NCBI GenBank assembly: GCA_963840855.1 | Contig: CAWJBB010000035.1 | Location: 1-49,546, forward strand | Direction of reading: 5' to 3' | Length of the DNA stretch: 49,546 bases | Source: an uncultured delta proteobacterium | GTDB lineage: Bacteria > Desulfobacterota > Binatia > UBA9968 | Shown: piece by piece, positions 1 to 49,546 of the stretch | Numbering within the stretch: position 1 is the first letter of the stretch | How the letters are laid out: each line of letters starts with the position of its first letter | Translations under genes and position numbers: made by a program | Notes under the pieces: model-generated | Databases searched by the model: none | What the model saw: only the letters and a program-made list of their open reading frames with translations | What the model was told of the DNA's origin: nothing

Positions 1-2
1 AA

Positions 3-1166
3 ATCTTTTGCCCGCGCTGCCTGAAGCGCTTCGGGCTACCAGAGTTGCTGAACCTGTGCCCTTGCGGCTCGCCTCTAATGGTCCGCTACGATCTCGAGAA
101 AGCGAAAACCGCATTCGTCAGATCTTCCCTCGAAGCTCGAGTCGCTTCGCTCTGGCGCTACCGCGAGCTTTTACCGCTGCAGAATGACGCCAATCTTATT
201 TCCTTGGGAGAAGGCTTTACGCCGATTTTGGACGCTAAGACACTCGGCGGTGAGCTAGGTTTACGTCGGCTTTGGATCAAAGACGAAGCGCAAAACCCGA
301 CCGGCTCGTTTAAGGATAGGGGTCTTTCGCTGGCGATCTCCCGGGCGAAAGAGCTAGGCGTAAAAAAAGCCGCCATTCCATCTGCCGGAAACGCCGGCGG
401 CTCTTTTGCGGCTTATGCGGCGCGCGCGGGCATAGAAGCCCATGTGTTCATGCCGCGCGATACTCCGATGGCCAATCAAATCGAAGTAGCGCAGTACGGC
501 GCCAGGCTGACGTTGGTAGATGGCCTGATTAATGAGTGCGGCCGGATTATCGCCGAGAAGAAAGTCACTGAAGGCTGGTTTGATGTCTCAACGCTGAAAG
601 AGCCCTATCGGATCGAAGGCAAGAAAACCATGGGATACGAGATCGCCGAACAACTCAATTGGCGCCTCCCGGATGTCATCATCTATCCCACCGGCGGCGG
701 CACGGGTCTCATCGCCATGTGGAAGGCATTCGGAGAGCTCGAAGAACTGGGCTGGATCGACGGCGCGCGACCGCGCATGGTATCGGTTCAAGCCAGCGGC
801 TGCGCGCCCATCGTCAAAGCGTTCGACGAAAACAAGGCGACAGCGGAGCCCTGGCAAAACGCGCACACCGTCGCCTCAGGTTTGCGCGTGCCCCAGGCGG
901 TCGGTGATTTCTTAATGTTGCAGACCATCCGCGATAGCCACGGCACGGCATTGAGCGTTAGCGATGATGAGATGCTTGTGGAAATTTCCCGAGTGGGAAA
1001 AGCAGAGGGTATTTTTTTCTGCCCCGAAGGCGCGGCTTGCGTCGCAGCGCTGCGCCGTCTGGTTGATAATGGATGGATCAAATCGGATGACGAGGTTCTG
1101 ATGTTCAACACCGCGAGCGGTCTAAAGTATCTGGATGTTATCCAGCGAGACCGCCAAAAAATTTAA
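3..1166 (+). CDS. thrC: Threonine synthase (5' end outside window)
   Basis: PLP motif NPTGSFKDRG, SAGNAG, EGKKTMGYE, PTGGGTG; frame is open back to the window edge (IFCPRC...CPCG). Confidence 0.9.
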   Translation: MFCPRCLKRFGLPELLNLCPCGSPLMVRYDLEKAKTAFVRSSLEARVASLWRYRELLPLQNDANLISLGEGFTPILDAKTLGGELGLRRLWIKDEAQNPTGSFKDRGLSLAISRAKELGVKKAAIPSAGNAGGSFAAYAARAGIEAHVFMPRDTPMANQIEVAQYGARLTLVDGLINECGRIIAEKKVTEGWFDVSTLKEPYRIEGKKTMGYEIAEQLNWRLPDVIIYPTGGGTGLIAMWKAFGELEELGWIDGARPRMVSVQASGCAPIVKAFDENKATAEPWQNAHTVASGLRVPQAVGDFLMLQTIRDSHGTALSVSDDEMLVEISRVGKAEGIFFCPEGAACVAALRRLVDNGWIKSDDEVLMFNTASGLKYLDVIQRDRQKI

Positions 1167-1219
1167 TTCGAACGTCGACCGTGAATGCCACGGCAGAACG
1201 GTTAGCCCCGAAAGCCAGA

Positions 1220-2582
1220 CTAGGCCGCCACCTTCAGCGACTCGGCTGCGTGCTCCCCCGCTCTCATGCCCAGACCGAGAGAAGCCAGTAACCCGTTGCC
1301 GGGTAGGTAGCCTTCCAAACCCTTGCCGGATACACCGACAGCGGCGCCACCACCGGCATACAGATTGGGGATGATGGAGCCATCGGGGCGAAGGACTTGG
1401 CCGTCCGGGCTTACTTTGAGCCCCCCTTGAGTATGGTACAGCGCGACTGTGACCTTGATTCCGTAAAATGGGGAACTGAAAGGTACCGGCAGTGTGCGCC
1501 CAAAAGCGTCTTTGCCGCCGCTCGCCGCGCTCGTTGTAGTCTTGGATGGTCTGCTTCAGGCCGCCGGCATCGATTCCCAATCTGCCTGCGAGCTCCTCCG
1601 CGGTCTGCGCCTTTTTCAAAATCCCCGAGTCGAACAAGCTTGCCAGATTTCTTAGTCCCGAGATGTTTGAGTGCAGTTGGTAGATACGCTCGTCGAATAT
1701 TTCGTACGCTTGCTTGCCCGGAAGGTCGAGCATCTTTGTACCAAGGCCGCCCGGATATTTAGTCTCGTCAACGAAGCGCTTTCCGCCAAGGTCGACCATG
1801 ATGCCGCCGGATAAAGCAACCTCGGGAGATACCGCGCGCTTTCCCGGACCAATGTAGGCGGGGTATGGTTGGAAGGCACCCATGTTTTCTGTCGCTGCTC
1901 CCGCCGCCAAACCCATTTTGATTCCATCCCCGGTGCTGCCAAAGTGACCTGGAAAGGGGATGTCTACAGCTTTGGGTATATACTGCGACAACAGCTCCCG
2001 GCTTGCCCCGAATCCGCCGGAGGCCAGGATGACCTTACGACTTGTGAGGATCTTTTCGTCGGTCACCACGCCTGTCACTGCCCCGCTCGCCTCCTGACTG
2101 AGAGACAACACCGGCGTCGTGAAGCACACCTGGATGTTCCTTTCGCGTTCAACTGCCTCGAAGAGGAAGTCCGTTATGTTTTTTTCCGCCTTCCATGAGT
2201 GAGACCGCTGGGCGCTGTGGCCAAAGGCAAACTCGCCGAGTTTGAATTCGATGCCAGCCGCATCGGCCAAGAAATCAGCCACTCGCGCGGACATTTCCGT
2301 CAAGCGTCTGGTGAGAGCGACATCGCTCTCATTATTGTTCCTACGCAGGATATCCTCGGCATACAGCTCCGGACTGTCCTCGATTTTCGCCTCGCGCTGG
2401 CATCGACTTCCAGCAGCCCGGATGCCCCTGGAAGAGAAAGCCGTGCCACCTCCGGGCTTGTCCGTCTTTTCAAGGAGCAGGACGCGTGCCCCCTTCTTGG
2501 CAGCCACCAGCGCAGCCATGAGGCCGCACCCCCCGGCACCGACGACAATGATATCACTCACCGCCGAGTCCAAGTTCTGCAT
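1220..2582 (-). pseudogene. FAD-dependent oxidoreductase (flavocytochrome c/fumarate reductase flavoprotein family), frameshifted near 1532
   Basis: GAGGCG FAD motif, STGDGI; family C-terminus (HTQGGLKV...IPNLYAGG...YLPGNGL) lies in another frame ending at TAG 1220-1222. Confidence 0.8.
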
Positions 2583-2836
2583 CGCACCTCCAAAGGGTAC
2601 TGCTCATTGATAAATGAAAGTTGTCCTGAAACTTACCCATAAGAACACGGCTTTGGATTAGGGACTAGAGAATATTTGATAACCGGTTGTCATTGCAACT
2701 TGAAGCTAACTCGCAGCTGGACTAATGTTGGGACGACTCACGTACTAGTGGCAGGCGATCTGTTGGACCACACGGCATGCACCGTTCGAACGTTTTGAAC
2801 GAATTGAACGTTTGGAACGATTAGGGGGAATTATTT

Positions 2837-3913
2837 ATGTCAGACGTTGAACCTCGTGGGGCAGTTCATTGGATCGATCACTTCGTGGTCGGAACCAACG
2901 ATATGGGCGCCTGGGCCGACTGGGCGGTTAATGCCACAGGCATTACTCGAAGACCGCTCATAGGACTCACAACTGCGGCGCGGAAAAGGAACATAAAGAT
3001 AACCTGTTTTTTATGGTGGGAGGGTGGATCATGCCGCATCGGCGCGTTCCTTCAGCCTGAGATCTACCCGCCGGCAAAAGCTCTGGGCGAGGATCTGCCG
3101 CGCTGCGGTTTTTATATCCGCCCGCAAGACATAGACGCGCACCTGCGCAGGCTCGATCAACACAAAATTCCGCACACCGACCCGGTAAAGACAGCCGCCG
3201 ACGGTGACGAAGGCACCGTCATCTATCTCGCCGATCCGGACGGCAACCAGTATGAGTTCTGGGCGCCCGTGCATATGCCCGATGGCGCCATGGAGATCTC
3301 GACCTCCGAAAAAGTCGGCCGTATCAGTCACGCGGTTTACGGCGCCCGTGACCTGGGAAAAACTGCGGCTTTCTTCGAAAAATATTGCGGCATCCAACCG
3401 GCGCAAAATTCTATGACTGCCGAGGGAACCCTCGTACTGCGACTGAGAGCGGGCGCCCGGCTGGTCTACAAGCTGGTTGACCGGGTCGACGAACGCGTTT
3501 CCGGCCATGGAACCTGGTGGGACATGCACACGGCGCTGACGGTTCGCGCAGAAGAGTTCCTGCCCAACTACCGGCGCATGTGGGAAGGAATTCCCGAAGA
3601 AGCGGGTTACAAGGCGGACCTGAATCTTTCCCTGGAACAACAGGAGGCGCTTCCAGCGCGCACGGGTTTGCATCGCAGTCCCGTGGGCCTCAGGTGGAAA
3701 GAGATCTGTGCGCGCGGCGATGAGTTCTACGACTGGGACTGTCACTCTTTTCACTTCATGGGTGGCAAACCGCTCAAGAATGACGGCTCACTGGCGTTAT
3801 ACGAGGCCATAGAACAGGAAGAATATTTGCGCGAGCTGGCTGAGTCTTTGAATAAGGGCGCGCAGCCGGGGCTAATGCAAGGGCTCGGCAAGGAAAACCC
3901 TTTTAAACCGTGA
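2837..3913 (+). CDS. Two-domain VOC/glyoxalase-family protein
   Basis: IDHFVV, YLADPDGNQYEF, ISHAVY, FYDWDCHSFHF motifs; upstream RBS. Confidence 0.75.
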   Translation: MSDVEPRGAVHWIDHFVVGTNDMGAWADWAVNATGITRRPLIGLTTAARKRNIKITCFLWWEGGSCRIGAFLQPEIYPPAKALGEDLPRCGFYIRPQDIDAHLRRLDQHKIPHTDPVKTAADGDEGTVIYLADPDGNQYEFWAPVHMPDGAMEISTSEKVGRISHAVYGARDLGKTAAFFEKYCGIQPAQNSMTAEGTLVLRLRAGARLVYKLVDRVDERVSGHGTWWDMHTALTVRAEEFLPNYRRMWEGIPEEAGYKADLNLSLEQQEALPARTGLHRSPVGLRWKEICARGDEFYDWDCHSFHFMGGKPLKNDGSLALYEAIEQEEYLRELAESLNKGAQPGLMQGLGKENPFKP

Positions 3914-3961
3914 CGTCCTTTGTGAACGACTGGAACAGGAGACTCCAACGGCGGTAAAAAC

Positions 3962-4957
3962 ATGATACCGAGAGTTCTCCTGCCGTTGCTTTTTCTTTTG
4001 GGGTGTTCGGTAGTCGCGCATGGCGAAGAGGTGAAACTGGGCCGTCTAAACATAGCGTACGCATCAGCCACGCCCCGAACTGCGTACCTATGGATTGCCA
4101 AGGAGAATAAACTTTTTGAAAAATATGGCTTGAATGTGAATCTCGTCTCTATACGAGGCAGCGCCACCACGATGCAAACCCTCGTCGGCGGAGATATCGA
4201 CGTCATTTACGTGACTGGAGCCGCCGCGGTCACTGCGGCTGGGAGAGGCGCTCCCGTCGTGATCATAGCTACTTCCGGACACAACGATTACAAGATGCTC
4301 GCGCACTCCTCGATCGCTTCACTGCAACAGCTCAAGGGAAAAACGATCGGCATCAGCAACCCGGCCGGCAGCGATTATTTCGCGCTGCGGCGCATGCTGC
4401 CAAAACTTGGGCTAGTTCCAGGTAAAGACGTTTCTTTTCTTACGACGGGAATCCAGAGTTCCATCGAGAAAGTGTTGCTGATACTCGAGGGAAGGATTCA
4501 CGCTACGCTTGGCAGCTCCGATACCGTGGCGCTTTATGAATTGAAAGGCCAGAAGCTGAGCGTCTTGGCCGATGCCGTGGAAAACGGCGTTTACGTGACG
4601 AGCGGTGATATCGCAACGAAACGGCAATTCTTGAAAGAGAATCCGGCGAGACTGAAGGCGTTCTTGAAGGCCATGATAGAAGGGATGTGGGTGGCAAAGA
4701 GAAATCAAGCGGTTTTCGGCGCGGTGTTGCGGAAGTATTTGAAGATCGAAGATACGAGACTTGTGGAGGTTATGCACAAGAACAATGCTTTGGATTATCC
4801 CAGTAAACCCTATCCTTCCGAAGAATCAATAAAACAAGCGATTGAAGATATAAACGCCGCGAACCCGGAGCTCAAGGTGACTGACCGGGAGTTTACCGAT
4901 ACTGCGTTGCTGAAAGAAATTGAAAAAGAGGGTTTCTTTACAACGATCCAACGTTAG
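3962..4957 (+). CDS. ABC substrate-binding protein, SsuA/NMT1-like
   Basis: Signal peptide; LFEKYGLNV, LKGKTIGIS. Confidence 0.85.
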   Translation: MIPRVLLPLLFLLGCSVVAHGEEVKLGRLNIAYASATPRTAYLWIAKENKLFEKYGLNVNLVSIRGSATTMQTLVGGDIDVIYVTGAAAVTAAGRGAPVVIIATSGHNDYKMLAHSSIASLQQLKGKTIGISNPAGSDYFALRRMLPKLGLVPGKDVSFLTTGIQSSIEKVLLILEGRIHATLGSSDTVALYELKGQKLSVLADAVENGVYVTSGDIATKRQFLKENPARLKAFLKAMIEGMWVAKRNQAVFGAVLRKYLKIEDTRLVEVMHKNNALDYPSKPYPSEESIKQAIEDINAANPELKVTDREFTDTALLKEIEKEGFFTTIQR

Positions 4958-5111
4958 AGATTGCGTCATAGATGGAGATCGCCAGTCATTGCCGGTAACC
5001 GAGCCGATCGTCGCGTAGCCGGGTGAATTGCTCGCGCGCGGATTTTGCCAAAGCTTGAGTAGGCAAATGTTTTGATCATAAAGTCAAAAAAATTTTCGCA
5101 AAGGAGAACTT

Positions 5112-6155
5112 ATGCTAGACGGTAAATTGAGAATTGCTCCGACCTGTTATCATGTGCTTCATCTGCTGCCGGTGATGGCGGCCCACGAGATGAATTTTTT
5201 CTACGACGCCGGTCTCAAGACCGCCGATGGGTCGCTTGGGTATCAGGTCCTGCGCGACGCGATGGTGCCGTTTGGCCTGGAGAAATTGGGCATCTCCCAA
5301 GCGATGAAAGAGAAGTCCATCGACATTGCCTTGGATGTCCAGTCGCGCACCGTATTTTTTCAACGATCGCGGGGCGCGGATGTTTACATCATCGCAGGAT
5401 GGCGAAACCAGCACACCGTCGCATGGGTCGGCCCGCCGCATATCAAGTCGCTTAAGGATCTCAAGGGCAAGCGCGTCGGCATCAGCGATTTCAATAGCCT
5501 GCGCCACTGGGGAATACAGATCCAGTTGGGCAAGGCCGGACTGGATATCGAGCGGGATGTAGAGTTCGTGAGAATCGGCGTCTCGGAACATCTCCACGAG
5601 GAGGCCCTCAAGAACGGCAAGGTAGAATGCGCCCCGGTATCCGTACGGACGTCGGAATCTCTGAAGAAGGAGGGCTGCAATGTCCTCGCCGTGCCGAGGG
5701 ATCAGTACCCGAATGGCTTCCCACAGCGGATAATCGCGGCTACCGGACGTATACTCGAGGAGCGCCCGGATCTGGTCAAGAACTTTCTCAAAGGCCTGAT
5801 TCGCTCCTATTGGTTCGTGCGCGATATGCCGAAGAATTTCGAGTTTCTCTATAATCTCGACAAGCGGCTTCGGTTGGGAACCGCGGATCCTGAAGAACGG
5901 ATCCACAACCCGCGCCGCTATACGATACCGTTCTTAGAGTCGCAGCCGTTTCCGCTCGACGGACTGGCAAGCGGATTCGAGGACATGCTGCGGGACGAAA
6001 AACTGATCGGCGGCCTGGAGTACGACGTGCCTGCTATCACGAACGTGTGCGCTCAGGATCTGGTCGCGGAGGCCTATAAGGAGCTTAGAGGCCAAAAAGA
6101 ACTGGAACCGGAGTATCAGCGAGTTCATGCGATAGCAGAACGCTATGGCTACTAA
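5112..6155 (+). CDS. SsuA/NMT1-fold protein without signal peptide
   Basis: IKSLKDLKGKRVGIS, AGLDIERDVEFV; AGGAG RBS. Confidence 0.8.
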   Translation: MLDGKLRIAPTCYHVLHLLPVMAAHEMNFFYDAGLKTADGSLGYQVLRDAMVPFGLEKLGISQAMKEKSIDIALDVQSRTVFFQRSRGADVYIIAGWRNQHTVAWVGPPHIKSLKDLKGKRVGISDFNSLRHWGIQIQLGKAGLDIERDVEFVRIGVSEHLHEEALKNGKVECAPVSVRTSESLKKEGCNVLAVPRDQYPNGFPQRIIAATGRILEERPDLVKNFLKGLIRSYWFVRDMPKNFEFLYNLDKRLRLGTADPEERIHNPRRYTIPFLESQPFPLDGLASGFEDMLRDEKLIGGLEYDVPAITNVCAQDLVAEAYKELRGQKELEPEYQRVHAIAERYGY

Positions 6156-6249
6156 AATGAGAAGCGATGTCAGCGCCCGGCAACGCGACGCGCTGCGCCG
6201 ACACGCTGAACCTGGCGTAGCGCGGCCTTTGGAATCGTTGGCGCAGCGA

Positions 6250-6353
6250 ACCTCCGGAACAAAGCTTGAGACGAACGTGGACAAATATGTCGACGAAAAA
6301 CTGCTCGACGAGTTGGAACGAGAGGGATTATTTAAAAAGATCAGCGGAAAAGG
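6250..6353 (+). pseudogene. C-terminal remnant of an SsuA-like binding protein
   Basis: NVDKYVDEKLLDELEREGLFKKI resembles the end of 3962..4957 (FTDTALLKEIEKEGFF). Confidence 0.45.
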
Positions 6354-6393
6354 TAAAGAGCTTTCGGCTAGCTTCGCCTCTGGGGAGGCCGTA

Positions 6394-8556
6394 ATGTCGA
6401 AAAGAGTATCTGAACGCATGCGCAAATTGGTGACGGCGGGGTTTGCGGTCGTCGCGGGAATTCTGGTCTGTTCCGCGCCGCTGCATGCGCGCGTCACCAA
6501 AATCGTCGTTGACGAAAAGATCTCGCCGGCTTTCTGCAAAGGCGCCTCGTGCGCCTCTTACGGCGACGCCGGGCAATACGAGCAGATCGTCGGCCGCGCA
6601 TTCGGCGAGCTCGATCCGGGCGATCCGCTCAACAAAATCATTCAGGACATCGAACTCGGCAAAGACCCAGACGGCAAGGTGCGGTACGTCGCCACTTTCG
6701 TCCTAACCAAGCCGGTGGACATGGCAAAAGCCAGCAGCCTGATGTGGCATGACGTGCCCAATCGCGGCAGACCGCTCACCCTCAGCAACATGGAGCGCGG
6801 CTTCGGCGACGTGGGTTTGGCGAGCGCATGGCAGGGCGACAACGCGAGCATGAGCGCCGGACTCGGCACCGCCGTGCGCCCGACGATGAACGTTGGCGGC
6901 AATCACTGGCTGCAGGTCCCGGTCGCCAAAAATCCTGACGGCTCGCCGGTCACCGGCGCGATTCTCGGCAGGATCGTCAACCGCTCCGGCCCCGGCGCGC
7001 AGCCGTTAATCGTGCAGACCAATCCTTTGCCCTATATGCCGGCGAGCATGGATACGTCGAAAGCGACTCTCGTCACGCGCGATCACGAAACGATGGAAGG
7101 TGTCGTCACCGGTGAGACCCCGATCGCAGCCGCCGACTGGAAATTCTGCGGCGGCGGCACATTTGATGCGCCGGTGACGCTGACGACACTGCCGGTGCAG
7201 ATCTGTTTGAAAGGCGGCTTCAATCCGGCGAAGTTGTACCAAGTCGTGTACACCGCAAAAGATCCGCACATCCTCGGCATCGGGTTCGCCGCGTGGCGCG
7301 ATGTCGCCTCGTTCTTCAAGTATGCGGACAAGGACGATGCCGGCACCGCGAATCCGCTCGCGGGGCGCATCAAGCACAGCATCGCGCGCGGCCGTTCGCA
7401 GTCCGGCAATTACCTGCGCGGCTGGCTGCATCTCGGATTCAACCAGGATGAAGCGAAGCGTCGGGTGCACGACGGCATGTGGCCCATCATCGCGGGTCGC
7501 CGCATCGCGCTCAATATCCGCTGGGCGCAGCCCGACGGCGCGCTAGCGCTCTACCAGGCCGGCAGCGAAGGGCCGCAGTGGTGGGTGCCGTGGCCCGACG
7601 AGACGCGCGGTCTGCCGGCGCGTAGCATACTCGACCGCTGCAACGCGACCAGCACCTGCCCGAAAATCATCGAACATTTCGGCTCCGCGGAAATCTGGGG
7701 GCTGAAGCTCGGCCCCGAGTGGGTGGGCACGAATGCGAAGGAAGACATCCCGCTGCCCGACAATGTGCGCCGTTATTACATCGGCAGCACTATGCACGGC
7801 GGCGGAGTAGGCGGCTTCGACACGAGCCTGCCCACAATCGCGCTGGCGGCGAAGCCCGCCCAATGCGAAGGCAATAACGCCGGTATCGGCGCGCTGCCCC
7901 CCAATCCGATGCCGCACACCGAGACGGTCAACGCGCTGACGGTGCACTTTCGCGACTGGGTGATGCACGATACGCCGCCGCCCGCGAGCCGCTATCCGAC
8001 ATTGCGCGAGCACCAACTCGTCGAAGCCAACAAGACCGCGCTGGGTTTCCCGACGCTGCCCGGCTTGCGCGCGACCGCGCCGGAGCCGGGCTTCATCAAT
8101 CCGGGCCTCGATTACGATTGGGGCCCCGGCTTCGATCCGAACGACGTGTCGGGGGTGCCAGGCAACGCGGTGCCGCCCATCAAGCGGGTCATCAAGATGC
8201 TGGTGCCGAAAGTCGACGCCGACGGTAATGAAATCGGCGGCGTGCCGGTCGTGCTGCGCGACGCGCCACTTGGCACCTACCTCGGCTGGAACATCATCGC
8301 CGACGGCGCGCGGCCGTATCACAAGGGCAAGCTGTGCGGCAATGCCGGCAGCATCATCCCTTTTGCAAAAACAAAAGTCGAACGCATGGCCAATAGCGAC
8401 CCGCGGCTGTCACTGGAAGAGCGTTATGCCGATCATGCGGGTTACGTCGCGGCGGTCAGAAAAGCCGCGGCCAATGCAGTCGCACAGAAGTTTCTCTTGC
8501 AGAAGGATGCTGATGCGCTGATTACCGCGGCGGATGCGAGTAATGTTTTGAAGTAG
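6394..8556 (+). CDS. Secreted alpha/beta-hydrolase domain protein
   Basis: GGAGG RBS before ATG 6394, signal peptide, GRSQSG nucleophile elbow, VDADGNEIGG, DPRLSLEERY. Confidence 0.8.
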   Translation: MSKRVSERMRKLVTAGFAVVAGILVCSAPLHARVTKIVVDEKISPAFCKGASCASYGDAGQYEQIVGRAFGELDPGDPLNKIIQDIELGKDPDGKVRYVATFVLTKPVDMAKASSLMWHDVPNRGRPLTLSNMERGFGDVGLASAWQGDNASMSAGLGTAVRPTMNVGGNHWLQVPVAKNPDGSPVTGAILGRIVNRSGPGAQPLIVQTNPLPYMPASMDTSKATLVTRDHETMEGVVTGETPIAAADWKFCGGGTFDAPVTLTTLPVQICLKGGFNPAKLYQVVYTAKDPHILGIGFAAWRDVASFFKYADKDDAGTANPLAGRIKHSIARGRSQSGNYLRGWLHLGFNQDEAKRRVHDGMWPIIAGRRIALNIRWAQPDGALALYQAGSEGPQWWVPWPDETRGLPARSILDRCNATSTCPKIIEHFGSAEIWGLKLGPEWVGTNAKEDIPLPDNVRRYYIGSTMHGGGVGGFDTSLPTIALAAKPAQCEGNNAGIGALPPNPMPHTETVNALTVHFRDWVMHDTPPPASRYPTLREHQLVEANKTALGFPTLPGLRATAPEPGFINPGLDYDWGPGFDPNDVSGVPGNAVPPIKRVIKMLVPKVDADGNEIGGVPVVLRDAPLGTYLGWNIIADGARPYHKGKLCGNAGSIIPFAKTKVERMANSDPRLSLEERYADHAGYVAAVRKAAANAVAQKFLLQKDADALITAADASNVLK

Positions 8557-8566
8557 GCATAGCTGG

Positions 8567-8781
8567 GCGGCAACAGCCAAAGAAAACGAAGCGGGTTCAA
8601 TGGCGCGGACCCGATAGTGATTCGCCCACGAGTTTGCGCGCCGCGAGTCCCATCACCGCCGTGATTAGAATGAGCATCACACCGATAGCCGCCGCCTCCG
8701 GAATCCGGCCTGCCTGCCAGTAAATCCATATCCACACGGCAAGCACCTCGTTGTTTTCACTGGCAAGGACCAAAGGCACGG
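8567..8781 (-). repeat. Copy A of ABC permease 3' end plus downstream DNA (matches about 43485..43702)
   Basis: Near-identical sequence encoding VPLVLASENNEV...SGPRH. Confidence 0.95.
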
Positions 8782-9155
8782 TAAGGAACCCCGGGTCGGA
8801 CCTGTGCAACGTATTGATTAAACGATAAAACGGCCGTCTGCGCGGCGAACAAGCCGCAGCATCACCACACTGTCACAGATAAAGATGTGACCCTAACAGT
8901 AGGATTGGATGCCATAACTAATTGTTTCATCACCGGCAGCGCTTTTAGATTTGACATAAGACTATTTTATCGGATATTTTCTGGGCCGATTCTCAATCCG
9001 CAGCCACTCCATTATCATTGGTCCGTGCATCAGGGTCTTAGAGGTTAACACACACGCCCAAGGAGGGGACTTATGAGGTCCCGATCCCTACATCGCAAAA
9101 ACAAATTTCTATCATTTCGCCGTTTTCCTGCTCCCTCCCGCTGAAAGGAGGCTCT

Positions 9156-10127
9156 ATGCCCGCCCGCAAACTCACCAGACAGGATCTCCGCGCAGCTGCG
9201 GAAAAATACAAAAACTGGGGCAAGTGGGGTCCCAACGACGAAATCGGCACGCTCAATTACACGCGACCCGAAGACATCGTCGCGGCGGCGCGGCTGGTTA
9301 AAAAGGGAAAGGTAATTTCGCTTGCGCTCAACTTTGATAACAACGGCCCGCAGGGCGCGAAGAGCAAGTACCCGGCGATGGGGCGCATCAATCCCGTGCA
9401 CACGATGCTGCGCACCGGCACGGATGCCTATTCGGGTGTGCTTGATCACCGAGGTATTCGCGCCGCCGACGACATGGTGGTCATGCCCCTGCAGTGCGGC
9501 ACGCAATGGGACGGACTCGGCCACGTTTTCTACGAGAACACCATGTGGAACGGCTACGACTGCCGCGAAGTCACGTCGAACGGCGCGCAGAAATGCGGCA
9601 TCGAGAAGACCAAGAACAGGATGGTGGGCCGCGGCGTGTTTCTCGACGTGGCGCGCGCTCTTGGCAAGGAAATCCTCGAGGACGGCTACGCTATCACCTG
9701 CGCTGATCTCGACCGCAGTGCTAAGACGCACGGCGTCGAGGTGAAGCGCGGCGACTACGTCATCGTGCGCACCGGGCAGATGGAAGCGAAGCTCAAAGCT
9801 GGGAGCTGGGACGGGTATCCCGGGGACGATGCGCCGGGGTTCGCCTTCGAGACGCTGGAATGGATCAACCGCACCAAGCTTGCAGCGCTCGCGAGCGACA
9901 CCTGGGGCTGCGAGGTACGGCCGAACGAGACCGAGCCAGGCATCAACCAGCCCTGGCACTGGATCACGATCCCGATCATGGGAATGACCATGGGCGAGAT
10001 CTTTTACGTGAAGGATCTTGCTGAGGACTGCGCCGCTGACAAAGTGTACGAATTCCTGTTCGTCGCGCCGGCGATCCCCATTACCGGTGCGGTGGGGTCG
10101 CCGACCAATCCACTGGCCATCAAGTGA
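9156..10127 (+). CDS. Cyclase family (kynurenine formamidase-like) metal hydrolase
   Basis: NWGKWGPNDEIGTLN, QCGTQWDGLGH, GAVGSPTNPLAI. Confidence 0.9.
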   Translation: MPARKLTRQDLRAAAEKYKNWGKWGPNDEIGTLNYTRPEDIVAAARLVKKGKVISLALNFDNNGPQGAKSKYPAMGRINPVHTMLRTGTDAYSGVLDHRGIRAADDMVVMPLQCGTQWDGLGHVFYENTMWNGYDCREVTSNGAQKCGIEKTKNRMVGRGVFLDVARALGKEILEDGYAITCADLDRSAKTHGVEVKRGDYVIVRTGQMEAKLKAGSWDGYPGDDAPGFAFETLEWINRTKLAALASDTWGCEVRPNETEPGINQPWHWITIPIMGMTMGEIFYVKDLAEDCAADKVYEFLFVAPAIPITGAVGSPTNPLAIK

Positions 10128-10142
10128 CCGAGCGAAAGCGCG

Positions 10143-10223
10143 GTCATCCCGAGCGCAGCGAGGGATCTCCTACGAGACGCTGTGCCGACAGAGATCCCTC
10201 GTCGCTGCGCTCCTCGGGATGAC
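10143..10223. repeat. REP-like intergenic palindrome
   Basis: GTCATCCCGAG...AGGGATCTC pairs with GAGATCCCT...CTCGGGATGAC. Confidence 0.8.
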
Positions 10224-10242
10224 AACTGGAAGGCAAAACGAA

Positions 10243-11919
10243 ATGGCAAAAATAACCGGCGCTCAGTGCCTCGCGGACATGCTGCAAGGCTACGGTGTCT
10301 CGCACGTGTTCATGGTTCCCGCGGTGCTCCGTCGGACTTTCGCCGAAATGGAGCGCAGGACGAAAATCAAGCGCATCCACACCCACGGAGAAAAATCCGC
10401 AGCGTACATGGCGGACGGCTGTGCCCGCGCCTCGGGTCGCCCCGGTATCTGCATGGCGCAGGTGATCGGCGCGCTCAACCTCGCCGCGGGCTTGCGTGAC
10501 GCCCACCTCGCCCATTCGCCGGTGATCGCGTTTACGGGCGGGCGCGATCCGAAGACCAAATTCCGCAAGGTCTACCAGGAAGTGGATGACGTTCCCGCGT
10601 TCGAGCCGGTAACCAAGTTCAACGCCACTGTGGACGCGGTGGAGCGCTTTCCCGACATGGTGCGGCAGGCGTTCCGCGTCGCGGTATCAGGCACGCCGGG
10701 ACCCGTGCACTTGCAGTTTTGCGGAAACGAGGGGCAGATCGACGCGGAAGAGGCGGAGATGGAGCCGCTCTGCGAAGAACAGTTCGCTCGCGTGCCGCCG
10801 TTCCGTCCCGAGCCGGACATGAAAAGCGTGCTCGTAGCGCTAAGGCTGTTGCAGGACGCTGACCGGCCGATGATCGTCGCAGGAGGCGGCGTGCGCGCCT
10901 CGAATGCCGGTAGTGAGCTCGTCGCCCTCGCGGAAAAACTGTCCATTCCGGTCGCAACTTCGTTGAACGGCAAAGATTCCATTCCTGGCTTGCATCCGCT
11001 CTCGGTCGGTGTGTCGGGGACCTATTCGCGCGAGAGCGCGAACCGGGTGATCGGGCAGGCGGACCTCGTCTGCTTCATCGGTACCGAGACAGGAGGCATG
11101 ACGACGAATTTTTGGACCGTTCCGAAGATCGGCGTTGCGGCGATCCAGATCGACATCGAACCGGAGTGTCTCGGCCGGAACTACCCCCTGAAGGCGGCCG
11201 TGCTCGGAGATGCGAAGATCGTCCTCGCACGCATGCTCGAGCACGCGGACGGAAAGACGGCGGCAAAGCGAAAGGCCTGGCTGGAAAAATCGCGCTTAAT
11301 CTGCAAGGAATGGTATTCGAAATACCAGCCGATGCTCCAGTCCGACGCCGTTCCGATACGGCCCGAACGCATATGCGGCGATCTCACCAAGAACTTGCCG
11401 GATGATGCCATCGTCGTCGTGGACACCGGCCACGCGGGAATGTGGATGGGCGGATTCTATGACCTGCGCGCGCCTACCCAGAGCTACATGCGCAGCGCCG
11501 GACACCTCGGCTGGGCTTTTCCCGCGGGCCTCGGTGCGAAATGCGCTTGCCCCGATCGGCCCGTCGTCGTCTTCACAGGAGACGCCGGCCTCTGGTATCA
11601 CATCGGCGAAATCGAGACCGCGGTCCGCTGGAAGATCAACTCGGTGACCGTCGTCAATAACAACGCCAGCGGAAACCAGTCCAAGCGCGGCTTCGACCGG
11701 GCCTATGGAGGTCAGCAGACGGAGCAGGCACGCGAGCTGTGGACCTACAGGATGGTCAACTTCGCCCGCGTCGCCGAGGACATCGGTGCGCTTGGGATCA
11801 GAGTAGAAAAGCCCGCAGAGCTCGCTCCTGCGATCCAGCGCGCGCTCAAGGCCGATCGTCCCGTGATTGTGGACGTTGCGACCGACATCGAGGCGTTGGC
11901 GCCGACCGCGGTGACTTAA
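10243..11919 (+). CDS. Thiamine-diphosphate enzyme, acetolactate synthase-like
   Basis: HGEKSAAYMADG, GTPGPVHL, TGDAG...NN; start set at MAKITGAQ. Confidence 0.88.
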   Translation: MAKITGAQCLADMLQGYGVSHVFMVPAVLRRTFAEMERRTKIKRIHTHGEKSAAYMADGCARASGRPGICMAQVIGALNLAAGLRDAHLAHSPVIAFTGGRDPKTKFRKVYQEVDDVPAFEPVTKFNATVDAVERFPDMVRQAFRVAVSGTPGPVHLQFCGNEGQIDAEEAEMEPLCEEQFARVPPFRPEPDMKSVLVALRLLQDADRPMIVAGGGVRASNAGSELVALAEKLSIPVATSLNGKDSIPGLHPLSVGVSGTYSRESANRVIGQADLVCFIGTETGGMTTNFWTVPKIGVAAIQIDIEPECLGRNYPLKAAVLGDAKIVLARMLEHADGKTAAKRKAWLEKSRLICKEWYSKYQPMLQSDAVPIRPERICGDLTKNLPDDAIVVVDTGHAGMWMGGFYDLRAPTQSYMRSAGHLGWAFPAGLGAKCACPDRPVVVFTGDAGLWYHIGEIETAVRWKINSVTVVNNNASGNQSKRGFDRAYGGQQTEQARELWTYRMVNFARVAEDIGALGIRVEKPAELAPAIQRALKADRPVIVDVATDIEALAPTAVT

Positions 11920-12024
11920 CCTCGAGGCAGTCTGAGCGAGAAAACCTGAGGGTCAGGCATGTGTCTGTGCCGAATGATTTGACGTCAGCCTCGTGCCCGG
12001 ACCGTAACTTTAGAAGGGATTTCT

Positions 12025-13311
12025 ATGAGGCCTCAAAGGAAACTCGGTTCATTTAAGGCCGCGGTATTTCTATTACTGGTGAGCACCGAATCACATGCAC
12101 TGGGCCAAGCTCGAGAACCGGTGCTATCACTCGCCAAGAAGGAAAAGCCGGCTCTGCTTGAAACATTGAAAACCCTGGTATCCATCGAATCCGGCAGCCG
12201 TGACGACGAAGGGCTCGCGAAACTTGCGGGCGTCATTGCTGGGCGGCTAAAGGAGTTCGGTGGCCGGGTCGAGTTGGTCGAGCCGAGCGACGTCTACAAG
12301 ATGGAAGACACGCCCGAGAAAATCGGCAAGATGGTGCGGGCAAGCTTCACGGGCACGGGCACGAGAAAGATCCTGCTCATCGCCCACATGGATACCGTGT
12401 ACCCGCGCGGCATGCTTGCGCAGCAGCCTTTCCGCGTAGAAGGCGATCGCGCCTACGGCTTGGGAATCGCCGATGACAAGCAAGGAATCGCGGTCATCAT
12501 TCACACGCTGGCAGTTCTCAAGGCGATGGATTTTCGGGAATTCGGCATGCTCACCGTGCTCATCAACGCCGACGAGGAGCTGAGCTCGCCAGGTTCGCGC
12601 AGCCTGCTGACAAAGCTCGGCGCCGAGCACGACGCAACTTTCTCGGTCGAATCCTCGCGCGCGGAATCCGACAAATTGTCCCTGGCCACCAGCGGTATCG
12701 CTTCGATCACGCTCACCGTGAAAGGCCGGGCATCGCACTCGGGCAGCGCGCCCGAGAAAGGCATCAACGCTCTCTACGAGCTCGCGCACCAGGTCCTGCA
12801 AACGCGCGATCTTTCCAATCCGGCGGTGGGTCTTAAGATGAACTGGACGCTGGCGAGGGCCGGCACGACGCGCAACATGATTCCGCCGGGCGCGCAGGCG
12901 ACCGCCGACGTGCGCGTGCTGCGCGTGGCCGACTACGACGCGATTGAGAAGGCAGTACGGGAGCGGATAAAAAACCAGCTATTGCCCGAGGCAAAGGTCG
13001 AGATGAACTTTGAGCGCCGGCGTCCACCGTTGGAGGCGACAGCAGCGTCACGGGCGCTTGCGAAGCACGCACAGCAGATTTACCGCGAGCTCGGTAAGGA
13101 GCTCGTCATTGATGAAGTACCGGAAGGCGGTGGCACTGACGCGGCTTTCGCCGCGCTCAGCACCAAGGCGCCGGTGATCGAGCGCTTCGGGCTGCAAGGT
13201 TTCGGCGCCCATTCCGCTGATGCGGAATACGTCCTGCTCGATTCCATCGAGCCGCGCCTGTATCTGCTCGCCAGCATGATCATGGATGTCTCGCAGGGAA
13301 AGAATCGGTAG
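12025..13311 (+). CDS. M20 peptidase, glutamate carboxypeptidase G2-like
   Basis: AHMDTV, GIADDKQG, DEE, GGGTD, GAH; signal peptide. Confidence 0.88.
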   Translation: MRPQRKLGSFKAAVFLLLVSTESHALGQAREPVLSLAKKEKPALLETLKTLVSIESGSRDDEGLAKLAGVIAGRLKEFGGRVELVEPSDVYKMEDTPEKIGKMVRASFTGTGTRKILLIAHMDTVYPRGMLAQQPFRVEGDRAYGLGIADDKQGIAVIIHTLAVLKAMDFREFGMLTVLINADEELSSPGSRSLLTKLGAEHDATFSVESSRAESDKLSLATSGIASITLTVKGRASHSGSAPEKGINALYELAHQVLQTRDLSNPAVGLKMNWTLARAGTTRNMIPPGAQATADVRVLRVADYDAIEKAVRERIKNQLLPEAKVEMNFERRRPPLEATAASRALAKHAQQIYRELGKELVIDEVPEGGGTDAAFAALSTKAPVIERFGLQGFGAHSADAEYVLLDSIEPRLYLLASMIMDVSQGKNR

Positions 13312-13443
13312 ACGGTGCGGTTCCAAGTTCAAGGTTCAAAGTTCAAAGTGATCTAGACGTTCAACGCGTTCAACCGGTTCATCGGGGCTTGGGCTTGTAG
13401 AGATTATCGCTCTAGCGCCTATCGTCGAATTTTCTGATAAAAA

Positions 13444-13693
13444 GCGTGGATGAAGAGTAAATTCCAACCGCGCCATTTTCGCTATCCGCATCCTCCCGTC
13501 TTCTGAGATTCTCCAACGGCAACAGCCAAAGAAACGAAGCGCGCGAGTTCAATGGCGCGGACCCGACAGTGATTCGCCCACGAGTTTGCGCGCCGCGAGT
13601 CCCATCACCGCCGTGATTAGAATAAGCATCAAACCGATAGCCGCCGCCTCTGGAATCCGGCCTGCCTGCCAGTAAATCCATATCCACACGGCA
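13444..13693 (-). repeat. Copy B of ABC permease 3' end plus downstream DNA (matches about 43388..43662)
   Basis: Near-identical apart from one short indel. Confidence 0.95.
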
Positions 13694-13836
13694 TTAGCCA
13701 AGTTGATGCGGCGACTTTTGACGGGTTGCGGCATCGCCGGCACGGGCATGTCTTTCAGAACTGGTACAAATCGATTGTATGCGACGGCGATAGCTATTTC
13801 ACTGAACTGGTGCGCTACATTCACTTGAATCCGTAG
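13694..13836 (+). pseudogene. REP-associated tyrosine transposase (RAYT) internal fragment
   Basis: GHVFQNWYKSIVCDGDSYFTELVRYIHLNP. Confidence 0.8.
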
Positions 13837-13838
13837 CC

Positions 13839-13998
13839 CTAGCGAAACTCGAGTCCACCTTCGGCGAACTTCGTCCTGGAGGACGGGCGAGCCAAGAACT
13901 TGAGAAATTCCAATGCCGTTTCGACGGCGCTAGACCGAGCCGCGACTCCTGCGACGAGCGTCGTCACTCTCTGGATATCCGCCGGTAAGGTGCCCGAG
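13839..13998 (-). pseudogene. C-terminal fragment of a ModA-like binding protein
   Basis: Manual translation GTLPADIQRVTTLVAGV...ALEFLKFLARPSSRTKFAEGGLEFR*. Confidence 0.55.
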
Positions 13999-14084
13999 CA
14001 GCATAACGCCTAGATTGATTGACAAATCGTTGATGAAAAAGGTAATCCGAAAGCACAAAACGCGAAATTCGATGAGGTGATGCT

Positions 14085-15167
14085 ATGAAACTGAAACTCA
14101 TTGTCACAAATATAGCCGCGCTTTCGTTTGCTCTTTGCTATTTTTTCCCGGCGGCGGCTGTGTTTGGGGCCTCTGCGGGCATGACGCGCGATCAGATTTT
14201 GGCGGGAGCCAAGAACGAAGGCAGCCTCCGGGTGCTGAGTTCCTTGAATCCGAATACGTTTAATGCGCTGCGCAGGGCGTTTTTGAAACAGTATCCCTTC
14301 ATTCGGGAGATGCAGGTCCAAGAAATTAAGGGAACGGATGGTCCGCAAAAGTTTCTGTTGGAGCTGAAAAGCGGGCGCGGGGGCAACTGGGATGTCTTTG
14401 ACGCCGCGCCGGAATTTTACGATGAGTTCCAACCCTTGGTGAAGAAGATCGATCTTCTGGCTATGGGCCGGGATGGCGTTGTCAACATTCCTTCTCCGAT
14501 CATCGATCCAAAGTTTAAGAATATCGTGGCGATTGCGAGTTCTTTGCATTGCGTGGGTTATAACCTCAAGCTGTTGCCGGCCGCCAAAACTCCCAACTCG
14601 TGGGAAGATTTTCTTAAACCGGAGTTCAAAGGGCGAAAGTTCATGGTGGATATCCGGCCGCAAGGATTCGCTGCCCTGGCCGCGGGTATGGGCGAGGAAT
14701 GGATCGTCAACTATGCGCGGACGATTAAAGAACAAGATCCCGTCTGGGTTCGGGGCCAAAGCCGTGCCCTCACGGCGATGGCGATCGGGGAACAAAGCAT
14801 GCTACACCTCGCTTACTACCACTCGTGCGCCAGGGCAAAGGAAAAGGACGTGACCAAGGCCCTCGAATGCAAGGTGATCGAGCCGGCTCCGGCCCGAATT
14901 CAGGAAATGACGGCTATGAACGGCAACGCGCAAAACTCCAATGCGGCGCTTCTATGGGTGGAGTTCCAAGTATCCCCCGCAGGCCAACGAATTATTGACG
15001 ACGAAGAGCCGCTAAAGTCCTCGATTTACGTGCCCGGCTCTGAACTGGCCAAGGTAATCCAAGGGAAAAAGCTTTCCGTCAATAATTGGGCGACATTTCA
15101 CAAGACGGATGATTGGGAGAAAAAGGTAATTCAGATGTTCGGTTTTCCACAAGCCCAAATCAAATGA
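14085..15167 (+). CDS. Extracellular solute-binding protein (Fe3+/polyamine type)
   Basis: Signal peptide, GAKNEG, PNSWEDFLKPEFKG; paralog of 45438..46505. Confidence 0.85.
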   Translation: MKLKLIVTNIAALSFALCYFFPAAAVFGASAGMTRDQILAGAKNEGSLRVLSSLNPNTFNALRRAFLKQYPFIREMQVQEIKGTDGPQKFLLELKSGRGGNWDVFDAAPEFYDEFQPLVKKIDLLAMGRDGVVNIPSPIIDPKFKNIVAIASSLHCVGYNLKLLPAAKTPNSWEDFLKPEFKGRKFMVDIRPQGFAALAAGMGEEWIVNYARTIKEQDPVWVRGQSRALTAMAIGEQSMLHLAYYHSCARAKEKDVTKALECKVIEPAPARIQEMTAMNGNAQNSNAALLWVEFQVSPAGQRIIDDEEPLKSSIYVPGSELAKVIQGKKLSVNNWATFHKTDDWEKKVIQMFGFPQAQIK

Positions 15168-15392
15168 ATGTCGGGCAAGGCTCATCATAGGGGAAGTTAA
15201 AGGGGTCGGGAGTCTTTTCATGTTCGCTTCGGACGACCACGGGAATTCACCAGCGATTCAAGCCCAAGTTGTTTTGCGATGCTGATCGCCCAATTTCGCT
15301 ACGCAATAGACGACCTGGTTACGCCCTGTCCGTAAGTCATGCAACTCCGATTCTCTCTCTTCGGTCGTTCCGTTTCGCCACTGATTTAGTAA

Positions 15393-15488
15393 AAGCGAAA
15401 AGGGGACGCAAACCTTTTTTGATGATTCAACGCTTTCCGCTTCTAGGTCTACCGCGTGGATGAAGAGTAAATTCCAACCGCGCCATTT
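15393..15488. repeat. Copy C of DNA downstream of the permease (matches about 43328..43422)
   Basis: AAGCGAAAAGGGGACGC...GGATGAAGAGTAAATTCCAACCGCGCCATTT shared. Confidence 0.9.
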
Positions 15489-15609
15489 GCGCCCCGACGG
15501 CCGTTGTTTTGAGGAAATCTCTCCTGGAGAAATCTTTCTTATTTCCCTTTTTTTTGCTTCATAAGATTAATCTCCTTTTTTGACCTTAGGTCCGCAGGGA
15601 AAGCCAGAA

Positions 15610-15850
15610 TATTTCGCGCAAAGCCGCAAAGGCCGCAAAGGAAAAAAATGAATCCGGACTTGGCGTTCTTGGCGCCTTGGCGCGAGCATAGTCCTAAGCG
15701 CGTAACTAAAGGGCAAAGGCCGTCGGTAGAATTTGCGCAAGCCGCGAAAATTTTCAAGCATAGTAATGCGCAGCGCACGAAGCAAGAAAAATTTAACCGC
15801 AAATGCAAAGGACGCAAAAAAAATGTAGGGGCGGGTTTCAAACCCGCCCG
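15610..15850. repeat. REP-like cluster (CGCAAAG/CTTGGCG hairpins, GTAGGGGCGGGTTTCAAACCCGCCC)
   Basis: Palindromes; related element near 48000-48108. Confidence 0.6.
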
Positions 15851-15872
15851 ACTTCGTGGCCTTCGCGACCTC

Positions 15873-16109
15873 TTGCGCAAGTTGTGTAAACATTACGATA
15901 CGAGTTCGTCGTTCTGGCATGGACTGCCGGAATCAGGTTGACATGGATGTCTCCGGACGCATCCTGCGGGCCTGGATGCCGGCAATCCATGCCGGCATGC
16001 CGGAAGCTGCCGAAGGCCAAAAACCCCCGTCGAGCATTGGCGGCGGCTTGGAGGGATGTACCTCTTTTTCATGCTCTGTAGGCGAGTGTAAGCTCATGAC
16101 ACACTTCGT
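15873..16109. repeat. About 240-bp MITE/REP-derived repeat, copy 1
   Basis: Similar to 21912..22252 in the same orientation. Confidence 0.85.
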
Positions 16110-16292
16110 AGTGAGATATTTTTTTGCCGGTCCGCTCTTTTGGGGCGAGAAATAACCGCGTTGAGATAGTATGGCAATCGCTTGGAGCAGGCGCGGTCGC
16201 GTGCTAGGTTGAGCGCGGGATGAATTCGGCCGATCTACGGTAATCCAGGTTGAGTAGGGACGACGGCCGGTCGCCCCACAAAGGAGGAGTCC

Positions 16293-17360
16293 ATGGGACA
16301 GATACTTGGTTTAGGCATCACTCATTATCCGGGCCTCTCGATCCAGGGAAACTTGAGCCGTCGCATCAAAATATGTCTGGCCGATCAGGCGCTGCCGGAG
16401 CGCCTGCGTTCTCTCGATAATTGGCCGGAGCCTATGCGCCGGCAGTGGGGAACTGATGAAGGGCAGGCGCATTCCGACGCGCATCGCCAGGACATGGTCG
16501 AAGGCTTTCGCCGCGCGCGCCGGGAGCTGGATAAATTCCAGCCCGATTTCTGCGTGATCTGGGGCGACGACCAATATGAGAACTATCGAGATGATTGTGT
16601 GCCGGCGTTTTCGCTGCTCGCCTACGAATCAGCAGAAGTGCAGCCGTGGCTGCACAATCAGCGAGGCGTGAACTCTTGGAACGAGCCCAAAGACAAGAGC
16701 TTCACGATCCATGGTCATCGGAAAGGCGGCAAGTATCTTGCGGCGTCCCTTCTGAACGAGGGCTTTGACATCGCCTATTCGTACAAGCCGCTGCATAGCG
16801 GCTTGGGACACGCGTTTGTCAACTCGGTGCTTTATCTTGACTGGGACCGGACCGGATTTCCGTATCCCATCGTTCCCTTCACCGTCAACGCTTACGGACG
16901 CCATCTGACAGTCACCGAAGGAGTGTCTCCGACACCCTCGAAAGGACGGAGCCTTGAGGAGGTCGATGAAGATCCGCCGGGCCCGCAGCCCTGGCGTTGT
17001 TTTCAGATCGGCGCCGCAACCGCGCGGGCCTGCGCGAATGCGCCGTGGAAAGTCGCTTTGATCGCCTCCTCGAGCTGGTCGCATTCCTTCTTAACCGCAA
17101 AGCACGGTCGCATGTATCCGGATATAGAATCGGACATGCGATACTTCGAGGCGCTGCGCGCTGGCGAGTGGCAGACCTGGAGCAACACAACGTTGGAACA
17201 GGCGGAGGACCGCGGCCACCACGAGCTTCTGAACTGGTTCTGCCTGGCGGGAGCGATGGCGGAACTTAAACGAAAGCCCAACGAAGCGGAGTTTCTGGAA
17301 TCGTGGATTACTAATTCTGACAAGGTCTTTGCCGTGTTTCGGCCGCAAGCAGCTACTTGA
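16293..17360 (+). CDS. Class III (LigB-like) extradiol dioxygenase
   Basis: GITHYP, WGDDQYEN, LGHAF, ASSSWSH. Confidence 0.8.
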   Translation: MGQILGLGITHYPGLSIQGNLSRRIKICLADQALPERLRSLDNWPEPMRRQWGTDEGQAHSDAHRQDMVEGFRRARRELDKFQPDFCVIWGDDQYENYRDDCVPAFSLLAYESAEVQPWLHNQRGVNSWNEPKDKSFTIHGHRKGGKYLAASLLNEGFDIAYSYKPLHSGLGHAFVNSVLYLDWDRTGFPYPIVPFTVNAYGRHLTVTEGVSPTPSKGRSLEEVDEDPPGPQPWRCFQIGAATARACANAPWKVALIASSSWSHSFLTAKHGRMYPDIESDMRYFEALRAGEWQTWSNTTLEQAEDRGHHELLNWFCLAGAMAELKRKPNEAEFLESWITNSDKVFAVFRPQAAT

Positions 17361-18201
17361 TGGCGCCCGCGGTGAACCCGGCGATGAAGCGATCGACGAA
17401 GAAATTGTAGAGAATCGCGATAGGAATACTGGCGATAAAACAGCCGGCCATAAGGGAGCCCCAGAAGTACACGTCCCCGTGGACCAGGAAAGTGGGGACG
17501 CCCACGCTCACGGTGAGGTTTCGTACGGAGGAGATGAAGGTCACCGCATAAACGAACTCCTGCATGACCAGAGTGAAACTGAAGATCGCGACGGTGAGAA
17601 TCCCGGCGAGAGAGATGGGAACAACGACACGGATAAAAGCCCCAAGCCGGCTGCAGCCGTCGATCATGGCCGCCTCTTCCACATCTTTGGGGATGGCCTT
17701 GAAGAAGCCCATCATCAGCCAGGCGGAGAAAGGGACGGTGAAGGAGGGGTAAACCACTACCAAAGACCAGAGGGAATCGTCTACGCCAAGGTTCACCACG
17801 ACCCGCGACAGCGGGATGAACAAGAGCGTAGGCGGAATCAGATAAGTAAGGAAGATAGCGATGCCCAGCTTCTCGCCCCATTTTCCTGTGAGCCTTGCCA
17901 GGGCGTAGCCGGCGGGCAGGGCGAGAACCAAGGTGATCAGAACCACTAAGACGCCCACGAAAGCGGTGTTAAGGAGCCACTGGCCGTACAGAGTTTCCGA
18001 GAAGAGGCGATCGATATGCTCGAGAGTCGGTGGTTCGTAGAAGAGAAATGGGTTGTGTTTGAGGTCATACAGATCGCTCTGTCGTTTGAAGGCGGTGATG
18101 ACCATCCAGCTAAAAGGAAAGGCGAGGAAAGTCGTGAGCCCGGCAAGGATGCTCCAACGAACCACCCGCGCGCCCCAGCTTCTCACTTGCGGCCCAATCA
18201 C
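17353..18201 (-). CDS. Carbohydrate ABC permease
   Basis: EEAAMIDGCSRL EAA loop; transmembrane helices. Confidence 0.92.
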   Translation of the reverse strand: MIGPQVRSWGARVVRWSILAGLTTFLAFPFSWMVITAFKRQSDLYDLKHNPFLFYEPPTLEHIDRLFSETLYGQWLLNTAFVGVLVVLITLVLALPAGYALARLTGKWGEKLGIAIFLTYLIPPTLLFIPLSRVVVNLGVDDSLWSLVVVYPSFTVPFSAWLMMGFFKAIPKDVEEAAMIDGCSRLGAFIRVVVPISLAGILTVAIFSFTLVMQEFVYAVTFISSVRNLTVSVGVPTFLVHGDVYFWGSLMAGCFIASIPIAILYNFFVDRFIAGFTAGAIK

Positions 18202-18202
18202 T

Positions 18203-19159
18203 TCAGGTTACCTCGGTGCGACGGGCGATGCGCAGAAAGATCAACGCCGCGGCCAGCAGCAGGGGAAAGAGGAACAGAGCGATAGCAGCACCCTCAGCCA
18301 GGTCGCCGCCCGCGATCCCGGTATAGAATGCCAGACTGGCCAGCACCTGGGTCGTGTCGTACGGTCCGCCCCGGGTAAGATTGTAGATGATGATCATATC
18401 GGTGAAGGTGAAAACCAACCCAAAGAGCACCGCCACCAAGCTGATAGGGAGGATCAGCGGGAGGGTTACCTGAAAGTAATGCCGCCAAAAGCCGGCGCCG
18501 TCTACCGCTGCCGCATCGTGGATATCGTTGGGGATCGAGCTGAGGCCGGCCAGGAGGATCACCGTAGCCAGCGGCAGCTGGCGCCAGACGTTGACGGCTA
18601 TGACGGACGCCATTGCTAGATGCGGCACCCCCAACCACATAAAGCCCTGGCCTTGGATCAGCCCCATCATACGAAGCGTCCAGTTCAAGACACTGTAGGT
18701 CGAGTCAAAGATCCACAGCCAGGCGATGGTTCCGACAGATATCGGCGCCACCCATGGCAAGAGGATGAGAAAGCGGATCAACCCTTTACCCCGGAAGTCC
18801 TTTTGCAGCGCCAGCGCCAGGGCGTTGCTTAGCAGCAGGATCACCGCCTGCGATAGGAAGGCGAATATTAAGGTGTTCTTGAGGGCCGTCTGAAACTTGG
18901 GGGTACCCACCACATTAGTGAAGTTCCGTAGCCCGACAAAGCCCAAGGTCCCGCCACCGGTGGTGGTGTTGCTCAGGCTGTAATAAAGGGCCATGAAGAA
19001 CGGCGCTCCCACCAGCAGCACGATATAGAGGATGGCCGGACCGATCAAAAGCGGTCCCAGCCAGCGCTCGCTGTCGAGGATCAACGCGGCGCGCGGTCGA
19101 GTGCGGGCCAAGTTCGACGCAGCCGAAGTGATTGGCGCGGGTGAGTCCATATGCGGCAT
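18203..19159 (-). CDS. Carbohydrate ABC permease
   Basis: DAAAVDGAG loop, LTRGGP. Confidence 0.92.
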   Translation of the reverse strand: MPHMDSPAPITSAASNLARTRPRAALILDSERWLGPLLIGPAILYIVLLVGAPFFMALYYSLSNTTTGGGTLGFVGLRNFTNVVGTPKFQTALKNTLIFAFLSQAVILLLSNALALALQKDFRGKGLIRFLILLPWVAPISVGTIAWLWIFDSTYSVLNWTLRMMGLIQGQGFMWLGVPHLAMASVIAVNVWRQLPLATVILLAGLSSIPNDIHDAAAVDGAGFWRHYFQVTLPLILPISLVAVLFGLVFTFTDMIIIYNLTRGGPYDTTQVLASLAFYTGIAGGDLAEGAAIALFLFPLLLAAALIFLRIARRTEVT

Positions 19160-19161
19160 GT

Positions 19162-20193
19162 CTACAGCGAACGCGTGCCAATACGCAGCTCTGTGGATGG
19201 GTCGAAGAACTTTAGCTCCCGCTCTTCCACTGTGAACTCATAACCAGTCCCCGGCTCGATGCTGGCGGTCACAGTGGAGGGGAGGCGGGCTATGACCTTC
19301 TGATCCGCAAAGGCGCCTTCCAAGGTTCCATATAACAGGCGGTCGGCGCCGAGGTATTCTATCCGAGTAACCCGAAAGGGAAACGTCACTACTTTGCCGT
19401 TCCCATTTAGGGTGCCTCTGGGAAGAAAGTGCTCGGGGCGGAAACCCAAGATGTAATTCTGACCCTTCAGCAGATTCATCGATGGCGATCCGACGAAGCG
19501 GGCGACGAAAGTATCGGCGGGCTCGTGGTAGATCTCCTGCGGCGTGCCGATCTGGCGCACGAGACCTGCTCTCATGACGGCGATGCGATCGCCCAGCCCC
19601 ATCGCCTCGACCTGATCATGAGTCACGTAAATGGTGGTCGTGCCGAGCCGCCGCTGAAATTGTTGGAGCTCGTCGCGGGCGGAGGCACGCAATTGCGCGT
19701 CTAGATTAGACAGCGGCTCGTCCAAAAGGAAAGCCGCGGGCTCGCGCACCAGAGCGCGAGCCAGGGCGACGCGTTGCCGCTCGCCGCCGGAAAGCTGGCG
19801 CGGCTTACGATGCAACAGGTGGCCGATGCCAAAGAGCGAGGCAGCCCACTCGACCTTCTCGCGGATGGCGGCTTTTTCCACACCGTGCGCCTTCAAAGGA
19901 AAGGCGATATTCTTTAACACGGTCATATGCGGATAGAGGGCGTAGCTCTGGAAAACCATGGCGATTTTCCGGGCCCGTGGCGGCAAGTCGTTCACCACTT
20001 CACCGCTAATCAGCAACTCTCCTGCGCTGGGCGTCTCGAGACCCGCGATCATGCGGAGCAGAGTGGTTTTACCGCAACCCGAGGGGCCGAGGAGAACGAG
20101 AAACTCACCTTCCTTGATGATCAGGTCTACCCCGTTCACCGCGGCGACGTCGCCGTAATACTTTTTGATCGCGCGTGTTTCTACCGTGGCCAT
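19162..20193 (-). CDS. Sugar ABC ATPase (MalK-like)
   Basis: GPSGCGKT, LSGGERQR, LLDEPLSNLD. Confidence 0.95.
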   Translation of the reverse strand: MATVETRAIKKYYGDVAAVNGVDLIIKEGEFLVLLGPSGCGKTTLLRMIAGLETPSAGELLISGEVVNDLPPRARKIAMVFQSYALYPHMTVLKNIAFPLKAHGVEKAAIREKVEWAASLFGIGHLLHRKPRQLSGGERQRVALARALVREPAAFLLDEPLSNLDAQLRASARDELQQFQRRLGTTTIYVTHDQVEAMGLGDRIAVMRAGLVRQIGTPQEIYHEPADTFVARFVGSPSMNLLKGQNYILGFRPEHFLPRGTLNGNGKVVTFPFRVTRIEYLGADRLLYGTLEGAFADQKVIARLPSTVTASIEPGTGYEFTVEERELKFFDPSTELRIGTRSL

Positions 20194-20280
20194 GCCTGGG
20201 ACTTTTCGGCTTACGCTCAGCCATTCAGATGGGCGCCGCACTAAAAGAGAAAAGGCTCCGAAGTGAGCGACCGCTCCAAC

Positions 20281-21621
20281 CTACATCAGCTTCCGCTCGC
20301 GCCACTTGTCCCAGACGCGCTTGCATTCCGCCTCGGCCTCCTTGATAGCATCCTCGGGGCTCAGCACGCCTTGGGCGGCCTTGGCGAACATGACGTTGAG
20401 GGTCCATTTCTGATAGATCTCGTCGATAGCCGCATTGGCGTAACCGGGATAGCCGATATTGGTCGCCCAGCTGAGCACATCCTCCAGGACTCTGTACTTG
20501 TCAGGCGGCTGTGCTTTGGCGTCCTTGCTGATGAGTTGCTTCAGATCCGGCACCGTCCGTTGGAAGCAGGGGAAGTCGTAGAATTCACCGTTCAGGAACG
20601 CCTGGCGGAAATTGCCCACGAAGTCCACCAGAAATTTCTTGGCGCCGTCGATATTCTCGGCGAACTTCCAGATCACGTACACGTCCATCACGTGCTCGAG
20701 TCCGATCCGGCGCACGGGGCCGGCAGCCGCCTTGGCCAGGTGGATCTTTTCAGTGAAGGCCGGATTGTCCTTCTCGCCCGTGCGGGTAATCGAAATGGCA
20801 TTGAGGGCAAGCGAGATGGTGCCTGCCAGCATAGCGCGGTTATTGGATGAAGCGTCCCAGGTGAAAACTTCCGGGGTCATGGTCTCTTGAAATAGCGCCT
20901 TCACGTACTTCACAGCCTCGAGGGTGTTCTTGGAGTTCAAGGTTAGATTGCCATTGGCATCCTGCTCGTGGGAGCCGAAGGAGTACATAAGCGTACGCAT
21001 CGCCATGGCCGTATCGATCTCCTGCGCCAGGCCGATGCCGACTGGGATCTTGTGCTTCTGTTTGATCTTGCGGCCGCCTTCAAGAATTTTATCCCAGCTA
21101 TCGGGCGTAACCCCCACGTCGTCCCACAGGTCCTTTCGCCAGTTTATGGGGTCCGGTGTGAAGGAAGGGGAGAATCCGAAATACTTCTTCGTCTTCGGGT
21201 TGTACGTGCTCTTGATCGCCAGGTCGATGGGTTTACCGTGCTTCTTCTCACACTCGGCGTAGACGTCATTCATGTCCACCACCTGCTCTTCGTAAAACGG
21301 CGGCGGCCAGTTGAAGAGGAATAGATCGTGGCCCTTCTGAGCGGAGACCTCGGCCGCCGCGCGGGCGCTGAGCCCGGCGATGCCGATGTTGTCCACGGTT
21401 ACCTCGGTGTTGTTCTTCTCGCCCCATTCTTTGACGTATTTCTCGTTGAACCACTTGTCGAAAGCGGGAACGAAGTGCACCCACTGGATGATCTTTAGGG
21501 TCTTCTTAGCGCTGGCGCCATGGGACCACGCTGGCACAATGAGGTTCGTCCCAAGTCCGGCTGCCAAGGCCCCGGCTCCCGCCTTGATGAAATCGCGTCG
21601 AGTAACTCGTTTTCGCGCCAT
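20281..21621 (-). CDS. Sugar ABC solute-binding protein, Tat-exported
   Basis: TRRDFIK Tat motif; first gene of the operon. Confidence 0.9.
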   Translation of the reverse strand: MARKRVTRRDFIKAGAGALAAGLGTNLIVPAWSHGASAKKTLKIIQWVHFVPAFDKWFNEKYVKEWGEKNNTEVTVDNIGIAGLSARAAAEVSAQKGHDLFLFNWPPPFYEEQVVDMNDVYAECEKKHGKPIDLAIKSTYNPKTKKYFGFSPSFTPDPINWRKDLWDDVGVTPDSWDKILEGGRKIKQKHKIPVGIGLAQEIDTAMAMRTLMYSFGSHEQDANGNLTLNSKNTLEAVKYVKALFQETMTPEVFTWDASSNNRAMLAGTISLALNAISITRTGEKDNPAFTEKIHLAKAAAGPVRRIGLEHVMDVYVIWKFAENIDGAKKFLVDFVGNFRQAFLNGEFYDFPCFQRTVPDLKQLISKDAKAQPPDKYRVLEDVLSWATNIGYPGYANAAIDEIYQKWTLNVMFAKAAQGVLSPEDAIKEAEAECKRVWDKWRERKLM

Positions 21622-21770
21622 GCTATCCTCCTTTCAGAGTCTAGACCTGTGTCCTTTGCGAGCGGTTAATCTAACGGCGAAAACAAAATCGTACCAAGCA
21701 CCTTATCTACGTCTCCGAGCACAAAGTCGCTGCCGCGAGAACTGACCCTGCATCACCATTTTTGAAGCAA

Positions 21771-21800
21771 TGTATATCCGACAAAGGAATCTGATGTCAA
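21771..21800 (-). promoter_or_regulatory. Possible sigma70 promoter for the sugar ABC operon
   Basis: TTGACA-18 nt-TATACA on the minus strand. Confidence 0.35.
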
Positions 21801-21911
21801 TTTACCATAGTATCAATGGATTTGGTTCGGTAAGACAGAAGGCCCGCACCGGCTCCGGAACGTGAGCTCCTTCGAAAATTTGGTTGGGGTGGAGGGGCTA
21901 TTGCATCAGAT

Positions 21912-22252
21912 TTGCGTAAGTTGCGTAAGCATTACAATACGAGGTCGTCGTTCCGGCATGGACTGCCGGAACCCAGATTGACATGGATGTCTCCGGACGC
22001 ATCCTGCGGGCCTGGATGCCAATATCCCCAGTAGTTTCTGGTTTCTAGTTTCAGGTTTCTGGTTGCTAACCGGTTGTGAGTTATTGATGTTAACTTGAGA
22101 CCAGAGACTAGAAACTAGAAACTCAAGAAAACCATGCCGGCATGACGGAAGCTGCCGAAGGCCAAACCCCGTCGAAAATTGGCGTTGGCGTGGAAGGATG
22201 TACGTCCTTTTTTTTGCTCTGTGGGCGAGCGCAAGCTCATGAAACACTTCGT
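21912..22252. repeat. MITE/REP-derived repeat, copy 2, with about 105-bp heptamer hairpin insert
   Basis: Matches copy 1; insert of GTTTCTR-like units followed by inverted TAGAAAC-like units at about 22028-22131. Confidence 0.85.
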
Positions 22253-22377
22253 GGAAAATTTTTTCAAAGGCAAGATAGTCGGCGGGCTTCTCGAACAGCC
22301 GCAAGCGACCGACACGGCGGTTTAAAACGTGGTGGCTATCATAATCCACCGATGGAAACCCGAGGACGGCGTGGCAT
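22253..22377 (-). pseudogene. RAYT transposase N-terminal remnant
   Basis: MPRRPRVSIGGL* then HVLNRRVGRLRLFEKPADYLAF, cut off at the repeat. Confidence 0.75.
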
Positions 22378-22575
22378 CAGATCGCTTCTATCACCGGACC
22401 GGCTCTCCTGTCGATAAAAGACTCCTTTTCTCCCTTCATCACGTTTCAGATTCCGGTTTCACCGATTAAGAAGGATTTGCTAACCAGGGTTGGAACAAAA
22501 CCGGAACAATTTTTTTCAAACTCTTGGTCAGATGATTGATTGATCTATGTGAAAGAGTCGGCTTCGTCCTTTGCA

Positions 22576-22605
22576 AATTGAGTTGATGGAGAATTCAGTA
22601 CAATC
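22576..22605 (+). repeat. Putative recombination site (GGAGAA spacer)
   Basis: AATTGAGTTGAT-GGAGAA-TTCAGTACAATC. Confidence 0.75.
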
Positions 22606-23259
22606 CTGGCATCGCCGCTTGGTTTTCTGCCATCACTTGATCACTTTATCCGCTCTATACAGCATAGATTGCGGAATGGTCAGACCGATCTGCTTGGCCG
22701 TCTTGAGATTGATCACCAGCTCGAACTTCGTTGGCTGCTCCACCGGCAGATCGGCGGGCTTGGCGCCCTTGAGGATTCTGTCCACGTAGGTGGCGACGCG
22801 CCGGTCGCTGTCCGTGAGGTCCGCCCGGTAGGACATGAGGCCACCAGCCTCTACATGTTCTCTGCTGGAGTACACCGATGGTAGCCGGCTCTTTAACGCA
22901 AAGCCCACGACCCGTTTTCGGTTAGGACGCATTAGCCCGCCCGCGGTCAACGGGTAGAGTCCATCCGGGCGCTCCTTGTTTAGCGCAGCAAAGACCTTAT
23001 CGAAGTCGTCCACCGCTCGTATCTCCCAAGGTTGAATAGTCAACTTTAGCGCACGCGCGTCGGCTGGGAGAAGCTCTTTCACCTCGTGTAAACTGGGCGG
23101 ACTGGCCGGATCATAGAGAACCGCGACACGGGAAAGTTTGGGAACCGCTTCTTTGAGCAGCTCCAGCCGCTTCCCGCCCAGTTCTCTGTTAAGGGTTGTA
23201 AGGCCGGTGACGTTGCCGCCGGGACGAGCAAGGCTTTCAACATGGCCTTATATTAGGTC

Positions 23260-23460
23260 TGTTGCAGATTATCATATTGGAGATCATGTTTATGTGACAC
23301 TGATTTCAAGAGCTTGCTGGAATGAGGACCATCGGGGCCTAATCCCTCTCACGAGGATCAAGGGCAGACTGTCCCGTCCAGTAAGAGAACGGATCTGAGG
23401 TTCAATAGAAAGTTGTCCCTTTGTTGAGGACTTATATAAGGCGAACTTTCCGTTCATAGC
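23260..23460 (+). ncRNA. Putative IS110 bridge RNA (boundaries approximate)
   Basis: Guide-like segments match target (AGGGCAG vs CTGCCCT) and donor (ATATAAG vs CTTATAT; ATAGAAAGT vs ATAGAATGT), each pair flanking a hairpin. Confidence 0.7.
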
Positions 23461-23499
23461 TATTGGAATTGGAAGAACACAACCAAGGAGGAAGAGAGA

Positions 23500-24726
23500 G
23501 TGAAACGATACTATGTGGGAGTGGATTGGGCTGATGAATTTCACCAGGTATGGGTCAGCGATGCCGAGGGCAAGAAAGTAGCCGAGATGAAGGTTGAGCA
23601 GAGTCCCAAGGGCATGGGCGAGTTTGGCCGTTGGTTCCATGAACGTCAGGCAGAACAGATAGAGCTTTGGGCGGCCATCGAGAAGCCCCAGGGGCGGATT
23701 GTGGATTTTCTGTTGGACCACAGGGTAGTGGTCTATCCGGTTAATCCCAAGGCCCTGGACCGGGTCAGGGACCGGTTTCGCATGAGCCAATCCAAGAGCG
23801 ACTCCTTTGATGCTCATGTGTTGGCGGACTTTGTCAGGACCGATCATGCTCATTTGCGAGCTCTTGAGCCTAACTCCGCTCCGGCCCAAGAGTTTAAGAT
23901 GCTCACCCGGGATCACCACCGATTGGGGCGCCATAAGACTCGGCTCATCAATCAGATCGAGGCAACGCTCAAAGAGTATTACCCTCGCCCCCTGGAGGTT
24001 TTCTCTGATCTGGAATCGAAGATTGCGTTGGATTTTCTCACCCAGTATCCGACTCCACGGGCACTGTCTGATCTTACCCGTAGAAAATGGAACCGCTTTG
24101 CCAAGCGCGAGCACCATCTCAGTGAGGCGCGCTGTAAAGAGCTGTGGGAGAAGCTGAACCAGCCGCAGTTGGGAATTCCAGAACACGTGATCAGAGCCAA
24201 GGCGCAATTGCTTTTGGTGCTCGTCGCTCAGCTTAAGGCCTTGGCTCAGGCGGTGGAGAGCTACAGCGAGGAGATCCAACGTTTTTTCGCCTCTATGCCG
24301 GCGGCTAAGCTTGCGCAGACACTGCCGGGAGGAAAAAGTGGGACCATCGTACCGATGCTTTGGGCCGAGCTGGGCGATGTCAAGAGCCGATGGAAATCCT
24401 TTAGGCACCTTCAAGCCGAAGCGGGAGGGGTCCCGGTAACCCAATCCAGCGGCAAGAGCCATGTCGTACTGTTTCGTTTTGCCTGTAACAAGCTGATGCG
24501 ATACGCCTCGTACTGGTTGTCGTTTAACTCGCTCAATCGCTGTGAGTGGGCGAACAAGTACTATCGCGACCAACGGGCGAAAGGACATCATCATCCCCAA
24601 GCGCTTAGGGCTTTGGCAGCGAAGTGGTTGAAAATTATTTTCATCATGTGGAGAGACGATAAGCCGTACGATGAGAACTATCACTTGGCGAACATCGCCC
24701 GTCAGACGATGCGCCAGGCGGCATGA
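23500..24726 (+). CDS. IS110 DEDD recombinase/transposase
   Basis: YVGVDWA, AIEKP, KSDSFDA, PVTQSSGK. Confidence 0.95.
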   Translation: MKRYYVGVDWADEFHQVWVSDAEGKKVAEMKVEQSPKGMGEFGRWFHERQAEQIELWAAIEKPQGRIVDFLLDHRVVVYPVNPKALDRVRDRFRMSQSKSDSFDAHVLADFVRTDHAHLRALEPNSAPAQEFKMLTRDHHRLGRHKTRLINQIEATLKEYYPRPLEVFSDLESKIALDFLTQYPTPRALSDLTRRKWNRFAKREHHLSEARCKELWEKLNQPQLGIPEHVIRAKAQLLLVLVAQLKALAQAVESYSEEIQRFFASMPAAKLAQTLPGGKSGTIVPMLWAELGDVKSRWKSFRHLQAEAGGVPVTQSSGKSHVVLFRFACNKLMRYASYWLSFNSLNRCEWANKYYRDQRAKGHHHPQALRALAAKWLKIIFIMWRDDKPYDENYHLANIARQTMRQAA

Positions 24727-25255
24727 AAAAAAATAAACAGGGGACTTGACAAGTCTCATAGAATGTCTGCCCTAACAGGATCGGACCCAAGGCCCATCAT
24801 AACGATGGGAATCGTCTTGGTTGCATTCTTGGCCGCCTGGATCGTCACGTCCCCTGACGCTACCACGATGACATCAACCTTCAGACGCACAAGCTCCGCC
24901 GCAAGCCCAGGCTCCCGCTCGGGCCTCCCCTCCGCATATCGGTACTCAACGCCGATGTTCTGTCCTTCTATGTAGCCAAGCTTGCGCAGAGCCAGCCGAA
25001 TTCCCTCGGCGCGGGCGGAGTCAGTAGCTGCATCGGTGTTCGATAGATACCCTATCCGTGGGACCTTCTTCGCCTGCTGCGCCTCTGCCCTCGCCCCGAC
25101 CAACGTGAGCGCGAGGACGATTGCAAAAAGCCCCGCCCATTTTCGATTTTGGATTTTAGATTGTCGGAAAAAGACTCCAACCATCGCGCCCAAGATCTTC
25201 TATTCATTCTCTTGCCCTCAATCGAAAATCGGCAATCGAAAATCCAAAATTGGAT

Positions 25256-25332
25256 CACTTGATCACCCTGTCCGCTCGCGCCAGCACATTCGGCGGGATC
25301 GTCAGGCCGATCTGCTTGGCGGTTTTCAGATT
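25256..25332 (-). pseudogene. 3' fragment of another ABC_sub_bind gene
   Basis: NLKTAKQIGLTIPPNVLARADRVIK*. Confidence 0.8.
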
Positions 25333-25378
25333 AGCGTGCGGCGCGATCTGGAACACTTCGCGCGCCACCGACCACTAC

Positions 25379-25497
25379 GCCGCCCAAGCCAGCCGAAGCA
25401 ACATTGGGATTTTCATCAACCAGAAAGACGATTGACAACTCGCCGGGCTGGCGATAAAGCTCCGACCAGAAAAAAAGGTTGTTTAAATTTCCTATAC
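25379..25497 (+). mobile_element. ISCR/IS91 oriIS end, copy 1
   Basis: Ends GGTTGTTTAAATTTCCTATAC; repeats 28918..29033. Confidence 0.75.
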
Positions 25498-25711
25498 GTG
25501 GCCGCCGCTGGGAGTCAGGCTAGAGGGGCGAACGGGAAATCTCCCCTCGTCGTGACTTGCACCCGACCAGTTCGCGGTTGGTAGTGAGGCTGCACGATAG
25601 GCAACATGAACGGCCTCCGGAGGTGGTCGCCCCGTTCTTCGCCCCCGTCAACCCGACATAATCTCCCAGACTCGGACGCGGGCCGCCCAGGAGCCCGATG
25701 CCACAGCAGCC

Positions 25712-25800
25712 GCTGGTTCCAAGAAGGAGCGCTCGGGCCACGCCTCGCCGGCGCGGCGGTGGTGCTGGCCGGGGTGATCTGCGTGGCGCTCGCGCGCTGA
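25712..25800 (+). pseudogene. C-terminal fragment of an EamA/DMT-like transporter
   Basis: EGALGPRLAGAAVVLAGVICVALAR*. Confidence 0.5.
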
Positions 25801-25828
25801 GTGGCGGCGCGGCGGTCGGTCGAAGGCG

Positions 25829-25957
25829 TCAGTCGTTGATCTTCTCCACGTTGCCGTTGAAGAAGCCGCTCCTGGAGATGACGAGCGAGTCGGTCGTGAT
25901 GTTCCCGTTCGCGCGGCCCGTCTCGGTGATCTCGACGTTGCCGGTGGCGACGACCAT
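25829..25957 (-). pseudogene. Bactofilin C-terminal fragment
   Basis: Manual translation VVATGNVEITETGRANGNITTDSLVISRSGFFNGNVEKIND*. Confidence 0.65.
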
Positions 25958-26174
25958 AGAGCGTAGCCATCATCAACGGGATCTCCAGGGGCGGGGCGGT
26001 CGGGGGTTGACCCAGGGGGGTCTCGTCAAATGTTCCGAGATATGTGGTCATGTTGGACGGCATTTGGACCATTTTTAGAGACGCGAATACGTCCAGTGTC
26101 CAGGGCATACACGATGGCAGCACGTGTCTGAGCAATGCGTGAGTCACCTCTGTTGACCGTCAGGAAGGGTAAGT

Positions 26175-27974
26175 ATGGGCAATCGGTATCAGCAAAAGCC
26201 AGACGCAGACAACCGTCGGAAACGCCAGCCAGAGGTTTCCAAGCCCACGATGATGCGCGTGGTGCAGAACCTACCGCCGCCTTCGCGTTTAACACCTTCC
26301 GCCACGCTGCGGTTGCAGCGCACGATTGGCAATCAGGCGGTGCAGCGGTTGCTGCCTCAACTCACGCTCACTGCTAGGGTGCGCGGGGTGGTGCAGACCA
26401 AGCTGACCGTCCCTAACAGGGCTACCGGACTGCACGTGGCGCGAAGCGCGCCGACGGGGGTCATCCAGCGTTATGCAGCACGCGAACACGTCAGGTTCGG
26501 CGAAGTCAAGTCGATGATCACGCCGCAAGAAAAGAAGCACACCGTCAAGCCGGATTCGCCAATCTACCACCCGGTGGAGACGGGCGAGTCGGCTTCTAAG
26601 ATTGCGACAAAATATGGGATATCGCAGGACTTCCTGATCGCCCGCAACGCCGCGCGCTATCAAGTCGTCGATACGCCGGATGGCCCCAAGCCTGTGGGCT
26701 TTACTAAGGGCGACGTGCTGGTGCTGCCCGGCAAAACGGTCGCCGACGTCGCCTCCGAGACCGGCGTCTCGGAGGCGAGCATCCTCGCCAGCAAAGCGAA
26801 CACAGTCGAGACCTGGACCGTGCCGATCACACTGAAGGAATTTAAGGGCTTCGACCGCGACCAGACGGTCATCGTATCCACGGAGATGGAGGTCACGCAC
26901 GGCGCGTGGGCTTCTCAGGCAACGGGCCAAGAACCCATCAAGATTCAAGGCATCGAATTCAACTACGGCCAAGTGATCGCGTTGGGCGGCGATCTCTATG
27001 GGGACCCTGAGCATATGTTCAAGGCCGATAAGAGGGAATTGGAGGCCTTGAAGGCTCTGCTCGTCAAAGAGGCTAAGGATCCCAAATCGGTCACCGACGA
27101 CGACTGGGACCTCGCCACCGGCGGCCGCTACCTCAAGTTGGCTGAAGTCAACACCTCACATTATGGCCCGCATGACCGGGCGCTCACGCCGGTCATGAGC
27201 AAATCCGACGTCAATCACAAAAGCGAGTGGGAAAAATACCACCGCCAGGCGCTGGTAGCGGCACAAAACGGAGATAAGGACAAGGCCCTGGGCACCAACG
27301 CCTTTGCCGACCACTTCCTGACAGACGCTTTTGCGGCCGGACACCTGTTCAACAAGGAAGACGTGATGGCACGCTTTGAGAAAAAGTTCGACGCGAAAGC
27401 GCAGGAGACGTTCTTCCATGACGTCGCTTACGCCGCCTGGTCCAAAGTAGGGGATAAGCTGGACAAGTACGAGACGTACGATACGACCGCGGCCAAACAC
27501 TGGAATATCAGCTTTCCGGAGTACTTCCAACAACTGCTGCAAGGGATTTACGCCGACAAGGACGGCAAGGGCACAGTGCTCAATATGGTCGTGCTCATGA
27601 TCCACGACGATCTGAACAAACAGGGCGTCGAGGTCGAGAACCAGAAAGGCGACAAGTGGCCTCTGTCGGGTGACGGCAAATTGAACGACCGCAGCCTGGC
27701 CATCGGTAGGCAGGCGGTCGCCCAGTCGCAAGTGAACGTGCTCAACAGCGTGGGCAAGACGAGCACGCTCGATTTCCCGGCGCTGTTCAAGAGGGTCTGG
27801 GACTTTACGCCGCGCCCCACCACGAGCGGGGGGAAGTTGATCGACCAGTTGATCAGCCGGACTACGAACCCTGCCAACCCTACGACCGTCCGCGCCGCCG
27901 TCGATATCATTGTCGCGAAGATAGATATCATTCTCAAAAAGTTGGTCGAGCGCAAGAAACTGAAGAAAGCGTAG
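26175..27974 (+). CDS. eCIS-cargo-like protein with LysM region and putative Zn-phospholipase C-like C-terminus
   Basis: LQRTIGNQAVQRLL, VQTKLTV, VIQR; HPVETGESASKIATKYGIS; ADHFLTDAFAAGH. Confidence 0.65.
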   Translation: MGNRYQQKPDADNRRKRQPEVSKPTMMRVVQNLPPPSRLTPSATLRLQRTIGNQAVQRLLPQLTLTARVRGVVQTKLTVPNRATGLHVARSAPTGVIQRYAAREHVRFGEVKSMITPQEKKHTVKPDSPIYHPVETGESASKIATKYGISQDFLIARNAARYQVVDTPDGPKPVGFTKGDVLVLPGKTVADVASETGVSEASILASKANTVETWTVPITLKEFKGFDRDQTVIVSTEMEVTHGAWASQATGQEPIKIQGIEFNYGQVIALGGDLYGDPEHMFKADKRELEALKALLVKEAKDPKSVTDDDWDLATGGRYLKLAEVNTSHYGPHDRALTPVMSKSDVNHKSEWEKYHRQALVAAQNGDKDKALGTNAFADHFLTDAFAAGHLFNKEDVMARFEKKFDAKAQETFFHDVAYAAWSKVGDKLDKYETYDTTAAKHWNISFPEYFQQLLQGIYADKDGKGTVLNMVVLMIHDDLNKQGVEVENQKGDKWPLSGDGKLNDRSLAIGRQAVAQSQVNVLNSVGKTSTLDFPALFKRVWDFTPRPTTSGGKLIDQLISRTTNPANPTTVRAAVDIIVAKIDIILKKLVERKKLKKA

Positions 27975-28224
27975 AGTCGCACGGTATCACCGCTGCTCGA
28001 GCTGCCACGGCCGCCAAACCGTTTATAAAGTCGCACACGATCACGTACTTCGCCAAAGCTCTTAACTTCGCACTTCAGCTCAACGGCGCTTTAACGCGCG
28101 CGAATGGAGCCACGTCAACGGCAGTTGCTCTCAACCAGCTTGGTCAAGTGTCCCTCAGTGTTGACGACGTGGACGCTGAGCTTGCAAAGCGTGGCGAGCG
28201 CAGACAGGCCATCCGCCCCGGAGC

Positions 28225-28815
28225 TGTGTACCAAACTCCACGGCTTCAGCCTTCATGCGGCGGTGCGCTGGGGCGCCGATCAGCGCCAACAACTGGAGCA
28301 CCTGTGCCGCTATATCACCCGCCCGGCGATCGCCGACGAACGGCTCAAGCGTAACCGCGCCAGCCAAGTCGTGTTGCAACTGAAGAGTGCATACAAAGAC
28401 GGCACCACCCATGTCGTCATGGAGCCGCTGGAGTTCATGGAGCGCGTGGCGGCCCTGGTGCCGCGCCCGCGTCTGCATCTGATCCCGTTCGACAGGTCTC
28501 AGGGCAGGCCGCTTCGACGGTGTGCTGGCGCCCAACGCGAAGTTGCGCAGTAAAATCGTTCCCGCTCCGGCACAGCGTGCCACTGAGGCTTCAACCGATG
28601 ACGCGCACGCGCAGGGCGCGCCGGCGCGCATGAGTTGGGCCAGGCTGCTCAAACGGGTCTTCGACATTGACATCGACCACTGCCCGAACTGCGGCGGCAG
28701 CTTAAAGATCATCGCCGCAATCGAAGATCCGCCGGTGATTGTCAAAATCCTCAGCCATCTGGGCCTACCGACCCGCGCCCCGCCGCAGCGATTCGATCTA
28801 TTCCAGACAATCTGA
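28225..28815 (+). pseudogene. ISCR/IS91 transposase C-terminal part, frameshifted
   Basis: GFSLHA, LCRYITRP, LVPRPRLHLI, GVLAPNAKLR, WARLLKRVFDID, CPNCGG. Confidence 0.9.
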
Positions 28816-28917
28816 GGAGCCGAAACCGGTTGCCAACGCCAGCCGACGCTGCCGCTCGCTCTGAGTTCGAGCGAGCGGCGCAATAAAAAACAAATCGCGC
28901 CTCTCCGACCGCTGCGC

Positions 28918-29033
28918 CGCCCAAGCCATCCGAAGCAACACCGGGATTTTCACTAAACGCACGTGCGCTTGACCGCTCGCGGGTTCGGCGATATAGCTCC
29001 GGGCAGAAAAAGGTTGTTTAAAATTTCCTATAC
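28918..29033 (+). mobile_element. ISCR oriIS end, copy 2, with outward promoter-like motif
   Basis: Follows the transposase; TTGACC-17-TATAGC; ends TTTCCTATAC. Confidence 0.8.
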
Positions 29034-29397
29034 AGAGCATGTGCAACTCTACAAAGCGTTCGGCTGGCAGGCGACCGAGTTCATCCAGATGCCGCTCTTG
29101 CGCAACGCCGACAAATCGAAGATCAGCAAGCGCAAAAATCCCGTGTCGCTCAACTTCTACGAGCGCGCAGGATTTCTGCCTGAAGCGATGCTGAACTATT
29201 TGGCGCTGATGGGGTGGACGCTGCCCGATCAGCACGAGAAGTTTCCGATCAAAGACATGATCGAACACTTCAGCTTCGATCGCATCAGCCTCGGCGGGCC
29301 GGTGTTCGATTTGACGATGGAAGTACTCGGTAAGAAAGTGTGCCGAACGCGCCTGCGTGACGCGATCGGTGCCCTCGCCGCAGTGAAGCCGAGTTGA
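29034..29397 (+). pseudogene. gltX: Glutamyl-tRNA synthetase fragment with internal deletion
   Basis: [18 protein letters not shown] (KMSKS motif), [19 protein letters not shown] then jumps to the C-terminus MEVLGK. Confidence 0.85.
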
Positions 29398-29399
29398 GC

Positions 29400-30041
29400 A
29401 TGCTCGAAACGCTTCGCTCGGAGCTCGGGCTCGCGCGCAGGGCGATCACGCGGACGTTTCTCGTGGCGCTGCTGGTGTCTGGCACCGCCTTCGTCGTGCT
29501 CTTCAACATCGCGGTGCTCAAAGATGGCGTCGCCTCGGTGGTCGATGCCGTGGTGAAGGTCGGCGTCGCCTTCGGTTTCGCCGTCACGTACGCGGTCACG
29601 CTCGCGCTCGTCGCAGCGGCCATCGTGCTCGGATGGCACTTGTTCGGTGCGTTCCTGGCTTTGCCCTTCGTGCTCACGCCCTTGCTCTTGCTGCTCGTTT
29701 TTTGGCTCGGCGGCGGGCTCGTACTTTCATTTGTTGGCGATTTGCTCCAGGCGCTCGAAACATCGGCGAAGGCCGCGCTCGACAGCGGCGCGTTCGACGG
29801 TCTTCGCGTTGCGCACGCAGGCGGCCCTGCGGCGCTCATCATCTTGCTGGTGATTCTGCCGTGGATCATCATCACGGCGCTGCCTGTGCTGCTCGGGCCG
29901 CCGGTGCTCTTGGCGCTGCTGAAACTGCTTGCCGGGCTCGGGTTCCTGGTTGTCGTCGCCATCGGGCTCGCGCTCCTCGTGTCTCTGCCGGCGCTCGCGT
30001 GGGCGCTCGTCCACCGCGTTCGCGCGCGTCAGCGGACGTGA
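29400..30041 (+). CDS. Hypothetical multi-pass membrane protein
   Basis: Strongly hydrophobic ORF directly after the gltX fragment. Confidence 0.65.
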   Translation: MLETLRSELGLARRAITRTFLVALLVSGTAFVVLFNIAVLKDGVASVVDAVVKVGVAFGFAVTYAVTLALVAAAIVLGWHLFGAFLALPFVLTPLLLLLVFWLGGGLVLSFVGDLLQALETSAKAALDSGAFDGLRVAHAGGPAALIILLVILPWIIITALPVLLGPPVLLALLKLLAGLGFLVVVAIGLALLVSLPALAWALVHRVRARQRT

Positions 30042-30042
30042 C

Positions 30043-30531
30043 GTGGACGAATTCTGCTACCAGCACGCAGGTAAGGCGAAGGCTTCGAACTGCTTCGATT
30101 GCATGCGCCCCATCTGCGTCGTCTGCGTGAAGCTGCACGGATCGCACGACTACTGCCCCGAATGTTCAGCAGCGATAGGCGCCAAGCAACTCAAGGATTT
30201 TTCGGTGTCAGGCTTTGTTAATTTGCTTGCGGCAGAGTGCTGTGTTAGAAGACCGTCATCGCCCGACGCCAGAGAGCTGCGTGGGAAGGGACGAGGCCGG
30301 GGCGAGAGTCGACTGAGAGCAGAGGCGGCCTATGTGGGTCGCGAGGTCGGCGGGATCAGCCTAACGGAGGCAGCCAAATATCTGGGACGGGATCTGAGCA
30401 CAATGTCGTTGGCGTTAAAAAGATTGCGGGAGGAGCTTGCAAGGGACAGCGGGCGGCGGATGCAGATGGAGCGGCTGTGCACCCGACTTCGCCAGGGACG
30501 GAGACGTAACTACCAAATAAGCAAAGCCTGA
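30043..30531 (+). pseudogene. B-box-like Zn-finger N-terminus fused in frame to a RAYT C-terminal HTH
   Basis: CYQH...CFDCMRPICVVC...YCPEC, then SLTEAAKYLGRDLSTMS...ISKA*. Confidence 0.6.
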
Positions 30532-30544
30532 CACTTGCGTGTGC

Positions 30545-30750
30545 ACCAGAACCCGTCTGTTCGTGATGACGCTGGGCTATAGCCGCAAAGCGGTACGCTT
30601 GCTAGTCTTCCGTTCCAGTTCGCGGGTGTGGGCCGAACTGCATGAGAAAGCGTTTCGCCGGCTCGGTGGCAGTCCGCATCTGGTGGTGCTCGACAATCTG
30701 CGTGAGGGCGTGGTTGCTGCTGACATTTACGATCCCACTTTAAATCCCCT
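30545..30750 (+). pseudogene. istA: IS21 transposase fragment
   Basis: LFVMTLGYSRK, AFRRLGG, VVLDNL, YDPTLNP. Confidence 0.85.
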
Positions 30751-31299
30751 AGTGGTCGATTTGGGGGCTACTCAGACGAGGAGCAAGATCGTATCAAGAA
30801 CGACCTGATTTCCGTTCTCCGGGAAATCAAAGTCTCAGAAGCGGATATTCATACGTCCGCGAACTGTTGGACGAAATCGATGTCGGCAAGGCGTCAAAGA
30901 ATCGCTGGATGCGGTGCTGGCCAAACCTTTGCCGCAGGAACCATGGCGGCTGCTGATAGGAATCTGGCGGCTACAGCATGGTCGACGATTTCAAGGCGTA
31001 TCCATGAATGCTGTGCTGCCAGTCCCACACGACCGCGCGGGTGTATCCATTCGTTTACACACGGCGTGAACGACGTTTCCTTTCTGCTAAAAACCATCGG
31101 GCCACGAGCTAGCGTCGCTTTTGCACTATTCGTGTGTATTCCTCGCACGTTGCACGACGATAAACGCCTTGTGCCACCGTGCCTCTGCCTTTAGGATCCC
31201 TGGCAGTTGTTTTGCATTTATCACTTGCGCAAGATCGCGTCGCAGTGGAAACGAAAAATATTAACCTACTGCACTGCTTCTCGATTGCATCCATCCGTC

Positions 31300-31328
31300 A
31301 GAGAGAAAGGGCGTTTAATTTTCTATAC
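31300..31328 (+). mobile_element. ISCR oriIS-like end, copy 3
   Basis: AAAGGGCGTTTAATTTTCTATAC. Confidence 0.6.
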
Positions 31329-31356
31329 GCACTATGCGATTTTCAGGGAGGACCTA

Positions 31357-32001
31357 ATGAGAACCGCACGACTGGCTTTTCAAGTGTTAATCGCCGTGCT
31401 ACTTTTACCCGGTCTTGTGTATGCCGACGAGGCCGACGGCGTCACAGACAAACCCAGCGTTCAACCACCCACGACTCACTCACCAACACCGTCACCTGCG
31501 GTATCACGACCGCCGCCGACTCCTGTCGTGGAAAAACAGGATACGGCTCGCTACGAAACCTGGTTGCAGGCGAAGGGCAAGGAGCCGACGGAGTCGCGCG
31601 AGGCCACCTCGCTGCGTATCGGCGATTGGGGGTTCTTCGCGCACGGTTCGGTGCCGGGGCGACCACTCGATCGCGCCGGCCTCGACAAGGCGAACCACGC
31701 GATCGAACTGGGGGAGAAGGGCGGCGACTGGTACGTCTTTCTGACCACGAAGGGTCTCGATGCCGCGGGGGCACTACGTCGCGTCGCGTGGGTCTATTAC
31801 GCGGCCGATCTCACGCCCGAGCGTGCCGCGGAGATGCCGGGGGGCGCGAAGGTCACCGCACCGACGCTCACGACCGGCACGGATGGAACCGTCACGCTCC
31901 AGGGCTGGCTGACCCATCCGCCGAGAATGAGCTCGCCGAGGCGCATCACGGTCCGGGCAACGCCGACCGGCGCTTCGTTCAAGTCCGATTCCGCGGAGTA
32001 G
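31357..32001 (+). CDS. Secreted hypothetical protein with Pro/Thr-rich linker
   Basis: GGAGG RBS; signal peptide ending VYA. Confidence 0.7.
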   Translation: MRTARLAFQVLIAVLLLPGLVYADEADGVTDKPSVQPPTTHSPTPSPAVSRPPPTPVVEKQDTARYETWLQAKGKEPTESREATSLRIGDWGFFAHGSVPGRPLDRAGLDKANHAIELGEKGGDWYVFLTTKGLDAAGALRRVAWVYYAADLTPERAAEMPGGAKVTAPTLTTGTDGTVTLQGWLTHPPRMSSPRRITVRATPTGASFKSDSAE

Positions 32002-32231
32002 TGAGCACGTTCCGGCCGTATCAAGCTACGTGCCCTGCCTGCCGCCACGAATGGCAAGTCGAGCTCGCGCGTGGCCTGCACATTACGCGGCTGCCGGATA
32101 TTCGCGAGCGGCTGCTGCGAGGGACGTTTCAGGTATTCGCCTGTCCCGCGTGCAATGCGTCCGAGACTGACCAAAGGGCGTCGCATGGCAAGCCTACAAA
32201 TCACGGAGCCTACAGGGTGAGATTGAACTGA
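32001..32231 (+). pseudogene. CpXC-like Zn-binding protein, truncated
   Basis: TCPACRH...RERLLRGTFQVFACPACN, then the pattern breaks. Confidence 0.6.
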
Positions 32232-32233
32232 AC
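32221..32233 (+). repeat. Left part of a recombination site interrupted by IS91
   Basis: GATTGAACTGAAC; continues at 34662. Confidence 0.8.
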
Positions 32234-32581
32234 GGATAGGTTTTAACCTGAATGCGAGCTGAGAGCGAATGGGTGACAGCAGTTACAGTCGGACGCATTC
32301 AGGATAAAACCCGTTGGACTAAAGCGTTGGGTGAAGCAGTGACGGATGTCTATGGGGATTGTACCGGGGAGATTGGCCAAAGCAGACGTAACAGCACGGT
32401 TGGTCGTGAGAAGACCACGCAGTCCGCGCAGTCTTTGACGCAACGATTGGTCGCGACCGGGTAGCGAAACGGAATAGTGAGTTGGCCAATAAGACGTGAA
32501 GTAATGAAACAGGTCGAACCGATGCGTGGGCTCTGGCACAGAGCGATGCAAACACACGGTCTTTTCTTCGTTGATCAATCA

Positions 32582-33647
32582 TCACGAAGAATCCCATGGT
32601 GTGGGGACGGCCAGGCCAGCAAGGAAGACCAGAGTTCCTTTGTGGCAAAGAGGGCATCGGGTGATATCGATGCCGGTGAGTTGGAGCATCAGCTCCTGAA
32701 TTGATTTCGAGGGGAGCTTGGGCAGAGCGGGATTGAGGTCCAGGAGTTGACGGCACTTTGCGAGAAGGCTTTTGGATCGGTTGGCTAGAAAACCGAAGTG
32801 ACGCACGCGCACGAAACCTTTGGGGGTCACATGGAGCAAGAAGCGGCGGATGAATTCGTGGGCATCGAGGGTCATGGTCCTTTTTCGGTCGTGATCTTTT
32901 CGGTCCCGGTAACTGAAGATGACTTCTCCGTTATGGGCTGAGAAAATCCGATCATTGGAGAGCGCCACGCGGTGCGTATAGCGGCCGAGGTAGTCAAGGA
33001 CATGGACAGGGGATTCGAAAGGTTTCTTGGCGTAGACGATCCAGGATTTTTTTCTCAATGCTTTGATCAGGAGGTGAAAGGCTACGGCATGAGCCAGACA
33101 GGCGCTCTGACCGACAAATAGGAGCGTGTTTTGCGCGAAAGCCTTTTTGAGCAAGTCGAGAAACTTACCCTGGAAAACGATGCTCAGGGCTTTAACAGGG
33201 AAGAGAAAATCTTTCCGGGCTGGAGTCCAGCGCTTTTGATCGAACGACAGAGCTCCAGCGGGGACCAGACAATGGAGATGAAAATGATCCAACAGGGTCT
33301 GGTCCCAAGTATGGAGCACCGTGATGAAACCGATTTGTCCACCAAGACGAGTGTGGCCGAAATCAACGAGCGTTTCCCCAACGGCTTTGAAGAGATGACC
33401 TAAAAGAATCTTTTTGTTGGTCAGTATCAGACCATTGAGTTCGTGCGGCAAGGTGAATACCAGAGTCGCAGCGCTCGATGTGGCCGCCCAGGGCCGCCGT
33501 GCGGCAGCGCTCCACGGCCTCGATGACTTTGAGATGCGAAACCGGCAACGGCTGGTTGCGGCGATACGACTCGCCATAGGCACGAAAGATATCGGCCAGT
33601 TCAGCGCCGCTTCTTGCCGCTGCCGCCTGATCCGCGACAGCTCGCAT
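32582..33647 (-). pseudogene. IS91 transposase with deletion/frameshift near 33462
   Basis: CRTAALGGH N-terminus joined out of frame to VFTLPH, LHTW, HFHLH, YLGRYTHR; the family Zn-binding segment is missing. Confidence 0.88.
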
Positions 33648-33660
33648 GAAGCTCAGCCCA

Positions 33661-34503
33661 TCAGTGAGGGAGCTGGAGCCGGTCCAGGGGACTCACGGCA
33701 GAATCCACGTTCTGTGGCCGTAGCCTCAAGTACCGCTGGGTGGACAGAAGGGAGGTGTGCCCCATCAAAAACTGGATCGAGCGCAGATCCACACTCGCCT
33801 CCAGGAGATGCGTGGCAAAACAGGCACGAAGGCTGTGAATCCCATGGCCCTTCTTAAGCCCTGCTCTTCTCTTCGCCGAGCGGAAGATGTGCCAGGCTTC
33901 CCCTCGGCTTAACGGGCCGTTCTTGGCTCGGTTGGGGAAAAGCCAGATGGAAGGCCGGTAGCGTTTCCAGTACTGGCGTAACTCCACAAGAAGGTTCTGC
34001 GACAAGATGCCATAGCGGTCCTTGCCGCCTTTACCCCGTTTTACACGAAGAGTCATGCGCGCAGCATCGATGTCGGCGAGCTTGAGATTGACCAACTCGC
34101 CGACTCGGAGTCCTGCCGCATAGGCGGTCATCAGTAAAACACGCTGCTTGAGACCTCGGGCCGCACCGATCAAGCGCACGACTTCGTCCGGACTGAACAC
34201 CTCGGGCAGAGGTGAAGGCTTCTTTCTCGGAGGGATAAACAGCTTGTTCTCATCCCACCCCAAAGTTTCATTGTAGAAAAACCGTAACCCACAACAGTAC
34301 CCCGTCAGACTATTCGGCGACAGCTTCCGTTCCACCGTGAGGTGCACCAAAAAAGCTCGGATGTCCTCCTTGCTGAGCTGATCCGGTGATTTGTGGTGAT
34401 ACCTGGCCAGTCGGCTTACCGCGTAGACGTAAGACTCCTGTGTTGCTGGAGAGAAGTTCCGCAGCTTCATCTCCTCGATCATTCGGTCACGTAAAACTCC
34501 CAT
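33661..34503 (-). CDS. Tyrosine recombinase (integrase)
   Basis: YAAGLRVGE, GKGGKDR, HSLR, MGH, TQRY. Confidence 0.93.
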   Translation of the reverse strand: MGVLRDRMIEEMKLRNFSPATQESYVYAVSRLARYHHKSPDQLSKEDIRAFLVHLTVERKLSPNSLTGYCCGLRFFYNETLGWDENKLFIPPRKKPSPLPEVFSPDEVVRLIGAARGLKQRVLLMTAYAAGLRVGELVNLKLADIDAARMTLRVKRGKGGKDRYGILSQNLLVELRQYWKRYRPSIWLFPNRAKNGPLSRGEAWHIFRSAKRRAGLKKGHGIHSLRACFATHLLEASVDLRSIQFLMGHTSLLSTQRYLRLRPQNVDSAVSPLDRLQLPH

Positions 34504-34661
34504 AATTGCCTCCTTGAATTAATTTGATCCACGGAGGCTACCACCGCGCACACGCAAAGAGTCAAAGGAAAAGATTGATGAAAAGTGACCGCGGGCGGAC
34601 TACTGAAAGTACATCGATGGCACGGACCTCTTCCCCCCACCGCGAAGCGGTTTAGTCCAAC

Positions 34662-34714
34662 GACGCAACGGACAAATCTCATAGGATTTGTTAGATGGAG
34701 AAATCAGTTCAATC
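34662..34714 (+). repeat. Compound recombination site, right part
   Basis: (C)GACGC-AACGGACAAATC-tcatag-GATTTGTTAGAT-GGAGAA-ATCAGTTCAATC. Confidence 0.78.
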
Positions 34715-34808
34715 CTAGCATCGCGCTTTTTCTTCGATCAGAACGTGATAAATATAGTTGGCTAGAAGGGTGAGGTCAGCTTTTCCGAAGTCACGCGAGG
34801 TTTGGGCC

Positions 34809-35720
34809 ATGCTGCGAAACCACATCTTGCGTATCGACGATCCCGCCGCCGCGAAGCGTTGGCGCATGTTCTGGCTGTTCGTTTCGCTGATCGTGCCCAC
34901 GCCGCTCGTCTACATTCTGGCCTCTCAAATGGCACTCTTCCGCGGCCTGCCCGTGTTTGCTCCGGCGGATTGGGTTGTGGCACGCACCACCGAAGCGGAC
35001 GGCGATATGACGCTGTCGGGCCTCTTTTTTGTTGTGGGACTGTTCGCCATTACGCTCGCGCTGTATTTTGGCGCCGACCATTTAAAGCGGTTGTACGGGC
35101 AGCGCCACGACGATTTGCGCGCCGAAGCCCTCTTCGCGAGGATCTCCGGCGGCGCCGATGCGGATGAGCCCTTCGTCCTTTATCTGCGGCCTTTCGGCTC
35201 TACCGCCGCTTTCAAGGTTCGCGTGCGCTACGGCAAAGCGGTGCGTGTCTATGAGCTGGAAGAGGAGCTGTCGCGCGCGGCGCGGCCGTTCGGGCCGTTG
35301 ATCGCGCTTGGCGAGAGCCTTGAACATGTCGGAGCGGGCCGCATCAAGTCTACCGACGCCAACTGGCAGGAGGCCGTCGGTCGCCTGATGTGCAAGGCCT
35401 TGCTCATTGTCATCGTTCCCTCCTCGCGCCCTGGCACGCTCTGGGAGATCCAGCACCTGCTCGCAGAGAACTATATTGCGAAGACGGTATTTATCGACGC
35501 GCCGACCGCGAGCGCCACACCCTTCGCGCAGGAGGTGGAATGGGGCGACATCGGCCGGCTTCTGTCCAGCCGCGGGTACCAATGGCCCGCCGACGATCCG
35601 AAAGGGCGCCTCATCTTCTTCGGCGCATCGAAAAGCCCCCAGATCAGTGAGCCGCTGAATTTCCACGGATCGACCTTCTTGCGTGCTGCGGTCAAGCGCG
35701 TCATCGCGCTCGCTGCTTGA
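34809..35720 (+). CDS. Hypothetical membrane protein with C-terminal alpha/beta domain
   Basis: Two hydrophobic helices; PFVLYLRPF, GAGRI, WQ, PGTLWEI; start uncertain. Confidence 0.65.
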   Translation: MLRNHILRIDDPAAAKRWRMFWLFVSLIVPTPLVYILASQMALFRGLPVFAPADWVVARTTEADGDMTLSGLFFVVGLFAITLALYFGADHLKRLYGQRHDDLRAEALFARISGGADADEPFVLYLRPFGSTAAFKVRVRYGKAVRVYELEEELSRAARPFGPLIALGESLEHVGAGRIKSTDANWQEAVGRLMCKALLIVIVPSSRPGTLWEIQHLLAENYIAKTVFIDAPTASATPFAQEVEWGDIGRLLSSRGYQWPADDPKGRLIFFGASKSPQISEPLNFHGSTFLRAAVKRVIALAA

Positions 35721-35829
35721 GCGCGCGTTAATCAGTTCCTCGACATTGACAGTGGTTTTTCCGGCAATCTGCGCCCGATCGGGACCCGGCGAGCCATCGA
35801 CTTTAGCCTCTCCTGAAAAACCCACTTCC

Positions 35830-35880
35830 CGCTCTTGAGAATCTTATCGACGTGTGTAGCAACACGCGGGAAAAGGCAAC
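35830..35880 (-). pseudogene. Short remnant of an ABC_sub_bind gene
   Basis: LFPRVATHVDKILKSGK resembles RAATYVDKILKGAK. Confidence 0.55.
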
Positions 35881-36001
35881 TTGAAGCCGAGACCCACAGT
35901 TCTCGCCGAAGACGGCATCGGCGGAATTTTGAGCCCGGCATTAGGCACAGTTCACATCAGCACCCAAGTTTTGCTGAATCGGAAGCTTAAAGACGGTGCC
36001 G

Positions 36002-36057
36002 CGACGTGTCAGTTAGATGCGGCGTAGGATTGGTTCGTTGGAGAATTCAGTTCAATC
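36002..36057 (+). repeat. Compound recombination site lacking its first arm
   Basis: CGACGT-GTCAGTTAGATG-8 nt-GATTGGTTCGTT-GGAGAA-TTCAGTTCAATC. Confidence 0.75.
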
Positions 36058-36084
36058 CTGGCAGCGCAGCTTCGTTTTCGTCGA

Positions 36085-37068
36085 TCACCTAATCACTTTA
36101 TCCGCCCGCGCCAGCACATTCGGCGGAATCGTGAGACCGATCTGCTTCGCTGCTTTCAGATTGATGATGAACTCGAACTTTATCGGTTGCTCGACGGGGA
36201 GGTCGGCTGGTTTAGTGCCTTTGAGTATCTTGTCTACGTAAGTGGCCGCGCGCCGGTCCAGGTTGAGGAGGCTCACGCCGTAGGACATAAGCCCACCGGC
36301 TTCGACGTACCGGGGTTCGTGGTATATCGCCGGGAGTCGGTTCTTTACCGCGAGGTCTGCAATCTGTGCCCTCTGAGCACCAAGGATGCCGCTCGCTAGT
36401 ACGAGGACTCCGTCCGCCCGCCCCTTGCTCACTGCTTGAAATGTATTCTCAATATTGTTGAAACCTAAAACGTCGAGATGTTGAAGCGTCACTCCGAACG
36501 CCTTCGCGGCGAGTTCCAGCTCTCTCATTTGTCCGCCGGCAAAGCTGGTTGAAACCCGGAGGACGGCCAAGCGAGAGAGTTTGGGGACGACCTCTTTCAG
36601 AACCTCCAATCGTTTACCGTTTAGCTCCGGGGCAAGAGCGGACAGTCCCGTGATGTTTCCACCAGGCCGCGCCAGGCTGGCGATGATACCGTCGCCAACG
36701 GGATCGGCATCGTTGGTCATGACAATGGGAATCGTATTGGTCGCTTCCTTGACGGCACGGGTTGCGGTTGAACCGCTCGTGACGATGACGTCAAATGTGA
36801 GACGCACCATTTCGGCCGCGAGTGCCGGAAGGCGCTCGAGTTTTCCGTCAGCGGATCGCCAATCAATAACGATGTTTTTACCCTCCACGTAGTGAAGGTC
36901 GCGCAGTCCCTGGCGGAATGCCTCGTGGCGGGCCGTGTTAGCGGAAAGGGAGACACCCCCTAGGTATCCAATCCGCGGGACTTTCTTCGGCTGCTGCGCG
37001 TCGGCTATGACTCCAATAGCAAGTAGAATCACTACGAACAGGATTGACGAGACACCAGCTTTTTTCAT
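36085..37068 (-). CDS. Orphan ABC substrate-binding protein (ABC_sub_bind type)
   Basis: AQQPKKVPRIGYL, SLARPGGNITG, ADLPVEQP; alternative start 37080. Confidence 0.92.
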   Translation of the reverse strand: MKKAGVSSILFVVILLAIGVIADAQQPKKVPRIGYLGGVSLSANTARHEAFRQGLRDLHYVEGKNIVIDWRSADGKLERLPALAAEMVRLTFDVIVTSGSTATRAVKEATNTIPIVMTNDADPVGDGIIASLARPGGNITGLSALAPELNGKRLEVLKEVVPKLSRLAVLRVSTSFAGGQMRELELAAKAFGVTLQHLDVLGFNNIENTFQAVSKGRADGVLVLASGILGAQRAQIADLAVKNRLPAIYHEPRYVEAGGLMSYGVSLLNLDRRAATYVDKILKGTKPADLPVEQPIKFEFIINLKAAKQIGLTIPPNVLARADKVIR

Positions 37069-37172
37069 TGCAGACACCATTTGCGCATTATGCGGAAGGT
37101 AGCAGAGAAAAGTGGCATTTACGACACAAGGCGAAAGGTATTAGTTGAGTGGGAAGGCCAGAATCAGCCTAA

Positions 37173-37238
37173 GATTGAACTGAACGACGCAACGGACAAA
37201 TCTCACGGTATCGATATGTGGGAGAATTCAATTAAATT
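37173..37238 (+). repeat. Complete compound recombination site
   Basis: GATTGAACTGAA-CGACGC-AACGGACAAATC-tcacgg-TATCGATATGTG-GGAGAA-TTCAATTAAATT. Confidence 0.78.
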
Positions 37239-37540
37239 ACACAATAACGTTGTGCTCGTAACGCGCGTGTTATGCCGCCCCGAGGGTTCATTCCAAAGAC
37301 TTATTCGCTCCTGGAGGCAAGTCCGGTCCAGAGCGAGCGAACGATGGCGCGAATGATCGATTCATCGAACTTGCCACCGTGCACGCCCAGCCGTTCGGGA
37401 TCCCTTTGCACTAAGACCCCCAAGACGGCAATTGAACGAAGTCCGGCGCTCGGCCCGAAAAAATCGTGATGAGGTTGCAAACCTATAAAGGCTGGAAGCG
37501 GTAGCAGACCAACGAGGCAGTCTGAGGCATCATTTGCATC

Positions 37541-37675
37541 CTATTCGGATACGGCTCTTTTCAAACCTCTCCCAAGGTTCTGTATATCTTCCCCAATGCC
37601 GTGAAGCGTTGCGCATCCTTCTAAGACGAAGACGACGAAGAGCAACGCCCAGAGAAGCAACATTTTCTTTTTCAT
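37541..37675 (-). CDS. Entericidin EcnA/B-family lipoprotein
   Basis: LEGC lipobox, ATLHGIGEDIQNLG; GGAGG RBS. Confidence 0.8.
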   Translation of the reverse strand: MKKKMLLLWALLFVVFVLEGCATLHGIGEDIQNLGRGLKRAVSE

Positions 37676-37759
37676 TTTTGCCTCCAAGGCCGAGCACGGT
37701 TTCTGTTCTCTTAATAGCCTAACATTGATGATCAAGCAGCCAGAACTTAAAAGCGAACT

Positions 37760-38191
37760 TTAACCGCCATGGATGAGCCCAATCACGTCTTCGATGATGT
37801 CGAGGATGCGCTCTGTGCGCCGGTCGATGAGAATGACATTGCGTTCGAGGATCACCCGCTCCCAATGTTCCGGCAAACGCGGCAGGCGTCTATCCAAATG
37901 AACCGGAAGCGGCTGCAACCGTTTTTGTAGGCCTGGCGGCAGCTTGCCATCTCTATCTAGCTTCTTTTGTAAACCCGGCGGCAGGTTCCCACCCCGTTTA
38001 GCCAACCCTGGTGGTAAGCCCTTCTGCTTAGCTTTTTTGCTCTTGTGGTAATATTCTTCGATGATCCGCCGTTCTTCCGGCAGAAAGCGCTCCGCCCGAT
38101 TCGTATCGAGCGCCGCGACCGGATCTCGATGGCAGAGCGACGCTGCCACGAAGAGAGAGAACATTAGAAAGGATCTTCTCTGTAGCTTCAT
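37760..38191 (-). CDS. Secreted protein with LPPGL repeats (RcnB-like)
   Basis: Signal peptide; three LPPGLxK repeats. Confidence 0.7.
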   Translation of the reverse strand: MKLQRRSFLMFSLFVAASLCHRDPVAALDTNRAERFLPEERRIIEEYYHKSKKAKQKGLPPGLAKRGGNLPPGLQKKLDRDGKLPPGLQKRLQPLPVHLDRRLPRLPEHWERVILERNVILIDRRTERILDIIEDVIGLIHGG

Positions 38192-38736
38192 AATCCGTTT
38201 CCTTCCGCCGATTCAGAACTGAATATTGCTAGTCTATTTGTTATGGCCGTTGCCATGCGCTGCGCCACTTCCGCCGCCTTGGGGAAACAACTCCCCTGGA
38301 TGTGCCGGCGGTACAGCCGCTGAAGAGCAGTACCGACGGGAGCAAACATACGGCCTGGAATAAAGTGCGATTGTTGTTCATATGCCGCCAAAGAGACGCA
38401 ATAAGCACACCAAAGTCTTTGCCAGCAATTTTGGTCGATTTTGGAAAGATCTCGGCAACTATCCGGTAAAAAAGGCTATTCTCACGCGACGAAAAACGTA
38501 ATCTTTACATATCGAATCGATTTACGTCACACCTCACCCGTGAGAATTGGCAAAATATAGTGGGATTTCGTCTTTCGGCTGCAAGGTTACTGTGGCTGGT
38601 AAGTGCCGCTGAAGCTTATTTGGAAGCTGGGGTAAGGCGTTGTATGCGGCCGGGATCGATCCCAATTTGTATTTTGTGCATCACAAGTGGCGGAAAGCGG
38701 CGTAATTCTCCCTTCAACGCTGCACGGAATTAGCAG

Positions 38737-38766
38737 CTTTTGGTAGATGGAGAAATCAGTTCAATC
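38737..38766 (+). repeat. Putative recombination site (GGAGAA spacer)
   Basis: CTTTTGGTAGAT-GGAGAA-ATCAGTTCAATC. Confidence 0.75.
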
Positions 38767-38794
38767 CTGTAATCGCCGCTTGGTTTTTCTGCCA

Positions 38795-39025
38795 TCACTT
38801 GATCAACTTGGTCGCCCGCGCGACCACCTCCGGTGGGATCGTCAGGCCGATCTGATTCGCTGTCTTGAGATTAATCACCAGCTCGAACTTCGTCGGTTGC
38901 TCCACCGGAAGATCAGCGGCCTTGGCTCCCTTCAGAATCCTGTCCACGTAGTATGCGACGCGCCGGTAGCTCTCCGCGGGGTCCGCCCCGTAGTACATGA
39001 GCCCACCGGCATCTGCAAATTTTTG
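38795..39025 (-). pseudogene. 3' fragment of an ABC_sub_bind gene
   Basis: FADAGGLMYYG...ADLPVEQPTKF...ATKLIK; 5' part absent. Confidence 0.85.
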
Positions 39026-39067
39026 ACGATAAGATGAGAGGATCTCCTGCGTTACTATTTCGTTCAT

Positions 39068-40063
39068 TTACTTCTTCTTTGAAGCAACCTTGATGGGAGC
39101 TGGAGTCGCCACAAACCCGTGGGTTTCCCCATTGATGTCGTACCGCCCGACGAATTGCCCGTCATTATTCATCCCGCCAAGATGATTTAGCCACGCACCC
39201 TCGGGCAGCTTGATGTCGTAAACTATACCATCATCATAGAAACCCAACTTGGAACTGGTCCCATCGTTGGGCTCCATTACTGCTAGGATCGCGCCGTCGT
39301 TATTCATATCAACAGCGTACCAGAATGGCCGTCCACCCTCTAAGTCCTGTAATAGTGCTAAAGGCACACTGACAACCCCGTTGTCATAAACAAAGAAGCC
39401 ACGCTCTAGATACTCGCCAAACTCATTGAAGATGATATGTTCACCCAATACCTGTCCGCGCCTGTTAACCGCAAAGCAGTTAACGTAGGTTGATGGTTCA
39501 GCTCCAGGAAACGGGTCAATCTGGCGGTAAGCGCCGCCTCGGGAATCCCATAAAAAACAATGCGTGCTGAAGTCCTGCGCCCAGAACTGTCCCACAACAT
39601 AACGCCCGTTTGGGCTTACTCCCTGAGCAAAAGTATAATAAGCGCCGGGGTAATCGAGCAGAGTTAATTGACCGTCGGGCCGCTTTATAAACCCCGACCA
39701 AGCATCATCGCCCGTTTTACAGAATCCTGCGACATCTCCCCAGTTGCTAATTCCCTGTCCCTCTGTGTGAATACTGCCTGGGCAAAAATGCGCTTTCGGT
39801 TTTAAGCCTCGCCTGTTGGTCGTGATAGCGCCCAAACCGCTAGGAAAGTTGGCACCGGCCAAGATTTCGCCGTGGTCATTTATGTCGATCATCTCTGACC
39901 CGGATACTTGCCCCGGTGCCACTATATTTAGTGTCTTGAACTGATAACCGATCTCCGCCGCCCCGGCGCTTGTCGCCAAGAATACCGCCGCACCCACCGC
40001 TAAAACTAATGCCGGCAGGAATAGCAACGGCATCATGCGAAATATTTTTCCTCGGTATTTCAA
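39068..40063 (-). CDS. Secreted repeat protein (HAF-repeat-like, likely beta-propeller)
   Basis: Repeats INDHGEI, ISNWGDV, VNRRGQV, MNNDGQFVG, THGFV; signal peptide. Confidence 0.7.
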   Translation of the reverse strand: MKYRGKIFRMMPLLFLPALVLAVGAAVFLATSAGAAEIGYQFKTLNIVAPGQVSGSEMIDINDHGEILAGANFPSGLGAITTNRRGLKPKAHFCPGSIHTEGQGISNWGDVAGFCKTGDDAWSGFIKRPDGQLTLLDYPGAYYTFAQGVSPNGRYVVGQFWAQDFSTHCFLWDSRGGAYRQIDPFPGAEPSTYVNCFAVNRRGQVLGEHIIFNEFGEYLERGFFVYDNGVVSVPLALLQDLEGGRPFWYAVDMNNDGAILAVMEPNDGTSSKLGFYDDGIVYDIKLPEGAWLNHLGGMNNDGQFVGRYDINGETHGFVATPAPIKVASKKK

Positions 40064-40531
40064 AGCTCGTTTCCCCTTTCAATGATTTCGTCGAGTCGGA
40101 GAAGACTCTCCAAATGGGGTTATACTGCGAACCGGATGCCGTGCGGATATGAACCGTGTTGGTATGGTGTGCTCCCAAAACCACCAACTCACCCTATCCA
40201 GGAAGGCCCTGAATCTGCGTTGCTAATTGAGACCGGGTGTTTTGGCCTGGGGCGATATCTGCGGGATTCTAGATGGAAAAATGCGGTAAATGGCCAAGTA
40301 TGTTAACAATAGAATTTAGCGCTCAAAGGCGCTTCGATGTACCAATATTCTATCCATGAGCCTCACGCGACAGCAAAAACCTTTCGGACAGCGTTCTCGA
40401 AGATTTGCGGAAGGCAAACGAATTGGGAGGAGAACGCTTAGCGGTCCGAACATTCTTTTAAACTTTAACCCTGAATGGTGGATGAGAAAGAGGTTGATGG
40501 TATACGGACAAAAGGCAAAAAACTTTGCCGA

Positions 40532-40561
40532 GATTGAGTTGAAGGAGAATTCAGTTCAATC
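40532..40561 (+). repeat. Most symmetric recombination site
   Basis: GATTGAGTTGAA-GGAGAA-TTCAGTTCAATC (10 of 12 arm positions complementary). Confidence 0.8.
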
Positions 40562-40588
40562 CTGGCATCGCTGCTTGGTTTTCTGCCA

Positions 40589-41560
40589 TCACTTGATCAG
40601 CCTATTCGCTCGGGCGAGTACCTCCGGCGGAATCGTTACCCCGATCTGCTTCGCCGTCTTGAGGTTTATCACAAACTCGAACTTCGTCGGCTGCTCCACA
40701 GGCAGATCGGCAGGCTTGGTTCCCTTCAGAATTCTGTCCACGTAATAGGCAACCCGTCTCAACGAGTCGACAAGATTCGGACCATAGGTCATAAGACCAC
40801 CTGCTTCCGCGAACTCCGTCCACCCGGAGATGCTGGGTATGCGCCGCCGAACTGAAAATTCTGCGATTTCCTTTCGGCGGGCCAGCGTCACCGCATCCGG
40901 AAAAACGATGAGCGCGTTGGCGCGTTCACGGACTATCGCGGCAAAAGCGTCCTCAAAATCGCCGGGAGCCTTTACTGTCAGGTACTGGAGCGGCAGGGCA
41001 AATGCCTGCGCAGCCACTTGCGTTTCTTTCAATTCCCGTTGTTCGCCGGCATGCCGCGGGTTGGCCAATGCTGCCAGCCGAGAGATCCCCGGAACGGCCT
41101 CCTTAAGCAACTCGACCCGTTTGCCCGCCAACTCGGCAGCAAAGAAAGTCACCCCGGTGACGTTGCCCCCGGGCCGCGCCAGGCTGGCGACGATGCCGGC
41201 ATCCACGGGATCACCGCTATAGCCCATAACGACTGGGATATCTTTGATGCTTTTGGCAGCGTAGGGTGTCGCCGGCCCTATTGATACAATGACATTCACC
41301 TTGAGATGAACCAGCTCAGCTGCAAGATCGGGAAAACGTTCTAACCTTCCCTCCGCATACCGCTTCTCCGTGATGATGTTTTGGCCCTCCACGTACCCCG
41401 CATCTCGGAGCGTCTGTTCAAGCGCATCGATTTGGGGAGCCGGGACATTTGCAAGAATGCCGATCCGGGGGATTTTCCCGGCTTGCTGCGCCTCGGCTAT
41501 CACGACAACAGTAAGCAGTGTCACTGCAATCAGGAATGATGACAGACTAGCTTTCTTCAT
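40589..41560 (-). CDS. Orphan ABC substrate-binding protein (ABC_sub_bind type)
   Basis: Same family motifs; GGAG RBS. Confidence 0.92.
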   Translation of the reverse strand: MKKASLSSFLIAVTLLTVVVIAEAQQAGKIPRIGILANVPAPQIDALEQTLRDAGYVEGQNIITEKRYAEGRLERFPDLAAELVHLKVNVIVSIGPATPYAAKSIKDIPVVMGYSGDPVDAGIVASLARPGGNVTGVTFFAAELAGKRVELLKEAVPGISRLAALANPRHAGEQRELKETQVAAQAFALPLQYLTVKAPGDFEDAFAAIVRERANALIVFPDAVTLARRKEIAEFSVRRRIPSISGWTEFAEAGGLMTYGPNLVDSLRRVAYYVDRILKGTKPADLPVEQPTKFEFVINLKTAKQIGVTIPPEVLARANRLIK

Positions 41561-41648
41561 TGCACACTCCGTTCCCGACGTTACTTTTCCATATGTTTGT
41601 TTACATTCGGACGAACTCATTCGCGCGTAACACCGAAAGAGCAGGTCG

Positions 41649-41882
41649 CTATTTGCCCACTGCCTTCAGTGCGGCCCTTGCTCGTTGCTCCGGCGTGGCC
41701 CAGTCGGCGGGAAGGTTCTTGGCGCGAGTGATCTTGGAGAGTTCATTCAAGTACCGCTCGGACCGGCCAAGCTGCTCCATGCGTTGGTCAATCACGTAAG
41801 CTTGAACAGGGTCGGTCGAATAGTTGGGGACTTTAGCGCGTCGCCATCGGCCCGCGCGATCCTGCTTCTTGCCTATAAGCAC
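41649..41882 (-). CDS. Small hypothetical protein, phage ABA-sandwich-like
   Basis: VPNYSTDP...ATPEQRARAALKAV; start uncertain. Confidence 0.45.
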   Translation of the reverse strand: MLIGKKQDRAGRWRRAKVPNYSTDPVQAYVIDQRMEQLGRSERYLNELSKITRAKNLPADWATPEQRARAALKAVGK

Positions 41883-42005
41883 GCCTTCATGCTTGTGGAT
41901 ATTCTTTCAGCCGAACACTTTCTGCGCCGTTGCGGGCGTCTAATGCAGGGCCAGACCGCGTTATATCTTCAACTTTCTGGGCCATACAGTTTTGAGAAAC
42001 AGGCG

Positions 42006-42035
42006 ACGTTTGGAACAACGAGTTTCAATTCAATC
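42006..42035 (+). repeat. Degenerate site (right arm conserved)
   Basis: TTCAATTCAATC at 42024-42035; spacer and left arm differ. Confidence 0.55.
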
Positions 42036-42052
42036 CTAGCATCGCCGCGTGG

Positions 42053-43036
42053 TCACTTGATCACCTTGTTCGCTCGGGCGAGCAACTCCGGCGGAATCGT
42101 TAGCCCGATCTGCTTCGCGGCTTTCAGATTGACGATGAATTCAAACTTCGTCGGCTGCTCCACCGGGAGATCGGCTGGCTTGGCGCCTTTGAGAATTTTG
42201 TCGACATAAGTGGCGGCGCGCCGGTCCAGGTTGAGGAGGCTCACGCCGTAGGACATAAGCCCACCGGCTTCGACGTACCGGGGTTCGTGGTATATCGCCG
42301 GGAGCCGGTTCTTTACCGCAAGGTCTGCAATCTGTGCCCTCTGAGCACCAATGATGCCGCTCGCTAGTACGAGGACTCCGTCCGCCCGCCCCTTGCTCAC
42401 TGCTTGAAATGTATTCTCAATATTTTTGAAATCTAAAACGTCGAGATATTGAAGCGTCACTCCGAACGCCTTCGCGGCGAGTTCCAGCTCTTTCCTTAGT
42501 CCACCAGCAGGGCTGGTTGAAACCCCCAGGACGGCCAAGCGAGAGAGTTTAGGGACGACCTCTTTCAGAACCTCCAATCGTTTACCGTTCAGCTCCGGGG
42601 CAACGGCGGACAGTCCCGTGATGTTTCCACCAGGCCGCGCCAGGCTGGCGATGATACCGTCGCCAACAGGATCGGGATCGTTGGTCATGACAATGGGAAT
42701 CGTATTGGTCGCTTCCTTGACGGCACGGGTTGCGGTTGAACCGCTCGTGACGATGACGTCAAATTTGAGACGCGCCATTTCGGCCGCAAGTGCCGGAAGG
42801 CGTTCGAGTTTTCCGTCAGCGGATCGCCAATCAATGACGATGTTTTTACCCTCCACGTAGTGAAGGTCGCGCAGTCCCTGGCGGAATGCCTCGTGGCGGG
42901 CCGTGTTGGCGGAAAGGGAGACACCCCCTAGGTATCCAATCCGCGAGACTTTCGTCGGCTGCTGCGCGTAGGCGATGACGGCAACAGCAAGTAGGATCAC
43001 TATGGACAGGATTGCCAAGACACCAGCATTTTTCAT
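42053..43036 (-). CDS. Orphan ABC substrate-binding protein, close paralog of 36085..37068
   Basis: Near-identical central region and upstream DNA. Confidence 0.92.
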   Translation of the reverse strand: MKNAGVLAILSIVILLAVAVIAYAQQPTKVSRIGYLGGVSLSANTARHEAFRQGLRDLHYVEGKNIVIDWRSADGKLERLPALAAEMARLKFDVIVTSGSTATRAVKEATNTIPIVMTNDPDPVGDGIIASLARPGGNITGLSAVAPELNGKRLEVLKEVVPKLSRLAVLGVSTSPAGGLRKELELAAKAFGVTLQYLDVLDFKNIENTFQAVSKGRADGVLVLASGIIGAQRAQIADLAVKNRLPAIYHEPRYVEAGGLMSYGVSLLNLDRRAATYVDKILKGAKPADLPVEQPTKFEFIVNLKAAKQIGLTIPPELLARANKVIK

Positions 43037-43143
43037 TGCAGACACCATTTGCGTATTACGCGGAGGGTAGCAGAAGAAAAGTGACATTTACGACAGAAGG
43101 CGAAAGGTATTCGTCGAGTGGAAAAACCAGATTTTTCGCCCGA

Positions 43144-43173
43144 GATTGAACTGAACGACGCATCAGTCAGATG
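43144..43173 (+). repeat. Putative recombination site (CGACGC spacer), last in the array
   Basis: GATTGAACTGAA-CGACGC-ATCAGTCAGATG. Confidence 0.78.
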
Positions 43174-43517
43174 TTACGAAAATGTCTCGGTTCAAAAACC
43201 TCGTTGAAATGAAAAACGAATTTCGCAGTTCTTCCGGGCCCTTCATTCAACAAACACACAGGGCCAAAAGAAATGTTTTTGAAGGAGCGTATTGTGCGGA
43301 AGGAGAAAACAGCTCAATTTCGGAGGGAAGCGAAAAGGGGACGCGAACCTTTTCTGATGCTCAACGCATTGCTTTTCTGGGTCTACCGCGTGGATGAAGA
43401 GTAAATTCCAACCGCGCCATTTTCGCGATCCGCATCCTCCGGTCTTCTGAGCCAGAGACGATGAGGGACGAACGAAATTCGCGAGCGGCAACAGCCAAAC
43501 AAACGAAGCGCGCGGGT

Positions 43518-45317
43518 TCAATGGCGCGGACCCGACAGTGATTCGCCCACGAGTTTGCGCGCCGCGAGTCCCATCACCGCCGTGATTAGAATGAGCATCA
43601 CACCGATAGCCGCCGCCTCTGGAATCCGGCCTGCCTGCCAGTAAATCCATATCCACACGGCAAGCACCTCGTTGTTTTCACTGGCAAGGACCAAAGGCAC
43701 GGAGAAGGTGCGCAGCGAGTGGGCTACGACCCAAATCCAGCCCGCCACGAGCGACGGCATCAGCAACGGAGTCGTGATCTTCCAAATAGTGCGCAAGCGA
43801 GTTGCGCCGGAAACCGACGCGGCCTCTTCTAGCTCCTGGTGGATCTGCAGCAGGCCGGCGTTGGTCGTGCGCGTCGCGAAAGCAAGGTATTGCGTGACCA
43901 AACCGAGCACGATGATCCAGATGGAACCGTAAATGCCCAACGGGCGCAGCGGCGGCTGCAGGTAAACAAATATCATCGCCAGCGCTACCACGACTCCCGG
44001 AATAGCGTATGAAATGAACGTCAAGCTGTCGAGCATGAACCCGGCACGATGCTTGAGTCGGATGACCAGCCACGAAATCATGAGGGCAACCACCATCGTT
44101 GCCAGGCCTGCGCCGATCGCCATGACCACGGTATTGATGAGATCGTGGAGGAACCTGGGGGTACTCGCAACGTTGACATAGTGGTCGAACGAAACCATCT
44201 TGATGGCTTCCATCGACGGCACGACGTAGTACGGAAGCACGGAAGCCCAGATCAGCACGAACAGAGGACAGACCACGGTGAGGAGAAAATAGACGGCGAA
44301 CAGCGCCAGCGCGGGATAGCGCCACCAGCCCAGCGGATATCTGACTGGATTGAAGCCACGACCGCGAATCACGGCGAAGCGTTCGCCTTTGCGGATCATC
44401 CGCATATAGAAGTATGAGAAAATGGTCATGATGACCATGAAGAATACCGCGTAGGCCGCGCTCAGTCCGTAATCGACGGGAACATGATAACGCGCGGTGA
44501 AATAGATCAGTGTGCTAAGCACGAAGATGCCGGCGGCGAGGCCGATGGTCAGAGGCGCCTCAAACGACTCGAGATGGGAAACGAAGGAATAGATCCCGGC
44601 GGCAGACAACGCTGGCATCAGCAGCGGCAGTGTTATTCTGCGCCAGATGCTATGTGGATTGGCCCCCGATAAACGCGCGGCTTCCTCCAGCGCCGGGTCC
44701 ATCAGGCGGAAAGCCCCGACGATCATCAGAAAAATCGTGCTAACGCCTCTCATCCAACTGAGGTAAATGATGCCCCAGAGCGATTGAATATTGAATGGGC
44801 CTTCTTCGAGGTTAACGCCGAAAAAAGACAGCAGCGCCCGGGTCACCAGATTGATCAGCCCAACCCTCGGCGCAAGGAGTAGCATCCAGGAAAGCGCAAA
44901 CAGAACGCCGGGTATGGCAAGAGGCAAAAGCACGGCGACCCAGGCCATGCCGCGGAAAGGCAGGTCGGTGCGCTCAATGAGCCAGGCGAATACGACGGCG
45001 AGGGCGAGACCGCCCAGAGTCGAGATGACGGATATGACAACGGTGTTGACCAGCGCGGTGTAAAAGAAAGGACTGCTGAACAGGACAGCGTAATTGCGCA
45101 ACGTCCAGGGACCGCCAAGAAAAGATGGCGGCCCGGTTCTGATGCTGTTCAAGAACAACAGCAGCATCGGTACCAGAAGCAGCCAGAGCGTGATGAGAAC
45201 CGCGAGAGCCAACACCAGGTTGCTGGAGCTGAGCTTCAGGGCGCTGTTGAAGAAGGTCCATCTGCCTCGGTGGACCGCGTTGGCTCTCTTGGTAAACATA
45301 CCTACGGCCCTCGGCAA
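43518..45317 (-). CDS. Fe3+-type ABC permease (FbpB-like)
   Basis: Two EAA loops (LEEAARLSGA, LEEAASVSGA). Confidence 0.92.
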   Translation of the reverse strand: MPRAVGMFTKRANAVHRGRWTFFNSALKLSSSNLVLALAVLITLWLLLVPMLLLFLNSIRTGPPSFLGGPWTLRNYAVLFSSPFFYTALVNTVVISVISTLGGLALAVVFAWLIERTDLPFRGMAWVAVLLPLAIPGVLFALSWMLLLAPRVGLINLVTRALLSFFGVNLEEGPFNIQSLWGIIYLSWMRGVSTIFLMIVGAFRLMDPALEEAARLSGANPHSIWRRITLPLLMPALSAAGIYSFVSHLESFEAPLTIGLAAGIFVLSTLIYFTARYHVPVDYGLSAAYAVFFMVIMTIFSYFYMRMIRKGERFAVIRGRGFNPVRYPLGWWRYPALALFAVYFLLTVVCPLFVLIWASVLPYYVVPSMEAIKMVSFDHYVNVASTPRFLHDLINTVVMAIGAGLATMVVALMISWLVIRLKHRAGFMLDSLTFISYAIPGVVVALAMIFVYLQPPLRPLGIYGSIWIIVLGLVTQYLAFATRTTNAGLLQIHQELEEAASVSGATRLRTIWKITTPLLMPSLVAGWIWVVAHSLRTFSVPLVLASENNEVLAVWIWIYWQAGRIPEAAAIGVMLILITAVMGLAARKLVGESLSGPRH

Positions 45318-45437
45318 ATGAACGCGCGCGTCTAACCCGCGGCGCGTGAGTTAGCGGAGGCTTCAATGCCTGTCTTGGCGTAATCAGATTTTTCCGTTGA
45401 AAAGAACCGGAGCAATGCCAATTTATCTGCGCGAGCC

Positions 45438-46505
45438 TTATCCGCCCTTTCTTTCCGGCTTGGGAAATCCCCAAACCTGAAGGATCTTCTGCATAAGCTC
45501 TTCTGTTCTTGTGGCGGTGTCCCAATCGGCCACTTTGAGTTGTCTGCCCATTTTTTTGATCTGAGCGCCCAACTCACTTTCCGGATGGAAGAGGCTATCC
45601 CGGCCGGTGCGCAGATATTTGACTCCCTTGCTGGCAACCCAGCCGGTCATAAGGACCGCGGCATTGGGGTTTGCCGCTCCCTTCATCGGGCTCAGAAGAA
45701 TTTCCCGTGAAGCCACGATGGGGCCCTCGGGAAAAACAAATCCCACGGGATAATCTGGTTTTCCCAAGGACGCACGATAATACGACCCGTGGCTGGCGGG
45801 ACAGGAGAGTATCACCTCACCAGAAGCCACCATGGTCACCGCCAAGGAATTGCCGCGGAACCATTTGGGTTTATTTGCGAGCAGTTTCTTGGCGTAGTCC
45901 AAGGTCCACTCCTGGCCATAGCCGTACATCACCGAAACCATGTGAGAGGGACGGACATCCACCGATAACTTGTTCATAAAATAGGGATTGTAGCAGTCGG
46001 CCCACGTTTTCGGCACCCGTTCCTTGGGAACCGCTTTCTTGTTGTAATAGATTCCCGCGGGATTATTGCCCACCGAAACCGCATATCCTTTGGGATGGAC
46101 CATGCGGGCATCCATGCCGAAGAGCTTGTGCCATTCCACGGGATCGATCAGAAAGTTGAGCTTTTCGAATTCGTCCAGGGCCTCGTCCTCGATGCTCATC
46201 AAGTCGTATGGGAACAAGCCGGCCTGCATCTCCGATAGGATGCGCTGCCGTTGTTCGCCGCCCATAATCCTTTTGTAGTTGATTTTGATGAAGGGGTACT
46301 CCTGTTGAAACACTTTGTGCATCTCGCGTACTTCGTGCTCTTCGAGATTGGTCGACCAGCTGAGCTTGCCCTCCCGCTTCGCTCCTTGCACGATGGCGTC
46401 CAGGGTCGTGCCTTTGGCAACTTCTGCGGCCTGCGCGACAATCCTTGCCGAGCCCGTCACGATCAAACACGCGATAGCGGAAACCAACCAGCGTCTAAAA
46501 GTCAT
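45438..46505 (-). CDS. Extracellular solute-binding protein
   Basis: Signal peptide, GAKREG, VPKTWAD; adjacent to the permease. Confidence 0.88.
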   Translation of the reverse strand: MTFRRWLVSAIACLIVTGSARIVAQAAEVAKGTTLDAIVQGAKREGKLSWSTNLEEHEVREMHKVFQQEYPFIKINYKRIMGGEQRQRILSEMQAGLFPYDLMSIEDEALDEFEKLNFLIDPVEWHKLFGMDARMVHPKGYAVSVGNNPAGIYYNKKAVPKERVPKTWADCYNPYFMNKLSVDVRPSHMVSVMYGYGQEWTLDYAKKLLANKPKWFRGNSLAVTMVASGEVILSCPASHGSYYRASLGKPDYPVGFVFPEGPIVASREILLSPMKGAANPNAAVLMTGWVASKGVKYLRTGRDSLFHPESELGAQIKKMGRQLKVADWDTATRTEELMQKILQVWGFPKPERKGG

Positions 46506-46553
46506 AACAGCTCTCCTTACTCGTCAATGAAATGGAAATATTGTTACCCGATA

Positions 46554-47942
46554 TCATTCTTGGGTCGCAAGCAGCGAACGAAATTCGCGCATGTCCTTTA
46601 CGTTTTCCAGCTTCGAGATCGCCCGTATGAGTGCTTCGCCGTGCTCACGGCCGGTGACGGGCGCAAAAAGATCTCGAGCTTTGGCTTCGACTTCATCGGT
46701 GGTTGCGGGATTTTCGGGAGTGCCGCGATAGGTCATGAGGCGTTTGGCGAACCTCTGTCCCGCGCGCGTAATGATCGTCAAGTCCACCTGTCTGGGGAAC
46801 TCCGCGTCCCGCAGAGCGGGATCTCCGACCAGCTCGATGCGTGATTTTAAATCATGCACCGAAGAGAGGTTCAACAAGCTATCGTCATGAGCGGTGGCGA
46901 AGGTTACTTTTCCATGTACCAAAGCCAGGGCCAGGATATGCTGGAGGTTGATGTCTGCTATTTCGCGGTTGTTCACGGTGGCCGCCCGTTGCTCCGGCAG
47001 GCGCACGACGACGCGCTCCACATCCTCGGGATTGAGTGGATGCTCGGCCATGATGGCAAACAGCGCCTCAAGCGGCGCCTGGATCGGCGACCCGACGCAG
47101 AACCGTTTGATGCTCGTCTGCACGATCTCGAAATTCTTTCCCAGGCCGCGAACGAGTTCCTCAGGTTGGGGGTCCGGGGAATAGGCCCGCAAAAAGTTGC
47201 GCTCTCCGACGAAAGGGTCGGCAGTGCCGCAAGCCCCGGTTTGCGCCAATCGCGCGGCCGTGACACCGTTGCGCGCCGGCATGCCGCCGAGGACAAACGC
47301 CTTTTCCACGTGGTCCTGAGCCCTTATATAGCTTCCGATTCCGGCGGCTTGTTGAGCCGCATAAGACAAGGCGCAACCCACCTGGCTTGCGTCGAGCCGC
47401 GCTATCGATGCGGCCGCCGCCGCCGCGCCAAACACATTGCCGAGGCTGCGACTACTGTGCCCCTTGGCGGAAACCGCTTGCGGCTGGAGAGCCCGGCCCA
47501 CGCGGCAGCCTACATCGTACCCGACCACCACGGCTTTCAGAAAAGTTGTTCCATCGCTTCCCGCGCGCTCCGACATCGCCAGCGCCGCGGGAACCACCGC
47601 GCAGCCGGGGTGGGTTCCAGAGGCCGCATGGGAATCGTCGGTCTCATCGGCGTGCGCGGCAGTCCCGTTTGCCAACGCGGCGAGACTCGCGCTCGCGAGC
47701 AGCGCGCTGCCCGCCACCTGCGCCTCGGCAGAGCCGCCTTCCGTCCGAACATACTGGAGCATGAATTGTCCGGGTCTAAGCGTGGAACCCGAGATCATGG
47801 CTGCGAAGGTGTCGAGAATGTGATGCTTTGCCTGGACATGAACCTCAGTGGGCAGATTCAAGTCTCGTGACGCCGCGATATAATCGCGCACGATTCTCGT
47901 GAATTCGGAGAGATGGGCCACCGGTCTTTCTTCCCTGCTCAC
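46554..47942 (-). CDS. MmgE/PrpD family protein
   Basis: AHADETDDSH, HPG, GTPENP. Confidence 0.9.
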   Translation of the reverse strand: MSREERPVAHLSEFTRIVRDYIAASRDLNLPTEVHVQAKHHILDTFAAMISGSTLRPGQFMLQYVRTEGGSAEAQVAGSALLASASLAALANGTAAHADETDDSHAASGTHPGCAVVPAALAMSERAGSDGTTFLKAVVVGYDVGCRVGRALQPQAVSAKGHSSRSLGNVFGAAAAAASIARLDASQVGCALSYAAQQAAGIGSYIRAQDHVEKAFVLGGMPARNGVTAARLAQTGACGTADPFVGERNFLRAYSPDPQPEELVRGLGKNFEIVQTSIKRFCVGSPIQAPLEALFAIMAEHPLNPEDVERVVVRLPEQRAATVNNREIADINLQHILALALVHGKVTFATAHDDSLLNLSSVHDLKSRIELVGDPALRDAEFPRQVDLTIITRAGQRFAKRLMTYRGTPENPATTDEVEAKARDLFAPVTGREHGEALIRAISKLENVKDMREFRSLLATQE

Positions 47943-47999
47943 CTGCTATCTGTCTCATTGGCCTAGCGCGGCACAGCCGTAACCGAAACTCGGAATATC

Positions 48000-48108
48000 T
48001 CCCGCAAAGACGCCAAGGTCGCAAAGGTCGGAAAAAATGAACAGGATGGTTTGTAAAATTATCAATCTTTCGATTCCGAACTTGGCGTACTTTGCGCCTT
48101 GGCGGGAG
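48000..48108. repeat. REP-like hairpin element
   Basis: CTCCCGCAAAGACGCCAAG pairs with TTTGCGCCTTGGCGGGAG. Confidence 0.6.
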
Positions 48109-48210
48109 TCAATCCCCGTGTTCGAGCACTCCAGATCCCTGCGCACATGCCGTTCCTGAAATGGCCCCGCTTGCCTCGTTTCGCGGATTTCCTGCGGGCT
48201 CAATGTATTT

Positions 48211-49542
48211 CTATTGAACCTTGGACGGCGCGAGGAGAGTCTCCATGAGAGCGCCGACGTTGCGAAGTTCTTCAAGGTGCAAAATCATATCCGCTGCCCT
48301 GCGGGCCTTTTCCTCCCCCACCACGTCGTCCGCAAGCGCGTGGAATTTCTTGGCAATCTCGGCTTCGCCCACGGGGTTCTGCGTGTGGCCCGGACCGTAG
48401 GGTATCTCCGCGCGAAGAGTTCTTCCCTGGCGCAGCGTGACCTCCACGGCGGCGCCCATCCTCTTCGGCAGGTTGTCATCGCGGTGAAAAGTTACCCTTT
48501 TCATCAGATCAACGGCGGCGGGTTCCTTGAGCTTGTGCTCTTCAAAATGAGGCAACCAAACCGTCCCGTCGAGGAAAACTCGCGACACGCAATAGGTTAC
48601 GCTGTGGTCGGCGTCTTCACGCGTCGACACCCCGGACTTTTGAAACCTCAACTGCTGCGTATAGCCGAATTCACTGAGATAGACGTCGATTTTCTCGATC
48701 TCCGCGGCCTTAACTCCCTGCTGGTGAAGCTGGACGGCGGCGGCGATGGGCGCTTGCGCGACGAACAAACAGGGCCAAACCTTGATGCAGCTCCTGAGGA
48801 TTGAAAACTCTCCGTCGCGTCGGCGCACGAACTCCGGCTCGAATTTTCCGACAACGACGTTGCCAAAGCCGTATTCGCCGTCGATGGCGCTCAGGGGCCC
48901 GGTCACGCCGGCGCGGGCGAGCAGAGCAGCGAAGGTCCCCATCTTCGCGCTCATTGCCTCCGCGGCGGCTTTCCACATCGACAGTTGGCCGCGCCTGACC
49001 TCGGCCAGCGTGTTGGCGTGGGCCGCGGCGATGGCCAGCGCGTGCGCCAGTTGCGCCACCGTAAGTCCCAGTAGTTTCCCCGCCAGTGCGGCCGCCGAGT
49101 AATGCTCCAACGTGGAATTATCCCAACCGTCCTTCTGATTCTCGCAGGCGGCGCGCAGACGAAGCTGCATCTCGTAGGCGACGTTGGTGGCGAGGATGAG
49201 TTCTTTTCCCCCCGCTCCTTGCGCTTCTCCCACCGCAAGCACCGTCCCGATGTTGGTGCTGGGATGGCTGCCGACGTCGGTGTAATCGTTAAAATCCAGG
49301 TAGCGCGCCGCCAGCGAGTTGATGAAAGCGCCGAGCTCCGTGGAGGTCCGCCAGCTCGCTCCCAAGGGAGTGGCAAGCGGGTTGCCTCCCTGTTCCCGGG
49401 CAACCTGGCGAGCGAGGCGCACCGGCGGCGCGTCCAGCGCCGCCAGTGCGCAACCAATCGTGTCCAATAGAATCAACTTCGTCCGAGTGACGACTTGGGA
49501 CGGCAGCGCTTCGTAGCGAAGGTCCCAGATCCATCGCGCCAT
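48211..49542 (-). CDS. MmgE/PrpD family protein (5' end probably outside window)
   Basis: LDTIGCA, RYLDFND, HPS, LSMWK, TREDADHS. Confidence 0.9.
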   Translation of the reverse strand: MARWIWDLRYEALPSQVVTRTKLILLDTIGCALAALDAPPVRLARQVAREQGGNPLATPLGASWRTSTELGAFINSLAARYLDFNDYTDVGSHPSTNIGTVLAVGEAQGAGGKELILATNVAYEMQLRLRAACENQKDGWDNSTLEHYSAAALAGKLLGLTVAQLAHALAIAAAHANTLAEVRRGQLSMWKAAAEAMSAKMGTFAALLARAGVTGPLSAIDGEYGFGNVVVGKFEPEFVRRRDGEFSILRSCIKVWPCLFVAQAPIAAAVQLHQQGVKAAEIEKIDVYLSEFGYTQQLRFQKSGVSTREDADHSVTYCVSRVFLDGTVWLPHFEEHKLKEPAAVDLMKRVTFHRDDNLPKRMGAAVEVTLRQGRTLRAEIPYGPGHTQNPVGEAEIAKKFHALADDVVGEEKARRAADMILHLEELRNVGALMETLLAPSKVQ

Positions 49543-49546
49543 GTCT

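Follow-up and report, generated by a model that had tools for sequence, protein, structure and literature searches.

Repeated 30-bp sites resembling the recombination sites of a small Xer-like recombinase element among binding-protein gene arrays of an uncultured bacterium

A divided array of binding-protein genes

The window analyzed here is the whole 49,546-bp stretch of contig CAWJBB010000035.1, from an uncultured soil bacterium of the Binatia. It contains an array of PF04392 substrate-binding-protein (SBP) genes and other modules, interrupted by short repeated sites and two insertion elements, as follows:

22576..22605, minus strand: palindromic A-type site in the short form, with the conserved arm at 22594-22605, the central TTCTCC at 22588-22593, and the second arm at 22576-22587; it adjoins the 3' end of the split SBP gene
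22633..25193, minus strand: PF04392 SBP gene in two pieces (C-terminal 22633-23082, N-terminal 24756-25193) with an IS110-family insertion between them
23500..24726, plus strand: IS110-family transposase inside the SBP gene (DEDD_Tnp_IS110 and Transposase_20)
32221..32232, minus strand: conserved arm with a variant central region (CGGATA on the plus strand), a B-type end adjoining the IS91-like element
32582..34503, minus strand: genes of the IS91-like element (Y2 transposase 32582-33583; accessory tyrosine recombinase 33661-34503)
34649..34714, minus strand: 66-bp unit (A half 34685-34714; B half 34649-34678 with degenerate outer arm)
34715..36001, no strand assigned: module without Pfam match (ORFs 34758-35720, plus, and 35082-35825, minus)
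36002..36057, minus strand: A half (36028-36057), then a B central region without outer arm
36085..37080, minus strand: PF04392 SBP gene, 331 aa
37173..37238, minus strand: full 66-bp unit, with the B half at 37173-37202 and the A half at 37209-37238 separated by the loop
37239..38736, minus strand: module with a 143-aa ORF (37760-38191), no Pfam match
38737..38766, minus strand: A half alone
38795..40063, minus strand: remnant of an SBP 3' end (38795-39067) that follows, in the same frame, a 331-aa ORF (39068-40063, no Pfam match)
40532..40561, minus strand: short 30-bp form (arm, TTCTCC and inverted arm, 10/12 complementary)
40589..41620, minus strand: PF04392 SBP gene, 343 aa
42006..42035, minus strand: degenerate A half (arm kept with 1 mismatch, central region and second arm lost)
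42053..43087, minus strand: PF04392 SBP gene, 344 aa, its DNA 92% identical to the 36085-37191 module
43144..43176, minus strand: B half alone, upstream edge of the window's array

Read in gene orientation, the A-type half-site is the conserved arm GATTGAACTGAA followed by the central TTCTCC, and the B-type half-site is GCGTCG followed by TTCAGTTCAATC; placed back to back as A + CTGTGA + B they make a 66-bp unit, of which the genome has 24 complete copies. A preliminary description of this DNA had named 12 coordinates, and the sequences described are present at all of them, but the GGAGAA and CGACGC sequences that it treated as separate sites are the halves of this one unit. The 12+6+12 geometry of tyrosine-recombinase core sites was recovered as well, with a second arm that agrees with the first, once inverted, at 6-10 of its 12 positions. 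Among the sites of that description, good 12+6+12 palindromes occur only at 40532 and 22576, whereas at most sites the second 12-bp arm is degenerate. Scanning with 18-mers (A, arm plus TTCTCC; B, GCGTCG plus arm; minus strand; at most 3 mismatches), which is stricter than the 12-mer, we found six A (22588, 34697, 36040, 37221, 38749, and 40544) and two B matches (37173 and 43144) in the window, while site 42006 was too degenerate for this test. Every match lies on the minus strand and every site is intergenic, in agreement with the single orientation at module boundaries that had been proposed. Positions 32221 and 34661 had also been taken for one site split by the IS91-like element, which is not established: the same arm+CGGATAGGTTT variant recurs at C65:13889, the Y2 transposase has a single copy in the genome, and another possible reading of 34649-34714 is a whole unit whose outer arm is degenerate.

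The repeated 30-bp sites are a genuine repeat family and not a product of chance. The 12-mer GATTGAACTGAA (at most 2 mismatches) occurs 11 times in the window compared to 3.76 ± 1.96 in shuffles, a count reached by one of 100 shuffled windows, and 10 of the 11 matches fall within 22594-43155. At the genome scale we counted 70 A and 63 B half-sites where a uniform model predicts about 4.8 of each, and the 134 copies of the arm (at most 1 mismatch) are followed by TTCTCC in 44 cases and by CGACGC in 38. These half-sites make 93 junctions across 14 contigs (37 A-only, 28 B-only, and 28 complete), so that 65 of the 93 are half-sites. The copies are restricted to 14 contig regions, where they form co-oriented clusters rather than being dispersed, and their strand is constant inside each contig with one exception. 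The flanks of the site ends are inverted (YAG...CTR or TGA...TCA), not direct, and no target-site duplication was found there.

Gene modules and their possible exchange between arrays

The modules between junctions carry PF04392 binding proteins together with diverse accessory genes, and the longest ORF follows the site orientation in 57 of 73 modules. In SBP modules the conserved arm faces the gene from both sides (B ... gene ... A), and identical 18-mers border unrelated modules of other content, 16 of the 20 sampled non-SBP modules having diverse Pfam families. It looks as though the sites partition arrays of nutrient-binding-protein genes and other accessory genes, with ordinary integrons adjoining.

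Different arrays are connected by 19 segment pairs that are 300 bp or longer and 90% or more identical. One example is C69:64111-66462, which matches C85:104930-102579 at 99.96%, the identity stopping precisely on the conserved arm's outer base with different modules beyond. The earlier reading is supported to this extent, near-identical modules appearing in differing contexts with identity ending inside or at sites, although breakpoints at 18-66 bp repeats could equally stem from homologous recombination. The excision and reintegration of circles, also proposed, gained no support, as we looked for a circle, an excision joint, or an empty site and found none. The genome has 99 PF04392 matches, many of them in tandem, and on contigs C6 and C32 there are tandem SBP arrays without any site, which indicates that arrays can arise through plain duplication.

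An Xer-like recombinase bracketed by the sites

The preliminary description saw no dedicated recombinase, which does not hold for the lineage: a 307-aa Xer-like enzyme is encoded between A and B halves in a relative of the same genus, and also in other genera and on contigs of soil metagenomes. The congeneric genome (L096) has two such elements of ~1 kb (6807-7820 and 8967-9979), each made up of an A half, the 307-aa ORF of an Xer-like tyrosine recombinase, and a B half. Both ORFs match PF00589 (4e-33 and 8e-33) and also PF02899. Among six recombinase copies in the genomes of relatives the A end is found in four and the B end in five, and among 33 metagenome loci in 13 and 21, respectively; the six metagenome loci with identity of 57% or less have neither end. 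Most contigs that carry the recombinase have a length of 1-6 kb. The 18-nt ends are common to the 1-kb element and the 66-bp units, but the interior of the units is unrelated to the element ends, and the variable arms of the units are unlike those adjoining the recombinase gene. The 30-bp sites look like those of a small Xer-like recombinase element that had not been described before, at which it would recombine.

The best solved structural relative of the enzyme is XerD (1a0p). An assignment to XerC or XerD proper was rejected, the scores (199.2 bits for XerD and 198.4 for XerC) being below both NCBIfam equivalog cut-offs (329.6 and 335.15), and the integron-integrase model gave only 60 bits. 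Among the host's genes are an XerD of its own (358 bits) and an XerC-like gene adjoining hslV, and the site-associated recombinase is a paralogue separate from both; nor is it the accessory tyrosine recombinase of the IS91-like element (33661-34503). The conserved arm had been likened to the E. coli XerD arm, which it may resemble.

The motif was detected in more relatives than the enzyme. Of 40 relatives, 20 have the A 18-mer (at most 2 mismatches), and these belong to two families, with no match to a reversed-pattern control 18-mer in any genome scanned, while the recombinase was detected at E <= 1e-50 in only four of the 40. Across the two families the exact 18-mer is conserved and the adjoining sequence is not. 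In the genome studied here the sole assembled recombinase copy (contig C93) is frameshifted and without B end, and the arrays may therefore be inactive or served in trans.

Alternative explanations

One could regard the 66-bp unit as an unusual attC site that folds single-stranded and is recombined by an integron integrase, the arrays being CALINs (attC clusters without nearby integrase). The genome does contain an IntI gene (442 bits, cut-off 265, on contig C1, with a partial copy on C21), and the motif co-occurs with IntI across relatives (both in 12, motif alone in 8, IntI alone in 1, and neither in 19), lying in the congeneric genome as two A halves 5 kb from IntI. The cassette content is also integron-like, and the unit is palindromic, with AAC...GTT ends and non-complementary 6-nt stretches that resemble an unpaired central spacer (in the 21 distinct units the central 6+6 nt do not pair, as they do not in attC). 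However, five of the six central-region positions are never complementary, the inner arms average 6.6/12 pairs and are unrelated in three of the 21 units (those with loop CTACAA), and the AAC or GTT triplet is altered in eight and compensated in none, pair 8/59 being Watson-Crick in 62% of them with four left and four right variants. A complete unit stands at 28 of the 93 junctions rather than one at the 3' end of each cassette. No 66-bp unit is found near either IntI gene, or anywhere on the two contigs, and none in 80 IntI loci of other genomes. Besides, the same arrays contain canonical attC-like hairpins (..CTAAC / GTTA.. cores) as features of their own, called by our own hairpin heuristic as a stand-in for the IntegronFinder covariance model and lying just upstream of some A halves, both here and in relatives. 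The sites are probably not integron attC, and recombination by the integron integrase appears very improbable. The idea of an integron analogue without attC has to be qualified all the same, given this integrase and these hairpins.

An IS-like element with miniature derivatives would be a different origin: the 1-kb recombinase element would be mobile, and the 66-bp units and half-sites would be its non-autonomous or decayed copies (MITE- or REPIN-like) at preferred targets, copied along with SBP duplication and mobilizing no genes. The 18-nt ends shared with an autonomous-looking element are what is seen in MITEs, the short recombinase contigs are expected for multi-copy repeats, and both the SBP arrays lacking sites and the likeness of site-end flanks among paralogous SBP modules, which duplication would give, fit this view. 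Yet MITEs also show target-site duplications and dispersed insertion, whereas here the flanks are inverted and the copies cluster in one orientation; the predominance of half-sites, the single sites with two good arms, the unrelated unit interiors, and the joining of different modules at the same site beside a 99.96% identical neighbor make this origin unlikely. Even less probable, in our judgment, are passive repeats: the sites would be flanks conserved in an SBP family that was amplified in tandem and then reshuffled through homologous recombination, and no dedicated enzyme would act on them today. The many tandem PF04392 genes, the conserved leader and tail sequence reaching beyond the sites in SBP modules, and the broken recombinase copy speak for them, but the 18-mers also flank unrelated non-SBP modules and, in other genera and metagenomes, the recombinase gene, and their exact sequence is maintained in two families, unlike that of the adjoining DNA. 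Finally, the palindrome might be an operator, terminator, or RNA hairpin for expression of neighboring genes, in keeping with its fixed offset (~27 nt past SBP stop codons and ~110 nt ahead of the next start) and with a -35-like TTGAAC in the arm as read from the sequence. Against this, there is no Rfam match in the window and no T-run past the hairpin, arm complementarity is not kept, and the same ends bracket the recombinase gene and flank unrelated genes, so a regulatory or structural role seems extremely unlikely.

A possible mechanism

The explanation we favor, to which we would give about an even chance, is that a dedicated Xer-like tyrosine recombinase, borne on an element of its own, recombines these sites and that they delimit exchangeable cassettes. 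What has been observed directly are the sites, their numbers and orientation, their conservation across genera, the association with the recombinase, and the breakpoints at sites; from these we infer recombinase catalysis (binding and cutting of the sites, and the position of strand exchange) and the mobility of modules as units. The sites would be double-stranded and of the core type (12-bp arm, 6-bp central region, 12-bp arm), A being the conserved arm, TTCTCC, and a variable arm, and B a variable arm, GCGTCG, and the conserved arm. Although they share one conserved arm, A and B should not recombine with each other because their central regions differ. At its start a module would have a B site's conserved arm and at its end that of an A site, abutting modules placing A and B 6 bp apart as the 66-bp unit, with a lone site with two good arms at some places and the recombinase gene itself flanked by an A half on one side and a B half on the other. 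Recombination of like with like would then delete, insert, or swap modules, mostly orphan PF04392 genes and diverse accessory genes, the outcome being arrays within or beside ordinary integron cassette arrays. The unlike central regions also mean that a simple integration model (attL/attR with one shared overlap) does not fit, unless single-strand-pair exchange or heterospecific sites are assumed.

More speculatively, and with considerably less confidence than an even chance, the system could be a second cassette platform independent of the integron integrase. With one kind of lox-like site at the module head and the other at the tail, unable to cross-recombine, the dedicated recombinase might swap modules between arrays in fixed orientation, a natural counterpart of recombinase-mediated cassette exchange by which the lineage would keep and reshuffle a large orphan substrate-binding-protein library interleaved with true integron cassettes.

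Relation to known systems

As integrons and CALINs are outlined by Cury et al. (2016), the arrays share with them mostly single-gene, co-oriented modules of diverse accessory functions with short imperfect palindromes in between, as well as the co-occurrence with IntI and a location away from the integrase gene. Unlike in integrons, arm complementarity is not preserved, the AAC/GTT triplet varies, half-sites are common, the associated recombinase is not an IntI, and canonical attC hairpins are present separately within these arrays. From MITEs and REPIN-RAYT systems, which also combine short palindromic repeats with a single-gene element having ends in common and inverted copies bracketing the enzyme gene, the sites differ in that the enzyme is a tyrosine recombinase instead of a DDE or HUH (Y1) transposase (none of the ten Y1_Tnp loci of the genome is near an arm copy) and in their clustered, co-oriented copies with no target duplications seen.

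Among elements that exploit Xer, hybrid sites are known whose central regions differ between one side of the integrated element and the other. Helicobacter TnPZ with its XerT, and IMEX elements, are presented as simple Xer-like tyrosine-recombinase mobile elements carrying a two-domain Xer-related enzyme (PMC8138268), and in the terms of that account the element found here likewise carries its own two-domain Xer-related recombinase. It is only ~1 kb in size, however, has 12-bp inverted ends, sits inside cassette arrays, and has many gene-less or gene-bearing relatives of its ends arrayed around it.

In pdif sites one arm is conserved and the other is variable. The pdif (XerC/XerD) modules of Acinetobacter plasmids are described as genes between inversely oriented sites, each with two short arms around a 6-bp spacer, that appear in varied contexts by a mechanism still unproven (PMC9771954). 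To the extent of that description, the sites reported here are alike in core geometry (inverted arms around a central region), in the inverse orientation of the sites flanking a module, in the single conserved arm, in modules found in different contexts, and in the unproven mechanism. They differ in being chromosomal, in an uncultured soil lineage, in their 12-bp arms, and in the alternation of two site kinds with unlike central regions, with two back-to-back sites at many junctions where pdif modules would share one. Between the sites lies the gene of a dedicated Xer-like paralogue, whereas pdif modules rely on host XerC/XerD only, and the cargo is mainly orphan binding-protein genes rather than resistance genes.

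Two kinds of site at the module boundaries

The preliminary description had proposed a dif/lox-like cassette array built on sites with GGAGAA or CGACGC spacers, and the sequence it gave is present at every one of its coordinates. These sites are real, and are recast here as the plus-strand view of two kinds of 30-bp half-site, A and B, which on the gene strand (minus) read GATTGAACTGAA-TTCTCC-variable 12 nt (A) and variable 12 nt-GCGTCG-TTCAGTTCAATC (B). Searches with the 18-mers (up to three mismatches) retrieved six A and two B half-sites in the window, none of them on the plus strand. With up to two mismatches, the conserved 12-mer GATTGAACTGAA has 11 copies, against 3.76 ± 1.96 in shuffles, and 10 of them fall within 22594–43155. 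Where an A is followed by 6 nt (CTGTGA) and then by a B, the two make a 66-bp unit.

Sites and modules of the window
37173–37238, minus strand: complete 66-bp unit (A + CTGTGA + B)
34649–34714, minus strand: 66-bp unit (A + CTGTGA + B) with a degenerate outer arm
40532 and 22576: lone sites with two good arms
Between sites: three intact genes for PF04392 substrate-binding proteins (SBP)
Between sites: one split PF04392 SBP gene, interrupted by an IS110-family element
Between sites: three modules without a Pfam match
25.2–32.2 kb: messy stretch with IS remnants
IS91-like element, carrying its own accessory tyrosine recombinase

That the IS91-like element splits one of the sites, as had been suggested, is not established: an identical variant of the arm followed by CGGATAGGTTT stands at C65:13889 of the same genome, where the Y2 transposase, a single copy in this genome, is absent. 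In the window, the conserved arm plus CGGATAGGTTT is followed by the element (Y2 transposase and tyrosine recombinase) over 32221–34660, with a terminal hairpin at 32239–32311. A separate repeat lies in the IS-rich part (25333–25497, 28870–29033, and 31302–31328) in two to three copies, comprising 142 nt at 75% identity and a 27-nt motif, AAAAAAGGTTGTTTAAATTTCCTATAC. Rfam gave no match in the window at gathering scores.

Sites and module content across the genome

The window is contig C35 of an assembly of 7.1 Mb in 93 contigs (94% complete with 8% contamination). A half-sites number 70 in this genome and B half-sites 63, where some 4.8 of each would be expected. Spread over 14 contigs, they make up 93 junctions, of which 28 are complete, 37 have only an A, and 28 only a B; the strand is uniform inside each contig save for one exception. 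The arm itself (up to one mismatch) occurs 134 times, followed by TTCTCC in 44 cases and by CGACGC in 38.

Between junctions we delimited 73 modules of up to 8 kb, in 57 of which the longest ORF is co-oriented with the sites, while 24 measure 1083–1203 bp, the size of an SBP module. Counting SBP modules by longest ORF and a three-sequence HMM gave 21 of 73, which is an undercount, since the genome has 99 PF04392 matches. Pfam families were found in 16 of 20 sampled non-SBP modules, among them O- and class-I methyltransferases, an NMT1-like binding protein, BenE, subtilase, PAP2, GFA, LMW phosphatase, alpha/beta hydrolase, YHS, LysM, an MBL-fold protein, an EEP-fold protein, and two S74-domain proteins. 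Such mixed accessory content is typical for cassette arrays. There are also tight tandem SBP arrays free of any A/B site, at C6:1216–14967 and C32:27196–37060, whose short spacers hold other simple repeats (GGCGTGAGGCGCGAGG..., GATTTTGGATTG...), the GATTTTGGATTG kind being present in the window as well (25139–25250).

A Xer-like recombinase gene between A and B

In L096, a locus of a same-genus relative, a recombinase gene twice occupies the space between an A and a B half.

Elements and hairpins of L096
6807–7820 and 8967–9979: recombinase elements (A half, ~47 nt, 307-aa ORF, 6–9 nt, B half)
2761–2820, 12018–12099, 13990–14048, and ~8905–8966: canonical hairpins

Both ORFs encode tyrosine recombinases with two domains, matching PF00589 (4e-33 and 8e-33) and PF02899. 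The 307-aa protein scores 199 bits as XerD and 198 as XerC, under the cut-offs of 330 and 335, and 60 bits on the integron-integrase model, the closest solved structure being XerD. It is distinct from the XerD of the host (358 bits) and from the XerC-like gene adjoining hslV. Homologues (E ≤ 1e-50) were found in four of 40 relatives, from three genera and two families, together with a broken copy in this genome (C93:38565–37651), which is preceded by an A half, read in two frames and devoid of a B end. An A end accompanies four and a B end five of the six copies in relatives. Among 33 metagenome loci examined, from soil and other sources and several of them ending at contig edges, an A end lies within 140 nt upstream in 13 and a B end within 90 nt downstream in 21, and neither end was found at any of the six loci with at most 57% identity. 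The matches listed in a database search comprised 120 recombinase clusters, mostly on contigs of 1–6 kb and labelled XerC or XerD at the source, one of them as Candidatus Binatia bacterium. In other relatives (L154), single genes, the recombinase gene included, are separated by successive B-type sites that have two good arms.

We give an even chance to A and B being double-stranded core sites of this dedicated Xer-like recombinase; what we infer for them covers binding, cleavage, polarity, and mobility alike. Each site would offer one conserved and one variable arm, and like sites would recombine with like because the A and B central regions differ. A gene module would then have a conserved arm at both ends, with B at its head and A at its tail, and what separates an A from the B that follows would be 6 bp or the recombinase gene. 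If A recombined with A (or B with B) in direct order, a circle with one site would be excised, the insertion of such a circle would be the reverse reaction, and paired A × A and B × B events would swap modules with their orientation fixed. The recombinase segment itself may be an integrated element, in which case its unlike flanking central regions would reflect a single strand exchange resolved by replication, as is known for integron and Xer-exploiting elements.

Immediately past the B end there is a conserved non-coding stretch of ~190–230 nt (L096 9962–10200), found on the minus strand of the host genome at C69:67909–68149 and C27:165436–165665 and nowhere in the window. It has a promoter-like pair (TTGACA-N17-GATATT), three GGAGATAGGCCG copies, and stops in all six frames, and is a candidate small RNA or leader; Rfam gave no match at E ≤ 0.1 over L096 6500–10500. 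A 2.6-kb query over one recombinase element matched in 55 of 90 family genomes (a tally that takes in genomes G009, G015, and G046, on which nothing else here depends apart from the motif and IntI counts that include G009), and this stretch, present in multiple copies in some genomes, explains most of the matches listed.

Possible module exchange and excision

Different arrays of the host genome are linked by 19 pairs of segments that are 300 bp or longer and share 90% identity or more. In one example, C69:64111–66462 and C85:104930–102579 are 99.96% identical, and the likeness breaks off precisely at the outer base of a B site's conserved arm, past which there is a methyltransferase module on C69 and an SBP module on C85. 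Identity between C46:104631–107782 and C75:18693–21844 (99.3%) begins at the arm, which travels with the differing neighbour, given that two of its 12 positions differ. The module common to C46 and C50 (647 bp, 95.7%) reaches from the B site to the A arm with its TTCTCC and stops before the variable arm. These breakpoints are compatible with exchange in or beside the 6-bp central regions, the exact point being masked by the repeat, and homologous recombination between repeats of 18–66 bp would produce the identical picture. A junction of both central regions has no exact match in the genome, and its 15 loose matches are all unrelated coding sequence. Empty sites, with the left and right flanks of the recombinase element adjacent, were found in none of the 90 family genomes searched with the 2.6-kb query. 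The fraction of sampled words from 34600–43300 present in any public sequencing run was at most 0.27, and Logan contigs of four runs matched 23500–43400 as short pieces from conserved parts. The joints listed (e.g., 34666 to 36037) would be expected from repeated units of other organisms at 92% likeness and are therefore neutral on excision.

Relation to integrons

Cury et al. (2016; PMC4889954) characterize attC sites by R and L boxes, unpaired central spacers, and a variable terminal structure, with one chimeric site for each cassette, and against this description the 66-bp units match only in part. The outer arms change independently of each other across 21 distinct 66-nt units: pair 8/59 has four left-hand and four right-hand variants and not one of them is compensated, so that the AAC or GTT triplet is destroyed in those units, while pair 12/55 is complementary in 62%, about the expectation for independent columns. 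Five of the six positions of the central region are never complementary, and the inner arms pair at 6.6 of 12 positions on average, being unrelated in the three units with a CTACAA loop. Half-sites make up 65 of the 93 junctions. The profile of the unit had no match at 80 integron integrase (IntI) loci from other genomes. Units and half-sites are thus probably not integron attC sites.

Integrons are nevertheless close neighbours. The host has an IntI on C1 (442 bits against a cut-off of 265), with a second, partial one on C21; no 66-bp unit was found on either contig. Of 40 relatives, 20, belonging to two families, carry the A 18-mer (reversed control, 0), and 13 carry IntI (E ≤ 1e-40); 12 have both, eight the motif alone, one IntI alone, and 19 neither (leaving out the unpublished G009, motif 19/39, IntI 12/39, both 11). 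Motif and IntI co-occur, which is an association and not a test, as kin are non-independent and many genomes incomplete. Among the A halves listed in relatives, 10 of 27 start 10–12 nt past a GTTA... core that closes a canonical attC-like hairpin, an arrangement seen in this genome too (e.g., C27:176933). In L096, the IntI gene (647–1735) is followed by cassettes on the same strand, and A halves stand directly 3' of two of the canonical hairpins. An attC hairpin heuristic gave nothing convincing over 20001–46000 of the window, and placed a hairpin before two of 22 A halves without an SBP-type tail (61 examined; control 0/300), an undercount, since more hairpins are visible by eye.

Comparison with described systems

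We file the A/B system among gene modules delimited by recombinase sites. Its nearest described counterpart is the pdif module of Acinetobacter plasmids (PMC9771954), in which genes lie between inversely oriented XerC/XerD sites by a mechanism still open, the integron cassette coming next. Compared with both, A/B sites are chromosomal, belong to an uncultured soil lineage, have 12-bp arms, alternate between two kinds, and are paired at junctions; their modules are interleaved with true attC cassettes and have SBP cargo, and a presumably dedicated recombinase is encoded between the sites. Both 12-mers, searched as text in the literature covered here, gave one unrelated primer match, and among the titles and abstract openings listed for related concepts there was no description of the sites or the element.

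If our reading is true, integrons would not be the sole chromosomal platform that stores and reshuffles single-gene cassettes, and a compact Xer-derived recombinase acting on simple double-stranded sites would serve a similar end in a soil lineage that is widespread and uncultured. With the A/B system inside integron arrays, one locus would house two cassette systems. The unproven pdif-module idea would gain an independent chromosomal example with its own enzyme, so that a single protein and 30-bp substrates would suffice to test the mechanism. The assembly of about 100 copies of one binding-protein family would be explained, and a recombinase this small, having two 30-bp sites that do not cross-react, could be of use as a genetic tool.

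Other features of the integron loci

In L096 (647–14048), transcription of IntI and of its cassettes runs the same way, and the array lies past the 3' end of the gene and is not divergent from its 5' end. At C1:42288–46880 of the host (loci L001, L005, and L007), the match of IntI to its model stops at position 298 of 315, and the gene adjoins several further tyrosine recombinase genes in a cluster, which may be a recombinase-in-trio element inserted at the IntI 3' end. GTTCAA repeats near related IntI genes were considered and set aside as a feature distinct from the A/B sites. Within 10 kb upstream at six IntI loci of other genomes (L011, L016, L019, L020, L027, and L052), small ORFs are bracketed by four GTTCAANNN repeats with a 9-bp period and, on the opposite side, by four inverted TTGAAC. 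The GTTCAANNN/TTGAAC repeats are a different repeat system inside integron arrays, and some of the small ORFs that they bracket lie directly 3' of canonical attC cores.

Follow-up and report, generated by a model that had tools for sequence, protein, structure and literature searches.

Paired palindromic sites with two different conserved centres as probable junctions of gene modules in arrays of uncultured soil bacteria

The stretch of DNA analysed here, 49,546 nucleotides in length and referred to throughout as the window, carries a four-arm compound site of 66 bases at positions 37173-37238. We interpret this site, with moderate confidence, as the junction of adjacent gene modules in a chromosomal array, formed by two Xer/dif-type core sites that stand back to back. 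One core site, termed LH, would close the module on its left, and the other, termed RH, would open the module on its right.

The arrangement that a sequence-only reading had reported at this position, arm-CGACGC-arm-6 nt-arm-GGAGAA-arm, is present as described when the window is read directly. It resolves into two imperfect palindromes, LH and RH, each of 12-6-12 nt, with the layout GATTGAACTGAA / CGACGC / AACGGACAAATC / TCACGG / TATCGATATGTG / GGAGAA / TTCAATTAAATT on the plus strand, to which all site coordinates given here refer. LH (37173-37202) comprises the conserved arm 1 (37173-37184), the spacer CGACGC (37185-37190), and the variable arm 2 (37191-37202); following the 6-nt gap TCACGG (37203-37208), RH (37209-37238) comprises the variable arm 3 (37209-37220), the spacer GGAGAA (37221-37226), and arm 4 (37227-37238), which matches the consensus TTCAGTTCAATC at 9 of 12 positions. 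The general order is conserved arm GATTGAACTGAA, CGACGC, and variable arm for LH, and variable arm, GGAGAA, and conserved arm TTCAGTTCAATC for RH, the two being separated by 6 or 8 nt. Because the 12th arm base varies between A and T, an 11-8-11 geometry is equally possible.

About nine whole, half, or degenerate copies of the site occur in the window, between 22.6 and 43.3 kb. The site reconstructed from 32221-32233 and 34662-34714 has the same layout and the same spacing as the site at 37173-37238, as had been proposed: the first part holds arm 1 and one base of LH, severed from the rest by an insertion, and the remainder continues with GACGC, arm 2 AACGGACAAATC, the gap TCATAG, arm 3 GATTTGTTAGAT, GGAGAA (34697-34702), and arm 4 ATCAGTTCAATC (34703-34714). 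The copy at 36002-36057, previously counted as a further four-arm site with an 8-nt gap, retains that gap and GGAGAA but lacks arm 1, no match being present at 35990-36001. Its spacer 1 is CGACGT (36002-36007), followed by arm 2 GTCAGTTAGATG (36008-36019), the gap (36020-36027), arm 3 GATTGGTTCGTT (36028-36039), GGAGAA (36040-36045), and arm 4 (36046-36057).

Sites with GGAGAA only, noted earlier at 22576 and 40532, exist at both positions, and a third was found. The first (22576-22605; AATTGAGTTGAT GGAGAA TTCAGTACAATC) is followed by a PF04392 pseudogene or fragment on the minus strand (22633-23247). The second (40532-40561; GATTGAGTTGAA GGAGAA TTCAGTTCAATC) is a nearly perfect palindrome and is followed by a minus-strand PF04392 gene (40589-41620). 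The third (38737-38766; CTTTTGGTAGAT GGAGAA ATCAGTTCAATC) has only a degenerate LH-like stretch upstream; downstream lie a PF04392 C-terminal fragment (38795-39067) and then a gene for a HAF-repeat protein (39068-40063). Not listed previously were an arm 4 remnant without GGAGAA (TTCAATTCAATC; 42024-42035), which precedes the minus-strand PF04392 gene at 42053-43087, and an LH site (43144-43173; GATTGAACTGAA CGACGC ATCAGTCAGATG) located 56 nt upstream of the start of that gene. This LH site is accompanied by a degenerate RH (43290-43319; TATTGTGCGGAA GGAGAA AACAGCTCAATT), the two lying 116 nt apart across an expanded inner segment.

Match counts against shuffled sequence exclude a chance origin of these repeated sites. 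With at most two mismatches, GGAGAANTCANTTMAAT has 7 matches in the window against 0.19 expected, a number reached in none of 100 shuffles; the 12-mer arm, at the same tolerance, has 11 matches against 3.76 expected, a number reached in one of 100 shuffles.

The earlier proposal, in which each paired site marks where the ends of adjacent cassettes meet, has good support in the placement of the sites relative to genes and in the repeating arrays that they form. The sites bracket modules of roughly 1.1 kb, each beginning with arm 4 and closed by arm 1. The module at 36058-37172, for example, lies between the RH at 36028-36057 and the LH beginning at 37173, and contains a PF04392 (ABC_sub_bind) gene on the minus strand (36085-37080). 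Within the window, arm 4 is found beyond the stop of the antisense PF04392 genes by 27-28 nt in four of five cases and by 17 nt in the fifth, and arm 1 is found 56-92 nt upstream of their starts. Related loci repeat the order RH, gene, LH, RH, gene, LH, the orientation of sites alternating along the arrays with the conserved arms facing the cargo; 33 RH-to-RH modules deviate from this alternation. The RH-to-LH modules (n = 58) have a modal length of ~1,100-1,150 bp. Among the LH-to-RH intervals (n = 65), 48 are at most 34 nt long. Inner segments of intermediate size also occur (53, 115, 140, 177, and 220 nt upward), and some reach hundreds to thousands of bases, sufficient to hold a gene.

The commonest cargo is an orphan PF04392 solute-binding-protein gene, which is always antisense (35 of the 35 modules that hold a solute-binding-protein gene). 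Such a gene or a fragment of one is present in 25 of the 58 RH-to-LH modules and absent from 33. PF04392 accounts for 25 of the 150 module ORFs that were scanned, from 194 found, while no Pfam family was assigned to 75 of the 150. Further cargo includes methyltransferases, TENA/THI-4, DOPA dioxygenase, glyoxalase, cupin, hydrolases, response regulators, GH65, and serpin.

Of 87 loci fetched in a genome scan, 67 show this same architecture. They come from soil MAGs whose labels are delta proteobacterium, Binatia, Acidobacteriota, Verrucomicrobiota, and Chloroflexota; these labels are taken from the titles of MAG records and many of the contigs are short and possibly mis-binned, so that the spread across phyla is not secure. 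In one MAG, arrays are spread over four contigs or more (L016/L019, L079, L053, and L030/L046). With a maximum of cumulative GC skew near 33-34 kb in the window, a single array at the replication terminus, as with elements that make use of Xer at dif, was considered; it was set aside on account of this multi-contig MAG.

Both spacers are nearly invariant across loci, and in this larger set of instances spacers and spacing are both kept. Among 155 conserved arms outside the seed (0-1 mismatch), CGACGC comes next in 50 and TTCTCC, the complement of GGAGAA, in 35; as to spacing, beyond the predominance of short intervals given above, the LH-to-RH interval is exactly 30 nt in 20 and exactly 32 nt in 18 among the 90 LH sites listed. 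Column identities were computed for 38 compact sites, drawn from the window and from other genomes. Mean values are 0.90-0.91 for arm 1 and 0.97-0.98 for spacer 1, both of which lay outside the seed of the collection scan yet were named by the LH regular expression that selected the sites; 0.71-0.73 for arm 2; 0.54-0.67 for the gap; 0.70-0.76 for arm 3; and 0.99-1.0 for spacer 2 and 0.91-0.94 for arm 4, these last two being inflated by the way in which the sites were found. The contrast of conserved outer and variable inner arms described from the window extends to these 38 sites, with arm 1 at 0.90-0.91 against 0.70-0.76 for the inner arms. Nearly perfect simple palindromes (n = 21) are centred on GGAGAA in 11 cases, on CGACGC in 7, and on other spacers in 3; their occurrence for both centres fits each core being a complete site on its own.

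An independent sign that the site is a distinct DNA structure or a protein-bound target comes from insertion elements. The sequence that interrupts the reconstructed site is an IS91-family element of 2,428 bp (32234-34661, minus strand), inserted in LH without target duplication; its excision in silico restores GATTGAACTGAAC+GACGC exactly. The element encodes a 111-aa ORF (32243-32578), a Y2 HUH transposase (32582-33583) matching PF04986 at 2.4e-58 and NF033538 at 7e-88, and a tyrosine recombinase (33661-34503). Its assignment to the IS91 family reflects the Y2 HUH transposase, the lack of target duplication, and an end that abuts GTTC; PMC13181058 places a subterminal palindrome beside GTTC or CTCG at the ends of this family, and gives GTTC or CTTG as its targets. 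The window copy is ~126 bp shorter than the copy in locus L056, the difference falling within the N-terminal region of the transposase, and a comparison with plasmids gave distant IS91 matches only. IS91-family elements abut LH in the window and in L056, L043, L027, L005, L055, and L024, repeatedly at the same point of LH, and this targeting of one point is what provides the second sign.

Some modules recur in different contexts. A 2.68-kb module is common to L012 and L059 at 95% identity, with homology that starts ~3 nt before GGAGAA and ends at the CGACGC spacer, the outer DNA differing on both sides. A TENA module is 98% identical between L016 and L079, two contigs of one MAG, and 91-93% identical in L014, from another MAG. 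Its surroundings in L016 and L079 differ on both sides, and the downstream DNA differs in every pairing; similarity between L014 and L079 extends ~100 bp upstream of the module. These homology breakpoints, of which about 10 ends are informative, are not resolvable inside the conserved block of arm plus spacer, and the loci yielded no direct observation of a recombination product, a circle, or an empty-versus-filled pair, which counts against the Xer/dif-type interpretation. Directional exchange through two incompatible spacers, in the manner of RMCE, was suggested by the sequence-only reading and is plausible; we infer it, with one example (L012/L059) in its favour.

Each core site has inverted arms of 11-12 bp around an asymmetric 6-bp centre. 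If compound sites are junctions of two Xer/dif-type core sites, an Xer-family tyrosine recombinase would bind the arms of this putatively double-stranded substrate and exchange strands within the centres. Candidate enzymes are a host XerC/D-like pair or the 301-aa Xer-like enzyme that is sometimes encoded between LH and RH. Recombination would join like centres only (LH to LH and RH to RH). Two direct repeats of the same type would recombine to release a circle with one module and one compound site, and such a circle would be inserted by the reverse process. Two arrays that exchanged once at each site type would trade a module with its orientation preserved.

An Xer-like recombinase gene is located exactly between arm 2 and arm 3 in two loci, L003 and L019. 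The recombinase-bearing units have the same ends as the compact site and are 91% identical in DNA, in MAGs labelled as different phyla. Both readable copies of the gene are damaged: that of L003 has a deletion of 27 aa, and that of L019 a frameshift. The family to which they belong comprises 370 proteins at E<=1e-30, mostly of 301 aa and mostly on short contigs. Searches of the locus flanks for recombinase genes (local tblastn) returned only those of L003 and L019/L082 and the IS-borne genes of the window, L056, and L005, so that the flanks of most loci hold none. This scarcity, like the damage to the two in-site copies, counts against the interpretation as Xer/dif-type junctions.

The geometry of the core sites, 11-12 + 6 + 11-12 nt for LH and RH alike, is that of dif/pdif sites, which PMC12907356 describes as 11-6-11 sites that flank modules in C/D and D/C orientations. 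The conserved arm TTCAGTTCAAT matches the XerD-side arm TTATGTTAAAT shown there at 8 of 11 positions. Acinetobacter pdif/dif modules, as defined in that source, share with the present arrays core sites built of two inverted ~11-bp arms on either side of a 6-bp centre, with only one arm of each well conserved; alternating C/D and D/C orientation, such that each module is flanked by inverted sites; the lack of a dedicated recombinase gene beside most modules; and a cargo of usually one or two genes. Unlike pdif sites, those described here carry a different and nearly invariant centre for each orientation (CGACGC and GGAGAA), and mostly form back-to-back pairs 6-8 bp apart, so that every second "module" is empty. 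The arrays are, moreover, chromosomal, belong to uncultured soil bacteria, and have a cargo dominated by orphan solute-binding-protein genes. Three of 11 positions separate the arm from the XerD arm, and a search of 72,556 plasmid records returned nothing for the compound site. The module from the window gave only weak matches to PF04392 genes among plasmids, in rhizobial plasmids. Engineered heterospecific lox/FRT sites for RMCE offer a second likeness, as shared arms and incompatible asymmetric centres flank a cassette and would permit exchange without inversion or loss; unlike these, the sites here are natural, mutually inverted, and paired with the site of the neighbouring module.

Taken in this light, the arrays look like a cassette-shuffling system related to, yet distinct from, integrons. 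More tentatively, and as a possibility that we do not hold to be probable, they may represent a previously undescribed natural gene-capture platform that parallels integrons, is independent of IntI, and extends over several phyla. Such a platform would use heterospecific Xer-type site pairs for oriented excision, insertion, and swapping; its autonomous unit would be the 301-aa Xer-like recombinase gene inside a double site, its dedicated parasite would be the IS91-family element, which brings its own tyrosine recombinase and enters LH at a single point, and its main service would be the diversification of orphan solute-binding proteins. A full-text literature search, with subscription journals outside its coverage, found no paper on such sites or arrays. 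If the sites recombine as proposed, a cassette-shuffling system would be common to soil bacteria of several phyla, and current tools would miss it, since integron finders seek attC and IntI and searches for dif modules seek sites like the host dif. This would also account for the building and exchange of the large orphan PF04392 binding-protein families, furnish a natural case of two incompatible centres that preserve cassette orientation, and offer new recombinase/site pairs for genome engineering.

An unlikely alternative is that the 66-68-nt unit is a single-stranded, attC-like hairpin of which one strand is recombined by an integron-integrase-like enzyme encoded elsewhere. Arms 1 and 4 would then pair as the R box and arms 2 and 3 as the L box, with CGACGC and GGAGAA forming the unpaired spacer and the gap the terminal loop. 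The attC site as characterized in PMC8946536, with its layout R''-L''-L'-R', non-complementary spacers, and variable centre, and with structure rather than sequence conserved, corresponds to the four repeats, conserved outer and variable inner arms, non-complementary spacers, and short variable centre observed here; cassette arrays often without a nearby integrase, termed CALINs, are described in PMC4889954. As in attC and CALIN arrays, co-oriented and mostly single-gene cassettes, here with many unknown ORFs, are separated by imperfect palindromes of ~60-70 nt, an integrase is often absent nearby, and the site is targeted by an insertion element. The strand antisense to the cargo genes, equivalent to the bottom strand of integrons, folds better in 39 of 48 sites; the top-minus-bottom folding difference is -0.98 kcal/mol, against -0.50 in shuffles (p = 0.017, n = 38), and G.T:A.C stands at 87:30 in the inner arms against 17:14 in the outer arms. 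The tight 6- or 8-nt gap and this strand asymmetry hint at single-strand folding, and in this respect count against Xer/dif-type junctions. The length range of attC takes in 66-68 nt, and attC is the target of IS1111-attC elements and group IIC introns, much as the present site is the target of an IS.

However, the arm covariation that the sequence-only reading proposed to look for does not rise above shuffles in either folding model, as counted on the 20-sequence alignment A1, with the 18-sequence alignment A2 left out. For pairing of arm 1 with arm 4 and arm 2 with arm 3, the observed paired fraction was reached by 125 of 500 shuffles and the covariation score by 197 of 500; for each core site as its own hairpin, covariation in A1 was likewise not above shuffles. 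The attC consensus boxes are RYYYAAC for R'' and GTTRRRY for R', and the pattern RYYYAAC...GTTRRRY is found in 0 of 38 sites on either strand, the nearest sequences being ATTGAAC and GTTCAAT with one mismatch each. The arms, 11-12 bp with a 6-nt bubble, exceed in length the 7-bp boxes that make up attC. Conservation of the sequence is strong and includes the spacers, whereas PMC8946536 gives structure as the conserved feature of attC. Half sites are frequent and RH-only modules common (33 RH-to-RH), and inner segments that reach hundreds to thousands of bases and may hold a gene are also at odds with a folded site. No intI-like gene is present in the window or in the flanks of any fetched locus, and the tyrosine recombinases that were found score below integron-integrase cut-offs.

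More doubtful is the possibility that the compact site represents the joined ends of a ~1-kb mobile unit that encodes the Xer-like recombinase. In such a scenario the sites would be miniature non-autonomous elements spreading selfishly between genes, as MITEs or REPINs do, and the modules would be ordinary DNA occasionally mobilised by flanking copies. The L003 and L019 units, with ends shared with the compact site and 91% identity across MAGs labelled as different phyla, are consistent with this, as are the intermediate inner segments (53-220 nt upward) and the great abundance of the recombinase family, mostly on short contigs as for repeated mobile DNA. Yet the two different conserved centres are left unexplained, and the outer arms show neither a target-site duplication nor a consistent insertion target. 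The fixed orientation relative to cargo (35 of 35 solute-binding-protein modules antisense), the near-constant distance to most PF04392 gene ends in the window (17 nt in one case, 27-28 nt in the other four), and the delimitation of modules by RH-only half sites also argue against mobile elements of this kind. A mobile unit of this sort partly overlaps the junction of two Xer/dif-type sites that we favour, and does not exclude it. REPIN/RAYT systems similarly have short palindromic repeats arranged as doublets, and these repeats also stand on either side of an enzyme gene; unlike in those systems, the enzyme here is a tyrosine recombinase rather than an HUH Y1 transposase, and the repeats bracket cargo arrays. 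The Y1_Tnp family was absent from the 150 module ORFs and the window ORFs scanned.

It is very improbable that the sites are HUH rolling-circle or expression signals, either surrogate IS91-family ends, whose GTTC palindromes would lead to one-ended mobilisation of neighbours by IS91-family transposases, or operator or terminator elements of PF04392 genes. GTTC does occur in the conserved arm when the gene-sense strand, complementary to the plus strand of the window, is read, and LH has two copies there; GTTC is involved in IS91-family ends and targets according to PMC13181058; IS91-family elements abut LH in the window and the six loci named above; and the sites flank PF04392 genes, just beyond the stop on one side and upstream of the start on the other. 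However, the Y2 transposase has whole copies in 3 loci only, a four-arm design with two specific centres is foreign to IS91 ends, the stems are A/T-rich and without a T run, and a PF04392 gene is absent from 33 of the 58 RH-to-LH modules. A scan of 34500-43500 for promoters and terminators gave no match coinciding with the sites, at counts equal to or below those of shuffles, and Rfam at gathering score and a tRNA scan returned nothing across the whole window. The absence of a tRNA in that scan also led us to reject arm 4 and its flank as a tRNA 3' fragment of the island att type. A single terminator-like hairpin is found close by (40529-40514, minus strand); it adjoins the RH-only site at 40532-40561 and is not part of it.

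The compound site at 37173-37238 (plus strand) reads GATTGAACTGAA (arm 1), CGACGC, AACGGACAAATC (arm 2), TCACGG, TATCGATATGTG (arm 3), GGAGAA and TTCAATTAAATT (arm 4), exactly the succession of arms, spacers, and 6-nt gap described in the sequence-only reading. Its outer arms are mutual inverted copies, and the inner arms (2 and 3) are weaker inverted copies of the outer arms that adjoin them; the site is thus a tandem of two imperfect palindromes, LH (arm 1, CGACGC, arm 2) and RH (arm 3, GGAGAA, arm 4). An interrupted copy (32221-32233 and 34662-34714, plus strand) regains the identical layout once its pieces are joined, as had been proposed. At 36002-36057 (plus strand), the layout recurs with its 8-nt gap as read, except that arm 1 is absent. 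RH-only sites lie on the plus strand at 22576-22605 and 40532-40561, both already recognized as single GGAGAA sites, and also at 38737-38766; an LH at 43144-43173 (plus strand) has a degenerate RH 116 nt beyond it, and an arm-4 remnant occupies 42024-42035 (plus strand). Site copies in the window are confined to 22.6-43.3 kb. The RH pattern matches seven times against 0.19 expected, a count reached in none of 100 shuffles; the arm with at most two mismatches matches 11 times against 3.76 expected (11 reached in 1 of 100 shuffles).

A single scan of species-representative genomes with GGAGAANTCAGTTCAATCC returned 87 stretches (loci designated L below), against an estimated expectation of about 17 chance matches. 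An inverted-arm match at 6 or more of the 12 nt before GGAGAA was present in 67 of the 87; of the 20 failures, 12 belong to the 13 loci of unrelated taxa (among them Staphylococcus, Synechococcus, and Parabacteroides), while eight are soil-MAG-group or untitled. By record title, the passing soil-MAG loci are delta proteobacterium (22/24), Ca. Binatia (13/16), Acidobacteriota (10/11), Verrucomicrobiota (6/6), Chloroflexota (2/2), Actinomycetota (1/1), and other deltaproteobacterial or Thermodesulfobacteriota MAGs (7/7), labels that are the depositors' and attach to many short, possibly mis-binned contigs. Sites also occur on long contigs, with delta proteobacterium labels at 0.3-3.5 Mb and a Chloroflexia label at 1.76 Mb.

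Of 155 non-seed conserved arms with zero or one mismatch, 50 run straight into CGACGC and 35 into the complement of GGAGAA. The LH-to-RH interval is at most 34 nt in 48 of 65 cases; among 90 listed LH sites it is 30 nt in 20 and 32 nt in 18. Column identity across 38 compact sites is 0.90 for arm 1 and 0.97-0.98 for spacer 1 (both outside the scan seed, but named in the LH regular expression), and falls to 0.70-0.76 for the inner arms and 0.54-0.67 for the gap; for RH, both the seed and the site-calling regular expressions (at most three mismatches) bias the figures. Spacers and spacing, on whose conservation in a larger set the sequence-only reading had staked its interpretation, are thus conserved across these arms, intervals, and sites, and its contrast of conserved outer with variable inner arms extends to the larger set. 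A CGGACAAAA...CGGACA motif often stands before RH-only sites (L010, L050, L054, L062, L070, and window 40500-40531); on the gene strand it reads as a hairpin with TTTTGTCCG after it, and it is similar to AACGGACAAATC, an inner arm of the 30-nt class.

In the window, genes of the orphan solute-binding-protein family PF04392 (ABC_sub_bind) sit on the minus strand immediately to the right of arm 4, whole at 36085-37080, 40589-41620, and 42053-43087 and as minus-strand fragments at 22633-23082, 38795-39067, and near 25253. Of the five distances from stop codon to arm 4 end, three are 27 nt and the others 28 and 17 nt; on the upstream side, 92 or 56 nt separate arm 1 from the gene start. A unit thus runs from arm 4 through an antisense gene to arm 1, and two units meet at the compound site. 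Elsewhere in the window, units carry ORFs outside PF04392, among them those of a CigR-like small protein and a HAF-repeat protein. Arrays follow the order RH, module, LH, RH, module, repeating, which together with these units agrees with an alternative raised earlier, that paired sites are junctions of adjacent cassette ends.

The 58 RH-to-LH modules peak in size at ~1,100-1,150 bp; 33 modules lie between two RH sites and four between two LH sites. A full PF04392 gene occurs in 22 of the 58, a fragment in three, and neither in 33, and across module types the PF04392 gene is antisense to the LH-to-RH direction in 35 of the 35 modules with a match. The Pfam scan took 150 of 194 module ORFs of at least 70 aa, assigning 25 to PF04392 and 75 to no family, many of which may be spurious. 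Other cargo includes several methyltransferases, TENA/THI-4, DOPA dioxygenase, glyoxalase, cupin, SnoaL, alpha/beta hydrolases, response regulators, cytochrome c, GH65, trehalose-phosphate synthase, a serpin, and HepT. This is the cargo of a cassette array, not of a single operon.

Comparisons between loci show signs of movement. The L016 and L079 copies of a TENA/THI-4 module, on separate contigs of one MAG, are 98% identical, and the copy in a second MAG (L014) is 91-93% identical to them, with identity bounded by a conserved arm at its start and at its stop. Beyond it, L016 and L079 differ on both sides and downstream DNA differs in every pairing; upstream, L014 and L079 are similar for ~100 bp. 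A 2.68-kb module common to L012 and L059 (95%) starts 3 nt before GGAGAA and stops at the CGACGC spacer, with unrelated sequence on both sides; in L059 a conserved-type arm and then the next gene come immediately after the LH centre. Every such homology end near a site falls at the edge of a conserved arm-plus-spacer block, a set of only ~10 that does not resolve the exact crossover within the block. Some high-identity stretches instead end inside PF04392 genes, which suggests that homologous exchange between paralogues occurs too. One of these, 1.7 kb at 96.5% identity (L017:7344-9063, L018:7346-9058), has both ends inside PF04392 genes and spans contigs labelled Chloroflexia and delta proteobacterium, pointing to recent transfer, paralogue gene conversion, or a labelling or binning problem.

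We rank first, as somewhat probable, that LH and RH would be acted on as double-stranded DNA by a Xer-type recombinase. Their geometry (11-12 + 6 + 11-12) equals that of dif and pdif sites as given in PMC12907356, and by this geometric definition both are Xer-type core sites and candidate targets of Xer proteins. Each centre is asymmetric and hardly varies, which a need for like to pair with like would predict; the 21 nearly perfect simple palindromes (11 with GGAGAA, seven with CGACGC, three with other spacers) and the frequent RH-only modules also argue for double-stranded action, as does the lack of covariation above shuffles under either folding model. An integron-like folded site ranks second and is unlikely. 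Four repeats, two non-complementary spacers, and a 6-8-nt centre formally give the attC layout (PMC8946536), in 39 of 48 sites the gene-antisense strand is more stable than its complement when single-stranded (mean strand difference -0.98 versus -0.50 kcal/mol in shuffles, p=0.017), and inner-arm mismatches on that strand are G.T in 87 cases and A.C in 30 (17 and 14 in outer arms). However, canonical end boxes occur in 0 of 38 sites, the arms are longer than those of attC, the site sequence is conserved, and no intI lies nearby in the window, which holds no integron integrase at all, or in the fetched loci; the compound site falls outside the attC family by definition. Viewing the repeats as miniature elements, which overlaps in part with double-stranded Xer-type action, is less probable again.

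Searching ~1 Mb of real loci by tblastn with both recombinases recovered only two kinds, one in-site and Xer-like, the other borne on an IS91-family element. The in-site tyrosine recombinase gene (L003:4386-5286; L019:597-1575) fills the segment exactly between arm 2 and arm 3, bordered by LH and RH. Its product scores with the models for XerA, XerC, and XerD, though beneath the cut-off of each, and falls far under that for integron integrases; its best plasmid relatives are XerC/XerD (31-37% identity). The family numbers 370 proteins at E<=1e-30, mostly of 301 aa and on short contigs, named XerC or XerD by their sources, with one from a Ca. Binatia MAG. Both copies are damaged, L003 lacking 27 residues and L019 being frameshifted; they share 91% DNA identity even though the labels of their MAGs name different phyla. 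A strong inverted repeat, TCTCCTCTCCCT...AGAGGGAGGAGGA, overlaps the gene's ribosome-binding region.

The IS91-family element at 32234-34661, which splits the 32221/34662 compound site, encodes a Y2 HUH transposase (PF04986, 2.4e-58; NF033538, 7e-88), an upstream Xer-like tyrosine recombinase, and a 111-aa ORF. Excising it in silico makes LH whole again with no duplication, and its end adjoins GTTC; both features agree with the IS91-family rule as stated in PMC13181058. Whole copies occur in the window, in L056 (8831-11354; 86-92% amino-acid identity), and in L005, the window copy being ~126 bp shorter than that of L056 in the transposase N-terminal region. The recombinase-side end adjoins (A/T)CGACG in the window, L056, L043, L027, and L005, and the opposite end adjoins GATTGAACTGAAC in the window, L056, L055, L005, and L024; past the element, the four loci compared at the right end (window, L056, L043, L027) have different inner arms. 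With insertion at the same LH-arm base in at least five different compound sites, these constant flanks and differing arms show that the element inserts repeatedly at a single LH point.

In working, the dif modules of Acinetobacter plasmids would be the closest analogue of the system as a whole; integron cassette arrays and CALINs are alike at the array level. Distinctive here are a fixed centre for each side of a module, different between the sides, the back-to-back pairing of LH and RH, the recombinase gene inside that pair, and the dedicated IS. Full-text literature searches found no published description of these sites or arrays, and the compound site had no match in the plasmid collection.

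The window contains no tRNA and no Rfam match at gathering score. Its array is broken at 23290-32220 by ~9 kb of mostly unknown ORFs, possibly inserted mobile DNA, with a 489-aa ORF, a 599-aa protein weakly matching LysM, an rve integrase-core fragment (30539-30808), and a CpXC-domain protein (31179-32231). A second repeat family ending in AAAAAGGTTGTTTAAATTTCCTATAC (25333-25497, 28870-29033, 31302-31328) lies upstream of plus-strand ORFs in this stretch, which parts the first RH from the remaining array; its first copy adjoins a truncated PF04392 3' end (25253-25332). Cumulative GC skew over 1-49546 rises to a maximum near 33-34 kb, where gene orientation converges, and then falls; this would fit a replication terminus, yet may merely reflect gene strand.
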